Origin: Methanobacteriota archaeon
GTDB lineage: Archaea; Thermoplasmatota; Poseidoniia; Poseidoniales; Poseidoniaceae
Direction: 5' to 3'
DNA: 39,783 bases
Assembly: GCA_002706065.1 (NCBI GenBank)
Contig: PAJM01000030.1
Location: 1 to 39,783, forward strand
Shown here: positions 1-39,783 of the stretch, piece after piece
Numbering within the stretch: the stretch's first letter is position 1
Layout of the letters: each line of letters opens with the position of its first letter
Position numbers and translations under genes: made by a program
Notes under the pieces: model-generated
Database searches by the model: none
What the model was told of the DNA's origin: nothing
The model's input: only the letters and a program-made list of their open reading frames with translations

Positions 1-1
1 A

Positions 2-2422
2 TGTTTCGAAATCTGAGGCAGAGCCATCTGTTGATGCTGTGAAGTTGTCGAGTACATCGCTTAGATTCCAATCGATGATGAGCCCATCACGGTCGTTCAG
101 GGTATCCGATCCTTGGGCACGAAGCGTCACTGTCTGATCTTCTCGGAGAATCCAGGTTCCGTTGGCATCAAACGGTGTGTTAACACCCGCAATCCACACC
201 TCAATGTCTCCGATGGTTGGAGCGACGTTGTAGACTTCAATCGAGGAAAGAACTTCCGTTTCAGCCCCATCATCATCGGTTGCGACCGCTCGGATTGGCA
301 TGACTCCTTCTTCCATTGGAGTGAAGGTACACGTTGGTTGCGTGAGGCCTTCTTGGCAGATTAAATCCGGCCAAGAGATGCTCACTTGCTGACCTGATGG
401 AGAGATCGTGTCAACGTCACCGCTATCGCTTGCGTCAATGGTAATGGTGGATTCTACTGCTACTTCTGTTGGATGACTCAGATTGACAAATGGAGCTCGA
501 TTCAGGATTGTAACGTTGTTGATAAGTACCGTTGAATCCAGTTCGTCATCGGTAACGATGGTGCGCAGTTCCCAGTCACCATCATCGGACCAATTCCAGT
601 TCACGAAGCAGTCGGGCGTGGTGATGATGTCAACAAGACCAGGTCTTGATTCGATTTCAAATCGGCATTCCACATCGCCTCCATCGGAGTCGAACGAAGC
701 CCGTGCATCAATGAACACCTGTTCGAACGTATAGTTTCCGGAATCGATTGTAATCGAAGCGTTGGGAGCACGACCGATGAAAACACTAACCATGGCTTGG
801 TTGTTGCTTCGATTTGCGTCATCGGTAATCAATTCGTCTGGATCAACCGTGAACGTCAAATTCTGATTACCTATTGTTGTGCCCTCAGGTACAATCCAAT
901 CCACAAGAATTCGTTGTTCGCTGTATGCATCGATGGAAGGAACCGCTTGACGAATGGCCTGACTCCCCGGAACAACAACTTCCATTTCTGTAGAAGGCGA
1001 AGCAAGAACGCCTCGGTTTTGAGCCGGTAGAGAGAACGTAAGCGTATCGCCGGGTAGAGCATTGTACCCGATGGATTTTGAGAGTGTGGCTGTTTCACCG
1101 CTGCGGGTACGAGTGACAATGATTGAGTCTTCTTGAGCAACGAGGTCGATAGCGACCACTGACAAGTCAATAACGACTGTTGCGACACCGATAATCTCCT
1201 GAACAGGGTCCCATACAATCACGCCGTTGCTGCTGTAATCATCACTTGCAATCGTATCATCCGTGACGTTGGATACATTGATCGATTCCTCGATTTGCCC
1301 GCTGCTGTTGGTGATTGGATTCAGCAGTGTCCCTGTCATCTCGTAGCGAAGTTGAAGATTCTTATTCACTTCTGGAATGCCGTTTGGCGCAACGGCATAA
1401 GTCGCATATATCTTCGACATGGTGTCGGGCAATGTTGCTATAAATTGCGTATCCACCTCAATTTCAACATTCCGAGCACCTGGATTTTTCCGCTTGTCAA
1501 CTCCAAAGGAATCCACAGGTTCGTAGTCCTTCAAAAGCCAGTCAATGGTGAATCCTGCGGCATTTGAGATTCGAATCCAGGAATTAAAACGGACGGCAGG
1601 GCAGTACCAGTTAAATCCAGAATTCACGCCTGAAGCGTTCCACTCGTTGATTTTGTAAGAGTTGTCGCAACCCTCGTATTTGATGTTCGTTCCGTCTTCG
1701 GTTGGAATGCCGTCTTTGGTTACTTGCCAAGAATTGTTTTCAGCACCGTTTGTATCGAATTCTTGCGGATCAAAATAATCGGACGAACCGCTGACCGATG
1801 TCCCAGACATGAAAGGCATGTACCACTGGTCGCCCGTTCTTAGAGGGAAATCGTACTTTTCTTTAGGAGGGTTGTAATAGGTATCAAAGTTGATGTCCGC
1901 TAAGTTTTGTCGGAAAAGACCGATATTGTATGGTACAAAATCAACATCGAGTTCGAATTCTGAATTAATAACCGCATGGTCGCGGACTCGAATGATGTCT
2001 TCTCCGGTATATTCGATATCCAAGCGGCCGCTCACCAATCCAAAACCGGGAACGTCCAATGTGGCTCCGTTGTTCCCAGAGGAAAAATCACCTTCGATTT
2101 TCAATTTGTAAGCGAGGGTTTGTACGCCATTAACGGTGATGAAAAAGATATCTTCGACCTCGTAAACTGTGTCACCAGTAAGTGTGTTCAGGGTTGCTGA
2201 AACATTCGCTTGCGCAATGAGTCTCGCAACATCGAATTGTGTTTCATAGGTCCATTTATCGCCGATTCTCCAACTCGGAACGTCGGTAGAGCTTGTCGAT
2301 CCCGAAGTTCGCTCAACGGAATCACGATCTTCCAGTGTTTGAACCTCATCATGGACCATGTGAACCATGGACATACAGGTCAACAAAAACAACACAAACA
2401 GCGCAGATAAGCGGTTCGCCAT
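2..2422 (-). CDS. Large secreted/cell-surface protein with CARDB-like and PKD-like domains; paralog of the adjacent gene; 3'-truncated by the window edge
   Basis: Not in the ORF track because it has no stop inside the window. My translation from ATG 2422 stays open for 807 codons: MANRLSALFVLFLLTCMSMVH (signal peptide)...TDVPSWRIGDKWTY...YDFPLRTGDQW...GCDNSY...WYCPAV...GYNALPGD...DANRSNN...IGRAP...ASFDSDGGDVEC...TDDDGA...DGSASDFET. It is collinear with 2447..5947. Confidence 0.9.
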   Translation of the reverse strand, partial: MANRLSALFVLFLLTCMSMVHMVHDEVQTLEDRDSVERTSGSTSSTDVPSWRIGDKWTYETQFDVARLIAQANVSATLNTLTGDTVYEVEDIFFITVNGVQTLAYKLKIEGDFSSGNNGATLDVPGFGLVSGRLDIEYTGEDIIRVRDHAVINSEFELDVDFVPYNIGLFRQNLADINFDTYYNPPKEKYDFPLRTGDQWYMPFMSGTSVSGSSDYFDPQEFDTNGAENNSWQVTKDGIPTEDGTNIKYEGCDNSYKINEWNASGVNSGFNWYCPAVRFNSWIRISNAAGFTIDWLLKDYEPVDSFGVDKRKNPGARNVEIEVDTQFIATLPDTMSKIYATYAVAPNGIPEVNKNLQLRYEMTGTLLNPITNSSGQIEESINVSNVTDDTIASDDYSSNGVIVWDPVQEIIGVATVVIDLSVVAIDLVAQEDSIIVTRTRSGETATLSKSIGYNALPGDTLTFSLPAQNRGVLASPSTEMEVVVPGSQAIRQAVPSIDAYSEQRILVDWIVPEGTTIGNQNLTFTVDPDELITDDANRSNNQAMVSVFIGRAPNASITIDSGNYTFEQVFIDARASFDSDGGDVECRFEIESRPGLVDIITTPDCFVNWNWSDDGDWELRTIVTDDELDSTVLINNVTILNRAPFVNLSHPTEVAVESTITIDASDSGDVDTISPSGQQVSISWPDLICQEGLTQPTCTFTPMEEGVMPIRAVATDDDGAETEVLSSIEVYNVAPTIGDIEVWIAGVNTPFDANGTWILREDQTVTLRAQGSDTLNDRDGLIIDWNLSDVLDNFTASTDGSASDFET

Positions 2423-2446
2423 GGGCGAATGTCCTCTTCCTCGTAC

Positions 2447-5400
2447 TTAGGAATTGTCAAGTTGTGAGTCGAGCCACTGTTGGCCATAATGTTCCCACTG
2501 TTCAGGTGTCCATCCGTTTGGCAAACCAGTTTCAGGAATTGGAGGACCGGTCGATTGAGTCGATGCTGGAATGACGGAGTCAAACGCGTGATCAACCGGT
2601 GGATCGTGTGGTCGGTTTCTGCGTGCTGAAATCTCGTGAGGCATCAAGCCAACTTCTTCATCGCTGAAAATAGCATTCTGTTGTTGATCCATTCGATCCA
2701 TCGCTCGTTGGTGACGACCAGAACGGCGTCTACGGGTCATGAGGCCTAAGAGGAGGAACATGATGACAAGAAGGGACAATTGTGCGATTGGATTTGCCTC
2801 TTCGCCAACGAGAGCAGCACCCATCTCCTCAACGATTGTGCGCTCTGGGGCCCCAATTTCGATATTGAGCACTCGTGTGCCTGGGCGCTCAGGATTCTCA
2901 TCCCAAGCCATGACGCGAATTGAATACGAGCCTCGCTTTTTGAAGACGTGTTCGATTTGTTTTCCAACCTCGTCAGCATCGTTGTTTTTGATGCCGTCAC
3001 CGTTGCTGTCGACTGAAGTGTCCAGATCCCAAACGACGGTGATTTGGTCAAGGTCATTGAGCGAGTCAATCGTATCTGTTGCATCGAGAACACATGTTTC
3101 CAATGCGTTGCACACCACGCTCTTTGTTCGAACGATTGGAGGGATGTTCAAAACTTCGATTGAAAGAACTTCGCTGACACGTACTCCATCATCATCCGTA
3201 ACGTGGTAGATGACCGTATGTGTTCCACTTGTGTTCCAGTGCCAAACAAGCTCGTCGCCTGCCACGTCGCAATCATCATCAGCGCCTCCAAAATCGTTGG
3301 AGTCAAGGCCAGGATCAACATCCCAACACCGGACCAATGAATCATAATCGGATGGTGTGTCGGTTGCGTTTCCAACCAAACGCACTTCCTCACCTTCAGC
3401 CAAGGGGAGTACCTCTTCCAACGGCTCAACAACAGGAGGGACATTTGCAACGCTTACCCATCGCTCGTACGTGCCACTGCTCGCACCTTCGGAATCACTG
3501 ACCTCAAGACGCATTCGATGCAATCCAGAGGTTTCCCACATCATTTCAAACTCGGAAACCCTTCCGTCGAATTTTTTGATCAAATTTGGTTGTTGATCGT
3601 CGGGCCACCAGCGGTGTGTTAAACCGTCCAAATCATCGATGGAATCCAAGGCTTGCCCACGGAGATTCACGACTTGATCTTCCTGGACATGCCACGTTTG
3701 TTGAATATCCAGCGGCAATGGCCCGCTTTCATTTGTCATCGTCACGGATAATCCGTGCGGATTAATGTTGGTGAACCGGATATCAATACTGGCCATTGTC
3801 ATTGCACTGTCATCATCGACACCGACCGCTTGGAATGTATGCCATCCTTCGGTTGGTGCGGTAGTTGTACAAACCCGCGTGTAATATCCCTCCTCACAAA
3901 TTGCATTTGGCCAATAGACATCGACAATGCCGGGAAATGTATCTTCCGAATCGGTATCGTTGGCGTATGCATAGAGCGTGACTGGATGTTCGACTTTGAC
4001 TTCTGTTCGTGCGCTAACAACCTCGATGTTCGGGGCTCTGTTGAGAATCACAACATCCAGAATAGCATTCACTTCGTCCTGTTCTTCGTCCGTGATTGTT
4101 ACCTCGATTGGATAGTCCCCATCGTTCGTCCATGTCCAGTTCAGCATACAATCGATGGATTCAACTTTGGTCCATGCCGCACTACGTGTGCCATCATACC
4201 ATGGAATGTTGAACAGACAGGAAACGTTTCCTCCATCTTCATCAAAACTTCCTGAAGCGTTGATCACCGTCTCGACGTTGGTGTACACTTCAATTGGCTC
4301 AAGAACAGCTGTTGGCAATCGTCCGATGAACAATTCAATCTCGCCGAGGTCGTTGTCCGAATTTGCATCCGCAGCATTGACTTGTAAGGGGTCGGACTCC
4401 CAGCGGATTGGTATCAATCCAATCGATGCATCTACAGGGACGGTCCAAGTAAAGTTGACCTTGTGGGATTCGTAAGTTCCAAGGGAAGGCAGTACAAGAT
4501 CAAAAATCGAACTGTCTGGATGATAAATTCTCAAATCTGTTTGCGTTGATGGCGTTATGCCTTTGTTCACGACAGCCACCTCGATGGTCAATTCATCACC
4601 AGGAAGAACGTTGTACCCTGACAGAGAACTGACTGTGCTGATTTCACCACTGCGGTTGCGTATCACAACAGCGCGTTCCTCATCAGCAATGAGGTCCAAT
4701 CCAACGAGGTACTCATCAAGGGTAATGGTTGCAGTACCGACATAATTCCCAGATTTTGCCAATATTCCATGACTTGCCCAGTCGGTGTTGGTTGCAGAAT
4801 AATCAATGCTGTTTCCAGAATTGATGGTTACGCTTGCTGAACCGTTCGAAGCAGTATAGACCGTTGTTGAGGTTCCGTCGTAGGCCACCTCTACGCCGAC
4901 GCCACTGATTGTTCCAAAGCACGATGGATGGAGGTGGACCCAGACATCCATTGGCGAATCAAGAGCTGTGAGTGCTCGTTCTGGATCAACGTCAACACAG
5001 GTAGGTCTTGTTCCTGGATCGCTATTGCTTTCCACACCAGACGATCCGACCGGCATGTACTGTTTCAATCGGAAATCGATTGTAAGTCCGACATCTTCCT
5101 CAGCGTGTCTCCAAGCATAATTGTTCACTGCAGGGCAGTACCAGCGGTAACCGGTTGAAACTCCATTTGAATTCCAAGATGTGAGTTCGTACGATGCATC
5201 GCAGCCGCTGTAAGCGATACCGGCCCCATTTTGGTTTCGAGGCTGACCAACATCAGTGACTTCCCATGTTGTCGTATTGGTGTCGGTCTCAGGGGGCGGG
5301 AATGGTGTGATGTAGTCACTTTGACCAGACCACGTCGAGGATGCTGTGGTCAACGATGTCCAGCGTTCACCGTATCGAAGTGGGAAGTCGTATGCTTCAG

Positions 5401-5947
5401 TTGCTGGGCTGTATTCGTTTGTGATTGTTATATCACCAAGGATTTGAGTCAAGGAACCAATTCCATACGGGATGAATTTGATGTACAAGTCAAGGTCATT
5501 CTTGACCGTTGCAAAGTCGCTCACTCGAAGATATTCTGTTTGAGTGAACTCAATTTCAGCGTTCCCAGTAAACCCATCGAGTTCAACTCCGCTTTTATCG
5601 AAGTCTGCCGTCATTCGAAGTTTGTAGACCCATTCTGTGCGGTTGTCGAATTGAAGTTCAAGAATATCGATGACTTCAGCCGTCGAATCACCTCGGATTT
5701 CTCCAACTGTTGCAGAGACGCCGGTGTCTGAAATCAAGATCGAAGGGTCAAAGGTTCCTGAATAAATCCACTTATCCCCAATTCTCCATGAGGGTAAGTC
5801 GGTCACGCCAGGGTCTGTTCCGGTTCTGAGAACATCCTGTTCATCGTCGAGTTGAATCTGATGCGTAATGAATGGAACCTGACTAAATCCGAACATCAGA
5901 CCCAGCACGAGCAGGGTCAAGATACGTGACTTGAGCGCTCCGCCCAT
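2447..5947 (-). CDS. Membrane-anchored surface protein (N-terminal unknown domain, CARDB-like domain, several PKD-like repeats, C-terminal TM helix, Trp-rich tail), ~1166 aa
   Basis: Hydrophobic signal after MGGALKSR. CARDB-like VVNKG..VNFTW..DANSDND. Repeated PKD-like motifs (NASGSFDED, VTDDDG, VWDLDTSVDSNGDG). TM LSLLVIMFLLLGLM followed by RRRR. Tail GPPIPETGLPNGWTPEQWEHYGQQW. Start moved from GTG 5971 to ATG 5947. Confidence 0.85.
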   Translation of the reverse strand: MGGALKSRILTLLVLGLMFGFSQVPFITHQIQLDDEQDVLRTGTDPGVTDLPSWRIGDKWIYSGTFDPSILISDTGVSATVGEIRGDSTAEVIDILELQFDNRTEWVYKLRMTADFDKSGVELDGFTGNAEIEFTQTEYLRVSDFATVKNDLDLYIKFIPYGIGSLTQILGDITITNEYSPATEAYDFPLRYGERWTSLTTASSTWSGQSDYITPFPPPETDTNTTTWEVTDVGQPRNQNGAGIAYSGCDASYELTSWNSNGVSTGYRWYCPAVNNYAWRHAEEDVGLTIDFRLKQYMPVGSSGVESNSDPGTRPTCVDVDPERALTALDSPMDVWVHLHPSCFGTISGVGVEVAYDGTSTTVYTASNGSASVTINSGNSIDYSATNTDWASHGILAKSGNYVGTATITLDEYLVGLDLIADEERAVVIRNRSGEISTVSSLSGYNVLPGDELTIEVAVVNKGITPSTQTDLRIYHPDSSIFDLVLPSLGTYESHKVNFTWTVPVDASIGLIPIRWESDPLQVNAADANSDNDLGEIELFIGRLPTAVLEPIEVYTNVETVINASGSFDEDGGNVSCLFNIPWYDGTRSAAWTKVESIDCMLNWTWTNDGDYPIEVTITDEEQDEVNAILDVVILNRAPNIEVVSARTEVKVEHPVTLYAYANDTDSEDTFPGIVDVYWPNAICEEGYYTRVCTTTAPTEGWHTFQAVGVDDDSAMTMASIDIRFTNINPHGLSVTMTNESGPLPLDIQQTWHVQEDQVVNLRGQALDSIDDLDGLTHRWWPDDQQPNLIKKFDGRVSEFEMMWETSGLHRMRLEVSDSEGASSGTYERWVSVANVPPVVEPLEEVLPLAEGEEVRLVGNATDTPSDYDSLVRCWDVDPGLDSNDFGGADDDCDVAGDELVWHWNTSGTHTVIYHVTDDDGVRVSEVLSIEVLNIPPIVRTKSVVCNALETCVLDATDTIDSLNDLDQITVVWDLDTSVDSNGDGIKNNDADEVGKQIEHVFKKRGSYSIRVMAWDENPERPGTRVLNIEIGAPERTIVEEMGAALVGEEANPIAQLSLLVIMFLLLGLMTRRRRSGRHQRAMDRMDQQQNAIFSDEEVGLMPHEISARRNRPHDPPVDHAFDSVIPASTQSTGPPIPETGLPNGWTPEQWEHYGQQWLDSQLDNS

Positions 5948-5992
5948 GGATGTGCTTAGATGTTCTTGCACATGAAGGGTGCGCCGAAGGCA

Positions 5993-6607
5993 TCAGAGTA
6001 GGTCAGCGAGTTCGTCCTTGATGATCTCAACTGCTTCCAAAATCTCGTCCTTGTGTCGAGCACCGGTAATGACCATCTTACCGCTACCGAAAATCAGGCA
6101 GACAACCTTTGGATAATCGAGGCGATAAATGAGTCCAGGGAATTGCTCTGGTTCGTATTCGACTTTGTCGAATGGAAGATGGAATGTAAGGTTGTTGAGG
6201 TTCAACTTACGAGGCTCACCAGCGAGTGGTGCCCCTGTAAACTTGTCATTTCCATCGTAATCTTCAGGGTAGTGAAGAGCGTAGGTTGCAACCATGTTTT
6301 GGACTTCAATTTCAACATCCTTGAGATCCCATGTTGTGATTCCAGCAGCACGCAGATCCTTGATCATTCGGTCGATGCCGGTGTGAATATTGTCCTCGTC
6401 TTTTCCGCCGGTGCAGACTGCTCGTCCAGAACGGAACATGAGGATGGCAAGTTTCGGGTCAGTAACTCGATAAACGACACCAGGGAATTGTTCAGGCTCA
6501 TACTCACAGTTGAGTTGGATTGCAATGTCTGGGAGATCGAGTTCTTCGGCTACGCGGGTACTTGCTACAACATTGACGACAGTCAATCGCTCTTCATCGG
6601 TGGTCAT
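5993..6607 (-). CDS. tbp: TATA-box-binding protein
   Basis: Two direct repeats, each with NxVA, YEPEQFPGxxYR, FxSG and TG motifs typical of archaeal TBP. Confidence 0.98.
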   Translation of the reverse strand: MTTDEERLTVVNVVASTRVAEELDLPDIAIQLNCEYEPEQFPGVVYRVTDPKLAILMFRSGRAVCTGGKDEDNIHTGIDRMIKDLRAAGITTWDLKDVEIEVQNMVATYALHYPEDYDGNDKFTGAPLAGEPRKLNLNNLTFHLPFDKVEYEPEQFPGLIYRLDYPKVVCLIFGSGKMVITGARHKDEILEAVEIIKDELADLL

Positions 6608-6629
6608 GGGTTGCGGCTTTCCACCCGCA

Positions 6630-6637
6630 TATATAAA
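6630..6637 (-). promoter_or_regulatory. Canonical archaeal TATA box (TTTATATA) of tbp, probably a leaderless transcript
   Basis: The minus strand reads TTTATATA, ending 22 nt before the ATG at 6607. Confidence 0.75.
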
Positions 6638-6680
6638 TGAGAGGACGACTCTTGGATTGAAATCCTTTCAGTATAGGGCC

Positions 6681-7661
6681 TCAACTTATATGTTCAAATC
6701 GCAGACCTTCCTCATTGAATTCAGAGATAAACGCTCGACCACCCTCCATTTCGATGGCGCCAACCGTTTGTTCAGGGTTTCTCGTTAGAGCAATCATACA
6801 ACCTCCCCCGCCTGCGCCAGTCATTTTGACGCCCAAACTACTCGGAGCAGCAGCGCGTATGAGTCGTTCCAGTTCAGGAGATGAAACACCAAGTGACCGA
6901 AGAACCATGTGATTTTCTGTCATTGCTTGACCAACCGCTTCCATGTTGCCTTCCTTCAAGGATTGGATACCCCTCCGAGTGATTGCTCCGATGGTTTCGA
7001 GTTCCACTTGACGTACTGGATTGTCTTTGATGAGGTTTGCGACGTGCTTGACCATAGCAGAGGTTGACCCATGGACGCCTGTGTTTCCCACCACAAGCGC
7101 AACGTCTTCTGGTATGTTTGCGTTAAAAGTATGCAAATGCCATTCCAGTTGTTGTCCGTTGACTTCCATCGTTCTAGTTTCGATGAAATCAAGACTTTCT
7201 TCGACATGGTCGGAGAGCACAACAAAACCCCCATAGGAACTTGCTGCTGTATCAACTGGACTGGCACGACCTGACTGTGCCTTGGCCTCGGCACGATGCG
7301 ATAGAGTACTAGCTTGAAGCAAATCGATCGGCTCTCCTCGAAGTTGTTGAAGGGCACCGCAGAGGGCAACCGACAATGCCGCAGACGATCCGAGTCCAGA
7401 TGCTTTGGGAATCGTCCCTCGAATGCGGATGTGAAGTGGTCGTCCATCAAGCGGAGGGAGATGTTTTCGAATGTATTCAACATGCGGATGTTTTCTCGGA
7501 TTAAAAGTCCGGCCATCGAGCCGCCATGAATCGAACGTTTCCTCTTTTTCGATTTCGATGATCATGCGCTGGTTAATGCTGCATGCCAATGCGGGTTGGC
7601 CATAGACTACGGCATGTTCTCCGAAAAGAATGCACTTTCCAGGAGCACTTGCTTTGACCAT
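6681..7661 (-). CDS. mvk: Mevalonate kinase (GHMP kinase)
   Basis: APGKCILFGEHAVVYG, IPKASGLGSSAA ATP-binding loop, SPVD, KMTGAGGGGC. Confidence 0.93.
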   Translation of the reverse strand: MVKASAPGKCILFGEHAVVYGQPALACSINQRMIIEIEKEETFDSWRLDGRTFNPRKHPHVEYIRKHLPPLDGRPLHIRIRGTIPKASGLGSSAALSVALCGALQQLRGEPIDLLQASTLSHRAEAKAQSGRASPVDTAASSYGGFVVLSDHVEESLDFIETRTMEVNGQQLEWHLHTFNANIPEDVALVVGNTGVHGSTSAMVKHVANLIKDNPVRQVELETIGAITRRGIQSLKEGNMEAVGQAMTENHMVLRSLGVSSPELERLIRAAAPSSLGVKMTGAGGGGCMIALTRNPEQTVGAIEMEGGRAFISEFNEEGLRFEHIS

Positions 7662-7715
7662 GTTCCTTGCAGACCTATCACAACCATTAGGATTGGTATT
7701 GGTTTCATCGTTGGG

Positions 7716-7721
7716 TTGAAG
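7716..7721 (+). promoter_or_regulatory. Putative variant TATA element TTGAAG
   Basis: 23 nt before ATG 7745; same motif and spacing as at seven other genes (see findings). Confidence 0.55.
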
Positions 7722-7744
7722 GATTAGAGGTGTTTAGGGGAATC

Positions 7745-9772
7745 ATGATGGAACATCCACTCGACGTTTCCTATGCAGGAATCAAGGGGTATTACTTACT
7801 CCTTGTTCTTGGCGGAATCTCGATTGGATTCTTCGCTTATCAGGTGCAGAAAGCAACACGTTTGGTTCTGTTAGGCGCTCCAGACAAGCGTTTTGATTCC
7901 TGGGGCAAGCGGATGAAAGAAACCCTCACCGTTTGGCTTGGACAACGCAAGGTTCTGGAAGACAAGGTTGCTGGTACCATGCACGTTCTGATGTTTTGGG
8001 GATTCCTCATGCTGTCTTCTGACATGCTTGACTTGGCTACAGCCAATCGTTTCAGTGAACACATCCTCCCAGATGCATTGAATGGAATCTGGAACGGTAT
8101 GGTCGAGCTTGGCTACACAAGTGCCCTTGTCGGTTGCTTTCTTGCGTTGAATCGCCGAGTGTTGTTCACGCCCGAGAAGTTGAAAGGGAAGTCGCAACTT
8201 GAGGGCAATGTAATTCTCCTCCTCATCATGACGATTTGTACCACGTCCTACGTCGTTGAGGCCGGTGAAAATCCACATCCGATGTGGGAAATGATCGGCG
8301 CATGGGTCCAAGATACCTTTGCACCCTCGCAAACAACGATCAACATCGCCTATTGGGCACACATGGTTGCGATTTGCACCTTCTTGTTTTTGATTCCTCT
8401 CTCCAAGCACATGCACTTGGTCATGGCCCTTCCGAACGTTGCGTTTTTCGATACCGAACCAATGGCGAAAATGCGACCTCTTGCAACAGACGAAAGCGGT
8501 TCTGCTGTGTCGTTAGAAGAACTCGATTTGGAATCGTTTGGAGCCGCTAATTACACGCAATTGTCCTGGAGAAGTCTCATTGATGGATGGGCTTGTACAT
8601 CGTGTGCACGGTGCCAGGATGTGTGCCCAGCATATGCGAGTGGGAAAGAATTGAATCCGATGCAAATCATTCATGACGTTCGCCACTATGCCAACGAAAA
8701 TGCATCTCAGCTCTTTGCTGGTGAAACACCGGAAGAAGACATCATCGCTCGCTTTGGTGAAGAGGCAATATGGGCCTGTACCACATGTCACGCTTGTGTC
8801 GATGTTTGTCCTGTCAACATCGAACATGTACCTAAACTGACCGATGCCCGCCGTCATCTCATGATGGAACGGATGGAGTTTGATGAAGCAGTTGAAGATA
8901 CCATTATGCCGCTGATGGCTACCATTGAAAATTTGGAATCTGATTCCAATCCATACGGTCTTCCATCACACGAGCGTGGAGATTGGGCAGCAGATCTTGA
9001 CGTGAAGGTTGCCGAGCCAGCAGAATACATCTATTTCGCAGGTTGCGCAGCTTCCTTCGACGAGCGAAATAAGAAAGTCGCTCGTGATACCATTTCAATC
9101 ATGAAGGAAGCAGGACTAGATGTTGGCATCCTCGGTATGCAGGAAGGCTGCACTGGTGATGCTGCTCGCCGTGCTGGGAACGAGTACTTGTTCCAAATGC
9201 TTGCAGAGACAAATTTGGAGACCTTCGACGAACTTGGCGTCAAGAAAGTTGTTGCCTCCTGTCCACACTGTTTCCACACGCTTGGAAAAGAGTACAAGGA
9301 TTACGGCGGTGAAGACATTGAGGTCATGCACCATTCTCAATTGATTGCACATTTGCAACACGAGGGTAAACTGCCTGAACCAGAACACGATGGTTCAGTA
9401 ACCTACCACGATCCGTGTTATCTCGGTCGAATAGGTGGTGAATATGATGCACCTCGAGATGCCATCGGCGGAATCGATGTAGAAACTGAGCGTCACGGTC
9501 GCGGCTCGTTCTGTTGCGGTGCTGGTGGTGCTCAAATGTGGATGGAAGAACACGTCCCAGATAGCCACGACCGCGTGAACATCATTCGTGCCAAGGAACT
9601 TGCTTCCACTGGTGCGGATACAGTTGCTGTTGGATGCCCATTCTGTTCAACCATGGTGACGGACGGCCTGTCCGCAATCGATGTAGAAATGGAAGTCAAA
9701 GACATCGCTGAATTGGTTTGGGAGCAGATCAAAGCCAACGATGCGAAGATACAAGAAGCAAAGGCTGCTTGA
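7745..9772 (+). CDS. Membrane-bound Fe-S oxidoreductase, FadF/HdrD/GlpC type (ETF:quinone oxidoreductase-like)
   Basis: N-terminal multi-TM region with conserved His (MHVLMFWGF, WAHMV, SKHMHL). Two ferredoxin motifs (CTSCARCQDVCP, CTTCHACVDVCP). Two cysteine-rich CCG-type domains (FAGC..CTG..CPHC; YHDPC..CCG..CPFC). Confidence 0.88.
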   Translation: MMEHPLDVSYAGIKGYYLLLVLGGISIGFFAYQVQKATRLVLLGAPDKRFDSWGKRMKETLTVWLGQRKVLEDKVAGTMHVLMFWGFLMLSSDMLDLATANRFSEHILPDALNGIWNGMVELGYTSALVGCFLALNRRVLFTPEKLKGKSQLEGNVILLLIMTICTTSYVVEAGENPHPMWEMIGAWVQDTFAPSQTTINIAYWAHMVAICTFLFLIPLSKHMHLVMALPNVAFFDTEPMAKMRPLATDESGSAVSLEELDLESFGAANYTQLSWRSLIDGWACTSCARCQDVCPAYASGKELNPMQIIHDVRHYANENASQLFAGETPEEDIIARFGEEAIWACTTCHACVDVCPVNIEHVPKLTDARRHLMMERMEFDEAVEDTIMPLMATIENLESDSNPYGLPSHERGDWAADLDVKVAEPAEYIYFAGCAASFDERNKKVARDTISIMKEAGLDVGILGMQEGCTGDAARRAGNEYLFQMLAETNLETFDELGVKKVVASCPHCFHTLGKEYKDYGGEDIEVMHHSQLIAHLQHEGKLPEPEHDGSVTYHDPCYLGRIGGEYDAPRDAIGGIDVETERHGRGSFCCGAGGAQMWMEEHVPDSHDRVNIIRAKELASTGADTVAVGCPFCSTMVTDGLSAIDVEMEVKDIAELVWEQIKANDAKIQEAKAA

Positions 9773-9781
9773 TACCAATCG

Positions 9782-10720
9782 ATGGTTATGATGAATCAAG
9801 GGGCTCTGCTTTCTTGGTATCGACGTGTGGAGCGTCCCCTTCCGTGGCGTTTGAATCCATCTCCATGGTCAATTTTGCTTTCTGAGATCTTGTTGCAACA
9901 GACACAAATGGAACGCGGAATTCGATATCACACTGCACTACTGGAACGCTTTCCTACTGTCCAATCCATGGCCGAATCTTCTGTTGATGAAGTTCTCCAT
10001 CTCTGGCAAGGGGCGGGGTATTACTCACGTGCGCGTCGATTGCACGCATTAGCAGTTGAAGTTGTCCAATCCCATGGAGGCGTACTCCCTGAAGATTACG
10101 ATAGCTTACTCAAACTCCCCGGAATCGGGCCCTACACTGCAGCGGCAGTTGCTTCGATTGCCTTCATGGAACCAGTTGCTTGTGTTGACGGGAACATACG
10201 AAGGGTCATGGCGAGACAAACAAATCAAGAGGAACCCTCGCCAACACAGGTTCAATCCTTTGCGAATGAACAATTGCACGAAAACGCCCCAGGTGATTGG
10301 AATCAAGCCATGATGGAATTAGGGGCTCTCCTCTGCCGGCCACGCAATCCCTCATGTGAGGAATGTCCAGTTCACGATACATGTCTCGGTCGTTCCCGAG
10401 CACGTGAACTTCCGCGACCAAAGAAAATCAAGAAGAAAACAGAACAATACAACTGCATCGTTCGTGTTGATGATCGAGGCCTCCCGGAGTTGCATCAGCG
10501 CCCAGATACGGGATTGTTCGCCGGTTTGTGGGGTCCAGAGATGGGGTCGGATTTGGGGACAGAAGGTTGTGACCACGTCGGAACCATACGACACCTACTG
10601 TCGCATAGAGAACTGATTGTTTCCGTGTGGAAATCGAAGGGTAAGAACGGAATTGATTCTGAAACCGTAGCTCTTTCAACTCTCGATCGAAGGATTCTGG
10701 AATTGGTTGGATTGCTCTAA
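9782..10720 (+). CDS. mutY: A/G-specific adenine DNA glycosylase
   Basis: LPWR, SEILLQQT, WQGAGYYSRARRLH, HhH motif LPGIGPYTA, VDGNIRRV, NQAMMELGA, FeS loop CRPRNPSCEECPVHDTC, short NUDIX-like C-terminus. Confidence 0.95.
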   Translation: MVMMNQGALLSWYRRVERPLPWRLNPSPWSILLSEILLQQTQMERGIRYHTALLERFPTVQSMAESSVDEVLHLWQGAGYYSRARRLHALAVEVVQSHGGVLPEDYDSLLKLPGIGPYTAAAVASIAFMEPVACVDGNIRRVMARQTNQEEPSPTQVQSFANEQLHENAPGDWNQAMMELGALLCRPRNPSCEECPVHDTCLGRSRARELPRPKKIKKKTEQYNCIVRVDDRGLPELHQRPDTGLFAGLWGPEMGSDLGTEGCDHVGTIRHLLSHRELIVSVWKSKGKNGIDSETVALSTLDRRILELVGLL

Positions 10721-11416
10721 GATATCCCATGTAAACGATGCAAGGCATCCTAACAAGGCGAAGAAAAGAATGAATTCAGCAGGAGCAGCAACATCCACCC
10801 ATGGTTGGAGTTGATTCAACGGAATCATGTCGGGTTCAACACCCAGTTCCCTGCTCCGTTGTTCGACACCTTTGCCGATTGAAATTGTCATTACAACAAG
10901 CGATACCAATGCAATTGCTAAGGATGTTAATCGAAGTCTGCGTCCCTTTGGATGTGAATCAGGAAGTGAAAAGTGAGCCAGAAGAGCCCATGTGAACCCT
11001 CCATGGAAAACGATAATCGATGTGTAGACGTGTAATGAGAGATAATCGTACATGTTTGCGAATGCCAATACCGCAAGGTGACTCGAACTTGCTACTCCAA
11101 GAATCGTTGCGAAAAGGAGTGTTTTGGCTTTCGCTCTCCTACGAAACAAAACGTACAATCGAAGCGCCAACAAGCATTGAAACCCTGCAGATACGAATAG
11201 ACCTGTTGTGAACACAATGCCTTCGATACCGGGATAATCTGATTCAGAGATGAAGAACGGAACGTCTCGATAATTCCCCAAGAGCACGTGCAATGTCACC
11301 GCCCCCATCACAGAACAGAGTGGTAAGAGCCACGCTAATTTGACGAGATGTGAATCGCGTAAAACGTAAGAAGAGAGGCGAACTCCTTCAGGATGGCTTA
11401 CCTCGAACCCCGTCAT
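10676..11416 (-). CDS. Six-TM membrane protein resembling the Frag1/DRAM/Sfk1 family
   Basis: About six hydrophobic helices; PFFISESD..P.E..F after TM1, His at the start of TM4 (SLHVY), AAPAEF at TM6. Start chosen at ATG 11416. The 3' end overlaps mutY by 45 nt. Confidence 0.6.
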   Translation of the reverse strand: MTGFEVSHPEGVRLSSYVLRDSHLVKLAWLLPLCSVMGAVTLHVLLGNYRDVPFFISESDYPGIEGIVFTTGLFVSAGFQCLLALRLYVLFRRRAKAKTLLFATILGVASSSHLAVLAFANMYDYLSLHVYTSIIVFHGGFTWALLAHFSLPDSHPKGRRLRLTSLAIALVSLVVMTISIGKGVEQRSRELGVEPDMIPLNQLQPWVDVAAPAEFILFFALLGCLASFTWDILEQSNQFQNPSIES

Positions 11417-11484
11417 CAAGCCATCCTCGCCCCTTTCACGTATCAATCTTCAAGTGAGAGAGGCGACACCGATGGGATGTTCAC

Positions 11485-12972
11485 ATGCCATTACGAGTCC
11501 ACGACACACGCCGGCGCGAGAAGGTTGATTTCACGACCCAATCGCCTGGAAGAGTCTCGATGTACGTCTGTGGAGTAACGGTTTACGACCGTTGTCATCT
11601 TGGCCATGCACGCTGCTACATCGCATTCGACTTGATTCACCGCTGGCTCGAAGCTTCGGGTTATGATGTTGATTATGTGCAAAATTTCACAGACATTGAT
11701 GATAAGATCATCATCCGTTCAATCGAATCAGGTGAAGACTGGAGAGCGATTGTCGATCGCAACATCAACACGTACTATGAAGACATGGATGCGTTGAATA
11801 TCCTTCGTGCCGATCACTACCCGCGATGTACTGAATATGTTGAATCAATGATTCATATCATCGAGGATTTGATTGAGAAAGGACATGCGTACGTTGCCAA
11901 TGATGGTGTGTACTTTCATGTTGATTCAGCACCCGAAAAATACGGGCAGTTGACCGGGCAATCCATCGATGCTGTACGACAAGGTGCAGGTGGCCGAGTT
12001 GATGCAACTGGCGGAGGCAAACGTGACCACAAAGACTTCGCTCTTTGGAAGCAAGCCAAACCTGGTGAGCCAACGTGGCCATCACCTTGGGGTGAAGGTC
12101 GGCCGGGTTGGCACATTGAGTGTACTGCGATGAGCCTCGATCATTTTGGTACGTCCTTTGACATCCATGGTGGAGGACACGACCTCCGTTTCCCACACCA
12201 CGAGGCTGAAATCTTCCAAAGCGAATGCCACACAGGGCATGCGCCATTGGCAGGCTATTGGTTGCACAATGGATTTGTCAATATTGATGGCGAAAAGATG
12301 AGCAAGTCGTTGGGGAACTTCTGGACCATCCGCGACATCATTCAAAAGGTTGACCCATTTGTTCTCCGTTTAGCATTGGTGAATGCGCATTACCGTTCAC
12401 CAATCGATATGAACGAACAACTTCTCAACGATGCGAAACGAAATCATACCCGTATTGTCCAAGTCTACGAAACTGCGCTGCGACTAATCACCGAAGGGCG
12501 TCAACACCAACTGCCGGAACCAGATCTAGCAAGCCATGACCCATTACCAAAGACCCTTGGTCTGCTTGAACGACTTGCCGAAGGTTTTGCTCAAGCTATG
12601 GATGATGACTTCAACAGCCGTGAAGCGGTCGCCAAGGTTCTCGCTGCGACCAAGCAATTGCAACATCTGATGACTTTGGGGTCCGATGAAGGTGATCAAC
12701 GAGCCATTGCAACATACGCCAAGGAATGGCTAGAGGAGACGGCTGGCAACATACTTGGAATCTTACCTTCCCCAGATCTCCTCTTAGCAGAGCCTGTTGA
12801 AGACCCGCGCAAAGCAGAGATTGCAGAGCAGGTGGAAGCACTGCTTGTGAAGCGAAACGATGCTCGTGCCAACAAGGATTGGCCACGTGCTGATGCCATC
12901 CGTGATCAATTGAACGAACTCGGTGTCACAGTAACGGATACTGCAGATGGTCCTGTCTGGGAACTCAATTGA
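11485..12972 (+). CDS. cysS: Cysteine--tRNA ligase
   Basis: [59 protein letters not shown]. Confidence 0.98.
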
Positions 12973-15495
12973 TTACTCCTCTTCCGCTGAAGGAGGAGGT
13001 GCAAGCGGAGGCAGTTCCGGAACGAATTGTTTCTGTTCATCCTGCCATTCTTTTTCGATCATCACTGTCTGGTCTGCATCCACTTCTTCATCTTCTTCAG
13101 TGGTGCGTGTAAGCAATCCAATGGCGACAAGAAGTACGATGACGAGGAACACGAGCAAGGATTTGGGTCCAAAGAGACCTGAATCTTCGCTCGAGGCGTC
13201 TTCAACATCCTCTCCGAGAATGCAGTTTGGAGGACACTCTGAGTCCCTGCCAGAATCTCCTGTTGAATCGGTGTTATCGCTCTCATTCATGTCATCGCTT
13301 GGCAACGTATCATCAACGGGAACGGTGGTTGATCCGCCCGTGTTCTCCTGAGGTTCAAGGACGACATTGACACCGGTGCGTTCTCCGTTCTCCATCGGAA
13401 TGGCGTAGTAATCTTCGAGCTGTGTCAAACTGATGTGTGTATTTGCATGCGTTGAACCTGTGATGATTCCGAAGTGTCGCGTGTCACCTGTGGTGAATAT
13501 ATTGTTGAGGACATTGCCCTGCATGGACGAATAACTGTCGGTACTGGATGACCACGTGGATGCAATGTCGTCAGGGTTCAGCTCCATTGCCATTTCCATG
13601 TCAGCAAGAATACTGGCCCATGATTGCGTGCCTTCAGTTATCGAACGGTCCGTGACATCGACTGCCTTGTTGAATCCAGGTCCTTCCACCAGTTCCCAAT
13701 CATCACCTTTGAGTTCTGACATCAAATCAACATCGCCGTACACGGGCTGGCCGTTGACAATCGTAAGCCGGACGTCGGCATCGATCGCTTCAATCAAATT
13801 ACGGTACGGGTCCTGATGGAACGTGTCCATAACGACAAGATCTGCATACAATCCAGCATTGATTGTTCCGACAAAATTGTGCCAGTTGCTCGCAAGAGCA
13901 GGATTTTTGGTGACCATTGTTGCCAATTCATAGTCCGAGAAATAGGAATTGAGATTGTTTGTGTTCCACATGTCAGCAATCTTTAGTTCATGGAGCACAT
14001 TTTTTGATCCGCTTGGACCCCAATCTGGGGCGAGTGAAATCCGCACGCCGGCTTGGTCAGCCGCCACAACATCGGTGGTGTCACCATAGAGGAGGAGATT
14101 TGAGAGTGGCGACCATGCAAGGTCAGCTCCAGCCTGCCCCATTTTCTCAAACTCGGCAGACGTTAACGCAGTACCGTGGACGACGACCAGTTCTCCCACG
14201 AGCAGGTTGTTTTGGACGAGGACATCAAATTCAGCACGACTCACTTCATCGACACCTTCTGAAAGATGGAGGTACCATGCGTTGAGGCTACCGCTTGAAT
14301 TCCCAGATTTGATGTGGTTGCCCTGATATTCGGATTCAAGTGTTGTGACCTTTGTGTGAATTCCGTCACCACCAAAATTGTACAATTCGATGTTTCTCGA
14401 AAGCATGCTGTCCCATGCATCGGTGTTGCTGGATGGTGAACCTTGAACGGATGTCACTCCTCCTGCGACGGCCATTACTTCGGCGTACTTCATTTGTTGA
14501 TCAGCCATATTCCACATCGATGCGGTTTGAACGAAGGTCTTCATCCATGAAATGTCGCGTTTGTAATTAGGATTGTTCTTCCATTGGTTCCTGTTCGAAT
14601 AACCCCCCTCCTCAGATTTGACCGAAGTGTGGACTTCAAAGTCCCACAGTGGGATGTGGTTGTAGTGCATGTGATTGTGCGTGTCGATGAGTCCGGGGTA
14701 AATTGTGCCGTTTGTTTCGACCACGGGAACACCGGTGAGGTCAACGTTTTGTGGGATGTTCTGACCTCCCCATACCGCTGAAATCTTTCCATCACGAATC
14801 AGTACATGTCCATCATTAATGACATCGTTGATGCTGTTCATGGTAACAACTCGGCCCTTGAGAAGCATTGACTCGACGAATCCTCCATCACTGATTCCAA
14901 AGCAACCAATCATGTTCTGAGCACTGCCAAAGGATTCATCCTGAGAATATCCAGGGGTTGGTGGTCGGACTTTCCATACCGTTCCGTTCTCGAGCGGGAT
15001 GTAGGAGTTGCCATACCACGAATCTTGAGCAGGATACGACAATGCATCAATATGCGTTCCCTCAGCGTCGTAGAGGTTCACCGTATCTCCATCGTAATAA
15101 TCCAGTTCAATTCGTGATGCATTGATGAAGACAGAAACATAACCACCAGGTTGAATCACGGTATTTCTGGCAAGCTGGCAAGGAGCACTTCCCCCGTCTG
15201 CAATGTCGTCCAACACCCAATTTGAGATATTGATTGGACTTGCGGTTGGGTTGTGCAATTCAATAAATTGATCTGAGAATTTTCCGTACTCTCCGTCTCC
15301 ATTCCAGTCCGTTGCGTTGTAGCAATTTGAGCAGGTTTCGTTGTTCATCATACCGTTGGGCGATGCCAAGATTTCCGAGATGATGATGGATGTGGGAGAG
15401 GTATTCGTATCAGATGTTTCTTCTGATAGCCCATGTGGAGCAGCCAGTACGCTAAGCAGGAGGAAAGCGGTGATGATTGTAGAGAGTCTGCCCAT
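12973..15495 (-). CDS. Secreted, C-terminally anchored metal-dependent amidohydrolase (deaminase-like) with an N-terminal lamin-tail domain
   Basis: Signal MGRLSTIITAFLLLSVLA. LTD motifs IIISEILASP, FIELHNP..INISNWVLDD. Amidohydrolase motifs PGLIDTHNH, LHLSEG, VHGT, WSPLSN, LAPDW, G..ADLVV. Acidic linker, then TM LLVFLVIVLLVAIGLL. Confidence 0.85.
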   Translation of the reverse strand: MGRLSTIITAFLLLSVLAAPHGLSEETSDTNTSPTSIIISEILASPNGMMNNETCSNCYNATDWNGDGEYGKFSDQFIELHNPTASPINISNWVLDDIADGGSAPCQLARNTVIQPGGYVSVFINASRIELDYYDGDTVNLYDAEGTHIDALSYPAQDSWYGNSYIPLENGTVWKVRPPTPGYSQDESFGSAQNMIGCFGISDGGFVESMLLKGRVVTMNSINDVINDGHVLIRDGKISAVWGGQNIPQNVDLTGVPVVETNGTIYPGLIDTHNHMHYNHIPLWDFEVHTSVKSEEGGYSNRNQWKNNPNYKRDISWMKTFVQTASMWNMADQQMKYAEVMAVAGGVTSVQGSPSSNTDAWDSMLSRNIELYNFGGDGIHTKVTTLESEYQGNHIKSGNSSGSLNAWYLHLSEGVDEVSRAEFDVLVQNNLLVGELVVVHGTALTSAEFEKMGQAGADLAWSPLSNLLLYGDTTDVVAADQAGVRISLAPDWGPSGSKNVLHELKIADMWNTNNLNSYFSDYELATMVTKNPALASNWHNFVGTINAGLYADLVVMDTFHQDPYRNLIEAIDADVRLTIVNGQPVYGDVDLMSELKGDDWELVEGPGFNKAVDVTDRSITEGTQSWASILADMEMAMELNPDDIASTWSSSTDSYSSMQGNVLNNIFTTGDTRHFGIITGSTHANTHISLTQLEDYYAIPMENGERTGVNVVLEPQENTGGSTTVPVDDTLPSDDMNESDNTDSTGDSGRDSECPPNCILGEDVEDASSEDSGLFGPKSLLVFLVIVLLVAIGLLTRTTEEDEEVDADQTVMIEKEWQDEQKQFVPELPPLAPPPSAEEE

Positions 15496-15587
15496 GACCC
15501 TGCCTTGGTCATAGAGCACATCAACCCGTCGATTGAAGACTTTGGTGAAATGCATGAGCACTTATACTGTGACCCCTACGCCAACCT

Positions 15588-15962
15588 ATGGCAACAGTAG
15601 AAATGCAAGGCTCTTCCTTCAATGAGACCATCGAAGGAAACGACTTGGTCATCATTGACTTCTGGGCCGAATGGTGCGGACCATGCCGCGCTTACGGTCC
15701 AGTTTTCGAGCGCGTCTCTGAGGAATTCCCAGACGTCGTGTTCGCAAAAGTAGACACAGAAGTAGAGCAAGCACTTGCTGGTTCGTTTGGAATACGTTCA
15801 ATTCCAACCACCATTGCGTTCAAACAAGGTGTCGGAGTCTTCATGCAACCCGGTGCGCTACCGGAAGATGCACTTCGAGATTTGATTGCGAAACTTCAGC
15901 AATTGGATATGAATGAAGTGCAAGCAGAACTTGAAGCACGTGAATCTGATGAATTAGCATAA
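15588..15962 (+). CDS. trxA: Thioredoxin
   Basis: DFWAEWCGPC active site, GIRSIPT cis-Pro loop. Confidence 0.97.
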   Translation: MATVEMQGSSFNETIEGNDLVIIDFWAEWCGPCRAYGPVFERVSEEFPDVVFAKVDTEVEQALAGSFGIRSIPTTIAFKQGVGVFMQPGALPEDALRDLIAKLQQLDMNEVQAELEARESDELA

Positions 15963-16002
15963 GGCAAAAAGCGTCATATGTCGGATTTGAGACGGGGAAC
16001 CA

Positions 16003-17802
16003 ATGCGAAGCATATCCTTGATGCTGATTTTCCTTCTTCCATCCCTCTTATCGGGATGTTTTGGAGAAGATCTTCAGAACAGCGAGATTGCTCAAGAAGA
16101 CATGATTTACCCTGAGTCTTGGGAACGCAAAGACATAATTTATGATGATACGGACATCTATTCCCGCGTCAAGACCAACGGTTCCTATGAGACAGGAACC
16201 GTCCAATCCGTATACATCCCAGTTCCTAGTATAACGGTTGCAGATGGAGGCGCGGGTGCAGCCGGCGGGGCCGTAGTTCATCTCGGTCTTTGGCTTCCTG
16301 TGATTGAGGGATGCGATTACGCTTCTACCGATGACTTGAATCCCGACTGTCTTGTTCCCGTCATCGCAGAGATTGGGCCTTATTATGACGATGGCGATGT
16401 TGATGCATTAACGCCTGCAAATCGGTTGGGTAAAATGCTCATTGAAAATTATGTACAACACGGTTTCGGTGTAGCACAAGTTTCCGTTTTTGGGACTGGT
16501 GAATCAAACCATTGCATGGATCTTATGGGAACGGATGAGCAGAGAGGAATCGATGCGGCGGTAACCTGGTTGGGGACGCAATCCTGGTCCAATGGAAAGG
16601 TGGGTATCATTGGAAAATCCTACGACGGTTCAACACCTTGGCAAGCAGCCACATTCGGAAACCCACATCTTGCAACGATTGTACCAATGTCTGGATTGAT
16701 TGGAGTCCATGAACTGATGTGGCGCAACGGAAGCATGGAGGCTCGAGGCATGATTATGCACAACGGTGTGTACGGTTCGTTTGGCATTGATGGTGATACT
16801 GAAGATAGTCACACGTTGTGCGAGGGCTATCTCGCAGGTTACGTCAATGGACCAGCTGCTTACCTGAGCGGAGGAATGGTGGACTATGCCGGGAATACAT
16901 ACTGGACGGAACGATCATTCCTTGACCGTGTCATTCAGAACTACAACGGTTCGGTATACTTGATTCAAGGGATGCAGGACTGGAACGTTGACCCGCACAT
17001 GTCCTTCCCAGTGCATCAACAGGTCGCCGATGCTGGAATCGAAATCAAGACACTTGCAGGCCAATGGGCGCATGACTATCCCGATCGCATCGAAGGTCAC
17101 TCGTCTCAAGGAAGTGGTCGAGGAGCTGAAGCATACCCGTACACTTTACGATGGGACTGGGCCGAAGAAATGCTCTACTGGTTCAATTGGTATCTCAAAG
17201 ACGAGGGTCGAGCCCCTTCCTTGGGTGTCGAAATGCAAGACAACCGAGGTGGCTGGCGTTGGGAAGAGACCTACCCACCAATGGATGTTGAAAACCTTGT
17301 CTTAGTAGGAAGCGATCTTTCGCCGACTGGCTCGACCGTATCCACAACCAGTTCCGTGACACTCACGTACGGTCCATTTGAGGACGAAACCCGAATCATA
17401 GGAATGCCAACCTTCCACATCGATGCAACTCCTGGGTTGAACGGGGGTCATCTCTTCATCGAAATGACGGATGATACGGGGATGCATCTTGGTCACGCCG
17501 TTATGGACCTCCGATTCCATGCAGGAGGCAGGGATGGTCAAGAAGTACTGGTACCGTTCTCCACGGTAACTGCAATGATGGAATTCATGCCAATGGACGT
17601 TGTTCTCCAAGGAGGTGAGAGCATCATCCTCACAGTAACACAAACGGGTGAGGACTATGTTCCCTCACCCGCAGTATCAGGCGCAGTTACCATCGATTGG
17701 TCACAAAGCACGCTCACATTGCCATTGATCGACCGAACATGCGATGATTTATTCCAAGCTCCAATGCTCGATTATTCAAGCGATGCCGTGAGGCAGTGTT
17801 GA
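16003..17802 (+). CDS. CocE/NonD / peptidase S15 (X-Pro dipeptidyl-peptidase-like) serine hydrolase, predicted lipoprotein
   Basis: Lipobox-like LLSGC; GTGES; [15 protein letters not shown] nucleophile motif; QGMQDWNV; GQWAH; C-terminal beta domain. Confidence 0.9.
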
Positions 17803-19797
17803 TTAAAACAGTGAAAGGATGTCACTGAAGACATTCTTTGCATCGCCTTCAGACCGTTCAACCAAGCGACGGACAATCAATTCCGGGGTTGAACGAGCAA
17901 GACAGTTTCGCTTGGGCGTACGGTCAACAATCAATTCGAGATGCTCATCCAATCCTCTGGCTTCGATACCATCAATACGAAGGTCCGTACCTCCGTATGC
18001 TTCGAGAATTGCAGGGGCAAGATGCGTGACCAACACCATACTTGAATTGGATTGTTGTTGAGCAGCCCGCAACATTCCAGCGATAATTCTCGCTCCCGCT
18101 CCGGGTTCGGTAATTGCTTCAAGTTCATCTGCAAGAATGAGTTTTGGTTGAGCGTTACTGACCACCTGAGCGAGATCGACCAGCGTTGTTTCAAGAGCTC
18201 CTGCGCTTTGTGTTCCACTCGATTTCGCCAACACATGCAATGCTTCAACACGACCAACAAATGCATGTTTTGCAGGTACAGGGAGGCCCATGTGTGCTAA
18301 GATTGTTACATGAGCAACCAATTCGAGTAGAGTCGTTTTTCCCCCACTGTTGGCGCCGGTGAGAAGAGCGATAGGTTGTCTATCACCCTTTGGAGCAGCA
18401 GATCCGAGTCCATAGTTCACCGGTTGGACCTCTCCATCAATGAACAAATGGCGCCCATCCTCAAACCAAATTCCGTGGTGAACCAACTCAGGAATCTGTG
18501 CATCGTAATGCATTGCCCATGACGCAATACTGTACCACATGTCGTGTTCGATCAAGCGTTGTATTGCTGTCTCACACAATGGTTTGAGGTCGGCAAGTTT
18601 CGTCGCTAATCGAAGGAGATGATCGTTGCGGCTGTCATTGATTCTTCGTTCGAGTTCGTCGTTGATTTTATCCAACACGGAGCGATTGAGTTTGACAGGC
18701 CAGGTTGAGGCGTAGAGATCGAACGGTGCTTGCAATCCACTTGGTTCAAGATAGTTTGACAATTCATTTCGTCCTTGTTCAAGAATGTCTGCAATGACGT
18801 CTTCGGTTGCCGATGCTAATTTACGCTGGAAGGTTGCAGCATCAGCCAAAGCCTCGAGCATATCGGAGCCCGTCAAATCGAGAGATGCTGACTCCATGCC
18901 TGCTGAAATTCGTTGGTTTAGATCATCTTCCATTTGTTTTGCCATGTTCCACAAACCGTCTCGTATGCTCTCCATGGTTTCCACGTCACCGGAATCACCC
19001 ATCATTGCAAAGACGGTGACCAGTTGTTCCAATCCATCGGTTTCAGCAAAGATTCCTTCCAACGTTGCATGACTCCTGTTTTCGCTCTCATCTTTCCACT
19101 GCATGAGGTCGAGAATCACTTTGAGTGCTTTCCGATTGTTTGTGAACCAATCGAGCGTAAATTCGGGAACCATAACGTCGGTTCGGCCGGACTCAGGGAG
19201 AACAATCCACCCCGGAGGGACATCATCTGGCCCATGTCTGCCAACCCAAGTGACGGTCTTGAACACGGTGTAGTCTTTCCAAGACTCCTGGGTACTTGGC
19301 GTGAGAATGCGAACATATTGTTCCCATTCAGGATGTTCATTTTGACTTACAATGACCCGCTCATAACGTTGCGTTGGTCGCCGTGTGTAACTCAAATTTT
19401 TGAACAGAGAACGGAGATGACTGAATGCCTCAGGTGCTTCTTGAGCGAACGACATCATCTGTTGACAACGCTCTCTGCGCTCATCGATTTGATGCAACGG
19501 CATCAGCATTTGCATTCTCGAGGAACTTGCTGCATTTGATGCATATCGTTGCATTGAGGTGATCAATTGCGCATGCAACTTTTCTGCCTCTGGAGTTGCC
19601 AGAAAGGACGCCTCAGCTCCGTTGTATTCTCTTGCGAGCGAGAGCGCGCGCTTTACAGATATGCCGTCGACCTCCGCAATCCGAGAGATATCACCAGATT
19701 CCAGAGTTTTGATGAGCTCGTGACGACCACCGAAATGATCGTCAAGCCGTTTCATCAATCTCTCGCCAATACCGGGTAGGTTTGTGAGCACCATCAC
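17803..19797 (-). CDS. Archaeal MutS-family ATPase (MutS2/MutS5-like) with N-terminal helix-hairpin-helix
   Basis: HhH motifs LPGIGERL and VDGISVKRA; Walker A LTGANSGGKTT; AGALE; Walker B LILADELEAITEPGAGA; VTHL. No recognisable mismatch-binding domain I. Confidence 0.9.
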   Translation of the reverse strand: MMVLTNLPGIGERLMKRLDDHFGGRHELIKTLESGDISRIAEVDGISVKRALSLAREYNGAEASFLATPEAEKLHAQLITSMQRYASNAASSSRMQMLMPLHQIDERRERCQQMMSFAQEAPEAFSHLRSLFKNLSYTRRPTQRYERVIVSQNEHPEWEQYVRILTPSTQESWKDYTVFKTVTWVGRHGPDDVPPGWIVLPESGRTDVMVPEFTLDWFTNNRKALKVILDLMQWKDESENRSHATLEGIFAETDGLEQLVTVFAMMGDSGDVETMESIRDGLWNMAKQMEDDLNQRISAGMESASLDLTGSDMLEALADAATFQRKLASATEDVIADILEQGRNELSNYLEPSGLQAPFDLYASTWPVKLNRSVLDKINDELERRINDSRNDHLLRLATKLADLKPLCETAIQRLIEHDMWYSIASWAMHYDAQIPELVHHGIWFEDGRHLFIDGEVQPVNYGLGSAAPKGDRQPIALLTGANSGGKTTLLELVAHVTILAHMGLPVPAKHAFVGRVEALHVLAKSSGTQSAGALETTLVDLAQVVSNAQPKLILADELEAITEPGAGARIIAGMLRAAQQQSNSSMVLVTHLAPAILEAYGGTDLRIDGIEARGLDEHLELIVDRTPKRNCLARSTPELIVRRLVERSEGDAKNVFSDILSLF

Positions 19798-19844
19798 TTT
19801 CCATCGTCTGTCAAAGGCTTTTGAGGATAACCCTCCAAAACGAC

Positions 19845-21248
19845 CTATTGTTGATAATCAGGGAGGGTAAGTTCTACCGCAAACAAGGGGTCGACGTGCG
19901 TTGAATCATGATAGGCTACGACCACACCTCCGTCGCGGAGAATGGCGAGGCTTGCAAAATCAAATCGAATATCGTTTCCTGCACCCGATGTAGAGTCCAA
20001 ATCACCTTGGCCGATGTAGGTTAGCGTGTCTGGACTGAGGTCTTGGCTGTAATCTCTGGTATGGAAGAGAACGTCCACGTCAGGGCCCACACTCGATTGG
20101 TATCGAACGTTGAGTACGAAGAGGTCATGTTCGCCATTGGCTTGGAATTCCCACTCTTCGATGCTTGAAGCAGCATCACCGAGGTCGTAGGTGTAGTTGT
20201 TCCAACTGACAGCACCATCGACTGAGGTGTAATGCGTAAACGAGGTGCCTGAATTGGAGACGCAGTGAATTGTTCCCGTCATGTCAATTTGACAGTATTC
20301 ACTTGGAAATTGGACTGCAAGTTCGTTCCATGAAAGGGTCGTATCAAGGAACGCTGCGTTGCCATTATCGAAGTATTGTGGGAACAGAAGACCTCCGCTC
20401 GGAACAGCAAACGCGCGCATTTCTTTGTGCGGCTTGTTGACATCCCAGTAGAAGTTTAAGGAAGAATTAGTGAAATCCAAATCGACTTCAATGTCGGGTT
20501 GTGATGAGGAACGGTCTGGGAATTGGATTGGATAGTAATTCAACCCATCAACCGATATTTGGCCACCCGCATTTTGTGTCTGATGCCAGAAATTGGAAAC
20601 GACAAGAGACGCCCATTCACCGTTACCTATGCTGGACGAGATGGGCCCAACAACCTCAACTTGCCAACTTCGATCGTAGAATGGTTCGGTGATTCTGTTG
20701 TAACACCACTTCCATTCCATTTCTGAATCATCATACAAAATTGCATAGAATTTATCCAGTTTAAGATCGCCTCCAACGTACGGGAACCAAGACATTGAGA
20801 TGATGTCTCCATTGGTTGCTTGAACGATGCTTCCCTCGCCAAGACCTTCAGTTCCTGGATTGGTGGGTATGAATGTGCGGCATTGCATATCGGGTGTTAC
20901 ACCAGGTAACCACGTCTTCCAGTCGTGTCCGCGGTCGACTGACCAGACTGGATATTCTCCACCAATGTTGAGAATTGAACCTGAGATTGTTGTTGCGATG
21001 TAGTGTTCGCAACAGTTTCCTCCTTTGGACTCATCGAACACAGCCCAAGTCATGTTGGTCGTTTCGTTGGTTCGCAAGTCAACGGTCATGAACTCCCGCG
21101 GCGACTCATGCGTTTGTTCGTCGATGAGAACATAGTCTGCCCATGCGAGACGCTGTTCTTCGGTTTTTGCAATGGTTTCCCCATCGCCATAACATCCAGC
21201 CAAAACCATGCTGCAGACGAGCATGATGGCAAGAAATCCTCTGCGCAT
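19845..21248 (-). CDS. Hypothetical lipoprotein, probable beta-propeller (BNR/Asp-box-like)
   Basis: MRRGFLAIMLVCSMVLAGC lipobox-like signal; Asp-box-like motifs SVDRGHDW, SVDGLNY, SVDGAVSW. Confidence 0.7.
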   Translation of the reverse strand: MRRGFLAIMLVCSMVLAGCYGDGETIAKTEEQRLAWADYVLIDEQTHESPREFMTVDLRTNETTNMTWAVFDESKGGNCCEHYIATTISGSILNIGGEYPVWSVDRGHDWKTWLPGVTPDMQCRTFIPTNPGTEGLGEGSIVQATNGDIISMSWFPYVGGDLKLDKFYAILYDDSEMEWKWCYNRITEPFYDRSWQVEVVGPISSSIGNGEWASLVVSNFWHQTQNAGGQISVDGLNYYPIQFPDRSSSQPDIEVDLDFTNSSLNFYWDVNKPHKEMRAFAVPSGGLLFPQYFDNGNAAFLDTTLSWNELAVQFPSEYCQIDMTGTIHCVSNSGTSFTHYTSVDGAVSWNNYTYDLGDAASSIEEWEFQANGEHDLFVLNVRYQSSVGPDVDVLFHTRDYSQDLSPDTLTYIGQGDLDSTSGAGNDIRFDFASLAILRDGGVVVAYHDSTHVDPLFAVELTLPDYQQ

Positions 21249-21255
21249 GGTTAGG

Positions 21256-22023
21256 CTAATCCCCGGCTGTTTTCAAATCCTTGCAAAGCGCTTTGAAGGT
21301 ACGAAGTCCGGTGAGTGTGTGGCTTCCAAACCATGTTAAGGCCTCTCCATCGATGCATTGTGTCCAAGGTCGATGCCCTCCGATGGCTCCGACGGCATCG
21401 GAAATCTCCTCTCCTTCTTGTTTGGAAAATTCATGAGGTTCACTCGATAGGAGAAGCCCTTCAACAGCGTGCAACTTGATCTGTTCGGCCGAAACAACAG
21501 GGTAACCATTGCCGTCTGGTTCGATGTCGGGAACTTGGAAACCACACGTTTCGAGTAAAGCTCCTGAGTACTTTCGGGGTGAAACAGCCATGAGCGGTTT
21601 GTGCCATATTAACGGCAAGACAACCGGTCCTGAGCCTTGCTCACAATGTCCAAGTTCATTTCGTATTGTCTCTGCAAGTTCCTTTGCACGTTGCTCTCGG
21701 CCCAACCTCTGCCCAAGTTCAATCAACATGTTTGGTACATCGCTTGGACGTTCAACAGTGCTGACAAATGTCTTGATGCCGAGGTTCGTTAATTCATCAT
21801 GAACGTCCTTTGGGTTTTCTTCACGGTCCATCAATACCAAATCGGGCTTTGCGTTTCGAATCTTGTTGATGTTCGGAGTCTTGGTTCCACCAACAACTGG
21901 TATCGCCTCGACCATCGACTTTGGATGGATGCACCACGGTGTTCGACCAACGATTTCTGACGCATCAAGGCCGAGGTCAGCAAGAGTCAATGTAAGACTT
22001 GGTACGAGCGAAATCACCCGCAT
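21256..22023 (-). CDS. Helical-backbone metal-receptor (BtuF/TroA-like) substrate-binding-fold protein
   Basis: MRVISLVPS, VGRTPWC.HP, VVGGTKTP, PDLVLMDREEN, LSSEP, IDGE..WFG. Confidence 0.85.
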   Translation of the reverse strand: MRVISLVPSLTLTLADLGLDASEIVGRTPWCIHPKSMVEAIPVVGGTKTPNINKIRNAKPDLVLMDREENPKDVHDELTNLGIKTFVSTVERPSDVPNMLIELGQRLGREQRAKELAETIRNELGHCEQGSGPVVLPLIWHKPLMAVSPRKYSGALLETCGFQVPDIEPDGNGYPVVSAEQIKLHAVEGLLLSSEPHEFSKQEGEEISDAVGAIGGHRPWTQCIDGEALTWFGSHTLTGLRTFKALCKDLKTAGD

Positions 22024-22032
22024 TTTTGACCC

Positions 22033-25000
22033 TCAAAGTTTGTGAACGCGGTAGGCGATTTGTGCTCCGTCGACATCGAAAGATTCAGCATCACTTGGCG
22101 GCTGTTCAACGTTGAATACAATGCCAGATGCGCGTGTTTCCTTAGCAATCCATGTTTGATCATCCTCGAAAAGGTCAGGAGCATTGGCCATCCACACTTC
22201 CACATCAATCATGTCCTCAATCTCCAAATCCATGTCTTTTCGTTTGGATTGAATTCGTCGCGTAATATCTCGGGCAAGTCCTTTGGAGAGCAGATGAGGT
22301 GTATCTTGCATGTCAAGGACCAAACTAACGTGAGATGCATCATCGCCTTCACCAACCATGATTGTAGCAGCAGCATATCCGTCTCGTTCTGTACGACGCA
22401 CCTCGATATCGGATTCGAGAATGTCGACATCCATGATGGTGCAGGTTCCGCTGCGAATTTCAGACAAGAGCGTTTCTTGGTCGGTATGATTCTTGATCTG
22501 ACCTGCGATAGCGTTGACATCGCCCTTCGCACGAGGAGCGAGCGCTCGGAAATTTACAGCGAGTTCGACTTGCTGGAAGCGGTCGAGATCAGTTTCAACG
22601 GAAATGCTCTCAACATTGAGTTCTTCGCACAAGAGGTCGTGATAGGGTTGCAAATTAGGCCCTGCAACAATCCATCCCTCTGCACATGGAAGCCGTTGGC
22701 GTCGTTGAGCATCGATTCGAATCCGTCGCCCTGTTTCCGCCAGTTCACGAACCAATTCCATTTCCTGTTCGAGATTCACGTCCTGTGGAGGAAGGTGTGC
22801 GGTTGTTGCGACGAGTTCTTCATCCCATGCGTCCGCAGTCGCTCCTTTGGTTGAACCTGGAGTCCCCATCGGCCAAGATGCTGTATGAACCGTCTCTCCG
22901 GTTAAATTTCGGTGAATTGTGTCGACCATGAATGGGCTAACCGGTGCAATAAGCCGGCACAAGGTTACAAGAATTTCATGCAACGTATGCTGGCAAGCAA
23001 GCTTGTCTCCTGACTCGGCTTCTTCCCACAGACGTCGTCGACTTCTGCGAACGTACCAGTTGGAGAGGTCATTGACGATGAAGTCCTCGAGTTCACGGCA
23101 TGCTTTGTGGAAGTTCCAGTTGGTGAATCCGTTATGATAAGCCGCTGCCGTTGTATGAAGTTTGGAAAGGATCCAGCGATCGAGCCGAGAACGTTGGGAA
23201 ATTGGCGATTCAGACTCGTCGGGGTCGAACGAATCCAACGCTGCATAATCCGCATGGAAGCGATAGACGTTCCACAAGGTGAGGAACATCTTCGCATAGG
23301 TTTCTCGAACGCCATTTGAATCAAATTTGAGAGGATTCCAAGGAGCACCGGCTGTAACCATGTACCATCGTGTGGCATCAGCACCTTCTCGATTAAAGTG
23401 GTCCCATGGATCGACGATGTTCCCTCTTGACTTCGACATCTTCTTTCCTTCAGCGTCGAGAATCAAACCGAGGGATAGACAGCGCTTGTAAGCAGGTGAG
23501 TCAAAGACGGTTGTAGACACGGCAAGGAGGGTGTAGAACCATCCTCGAGTTTGATCAACACCCTCACAGATGTAATCGACTGGGAACGAAGAATCGAAGG
23601 TTTTGCTTTCGTCGAACGGATGGTGCCACTGAGCAAATGGTGCACAGCCTGAATCGAACCAACAGTCCATGACAAAGGGTTCACGATGCATTGGCTCCCC
23701 CTCATCTGAAATGAGCGTAAAGGCATCAACAACCGGACGGTGCAGGTCAACATCGTCTGGACAATCGGGGTTCTCAATACCTGCTGCGTTGGCCTTAGCA
23801 ACCTCGTGTTGCAACTCGGCAATCGAGCCAACACATTTCATGTTCCCGTGTTGGTCTCGCCAAACCGGCAGAGGTGTACCCCAGTAACGCTCTCTTGAAA
23901 TCGCCCAATCTTTGACATTTCGTAGCCATTCACCGAAGCGACCTTCGCCGACCCAATCAGGGGCCCATTCAACACCATCGTTGAATTCAAGAAGACGTTC
24001 TTTGACGGCCGTCATTCGGACGAACCATGAATCCATGGCGTAGTAGAGGAGCGGGTGATCTGTTCTCCAACAATGTGGGTAATCGTGAAGATAACTTTTC
24101 TCGCGATACAGAAGCCCGGATGGAATTTCGTCACTACGACCCTCGAGAATTTCCATGACAGTATCGTCGCACGATTTGACGTACCTTCCATCGAGTTCAG
24201 GATGGACGCCGTTGACGAAGTTCCCTTCCATGCTCACCGTGTGATAGGCAGGGAGACCAACTTCCATTCCCAAATTGTAGTCGTCTTCACCGTACATCAC
24301 TGCCGTGTGTACAACGCCTGTACCATCCGTCGTGGTGACCCAATCGGCAGATAGGACCGTCCAAGCTGTTGAAGAATCTCCTCTTGGGACGGCATCAGGG
24401 AACAATGATTCGTAGGATTTCCCGACAAGGTCTGAACCAGGAATTTCTTCGATGATGTCCACGTGATGACGAAGCACTTCACCCATCAAATCTTTGGCAA
24501 GAATCAATTCTTCGCCTACAGAGGCTCCACCACGACCTTGCCAGCCTTCTGGTTGTTCTCGAACACGACATCGAGCGTAGGTGACATCAGGTCCTACAGC
24601 CAAGCCAACGTTCCCAGGGAGAGTCCAAGGTGTCGTGGTCCAAGCAAGAATTGAGGCTGAATCGTCCACCAGTTTGAATTTGACATATACGGATGGTTCT
24701 TCCACCTCTTTGTAACCAAGGGCGACTTCGTGACTGGAATAGGATGTTCCTGTTTGTGGACAATACGGGAGTACTTTGTGGCCACGATACAACAAATCTT
24801 TGTCAAACATTTGCTTGAGTGCCCACCAGCAAGACTCGACGTAATCGTTGTGAAGAGTGACGTATGGGTTGTCCAAATCGACCCAGTAAGCCATGCGCTC
24901 TGTCATTTCACGCCATGCGCTTTCGTAGGTCCATACACTTTCCCGACAAGCATCATTGAAGGCCTGCATCCCGAAGTTTTCAATGGCCTCGTTGCTCATC

Positions 25001-25308
25001 AAATCAAGTCGTTTCTGAACTTCGATTTCGACTGGTAGTCCATGTGTATCCCAACCACCCTTACGTTCAACGAGAAAACCTTCCATTGATTTCCAACGGC
25101 AAACGAGATCCTTGTACGCACGAGCCACGACATGGTGTATCCCGGGTTTGCCGTTGGCTGTGGGAGGTCCTTCAAGGAAAATGAAGGGTGCACCCTCTCT
25201 GTTGGAATCGATGGACTGCTGGAATGTTTCCTCGTTCTTCCATGTTTCAAGCAATGCTGTTTCAAGAGCAACTGCATCGAGGTCACCTGCAGGGTCTGGT
25301 CGAACCAT
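22033..25308 (-). CDS. ileS: Isoleucine--tRNA ligase, type 2
   Basis: FLEGPPTANG, GWDTHGLPVE, WTTTPWTLP editing domain, DWAISRERYWGTPLPVW, EGVDQTRGWFY, KMSKS; type-2-like C-terminus without the type-1 zinc finger. Confidence 0.98.
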   Translation of the reverse strand: MVRPDPAGDLDAVALETALLETWKNEETFQQSIDSNREGAPFIFLEGPPTANGKPGIHHVVARAYKDLVCRWKSMEGFLVERKGGWDTHGLPVEIEVQKRLDLMSNEAIENFGMQAFNDACRESVWTYESAWREMTERMAYWVDLDNPYVTLHNDYVESCWWALKQMFDKDLLYRGHKVLPYCPQTGTSYSSHEVALGYKEVEEPSVYVKFKLVDDSASILAWTTTPWTLPGNVGLAVGPDVTYARCRVREQPEGWQGRGGASVGEELILAKDLMGEVLRHHVDIIEEIPGSDLVGKSYESLFPDAVPRGDSSTAWTVLSADWVTTTDGTGVVHTAVMYGEDDYNLGMEVGLPAYHTVSMEGNFVNGVHPELDGRYVKSCDDTVMEILEGRSDEIPSGLLYREKSYLHDYPHCWRTDHPLLYYAMDSWFVRMTAVKERLLEFNDGVEWAPDWVGEGRFGEWLRNVKDWAISRERYWGTPLPVWRDQHGNMKCVGSIAELQHEVAKANAAGIENPDCPDDVDLHRPVVDAFTLISDEGEPMHREPFVMDCWFDSGCAPFAQWHHPFDESKTFDSSFPVDYICEGVDQTRGWFYTLLAVSTTVFDSPAYKRCLSLGLILDAEGKKMSKSRGNIVDPWDHFNREGADATRWYMVTAGAPWNPLKFDSNGVRETYAKMFLTLWNVYRFHADYAALDSFDPDESESPISQRSRLDRWILSKLHTTAAAYHNGFTNWNFHKACRELEDFIVNDLSNWYVRRSRRRLWEEAESGDKLACQHTLHEILVTLCRLIAPVSPFMVDTIHRNLTGETVHTASWPMGTPGSTKGATADAWDEELVATTAHLPPQDVNLEQEMELVRELAETGRRIRIDAQRRQRLPCAEGWIVAGPNLQPYHDLLCEELNVESISVETDLDRFQQVELAVNFRALAPRAKGDVNAIAGQIKNHTDQETLLSEIRSGTCTIMDVDILESDIEVRRTERDGYAAATIMVGEGDDASHVSLVLDMQDTPHLLSKGLARDITRRIQSKRKDMDLEIEDMIDVEVWMANAPDLFEDDQTWIAKETRASGIVFNVEQPPSDAESFDVDGAQIAYRVHKL

Positions 25309-25330
25309 GGTCTGCGAAATGCACCTTCGT

Positions 25331-25381
25331 TTTCAATCTCTCCCTTGATTCGCAGCAGTAGAATGGACTGACACATTCAAG
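25331..25381. promoter_or_regulatory. Divergent promoter region with two variant TATA elements
   Basis: TTGAAA on the minus strand (25336-25331) lies 22 nt before the ileS ATG. TTCAAG on the plus strand (25376-25381) lies 23 nt before ATG 25405. Confidence 0.55.
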
Positions 25382-25404
25382 TCCTTTGAAACATAGGCGA
25401 GAAT

Positions 25405-28400
25405 ATGGCCGACTCTTCCAAGGGACGAGGCATTGCATTTTTCGTGCTGCTCTTGTTTGTTATGGGTCCCTACATGGCCTTTGTTCCACCAGCACCCTCG
25501 ATAAGTCTGGATGATGCGCAGCGAATCGATTTGGTTTCAGTAGGCACGCCTGTTACGGTCAATGTTGGCCCAGGTACTGCAACCAGTCCATCGTTTGAAC
25601 TGGATGTACCGACAAGCACAGGGGCAATCACTTCCCTCGATCTGAGCATTCAATCAGCGACCATGCAAAACTCTCAGACCTTGCTTTGGGAAGGTGATGC
25701 CGCTTGGAATCACATTGACGCAACACACAACAACACGTTCTCTCAATCGGGTGTACTCAGTGGAGATGGCTCAGCTCCTGGTTACGACTTCAACAACGGA
25801 GCCCAAGGCTGGACGTTCTCAAATTCCTACAGTGGTCGTGTAACGACTCCTGCTTGCGGATACAACGGTTCGAGCGGGGGTTCCATTCGAACGTATGCAG
25901 GTTCAACGCATGCAACCTCCCCAACAACCAATCTCGCTGGGCGTTCCAGTATTCCGTTCCACGCTTGGGTTCATGAAGGGCGTTCGGGATGTGGAGAAAC
26001 ACCAGACTCAGGCGAAAATCTCCAACTGAAATACAAGAATGCAAACGGTCAATGGATCAACTTCCACACCTTCCAAGGCGGTGGTACGCAGACCACGAAT
26101 TTCCAGTATTCAACCATACTACCAGCTGCAGCCCTCCATTCAACCTCACAATTCCGTCTTCAGCAAACATCCGGAAGTGGCACGTGCTGCGATTATTGGT
26201 TCATCGACGATGTCAAGGTCGTTATTCCACCTGTGACGGCATGGACAAGTCCGACGTTTGGGTACAACACTTCCAACAGTTTCTCGTTGGCTGAGGGCCC
26301 ATACGCACCGATGCACATCAATGCGGATTTGCCGCTTGGGTCAACAATGCACTGGACCCTGATCGATGCACAAACTGGAGACAACATCTCCGGGTTTGAA
26401 TCCATCGAGAGTACGAGAGTTCACCTCGATGCTGTTGATTGGGAACGGTATGGATCCCTGCGCATTCAATTGCTGTTCGAAGGGCTTGACAGCGGCTCAA
26501 TGCCATCGGTCGAATCCATCACGGCCGGTGGTTTACTGAAGGATACATTCTCGATGGACCCAACCGAACGAGGTTGGTCGCTGAACAACAGTACCTATCT
26601 TGCAGGTGCTATCTCATCGTTGGCGAACGGTACGGTGCACTCACCGTGGTTTACAAGCAACTCTCCGCTGGCAGGCTATCAAGTAGCAGCCGTTGCACAG
26701 GACTTCGACGCTTACGTGCGACACGCAGAATCAGATCCATGGACTTCAATTTCTTTGCCTTATTCTGGCATGCTTACGCCCAATGAGCACGCCTTCCAAC
26801 TTCGGTTCATGCACAACTCATCACAGCCAGCACTCCTCGACGAAGTTCAAGTTACGATGTCGAGCGGTCAACGCGCTCATGCTCCAACATTGGATATGGA
26901 CGGGGATGGGTTGTTGGAGTGGGGTGACCCCGATGTTCGAATTGGATCCTGGGGTTTCCAAGACCACTTTTCAAACGGTGAAACAACGGATCGTGATTCA
27001 TTTGGATTCTCAGGTATTGCCGAGACCAGTGCCTGGATACCAGCATCCAATTTGAAGCATTTCGCAGTTTCAATTTCAAGTGAAAACGGAAACATGACCG
27101 GTATGTCGTTGCGTGTTGGAGGTTCGACAATCGTTTCTCGAACGCTCGAGAATGCAACCGTTTACCGTTACGAGATCAATGCGTCTGAACAAGCGATTCT
27201 ACAAGCATCTTTGAACAGCCAGAGTGCATTGTTGAACAATTTGGGACAAGGATTCGCATTGGTGAACGTCGAAGTGTATGGAAACGGAATCGTCACATTC
27301 TCCAATCTTGCAGCACCATATGGAACGATGGTTTCCGTTGTTGCTGACCAACAATCTCCGCTTGTGATGGCAGCGAATTCTGCCTATCGCACACCCCAAT
27401 CACCGTCAATTACCTTCCCGTTTTCAGGTCTTTCCAACGGTAAATTGATTGTCGAAGTCACCAATATGGGGTTCTCTGACGACGTTGCTACCGGTATGGT
27501 AACGATGGAGAATGCTTCGAGTCCACTTACTCCTTCGCAACGTTGGCTCTCGTTTACGACACGCTTCAGTGTCGACGCCTCACGCTCCATCTCACTGATT
27601 CGTCTTGACCTCCAAGGTCAAAACAACCACGCAACGTGGCTGTTGCCGACTGGTGGAGGAGCGGCTCTTGGACAAGGAGACAGTTCATTGGTTGAGTTGC
27701 ATCCAACAGAGCCATTCAACATCTCGGAAATTTCAGCAACGATGACTGAAATAACCGTCAAATTTAGAGTTGAGCAGGGCTGGGACGATGAGGACTGGCT
27801 GACTGCTTCGATGCGGCTTGTTCTTGACAACAGCGTAATCTCGCGTCCAGGGCAATACATGTGGAGTGGTATTGGAGGTGGTCAAGCCTTCGAGAACGAC
27901 CTGGTCATTACATCCGTCATCATCAGTGGAGATCACGGCCCCATCGACAGCTCAACAGAGTACCTCGCAGCAGGAATGGGATTGAATTTCTCCATCGATG
28001 TGGGCTATGAGGGTGTTGAAGGTGCAGATGCGTTTGCTCCAGGAGATGCTGAAGTTCAACTCTGGCAAGGAACCACCATGGTCGCTAATACAACATCCTT
28101 GGACGTTGACATGTGGAACGTCTCGGATACAGCCCCATACTCCTTCGGTGATTTGACTTGGACGGTACGGGTCGTGCCGTTGAATGGAGGCGATGTAGTT
28201 GACGAATCAGAGTACACTCGTACGTTCAAGATCGATCCGACGGCTCCAGCCGTGATTGCATCAACTGTTGAATGGTACGATCACCGACTTGCTTCGCCAA
28301 GCCAAACGGTTCAATTTCAAATTCTGGACCCAGTTCTCCTTCCTTCCGATGTCCACATTATGTTGTGGCGGGAATGGATGGATGATGATGACCTTAACGG

Positions 28401-30498
28401 CTGGCCGAGTCAAGATGAGTACGAACCTCGTTCCCTCATCATCCCAACTGACTTGACGCTCTCGACTGGGTTGTACACTTTACTGTTTGATGATTCAATG
28501 GGATCGCAAGGCCAGAAGGTTGCGGGATACCTCGTTGGAATGGATGCCTCGGGCCAAGTCCTAGAAGACGCAGGAACCGGTGAAGATGGTGAGCATTTGT
28601 TCATGTATCAGATTGGACCTGATGGCCCACCTACCTTGTCGGCCACAGCAATGTCATGGACCGATGGAGCCAAACCGTGGTTGCATCCTGGCCAAGCATA
28701 CACGTTGCGAGTTGATATGAGTGAACCCAACGGTGCATCGGACTTAACTACGGTTGAAATCCAACTTGCATCAAACACATTGACCTCACCACTTTCGTTC
28801 ACATGGGATTTCAGAACCGATTCGTGTACATCGAACAGCATTCATTTGATGGTTCACGATTGCCACATGCTTGCACTGGATGGAACGACTGCAGGCCCGT
28901 ACGAAAAAGACACACGGCTGGTAACGGAACTCGAGTTGGCGTGGACGACTCCTGACCTCGGCGATTCGTTCCGTGAACCAAGCGTGAAAATCATCGATCG
29001 AGCAGGACAAGAGGTGGTGCAAACCTTCCCTGCATACCGATGGCGGTTTTCGCCCTCGCTCATGATTCCTCAAGAATCGGTCTCGCTGGTTCTTACGCAA
29101 GGCACGGTTCTTGATGATGGAGCAAGACTCCCACCAAATTCTCCGTTTGAATTGACCGGAGCGTTGGTCTTTGAAACTACGGAATCGCTGCCAGATTTCA
29201 ATTGCAGTGTTGACGTTATGTTTGCAGGTCAAACCTACAATGCAGAAACATACAACGGCATTTGGAATGTTGAACTTCAGTCACCATCGACCTCCGGAAC
29301 CATACCACTCACGTGGTCGGTCGGATGCTTACCTCCACAAGGCGTTGACGCTACAGAGAAAGAATCCTCAGTGAAGTGGATGGTCGTCGACGGGCTTGGA
29401 CCAGAGCCTCAAGAAGTACAAACACCACGTCCCGGTTCAATACTTTCTGCGGAGGAACACGAAGTCACCATCGTTCTGTCAGAGGAAGGTGGAATCGACT
29501 TTGAATCACTCAGACTTGCATGGTGGGTCGAGGATACGGTTACTGGAGAATTCATTCGTGGTGGCGACAGTCCCTTCCTTTTGCAGGGTACAGAGATCAG
29601 CGGACTTAGTCTGGTGGGAACTGGCACAATGGATTTGAGTGTCATCACGGATGAAATGCTCATCGATCGGTTCACTGTTTACGTTCTTGTTGAAGGCCGA
29701 GACCTTGCTGGGAATCAGGTCCTTGGTGGTGAAGGGCAATCCGCTGGAAATGCGATTACGTCCTGGCTCATGGAGTGGAGGCAGCCCAAGTTTGAACTGG
29801 ATACGCCTGCGATTGAATACTCTCGATTGAATCTCCAAACAGGTGATTCGACTGCAGTTCAAATTTTCGTCAAGAACGTTGGTACCTTGGATGGTGTGAC
29901 CGATGCGACCATTTCAGTTATGCGAGCGGACGGCTCATCCGAGGTTCTTCGACAGACTGAAGTTGAAGTTGCAGAGGGTGGTCTTGGGACAATTCTCATC
30001 GATTGGGCTCCTGAACAGGAAGGTCTCCAGTGGATTGAGGTCGCTCTTGAAAACGGTGTGTCCGGTAATGGACCGTCGGTCGATGTTCGTCCAAAGACTG
30101 AACCTACATTCAGTGAAACTGTCTTTGGTGATGTGAATCCAATTCTGGGTTCAATTGGTGCGCTCCTCGGCATCTCAATCATTCTCGCATTGTTGCTCGT
30201 TGCACGGAACGCAACGATTCGTCGAGGTGCGAATTCAGAATACGAATGGGATGAATATTCCGATTATCTCGATGAGGAAGAAGATTACATTGATGATGAT
30301 GCGGATTTGAATCTCAACGATCCAATTACTGAACCAACCACTGCTGAAACTGCAAGCACACACGCTGCAGCATCCACGCAGGCTACAACCGCGGATGGAT
30401 GGACGCAAGGCTCCGATGGTGTATGGTGGTGGCAAAACCAGCAGGACGGAAGCTGGTGGTACAAGGATGCAAACGGTGAAATTCTCCAATACAAATGA
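25405..30498 (+). CDS. Very large membrane-anchored surface protein (1697 aa) with a reelin/MAM-like jelly-roll domain, Ig-like/CARDB-like domains, C-terminal TM and Trp-rich tail
   Basis: Signal GIAFFVLLLFVMG. LPAAALHSTSQFRLQQ...DYWFIDDV. CARDB-like VKNVGTLDG..IDWAP. TM ILGSIGALLGISIILALLLV, acidic stretch, then GWTQGSDGVWWWQNQQDGSWWYKD. Confidence 0.85.
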   Translation: MADSSKGRGIAFFVLLLFVMGPYMAFVPPAPSISLDDAQRIDLVSVGTPVTVNVGPGTATSPSFELDVPTSTGAITSLDLSIQSATMQNSQTLLWEGDAAWNHIDATHNNTFSQSGVLSGDGSAPGYDFNNGAQGWTFSNSYSGRVTTPACGYNGSSGGSIRTYAGSTHATSPTTNLAGRSSIPFHAWVHEGRSGCGETPDSGENLQLKYKNANGQWINFHTFQGGGTQTTNFQYSTILPAAALHSTSQFRLQQTSGSGTCCDYWFIDDVKVVIPPVTAWTSPTFGYNTSNSFSLAEGPYAPMHINADLPLGSTMHWTLIDAQTGDNISGFESIESTRVHLDAVDWERYGSLRIQLLFEGLDSGSMPSVESITAGGLLKDTFSMDPTERGWSLNNSTYLAGAISSLANGTVHSPWFTSNSPLAGYQVAAVAQDFDAYVRHAESDPWTSISLPYSGMLTPNEHAFQLRFMHNSSQPALLDEVQVTMSSGQRAHAPTLDMDGDGLLEWGDPDVRIGSWGFQDHFSNGETTDRDSFGFSGIAETSAWIPASNLKHFAVSISSENGNMTGMSLRVGGSTIVSRTLENATVYRYEINASEQAILQASLNSQSALLNNLGQGFALVNVEVYGNGIVTFSNLAAPYGTMVSVVADQQSPLVMAANSAYRTPQSPSITFPFSGLSNGKLIVEVTNMGFSDDVATGMVTMENASSPLTPSQRWLSFTTRFSVDASRSISLIRLDLQGQNNHATWLLPTGGGAALGQGDSSLVELHPTEPFNISEISATMTEITVKFRVEQGWDDEDWLTASMRLVLDNSVISRPGQYMWSGIGGGQAFENDLVITSVIISGDHGPIDSSTEYLAAGMGLNFSIDVGYEGVEGADAFAPGDAEVQLWQGTTMVANTTSLDVDMWNVSDTAPYSFGDLTWTVRVVPLNGGDVVDESEYTRTFKIDPTAPAVIASTVEWYDHRLASPSQTVQFQILDPVLLPSDVHIMLWREWMDDDDLNGWPSQDEYEPRSLIIPTDLTLSTGLYTLLFDDSMGSQGQKVAGYLVGMDASGQVLEDAGTGEDGEHLFMYQIGPDGPPTLSATAMSWTDGAKPWLHPGQAYTLRVDMSEPNGASDLTTVEIQLASNTLTSPLSFTWDFRTDSCTSNSIHLMVHDCHMLALDGTTAGPYEKDTRLVTELELAWTTPDLGDSFREPSVKIIDRAGQEVVQTFPAYRWRFSPSLMIPQESVSLVLTQGTVLDDGARLPPNSPFELTGALVFETTESLPDFNCSVDVMFAGQTYNAETYNGIWNVELQSPSTSGTIPLTWSVGCLPPQGVDATEKESSVKWMVVDGLGPEPQEVQTPRPGSILSAEEHEVTIVLSEEGGIDFESLRLAWWVEDTVTGEFIRGGDSPFLLQGTEISGLSLVGTGTMDLSVITDEMLIDRFTVYVLVEGRDLAGNQVLGGEGQSAGNAITSWLMEWRQPKFELDTPAIEYSRLNLQTGDSTAVQIFVKNVGTLDGVTDATISVMRADGSSEVLRQTEVEVAEGGLGTILIDWAPEQEGLQWIEVALENGVSGNGPSVDVRPKTEPTFSETVFGDVNPILGSIGALLGISIILALLLVARNATIRRGANSEYEWDEYSDYLDEEEDYIDDDADLNLNDPITEPTTAETASTHAAASTQATTADGWTQGSDGVWWWQNQQDGSWWYKDANGEILQYK

Positions 30499-30536
30499 TG
30501 CATCATTTCTATGAAACCCGACCATGTGGGATTGTC

Positions 30537-32276
30537 ATGAGCGGGCAAGATGAAAGCCTGATTGCTCTGCTTCAACTCAATCCAACCGTTGGCGACATTG
30601 CCGGTAATGCCAAGCGTCTCGAACAGTTTATCGAAGTTGCAGCGTCCTCAGGCGCGGCTGTGAGTGTGAGTACAGAACTCGCAATCTGCGGTTATCCTCC
30701 ACGGGATCTGTTGATGCAATCCAAATTTGTGGAATTGGCTCAGCAATCAGCTCTTGATCTCAAGGTTGAGATGCCATCGTTGATTGGTACACCTACCGTT
30801 CCAGATACTTCCCGGGGGAAACCAGGGAATGGGGTGGTGTTACTCGGTAATGAAGCCCCCGTCAAGGTCGTTGCACGCAAACAATTGTTGCCGACATACG
30901 ATGTCTTTGATGAGGCGCGATATTTTGATTCCGATGATCGTCCAGGAATAGCTCGAACACTTTCTGGGCCGCTTGAATTGGGCGTCACAGTATGTGAGGA
31001 TGCCTGGCAAGTTGCCGGTCAAACACCTTCTGAGTACGATGCAGACCCGATCGAACAATTAGCAGAGTGGGGTCGCCAAGGCGTGAATCTCGATGCCACT
31101 GTGAACCTGTCCGCATCACCCTATCACTCAAATAAAATCCAAACTCGCCTGCACGTGGCTCGAACAGCGGCGAATACGCTTGGACACCCGTTCCTTCTTT
31201 GCAATCAAGTAGGTGGCAACGATGATCTTCTCTTCGATGGACGTTCCCTCGCTGCTTGGCCGTCTGGAGACGTTGTCGTAGCTCCTTCATGGAAAGAGGG
31301 GATTCTCCTCGTCGATATTCACAATCCAGAAGCGGCGCGATGGATTTCGATGGAATCCTCCGATGATGAACTCCTGCATTTTGAACCAGGTGAAACAGGA
31401 GACGGCCGACACGATGTTCTCGAAGAATTGTCAGATGCAGTCGTTGTAGGGTTGCGTGATTATTGTCAAAAGTCAGGAATAAAGCAAATCGTTCTCGGAT
31501 TGAGTGGGGGAATTGATTCTGCAGTAGCAGCCTGCGTAGCGGCCGAAGCGGTTGGACCTGAAAACGTCCTCGGCCTTTCGATGCCTTCTCGATTTTCATC
31601 CCAACATTCAATGGATGATGCCAAATATACAGCAGAATCGCTCGGAATGGAGTATGCCTCAATTCCAATCGATGCACATCATTCAGCCTTGGAGCAACAC
31701 CTCGCGCAAATGCTCGAGAATGGATCTGAAGTTGCTCAAGAGAACATCCAGGCACGTTTGCGTGGGATTCTTGTCATGGCACACGCCAACGCTCAAGGAA
31801 GAATGGCGATTGCAACTGGGAACAAATCTGAGCTTGCACAGGGGTATTGCACATTGTATGGTGATATGGCTGGGGGTTACACGCCGCTTGGCGACGTCTA
31901 CAAAATGGAAGTTTACGGGCTTGCAGAGGTCTTCAACCGCCGAGCAATTGAATCTGGCAAGAAGCCTCCAGTGAATGCTTCGACGTTAACGAAACCACCC
32001 TCTGCAGAACTTGCACCCGATCAACGGGACGATGACACACTTCCTCCATACGAAACACTTGATGCAATTCTCAAGCAACATATCGAACATGGCCTTGGTG
32101 CAGATGCGATTGCAGAGCAGGGTTTTGACCATACGACTGTTGTCTCGGTCTTGCAACGTCTCGAAGCAAATGAGCACAAACGCTGGCAAATGGCACCAGC
32201 ACCTCGGGTATCTTCACGGGCCTTTGGTCAAGGATGGCGTCATCCTCTAGCAAGCAATCACGACTGGCGTCGATAG
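30537..32276 (+). CDS. nadE: Glutamine-dependent NAD+ synthetase
   Basis: Nitrilase-fold domain (QLNPTVGD, TELAICGYPPRD, KQLLPTYDVFDE, VCED) fused to the synthetase domain (GLSGGIDSA, ENIQARLRG, TGNKSE, GYCTLYGD, PPSAEL). Confidence 0.96.
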   Translation: MSGQDESLIALLQLNPTVGDIAGNAKRLEQFIEVAASSGAAVSVSTELAICGYPPRDLLMQSKFVELAQQSALDLKVEMPSLIGTPTVPDTSRGKPGNGVVLLGNEAPVKVVARKQLLPTYDVFDEARYFDSDDRPGIARTLSGPLELGVTVCEDAWQVAGQTPSEYDADPIEQLAEWGRQGVNLDATVNLSASPYHSNKIQTRLHVARTAANTLGHPFLLCNQVGGNDDLLFDGRSLAAWPSGDVVVAPSWKEGILLVDIHNPEAARWISMESSDDELLHFEPGETGDGRHDVLEELSDAVVVGLRDYCQKSGIKQIVLGLSGGIDSAVAACVAAEAVGPENVLGLSMPSRFSSQHSMDDAKYTAESLGMEYASIPIDAHHSALEQHLAQMLENGSEVAQENIQARLRGILVMAHANAQGRMAIATGNKSELAQGYCTLYGDMAGGYTPLGDVYKMEVYGLAEVFNRRAIESGKKPPVNASTLTKPPSAELAPDQRDDDTLPPYETLDAILKQHIEHGLGADAIAEQGFDHTTVVSVLQRLEANEHKRWQMAPAPRVSSRAFGQGWRHPLASNHDWRR

Positions 32277-32313
32277 GCGATGAATACAAGACAATGGTAG
32301 TGGACGCATCGTT

Positions 32314-33156
32314 ATGACGACACAGCATCTCAACATCGCAGGGTACAAGTTCATTGTACTTCCCGATCGCAATGCGTTACGTCAACCCTTCAAACAACGA
32401 TGTGATGAACTTGGACTCAAGGGAACCATCCTCCTCAGTTACGAGGGAATCAATATCTTCGTTGCAGGACCACAGAACGGTATCAACATGTTTCGTTCGT
32501 ATCTTGCAGAAGACGAACGATTCGCAGACATTGAGTTCAAAGAATCCTTTTCCGAACAACAACCGTTCAACCGAATGAATGTTCGACTCAAGACAGAAAT
32601 CATCTCTGTTGGCTTACCTAATTTCGATCGGGTTGAATCAGATGACGGAAGAATTCTTCCTGCCGAACTCCATGAAAAGCTTCTCAACGACGATGACATC
32701 GTTCTTCTTGATACTCGAAACACCTACGAAACACGGCTCGGAACCTTCCAGAATGCCATCGAATTGGATCTCGATACATTTCGTTCGTTTCCACAAGCGG
32801 TCTCGAAACTCGATGAGTCCTACAAAGACAAAGAGATCATCATGTTCTGTACGGGCGGAGTCCGTTGTGAGAAGGCCAGTGTCATCATGAAAGATTCGGG
32901 TTTCTCCAACATTAAGCAACTTGAAGGAGGCATTCTCGGATACTTTGAACAGGTTGGTGGTGACTATTGGGATGGCGAATGCTTTGTCTTTGACAAACGC
33001 GTTGCTCTCCTTCCTGATTTAACTGAAACTGGAACTACGATTTGTTTTGCATGTCGAGAACCGTTGACACCGAAGGAACAATTGCATCCTGCATATGTGC
33101 CTGGCGAATCGTGTTCGTATTGCATCGATCGACGTCAATCCCAGACCATCCACTGA
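32314..33156 (+). CDS. trhO: Rhodanese-family tRNA uridine(34) hydroxylase TrhO (UPF0176)
   Basis: YKF, LKGTILLSYEGIN, LKTEII, LDTRN.YE..GTF, MFCTGGVRCEKA, QLEGGIL.Y, GECFVFDKR, C-terminal Cys cluster. Confidence 0.85.
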   Translation: MTTQHLNIAGYKFIVLPDRNALRQPFKQRCDELGLKGTILLSYEGINIFVAGPQNGINMFRSYLAEDERFADIEFKESFSEQQPFNRMNVRLKTEIISVGLPNFDRVESDDGRILPAELHEKLLNDDDIVLLDTRNTYETRLGTFQNAIELDLDTFRSFPQAVSKLDESYKDKEIIMFCTGGVRCEKASVIMKDSGFSNIKQLEGGILGYFEQVGGDYWDGECFVFDKRVALLPDLTETGTTICFACREPLTPKEQLHPAYVPGESCSYCIDRRQSQTIH

Positions 33157-35291
33157 TCACGAATGGACGGTCGAAGGTATTGATGCAACTCATGGCCATG
33201 TTGGCCATTGTCTGCAATGAACAAGAGATGGTTTGATGTGACTGTCAAACCCCCATATGTTCCCGCATCGGAGTTGTTACCAATTCCAGTCCATACGTCA
33301 AGAACCAGTGAGGGGGTATTGCCCTCGATGGCCCATAGTGCATGACCACTGTTGGTTCCAGAATCATCCAACCCCTGTGCGAGTACGTACAGGACGGAAT
33401 CGACATACGCCATTGTCCGTGGTTGACTTGAGCTTATTCCTGGCAGCAAATCAATCGTTAATTTCGTACCTTGCACGGTGCCGTCGGTTTGACAAAGTTC
33501 CATCCCAGTATTGCTCAAAACACAATCAAACCAAATGGTAACTCCGTCGCTGACAACCTCATTGCTGTGGCCCGGTGCAAGGATGCTCATGCTCAATTCC
33601 TGCAACATTCCGGAGGCAATTGAGTAACCAAACAACGTAGCATCAGCTCCGCGATGGACTGCATCGAACACAAGGACGTCGCCAAGTTGCTGAATACCGA
33701 AGGCAGGTGCAATTACAGAAATCGGCGTTGTTGTGCCTTCTCGAGTTAATGAAGTCAACCATTGGTAGCCTCCATCATGATCCAGTTTCGCCAATTGCCG
33801 ACCAGTGCCATCACTTGCAGCAACAACAAACCCATCATCCATCGATAATCCTTGAGAGGGTGAAGAATCGCCAAAGGGTTGCAAATCATAGATATGCAGG
33901 CTTCCTGTCGTACTGAGGAATACCATCTCGAGACCAGCTTGAGCATCCTTTGCAGCAAACCATAATCCATGTTCATCACCCTGGAGCAATCCTTGACCGA
34001 ACGATGACAAACTCGTCGATTGGTTTACCAAATCAGAAGAAACTACGCTGGAGAACCAAGGTGCTTGCCAAATCGAAGTGGTTACACTACCATTGGTCCA
34101 CCACATTCGATGACCTTGTGACCCGTGGGTTGTGAACACGGCCCCATCCATCCACGTCGTTATTTTCGATGTCCAATCGATCGCATCCCCCGTTTCCATG
34201 TCACCAAGCATCGTGGTTCCTATTGAGGTACCATCACTTACCCAAAGTTCACGTCCGTTGATACCATCATCAGCATCGAAGAAGAATCGAGGTCCTCGTT
34301 CAGTAACAACGGAATGGATTCCAAGTTCGCGACCAGGGACAGAATCACCATTCGAGTGAATATCCATGAGCATGGAGGGGACATTGTTTTGCTGAAGAAT
34401 CCACAGTTCACAACCGTTCAATCCGTCATTCGATGTGAATAACATTATTTCATCAGCATCTGCGTTACTACATTCATTAGAGAAACCATTAGTGACTCCG
34501 GTATTCGAATCGAAAACTAACCCCTCATACAACTGCTCTGAGCAAATTCTCAGAGATTCTCGAACCTCATCATCATGAAGAATTCCATCGCCAGCGGTCG
34601 CTCTGTCTGTCCCATCATCAACACCAAATTCCATGACAATGCCCTTTGGACAAATTGAGGTTGGTGCTTGATGTTGTTCAATCAGTGCCGAGTATCCCTG
34701 TGAACCATCGTCTCCTTGCTGGCCTTCAGGACCCTCATCACCAAGCTGTCCATCACAGACATGTGCAGTTGTTTCGATTTCTTCCTGATCCAAGTAGAGG
34801 TTGCGATTGGTATCAACTCCTGATTCGATCTGGATTCCACCAAACTGACATGGGACACCGGGAGATAATGCTGTGAGGTTGACGAGGCTTGAGTTGCCAT
34901 TGTGGCCGTTTGTTCCGTCAAAACCAGACTGACCTTGTGGACCTGAGAGTCCTTGTTGTCCATGACATACTTTCGTACTGCTCGTGATTTCCTCGGCAGA
35001 GAGTTTTCCGTCCCCATCAAAATCTGTTCCAAGGAAGATGTCGGCCCCTCCCTCAGGGCAATAGACATCAGCCTCCCGACCTTCGGTTTCAACAAGAATT
35101 GAGGAATCCTCTTCACTTGTTGAATCAAGCGCTTCAATCGAATGGTTCAGTACGACTGCCCATATGGAGAGTAAGAGTGCGCTCAGCACAATGGTTGTCT
35201 TGGTCATCTTCACGATGTTTTCTCGTGATAGGAAACGCGAATTGCGTTCATCACGGCGGGCTCCTTGTGTGTTGTTCTCATTTGAGGACAT
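33135..35291 (-). CDS. Membrane-anchored protein with collagen-like/Cys-Ca-loop repeats and a C-terminal ELWxxDGT-repeat beta-propeller
   Basis: TM IVLSALLLSIWAVVL. Three C-x-x-GG/GI...G.D.(D/N)...EE/DE...(V/I)C repeats separated by Gly-X-Y runs. Repeats GCELW, GRELWVSDGT, GMELCQTDGT, GHALW, GHELH. Start moved to ATG 35291 to avoid overlap with the divergent gene. Confidence 0.8.
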   Translation of the reverse strand: MSSNENNTQGARRDERNSRFLSRENIVKMTKTTIVLSALLLSIWAVVLNHSIEALDSTSEEDSSILVETEGREADVYCPEGGADIFLGTDFDGDGKLSAEEITSSTKVCHGQQGLSGPQGQSGFDGTNGHNGNSSLVNLTALSPGVPCQFGGIQIESGVDTNRNLYLDQEEIETTAHVCDGQLGDEGPEGQQGDDGSQGYSALIEQHQAPTSICPKGIVMEFGVDDGTDRATAGDGILHDDEVRESLRICSEQLYEGLVFDSNTGVTNGFSNECSNADADEIMLFTSNDGLNGCELWILQQNNVPSMLMDIHSNGDSVPGRELGIHSVVTERGPRFFFDADDGINGRELWVSDGTSIGTTMLGDMETGDAIDWTSKITTWMDGAVFTTHGSQGHRMWWTNGSVTTSIWQAPWFSSVVSSDLVNQSTSLSSFGQGLLQGDEHGLWFAAKDAQAGLEMVFLSTTGSLHIYDLQPFGDSSPSQGLSMDDGFVVAASDGTGRQLAKLDHDGGYQWLTSLTREGTTTPISVIAPAFGIQQLGDVLVFDAVHRGADATLFGYSIASGMLQELSMSILAPGHSNEVVSDGVTIWFDCVLSNTGMELCQTDGTVQGTKLTIDLLPGISSSQPRTMAYVDSVLYVLAQGLDDSGTNSGHALWAIEGNTPSLVLDVWTGIGNNSDAGTYGGLTVTSNHLLFIADNGQHGHELHQYLRPSIRDQWMVWD

Positions 35292-35314
35292 AATTGCTGG
35301 AGCGACGTCAACCG

Positions 35315-35350
35315 TATCAAAACCATCGGTTGGCAACACGAGTCTTGATG
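35315..35350. promoter_or_regulatory. Divergent promoter region with two variant TATA elements
   Basis: TTGATA on the minus strand (35320-35315) lies 23 nt before ATG 35291. TTGATG on the plus strand (35345-35350) lies 24 nt before ATG 35375. Confidence 0.55.
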
Positions 35351-35374
35351 AAGCATCGATGATTGCATCAATAC

Positions 35375-37120
35375 ATGGAACTTCCAAACCGTTTGGCAAA
35401 ACAGTTGGAAGGGGATGAGGGACCCACGCGACAAAAAGCAGCCCGTCTCGTTGTGGATCTCGCCAGGGTTGCCAAGGCAAAATCATTTGTTGAAGTCGAC
35501 CATGCCCATGTTTCTGGTGTCTCTGTCATCACGGGAGGTCACGGTCTGCGCACCTTTCTCAATGATTTGAGTGGAGACGAATCCGGAACTGTTGTGATTC
35601 CTACCACACTGAATTCGGCAGGTTGTGACCGAGAAAAGATGGAAGAAATGGGAATCAGTTACCCAAACTTCCTCGAACAACAGTTCGAGATTGTCCAAGC
35701 ATACGACCATTTGGGCATCGAAGCAACGCTGTCATGTACGCCATACGATCGTGGTATTGAAATTGAAGGTGAAGTGGCTTCATGGGCAGAGTCCAACGCC
35801 GTTTGTTTTTCCAATACTTGGACGTCGCTGATTACAAATCGTGAATCTGGTTTGAGTGCACTTGCTACGGCGTTGACTGGTTATGCTCCTGCTTGGGGAT
35901 TGCATCTCGCTTCAAATCGGAAACCAAACATCCGAGTGGTTGTCGAATGTGCTTTGGATACACTCTCAGATTATTCGATCCTTGGAGACTGGATTGGCAA
36001 GAATGCCAAGCCTGAATGGGATCTTCCATATGGGCCAATGCCATACATACAAGGATTGGATGAATCGATTTCTTTTGCTCGAAAGAAAGCACTGACTGCT
36101 GCTGCAGCAAATTATGGTTCACCGATGATGTGGGTTGAAGGACACACTCCCCCACCCGGCGATTCCATCGAAGCCGTGAACTGGCAAGGCGTTTTGACCT
36201 TTACAAAGCAGGATTTGCAAGAGCGTTATCGTCAATTGAGCCCGAAAGGCCAGGTTGATTTGGTGGTTATTGGTTGTCCTCAAGCAAGTTTGGAAGAAAT
36301 GCGAACGACTGCGGCTGCGCTCCGGACACATATGGAGTTTGGAGAAACAGTTCCTAATCAGCGCCTATGGATGTTTACAAGTCAAGAAAATCATGATTTA
36401 GCCGAAGCTGATGGAACTGTCTCAATACTCGAAGAGGCAGGCGCCCTCGTTTTGGTGGATACATGCCCAGAGGTGACACCATACAACCGGGAGAGGTACA
36501 ACCATTTACTGACCAATTCGATGAAAGCCGAACATTATCTTACCAGCGGTTTGAATCGAATTCCAACCAGCGTTGCATCGATACAGGAGTGTGTGCGGCA
36601 TGCGATTGACCCTCATTTGGCTGATGGCCCCACTCCAAAGCTATCCCACTCATCGCATGGTGGTCAAGTGACTGCGAAGACACAACAAGCAGGGTTGCGA
36701 ACAATCGTAGGCGCAGGTCTCAACTCACAAACCGACTTTTGCATTGAAGGGAAGGCGATGGTCACAGATGTCCCAATCACCTATCTCGGTTACGTGAATC
36801 GGGACACGGGCGTGGTTGAAGAAGCCGGTCATCCGCTAGATGGTCGAGCTATTCAAGATACGATTCTCATCTATCCAAAGGGATCGGGTTCCACGGTAGC
36901 CCCTTACGTTTTGATGGGATTGCTGTATCAAAACAAAGGTCCTCTGGCCATCATCAATCGAGACGTTTGTCCACTTACACTACCGGCTTGTTCATTGTTG
37001 AACGTGCCGTATGGTCATGGATTCGAAGACGATCCTTGCCTCCTTGTGAATGACGGAGACCACATACGCTTCAAGCGAGAGGATGACAAGGTCTCGCTTG
37101 AGATTCTTGAACGAGCGTGA
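35375..37120 (+). CDS. Aconitase X fusion (catalytic DUF521 domain plus swiveling DUF126 domain); probable phosphomevalonate dehydratase
   Basis: AHVSGVS, TTLN, SCTPY, WAESNAV, NRESG, IGCPQ, DTCP, TNSMKA..Y; after a linker, GKAMVT..I.YLG.V...TG...E.GHPL.G and KGSGSTV. Confidence 0.88.
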   Translation: MELPNRLAKQLEGDEGPTRQKAARLVVDLARVAKAKSFVEVDHAHVSGVSVITGGHGLRTFLNDLSGDESGTVVIPTTLNSAGCDREKMEEMGISYPNFLEQQFEIVQAYDHLGIEATLSCTPYDRGIEIEGEVASWAESNAVCFSNTWTSLITNRESGLSALATALTGYAPAWGLHLASNRKPNIRVVVECALDTLSDYSILGDWIGKNAKPEWDLPYGPMPYIQGLDESISFARKKALTAAAANYGSPMMWVEGHTPPPGDSIEAVNWQGVLTFTKQDLQERYRQLSPKGQVDLVVIGCPQASLEEMRTTAAALRTHMEFGETVPNQRLWMFTSQENHDLAEADGTVSILEEAGALVLVDTCPEVTPYNRERYNHLLTNSMKAEHYLTSGLNRIPTSVASIQECVRHAIDPHLADGPTPKLSHSSHGGQVTAKTQQAGLRTIVGAGLNSQTDFCIEGKAMVTDVPITYLGYVNRDTGVVEEAGHPLDGRAIQDTILIYPKGSGSTVAPYVLMGLLYQNKGPLAIINRDVCPLTLPACSLLNVPYGHGFEDDPCLLVNDGDHIRFKREDDKVSLEILERA

Positions 37121-37124
37121 TGCT

Positions 37125-38078
37125 ATGCGAATCCTTGTTACAGGAGGTGCTGGCTTTTTGGGCTCGAGTTTGGTCGAATTTTTGGTCGAGCACGGACATG
37201 ATGTTATTGTACTCGATAATCTTTGGAGAGGCCAAAAAGACAACCTCGAAGCCGTTAGCGGCGACATCACATTCATCGAAGCAGATGCATGCTCACCAAC
37301 ATCGTATCAGCACATCGTTGAGCCCTCAACAATTGATCTTGTCTATCATTTTGCAGCAGTAAATGGAACAAAATGGTTCCATGAAGAACCGAGGCTTGTG
37401 ATGGATGTTAACCTCAATTCCACGTTGCAATCGCTGGAATTCGCAGAGAAAAACAACTGTCGCTATGTGTTTGCATCATCCCCAGAAGCCTTTGGTGAAT
37501 CGGAAATCATGCCTCTCGGTGCTGATGAATCTGCTGTATTCACCGCAGCGCACCACCATCAAAGGCACGCATATGGGGCGAGCAAATATCTCGGAGAACT
37601 CGCAGTACACCACGCAGCTCGAAAAGGTCTTGATGTTCGAATCGTACGTCCCTTCAACGGATACGGCCCAAGACTCTTGGGGGATGCATATGGGCAGGTC
37701 GTTTCGATGATGATTCAATCTGCTCTCAAAAAGGGAGTAATTCGGGTTCACGGTGATGGCTCGCAAACCCGCTCGTTAACCTACATCGATGACCTTGTTC
37801 GTGGAATTGTATTTGCAGGAACGTTCGATGACCTCTCTGGTATGAGTTTCAATTTGGGATCCGATGAAGAGATCTCAATGCTCAACCTCGCTGAACGTAT
37901 CGGGCAATTGGTTGAAGAGCAAACAGGTCAATCGATCAACATTCAGTTTGAGAGCGGGCACCCGGGAGATTCAAAGCGACGCCTCCCCCATCTTATGGAG
38001 GCAGAGACACATCTGCAATGGAAGGCGCAAATCTCACTGGATGAAGGTCTTCTTCAGACACTTCGGGCGATGGTGTAA
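37125..38078 (+). CDS. NAD-dependent epimerase/dehydratase (extended SDR, UDP-glucuronate decarboxylase-like)
   Basis: MRILVTGGAGFLG, YHFAA, YGASK (YxxxK), VRPFNGYGP, GDGSQTRSLTYIDD. Confidence 0.9.
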   Translation: MRILVTGGAGFLGSSLVEFLVEHGHDVIVLDNLWRGQKDNLEAVSGDITFIEADACSPTSYQHIVEPSTIDLVYHFAAVNGTKWFHEEPRLVMDVNLNSTLQSLEFAEKNNCRYVFASSPEAFGESEIMPLGADESAVFTAAHHHQRHAYGASKYLGELAVHHAARKGLDVRIVRPFNGYGPRLLGDAYGQVVSMMIQSALKKGVIRVHGDGSQTRSLTYIDDLVRGIVFAGTFDDLSGMSFNLGSDEEISMLNLAERIGQLVEEQTGQSINIQFESGHPGDSKRRLPHLMEAETHLQWKAQISLDEGLLQTLRAMV

Positions 38079-38857
38079 TGCCATTTTGTTGGCGTTGCCA
38101 TCAGTCTATCTAGCCCGTGTTGACAGAGAATGTGAGCGGGTAATTGCGCATCGTACTGCCCTGGAACAAGGATTTCACCCAATTTGAGAACAACCAATTT
38201 CGCTTTTGCTTCAGGTAAATCAATTTCTTCAATCATGGTTCCAATGAGTGCGAAAGCAGCATCTTCCATCACAAGCTTGTTTGCTGATATCCCTTTGAGT
38301 GAGAAGGATTCCCATTCACTGGTTCCGTGTTCAAGAGGCCGTGCGGTTTGTTCGACGATTTCGGCTGCACGTGCTGAGGCTGGTAGAAAGTTCAGGACGG
38401 CCGTTTTGGTTGCACGGATGTTGAGGAGCGTATCTCGCCATCGGTCATGGCGGTTTGCCGAAAAGGAAACGATTGCTAGTGGTGGAGAGTTTGAAACGAT
38501 TGAGAGCGAGGTGTATGGCGCAAGATTGAGCGTTCCATCTTCAGACGATGTGCCGATGAGTGCAAGGGGTCTTGGGCTTGCGAGATTTGTAAGCCATGTG
38601 GCACGCATTTCGTGTGAAAGCGAAGCAAGGTCGATGGAAGTTGGATCTTCTTGTGAGAATGATTTGTGTTGCTTAGGGAACCATCGGTCGAGTTCACCCG
38701 CCTCGACCTCCATAATGGCATGAGCGGTAAAGTCCCGATACGCTTCCCACTTCTCAATGTCTTCGATATCCCCTCGCTTTCGTTTCCTTTCGATGGATGC
38801 ATTGGCATAGTCGATGCAGTTTTGGAGAAATGAAATTACGTGTGCTTTGCCTTCCAT
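38054..38857 (-). CDS. Flavin reductase-like (DIM6/NTAB, split-barrel) protein with an extra N-terminal helical domain
   Basis: SPRPLALIGT...NLAPY.S....SNSPP...DTLLNI. Start at ATG 38857 is preceded by GGAGTGA. Confidence 0.8.
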   Translation of the reverse strand: MEGKAHVISFLQNCIDYANASIERKRKRGDIEDIEKWEAYRDFTAHAIMEVEAGELDRWFPKQHKSFSQEDPTSIDLASLSHEMRATWLTNLASPRPLALIGTSSEDGTLNLAPYTSLSIVSNSPPLAIVSFSANRHDRWRDTLLNIRATKTAVLNFLPASARAAEIVEQTARPLEHGTSEWESFSLKGISANKLVMEDAAFALIGTMIEEIDLPEAKAKLVVLKLGEILVPGQYDAQLPAHILCQHGLDRLMATPTKWHYTIARSV

Positions 38858-38862
38858 AGGGG

Positions 38863-38869
38863 TCACTCC
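38863..38869 (-). promoter_or_regulatory. Shine-Dalgarno-like GGAGTGA overlapping the upstream stop codon
   Basis: 5 nt before ATG 38857. Confidence 0.55.
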
Positions 38870-39330
38870 TTTGCATCGTATTCTGTTCTTGTCATAAGAA
38901 ATCTTGCTGGATTCCCAACCCATACCTCTCCAGATGGGAGGGGCTTCGTCAACACGGAACCTCCTCCTAACACTGCGCTATCCCCGACATTTGCTCCTGG
39001 AAGGATGGTGCATCCTCCTCCAATGACGGCGTTGTCTTCGATTTGAACAGCCATCCATTTTGAGGGATCCCCGGAGGGAGGATATTTGTCATTGAGAATG
39101 GTTGAGTTCGGTCCGATAAACACCGAAGAACCGATGGTGGTTCCGTCAGCGATGTAGTTTGAACCTTGGATGTTGGTCCTGTTTCCGATGGTAACGTTCC
39201 GTCCTACATGACACATTGAGCCAATCGTGACATCTTCACCGATGTGAAGATTTTTCCCAATATAGCATGGGTTGTAGGCACATGATGAAGGGGACAATTG
39301 GATGCGGTCTCCACCAATATCATCGTCCAT
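38863..39330 (-). CDS. Hexapeptide-repeat (left-handed beta-helix) acyltransferase, WbpD/WxcM-like
   Basis: Repeated IG...IG hexapeptides, VFIGPN...NDKYP, IGGGCTILPG, VWVGNPAR. Confidence 0.9.
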   Translation of the reverse strand: MDDDIGGDRIQLSPSSCAYNPCYIGKNLHIGEDVTIGSMCHVGRNVTIGNRTNIQGSNYIADGTTIGSSVFIGPNSTILNDKYPPSGDPSKWMAVQIEDNAVIGGGCTILPGANVGDSAVLGGGSVLTKPLPSGEVWVGNPARFLMTRTEYDAKE

Positions 39331-39334
39331 CCCT

Positions 39335-39341
39335 TCACCTC
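39335..39341 (-). promoter_or_regulatory. Shine-Dalgarno GAGGTGA
   Basis: Archaeal-type SD 4 nt before ATG 39330, directly at the bcp stop codon. Confidence 0.6.
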
Positions 39342-39783
39342 ATCCGTCGATTCCGAGTTCTCTCATCAACATTTCAACGTGGCCTGTTGCACGAACGTTG
39401 TAACGACACCATGCGATGTTCCCTTCGCTGTTGATGACAAATGTGGAACGAACACAGCCGAGATATTCTCTACCGTAGTTCTTCTTGATGCGCCATGTTC
39501 CAAACATGTCGTGAAGATCTCCATCAACATCCATGAGGAGTGGAAAATTGAGTTCCTTCTTGGTGATGAATTTCTCATGCGATGATTCCGAGTCTTTCGA
39601 AACACCGAGAACAACATAACCCTCACTGGTAAGTCGAGCCATGTTGTCGCGGAAGTCGCATGCTTGTTTGGTGCAACCAGGTGTTGAATCTCGAGGATAG
39701 AAGTAGAGTATCACGGTCTTTCCTTGACTCATGTACGTTTCGAGGTCGTGCGTGTTGCCAGCGGAATCTTGACACGAAAAAAG
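39340..39783 (-). CDS. bcp: Peroxiredoxin Bcp/PrxQ, 5'-truncated by the window edge
   Basis: YFYPRDSTPGCTKQAC, GVSKD, RSTFVI. The frame stays open upstream of ATG 39732 (LFSCQDSAGNTHDLETY) and resembles the normal Bcp N-terminus. Confidence 0.93.
   Translation of the reverse strand, partial: LFSCQDSAGNTHDLETYMSQGKTVILYFYPRDSTPGCTKQACDFRDNMARLTSEGYVVLGVSKDSESSHEKFITKKELNFPLLMDVDGDLHDMFGTWRIKKNYGREYLGCVRSTFVINSEGNIAWCRYNVRATGHVEMLMRELGIDG

What the first reader, a model, noticed from the sequence alone, without database searches (positions are those of the whole stretch)
5971..35350. Non-canonical TATA element TT[G/C]A[A/T][A/G] at fixed 22-24 nt spacing before start codons
Seen (hexamer, position, gap to ATG): TTCATG 5976-5971, 23 nt; TTGAAG 7716-7721, 23; TTGATA 11446-11441, 24; TTGATG 15524-15519, 23; TTGAAA 25336-25331, 22; TTCAAG 25376-25381, 23; TTGATA 35320-35315, 23; TTGATG 35345-35350, 24. 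Weaker variants sit at the same spacing before mvk (CTAATG), the MutS-like gene (CTCAAA), nadE (TCTATG) and trhO (TACAAG). tbp has canonical TTTATA at 24 nt. cysS has TTCAAG at 30 nt. Established: archaeal TATA boxes (TTTAWA-like) lie at about this distance from the start of leaderless mRNAs, and TBP normally disfavours G:C pairs in the box. Inference: this lineage uses a core promoter with G/C at position 3 and mostly leaderless transcripts. A random match in a 3-nt window should be under 1% per gene at ~50% GC. Caveat: several starts were my own choice, although ileS and 25405 are the ORF-track starts.
Basis: partly seen in the sequence, partly recalled or inferred. Interest (0 to 1): 0.75.

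Follow-up and report, generated by a model that had tools for sequence, protein, structure and literature searches.

The report
Marine Group II G/C-tolerant TATA box
The abundant ocean archaea of Marine Group II start many genes from a promoter whose "TATA box" usually has a G or C at its third position and sits where the messenger would begin right at the start codon, whereas their nearest relatives keep the usual all-A/T box.

Summary
In the de-duplicated 1.84-Mb genome, a Poseidoniaceae (Marine Group IIa) MAG, TT[G/C]A[A/T][A/G] starts exactly 29 nt before the first in-frame ATG in 99 of 1370 genes, against 7.6 per control position.

These genes also carry features I did not select for:
- a pyrimidine at -1 in 108 of 114;
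- A/T at -10 in 101 of 114;
- a CGAW BRE-like block at -36..-33.

They tend to lack a Shine-Dalgarno and are rare inside operons. This is the archaeal BRE/TATA core promoter of leaderless mRNAs.

TT[A/T]AWR is as enriched over background (11x against 13x). G/C dominates (about 87%) because the genome is very TA-poor.

The tolerance is lineage-specific. The same pipeline finds it in 4 of 4 Marine Group II genomes but not in two Marine Group III genomes or one other Thermoplasmatota genome, which use TTTA/TTAA.

Marine Group II TBPs carry an order-specific insertion in repeat 2. "Mostly leaderless" is not shown (lower bound about 20%). No RNA data were available. I found no paper describing this.

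The parts
5971..5976 (-). TTCATG box, 23 nt before ATG 5947 (1166-aa protein of unknown family)
   Evidence: 5947 is the first in-frame ATG
7716..7721 (+). TTGAAG box, 23 nt before ATG 7745 (Fe-S oxidoreductase-like)
11441..11446 (-). TTGATA box, 24 nt before ATG 11416 (246-aa protein)
15519..15524 (-). TTGATG box, 23 nt before ATG 15495 (840-aa amidohydrolase-domain protein)
   Evidence: Start and box are kept in orthologues: 12 of 18 loci with an ATG have TT[G/C]AWR at -29..-31.
21271..21276 (-).
25331..25336 (-). TTGAAA box, 22 nt before ATG 25308 of ileS
   Evidence: All 66 distinct Poseidoniales ileS upstream sequences keep TT[G/C]A[A/T][A/G/T] at -30..-28 (34 C, 32 G).
25376..25381 (+). 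TTCAAG box, 23 nt before ATG 25405 (1697-aa protein)
35315..35320 (-). TTGATA box, 23 nt before ATG 35291 (ELWxxDGT-repeat protein)
   Evidence: start supported by orthologues
35345..35350 (+). TTGATG box, 24 nt before ATG 35375 (AcnX-like dehydratase)
6632..6637 (-). Canonical TTTATA box, 24 nt before ATG 6607 of tbp
   Evidence: the same TTTATATA is kept in the G005 orthologue
11449..11454 (+). TTCAAG box, 30 nt before ATG 11485 of cysS (implies a leader of about 6-7 nt)
   Evidence: CCTTCAAGTG kept in 6 of 13 related loci
5993..6607 (-). tbp, the only TBP gene found in the genome. The 204-aa product has the Marine Group II-specific insertion (residues about 111-135) after strand S1' of repeat 2.
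7685..7690 (-). Weak variant CTAATG, 23 nt before ATG 7661 (mvk)
32285..32290 (+). Weak variant TACAAG, 23 nt before ATG 32314 (trhO)
30508..30513 (+). Weak variant TCTATG, 23 nt before internal ATG 30537 of nadE
   Evidence: the NCBIfam alignment begins at residue 22 of the longer ORF

Best explanation
These hexamers are the TATA-box position of the general archaeal core promoter of a Marine Group II (Poseidoniales) archaeon.

The full element reads: A(-38) . C G A W R (BRE-like, -36..-32) . . T T N A W R A A (-29..-22) ... W(-10) S S ... Y(-1) A(+1)TG.

The inferred mechanism is as follows. The single TBP, with one of two TFBs, binds the box and BRE. RNA polymerase then initiates about 26-27 bp downstream of the box centre, on the A of the ATG, giving leaderless mRNAs.

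The peculiarity is that position 3 of the box, an A/T pair in other archaea, carries no discrimination in this order. G:C, C:G, A:T and T:A are all accepted. Because these genomes are strongly depleted in TA-containing words, about 85% of boxes end up as TTGA or TTCA.

What is shown: position, spacing, co-occurring elements, gene-context dependence, conservation and phylogenetic distribution.
What is inferred: that TBP/TFB bind here, and that the transcript starts at the ATG.
For: 1. Positional enrichment. TTSAWR at -29 occurs in 99 of 1370 genes against 7.55 per control position (13x). TTWAWR occurs in 15 against 1.36 (11x). De novo EM gives T.64 T.85 [C.49 G.43 T.06 A.02] A.74 W R A A, with the offset peak at -29.
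2. Unselected co-signals in the box@-29 genes: Y at -1 in 108/114 against 680/1192 (P=2e-18); W at -10 in 101/114 against 708/1192 (P=6e-11); CG at -36/-35 in 22/114 against 96/1192 (P=4e-4). This is the layout mapped in haloarchaea: TATA at -27/-28, BRE CGAAA, WW at -10/-11 (PMC2151090, passages read).
3. Gene context. A box is present at 2.5% of genes lying <20 nt behind a same-strand gene, 19% of divergent genes and 22% of same-strand genes with a 20-60 nt gap. It is anticorrelated with Shine-Dalgarno (OR 0.47, P=3e-5).
4. Evidence independent of start codons. 12 of 28 distinct tRNA upstream regions have TTSAW starting at -37..-26 (1.0 per position against 0.23 elsewhere). A further 4 have TTWAW.
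5. Conservation.
   - ileS: 66 of 66 distinct upstream sequences across Marine Group IIa and IIb keep the box, with G/C interchange, while the flanks diverge.
   - Amidohydrolase: 12 of 18 loci keep it.
   - Orthologue pairs: 17 of 31 keep TTNA (C>C 8, G>G 6, C>G 2, T>T 1).
6. Lineage specificity. The table gives counts in the zone -32..-26 as found/background.

| Genome | TT[G/C]A | TT[A/T]A |
|---|---|---|
| G000 (Marine Group II) | 321/156 | 102/46 |
| G037 (Marine Group II) | 74/31 | 15/7.4 |
| G005 (Marine Group II) | 64/27 | 10/4.4 |
| G017 (Marine Group II) | 45/19 | 9/2.1 |
| G028 (Marine Group III) | 6/9.5 | 44/7.2 |
| G073 (Marine Group III) | 15/20 | 57/30 |
| G035 (other Thermoplasmatota) | 19/14 | 43/9.7 |

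7. Machinery. One TBP (the second hit is an assembly duplicate), two TFBs, and no sigma-70 domain found (the genome is 83% complete).
Against: - No transcript 5' ends were available, so the TSS at the ATG and TBP/TFB binding are both inferred.
- Gene calls come from my own crude caller with first-ATG starts. Only about 11-13% of genes carry a strict box at -30..-28 (156 TTSAWR + 24 TTWAWR of 1370; 190 of 1443 TTNAWR before de-duplication), and about 60% of divergent genes show neither a box nor a Shine-Dalgarno. The model therefore covers a minority of genes explicitly.
- The DNA-facing residues of the TBP look canonical: N/V in S1 and S1', F-P in S3, L/F in S4, V/T in S5. They are nearly identical to M. 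jannaschii TBP, which serves all-A/T boxes. No residue change explains tolerance of G:C.
- Only three informative genomes outside the order were analysed (200-395 kb each).
Confidence: 0.82

Rival explanations
1. These are ordinary weak 'TATA-like' elements. On this reading TBP specificity is the same as in other archaea, and TA-poor genome composition has simply eroded the boxes. Promoter strength is carried by BRE, the -10 W and the initiator, so there is no lineage-specific recognition property.
For: - The TBP concave-face residues are canonical.
- The position-3 mix at boxes equals the genome-wide TTNA mix.
- rho(TA) is 0.35-0.61 in Marine Group II against 0.54-0.68 outside it, and TATA O/E is 0.09-0.24 against 0.31-0.77.
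- Canonical boxes persist at tbp and some tRNA genes.
Against: - Composition alone does not erode boxes elsewhere. The 64%-GC (G028) and 59%-GC (G035) genomes keep A/T-only boxes, and TT[G/C]A is not enriched there (0.6x and 1.3x of background).
- In Marine Group II, TT[G/C]A is as strongly positioned as TT[A/T]A.
- It is kept across the whole order at single genes, including tRNA promoters, which are usually strong.
Confidence: 0.2
2. The motif is the site of another abundant DNA-binding protein, such as a global regulator or chromatin protein, that happens to sit at the TATA position. TBP would bind something else.
For: None specific; binding was not measured.
Against: - No alternative A/T-rich box is positioned in these promoters (profile).
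- The motif has the register of TTTAWA boxes and is interchangeable with them.
- It occurs at hundreds of unrelated genes and at tRNAs.
Confidence: 0.04
3. The peak is a statistical or annotation artefact caused by start-codon choice, stop codons inside TTGA, or coding bias of upstream genes.
For: - Starts were not curated.
- TTGA contains TGA.
- Most upstream sequence in this 92%-coding genome is coding.
Against: - Starts were chosen blind to the motif.
- TGA within TTGA at -29 is out of frame with the ORF.
- TTCA, which has no stop, is the stronger signal.
- Control offsets give 7.55 per position, maximum 12.
- Decoy offsets with alternative starts give 120-136 of 1400 against 305 at the true offset.
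- tRNA genes show the box too.
- Outgroups run through the same pipeline give different boxes.
Confidence: 0.02
4. TTGAnn is a bacterial-type -35 element read by a sigma factor.
For: Superficial likeness of TTGAAA/TTGATA to TTGACA.
Against: - No sigma-70 region-2 domain was found in the genome (83% complete).
- TBP and TFB are present.
- TTCA is as frequent as TTGA.
- Spacing to the start is 23 nt from the box, there is no TATAAT at -12..-7, and only a single W at -10.
Confidence: 0.01

Closest known systems
Haloarchaeal core promoter of leaderless mRNAs (Brenneis et al. 2007, PMC2151090; passages read)
   Same: The architecture and register are the same:
- BRE (CGAAA there, CGAW here);
- a short conserved box centred near -27;
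- an A/T element at -10/-11;
- a distance from box to ATG equal to the distance from box to TSS, so transcripts start at the start codon.
   Different: The haloarchaeal box is TTWT (A/T at position 3). Here position 3 is G or C in about 85% of boxes and position 4 is A. Haloarchaea have many TBPs; this genome has one.
Canonical archaeal TATA box (TTTAWA / TTTATATA; for example M. jannaschii, PMC2699501, and Thermococcus onnurineus, PMC5316973: search listings and abstracts only)
   Same: Same position, the same TT start, A at position 4, W at position 5, and the same partners (TBP, TFB).
   Different: All-A/T in those organisms. By the same pipeline, Marine Group III and another Thermoplasmatota genome show TTTA/TTAA and no TTGA/TTCA enrichment.
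Yeast altered-specificity TBPm3 (I194F, V203T, L205V), which binds TGTAAA (described in PMC1636458; passages read)
   Same: A TBP that accepts a G:C pair in the upstream half of the box, which is contacted by the C-terminal repeat.
   Different: The tolerated pair there is position 2; here it is position 3. The three TBPm3 positions are I, V, L in Marine Group II TBP, which is not the mutant state. My mapping to yeast numbering is recalled, not computed. The Marine Group II peculiarity is an insertion after S1' of repeat 2.
Eukaryotic 'TATA-like' elements with 1-2 mismatches (PMC5703507; abstract only)
   Same: Functional core elements that depart from the A/T-only consensus.
   Different: Those are a heterogeneous mismatch class within a genome that also has a consensus. 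Here one defined variant is the majority form for a whole order.

Membership tests
Archaeal BRE/TATA core promoter driving leaderless mRNA | Box centred about 26-27 bp upstream of the transcription start | tested here: met
   The box occupies -29..-22 relative to the A of ATG, with a sharp peak at -29. This is met only on the inference that the TSS is the A of ATG.
Archaeal BRE/TATA core promoter driving leaderless mRNA | A/T-only box consensus (TTTAWA-like) | tested here: not met
   Position 3 is C 90, G 77, T 13, A 10 in 190 boxes. The EM motif gives C .49, G .43. Position 6 is A or G.
Archaeal BRE/TATA core promoter driving leaderless mRNA | BRE immediately upstream of the box | tested here: met
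   C-36 (.43), G-35 (.43), A-34 (.43), W-33 (.74) and A-38 (.47) in box genes. CG at -36/-35 occurs in 22/114 against 96/1192. The signal is weak but positioned.
Archaeal BRE/TATA core promoter driving leaderless mRNA | Initiator: pyrimidine at -1, purine at +1 | tested here: met
   Y at -1 in 108/114 box genes against 680/1192 others.
Archaeal BRE/TATA core promoter driving leaderless mRNA | No Shine-Dalgarno; first gene of a transcription unit | tested here: met
   OR 0.47 with Shine-Dalgarno. Box rate is 2.5% at operon-internal genes against 19-22% at divergent or spaced genes.
Archaeal BRE/TATA core promoter driving leaderless mRNA | TBP and TFB encoded by the organism | tested here: met
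Archaeal BRE/TATA core promoter driving leaderless mRNA | Mapped 5' ends at the predicted distance; TBP/TFB footprint | not testable with these tools
   No RNA holder was listed. There is no binding assay.
TBPm3-type altered-specificity TBP | Substitutions at the positions equivalent to yeast I194, V203 and L205 | tested here: not met
   Marine Group II TBPs have I, V, L at the aligned positions of GLIYR...PKVVCLIF. The residue identities of TBPm3 come from PMC1636458. The numbering transfer is recalled.

The most novel reading that the evidence does not exclude
Poseidoniales carry a natural altered-specificity TBP. The order-specific, well-ordered insertion directly after strand S1' of the C-terminal repeat (the repeat that covers the upstream half of the box) would let the protein accept, or even read through the minor groove, a G:C or C:G pair at position 3.

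The equal use of G and C, and of A and T at position 5, is what minor-groove readout predicts.

This relaxation may have co-evolved with the extreme TA-avoidance of these genomes. If so, one of the most abundant archaeal groups in the ocean has rewritten a promoter rule otherwise shared by archaea and eukaryotes.
Probability: 0.35. Interest if true: 0.8.

Novelty: new variant of a known kind. Interest (0 to 1): 0.62.

Why it matters
Marine Group II archaea are among the most abundant archaea in surface oceans and are uncultured, so their gene regulation can be read only from sequence.

- **Practical use.** A defined promoter grammar (CGAW-N3-TTNAWRAA-N11-W-N8-Y-ATG) allows three things in their MAGs and viruses: promoter and operon prediction, start-codon correction (as shown here for two genes), and host assignment.
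- **Mechanistic question.** In TBP biology, exclusion of G:C pairs from the box is treated as a near-universal consequence of minor-groove recognition. A whole order in which most boxes carry G:C at position 3, with a single TBP bearing a lineage-specific insertion, makes a long-standing question directly testable with two recombinant proteins and a few oligonucleotides: what sets TATA specificity?

Tried and rejected
- **RNA evidence.** No RNA holder was listed for window:15500-25499.
- **G025 (70% GC).** This outgroup was uninformative. First-ATG starts fail there, and codon periodicity is visible upstream.
- **cysS footprinting.** cysS gave only 13 archaeal loci; the remaining 67 of 80 were bacterial. 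It added little beyond showing a conserved CCTTCAAGTG box.
- **AlphaFold2 model of the TBP.** Mean pLDDT was 93 and the insertion scored about 88-90, mostly coil. This shows the insertion is ordered, but the tool gives no coordinates, so I could not tell whether it approaches the DNA. I ran no fold search or complex prediction.
- **Selection at position 3.** I first read the absence of S-to-W changes as selection for G/C. I rejected that reading because the genome-wide TTNA mix (about 85% S) predicts the same outcome.
- **Further Marine Group III and f27 sequence.** Only 200 kb of G073 was obtained, and G077 (f27) was not analysed.
- **Literature.** Searches for Poseidoniales or 'Marine Group II' together with TATA found 2 and 10 papers, none on promoters judging by the listed titles and abstract openings.
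- **Earlier notes of this scan.** One note mentions a 'host-type TATA box' in a Poseidoniales virus, without visible detail.

Full report
**Organism and material**

The window is G000:C30:1-39783 of a 1.89-Mb, 45-contig MAG with GC 0.48. The closest relatives of its ileS are MAGs titled Candidatus Poseidoniaceae or Poseidoniales, that is Marine Group IIa. The window encodes TBP, mevalonate kinase, CysRS, IleRS, NadE, TrhO and other proteins. About 49 kb of the assembly is redundant: C21:1-20424 is 97% identical to C30:1-20439, and there are two further overlaps. I masked or excluded these stretches in the genome-wide counts from then on that could be affected; the composition and tRNA scripts used the unmasked genome, counting identical upstream sequences once.

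**Checking the observation**

- All eight hexamers are at the stated places and distances.
- Six of the eight start codons are the first in-frame ATG of their ORF.
One of the two same-genus matches that cover the 5' extension (G057) has a TGA inside it; the other (G055) has no stop.
The same-genus matches across the extension contain stops.
- The weaker variants and the tbp and cysS statements are also correct.

**Genome-wide test**

No gene caller was on hand, so I wrote a crude one: codon log-odds trained on long ORFs, greedy non-overlap, 1506 genes. I took the first in-frame ATG as the start, which is blind to the motif.

The nucleotide profile shows two signals. One is a Shine-Dalgarno GAGG(TGA) at -11..-8. 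The other is T-29 T-28 N A-26 W-25 R-24, with an A-rich patch at -34..-32.

Counts in the de-duplicated set of 1370 genes:

| Pattern | -30 | -29 | -28 | Control mean per position (-100..-46) | Control maximum |
|---|---|---|---|---|---|
| TTSAWR | 33 | 99 | 24 | 7.55 | 12 |
| TTWAWR | 5 | 15 | 4 | 1.36 | 4 |

- An unbiased scan of all 4-mers and 6-mers by position ranks TTCA@-29 (70 against 10.2) and TTGA@-29 (58 against 12.7) highest outside the Shine-Dalgarno zone. TTCATG, TTCAAA and TTGAAA rank highest among hexamers.
- EM motif discovery returns T T [C/G] A W R A A with its offset peak at -29.

**Is it a promoter?**

Five lines of evidence say yes.

1. Genes with a box exactly at -29 (n=114-115) show features I did not select for:
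   - a pyrimidine at -1 in 108 of 114, against 680 of 1192 box-less genes;
   - A/T at -10 in 101 of 114, against 708 of 1192, followed by G/C at -9 and -8;
   - a BRE-like C-36 G-35 A-34 W-33 with A-38.

   This is the layout mapped experimentally in haloarchaea: BRE CGAAA, a box centred at -27/-28, and WW at -10/-11. There, equal distances to TSS and ATG were taken to show leaderless mRNAs (PMC2151090, passages read).
2. The box is anticorrelated with a Shine-Dalgarno (OR 0.47, P=3e-5) and depends on gene context:
   - 10 of 400 genes lying <20 nt behind a same-strand gene;
   - 91 of 476 divergent genes;
   - 56 of 260 same-strand genes with a 20-60 nt gap;
   - 28 of 269 with a gap of 60 nt or more.
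3. tRNA genes need no start-codon call. Of 28 distinct tRNA upstream regions, 12 have TTSAW starting at -37..-26 (1.0 hit per position against 0.23 elsewhere). Another 4 have TTWAW and 5 have TTAT there (the three counts may overlap). Several read TT[G/C]A[A/T]ATAC.
4. The box is conserved while its flanks diverge.
   - ileS: 66 of 66 distinct upstream sequences (75 loci examined; 5 of 80 dropped for a missing N-terminus or flank), spanning Poseidoniaceae and Thalassarchaeaceae, have TT[G/C]A[A/T][A/G/T] at -30..-28, with 34 C and 32 G.
   - Amidohydrolase: 12 of 18 loci.
   - cysS: CCTTCAAGTG is kept in 6 of 13 loci, and the other loci carry TTGAAT, TTGATG or TTGAAA.
5. The genome has one TBP and two TFBs. 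No sigma-70 domain was found, though the genome is only 83% complete.

**What position 3 really means**

G/C is the majority: C 90, G 77, T 13, A 10 of 190 boxes. Relative to their own backgrounds, however, the A/T versions are just as enriched (11x against 13x).

The genome is very poor in TA words:

| Word | O/E, whole genome | O/E, non-coding |
|---|---|---|
| TATA | 0.14 | 0.35 |
| TTAA | 0.27 | 0.46 |
| TTTA | 0.35 | 0.58 |
| TTGA | 1.99 | 1.95 |
| TTCA | 1.78 | 1.82 |

The position-3 mix at boxes matches the genome-wide mix of TTNA. So the box is TTNAWR, and composition fills N with G or C. For that reason I do not read the absence of S-to-W changes in orthologous boxes as selection for G/C. 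Those changes were C>C 8, G>G 6, C>G 2 and T>T 1 among the 17 of 31 pairs that keep a box. Canonical boxes coexist with the variant: TTTATATA at tbp, also kept in G005, and at some tRNAs.

**Lineage specificity**

I ran the same pipeline on 200-400 kb from other genomes. The table gives counts in the zone -32..-26 as found/background.

| Genome | Relationship | GC | TT[G/C]A | TT[A/T]A |
|---|---|---|---|---|
| G000 | own genome | 0.48 | 321/156 | 102/46 |
| G037 | same family, other genus | 0.52 | 74/31 | 15/7.4 |
| G005 | same order, other family | 0.52 | 64/27 | 10/4.4 |
| G017 | same order, other family | 0.59 | 45/19 | 9/2.1 |
| G028 | same class, other order | 0.64 | 6/9.5 | 44/7.2 |
| G073 | same class, other order | 0.36 | 15/20 | 57/30 |
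| G035 | same phylum | 0.59 | 19/14 | 43/9.7 |

- Both forms are enriched about 2-fold or more in all four Marine Group II genomes.
- Outside the order only the A/T forms are enriched. The top words there are TTAA, TTTA, AATA and TATA, that is a box like TTAAATAC.
- G025 (GC 0.70) was uninformative.

Tolerance of G:C at position 3 is therefore a trait of Poseidoniales among the genomes searched. High GC alone does not produce it.

**The TBP**

Pfam TBP scores split cleanly:
- In all 21 Poseidoniales genomes searched (G000 included), the main TBP scores 83-92 bits for repeat 1 and 78-83 bits for repeat 2. The repeat-2 match starts only at model position 9-15.
- In 19 of the 20 genomes of the sister families (f3, f27), the main TBP scores 102-107 and 95-101 bits over the full model; the 20th (G071, 86% complete) gave only one weak partial match. 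Nearly all of them have a second, divergent TBP.

An alignment of 16 Marine Group II TBPs with 9 others shows the cause. There is an insertion directly after strand S1' of repeat 2. It has conserved ends (YALHYPEDY.G ... PRK-LNLNNLTFHLPFDKV) and a variable middle, 20 to about 70 residues in total. It is absent from the Marine Group III protein and from 8 other Thermoplasmatota TBPs. AlphaFold2 predicts it as ordered, with pLDDT about 88-90.

The DNA-facing residues are otherwise canonical and close to M. jannaschii TBP. The three positions mutated in the yeast altered-specificity TBPm3, which accepts TGTA, are I, V and L here. The TBPm3 description comes from PMC1636458 (passages read); my transfer of numbering is recalled.

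The co-occurrence of the insertion with G:C tolerance is therefore only a correlation. The equal use of G and C, and of A and T at position 5, is what minor-groove or shape readout would give; that is inference.

**How many genes are leaderless?**

- A cross-validated PWM gives an excess over control offsets of 17% of all genes, 22% of spaced same-strand genes and 23% of divergent genes.
- Allowing alternative ATG/GTG/TTG starts gives 305 of 1400 genes with a strict box, against 120-136 at decoy offsets.
- These are lower bounds with crude starts, so 'mostly leaderless' is not demonstrated.
- A smaller peak of boxes at -42..-39, more marked in genes with a Shine-Dalgarno, suggests a class with a leader of about 13 nt.

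**Literature and earlier notes**

- Searches combining Poseidoniales or 'Marine Group II' with TATA returned 2 and 10 papers. None is about promoters, judging by the listed titles and abstract openings.
- No RNA run was listed.
- Earlier notes of this scan mention a 'host-type TATA box' in a Poseidoniales virus, without detail visible to me. I did not test it.

**Verdict**

This is a real, order-wide variant of the archaeal core promoter. The box register, BRE, -10 element and initiator are conventional. The loss of discrimination against G:C at position 3, in a TA-poor genome with a single insertion-bearing TBP, is the new point. I found no description of it.

Noticed in passing
whole genome G000; also G037, G005, G017: TA-containing words are extremely depleted in Marine Group II. 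rho(TA) is 0.35-0.61 and TATA O/E is 0.09-0.24, against 0.54-0.68 and 0.31-0.77 in four other Thermoplasmatota genomes. TTGA and TTCA are about 1.3-2-fold over-represented. The cause is unknown, and it may be linked to the box composition.
   Followed up: partly
L230 (G017:C35), about 5709-7388, minus strand: In one Marine Group IIb genome the TBP ORF is 560-588 aa. The two TBP repeats are separated by about 380 extra residues in the inter-repeat linker, in one open frame. I did not examine what the insert is.
   Followed up: no
genome-wide, -42..-39 from ATG: There is a second, smaller positional peak of TTSAWR boxes about 13 nt further upstream, more marked in genes with a Shine-Dalgarno. 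It suggests a class of mRNAs whose leader of about 13 nt begins just 5' of the Shine-Dalgarno.
   Followed up: partly
genome-wide, -10..-8 from ATG in box-bearing genes: There is a W(-10) S(-9) S(-8) pattern: 88% A/T, then about 80% G/C twice. It occurs in Shine-Dalgarno-poor leaderless promoters and resembles the haloarchaeal -10/-11 WW element, but adds two G/C positions.
   Followed up: partly
window 11485-12972 (+), cysS: CysRS has only 13 archaeal (Poseidoniales) relatives among the 80 best loci. The rest are bacterial at 38-53% identity, which suggests a bacterial-type cysS acquired by this lineage.
   Followed up: no
G000 contigs C21, C13, C6 against C30 and C41: The bin holds near-duplicate contigs: 20.4 kb at 97%, 15.3 kb at 99.9% and 13.2 kb at 99.7% identity. 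Two strains or overlapping contigs were binned together, so the window's first 20 kb, including tbp, occurs twice.
   Followed up: yes
sister families f3 and f27 (for example G028:C22:21924-22442): Marine Group III-type genomes nearly all carry a second, divergent TBP (4 repeat matches per genome). Poseidoniales mostly have one (2 matches), although some show extra weak partial hits.
   Followed up: no
G000:C6:31363-31914 and G000:C32:49048-49575: There are two TFB genes, and the second is much more divergent (55 and 44 bits against 87 and 83 bits per repeat). I did not examine whether they serve different BRE classes.
   Followed up: no
window 21271-21276 (-): A ninth TTGAAA box lies 22 nt before ATG 21248 (467-aa protein with no family hit).
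   Followed up: yes
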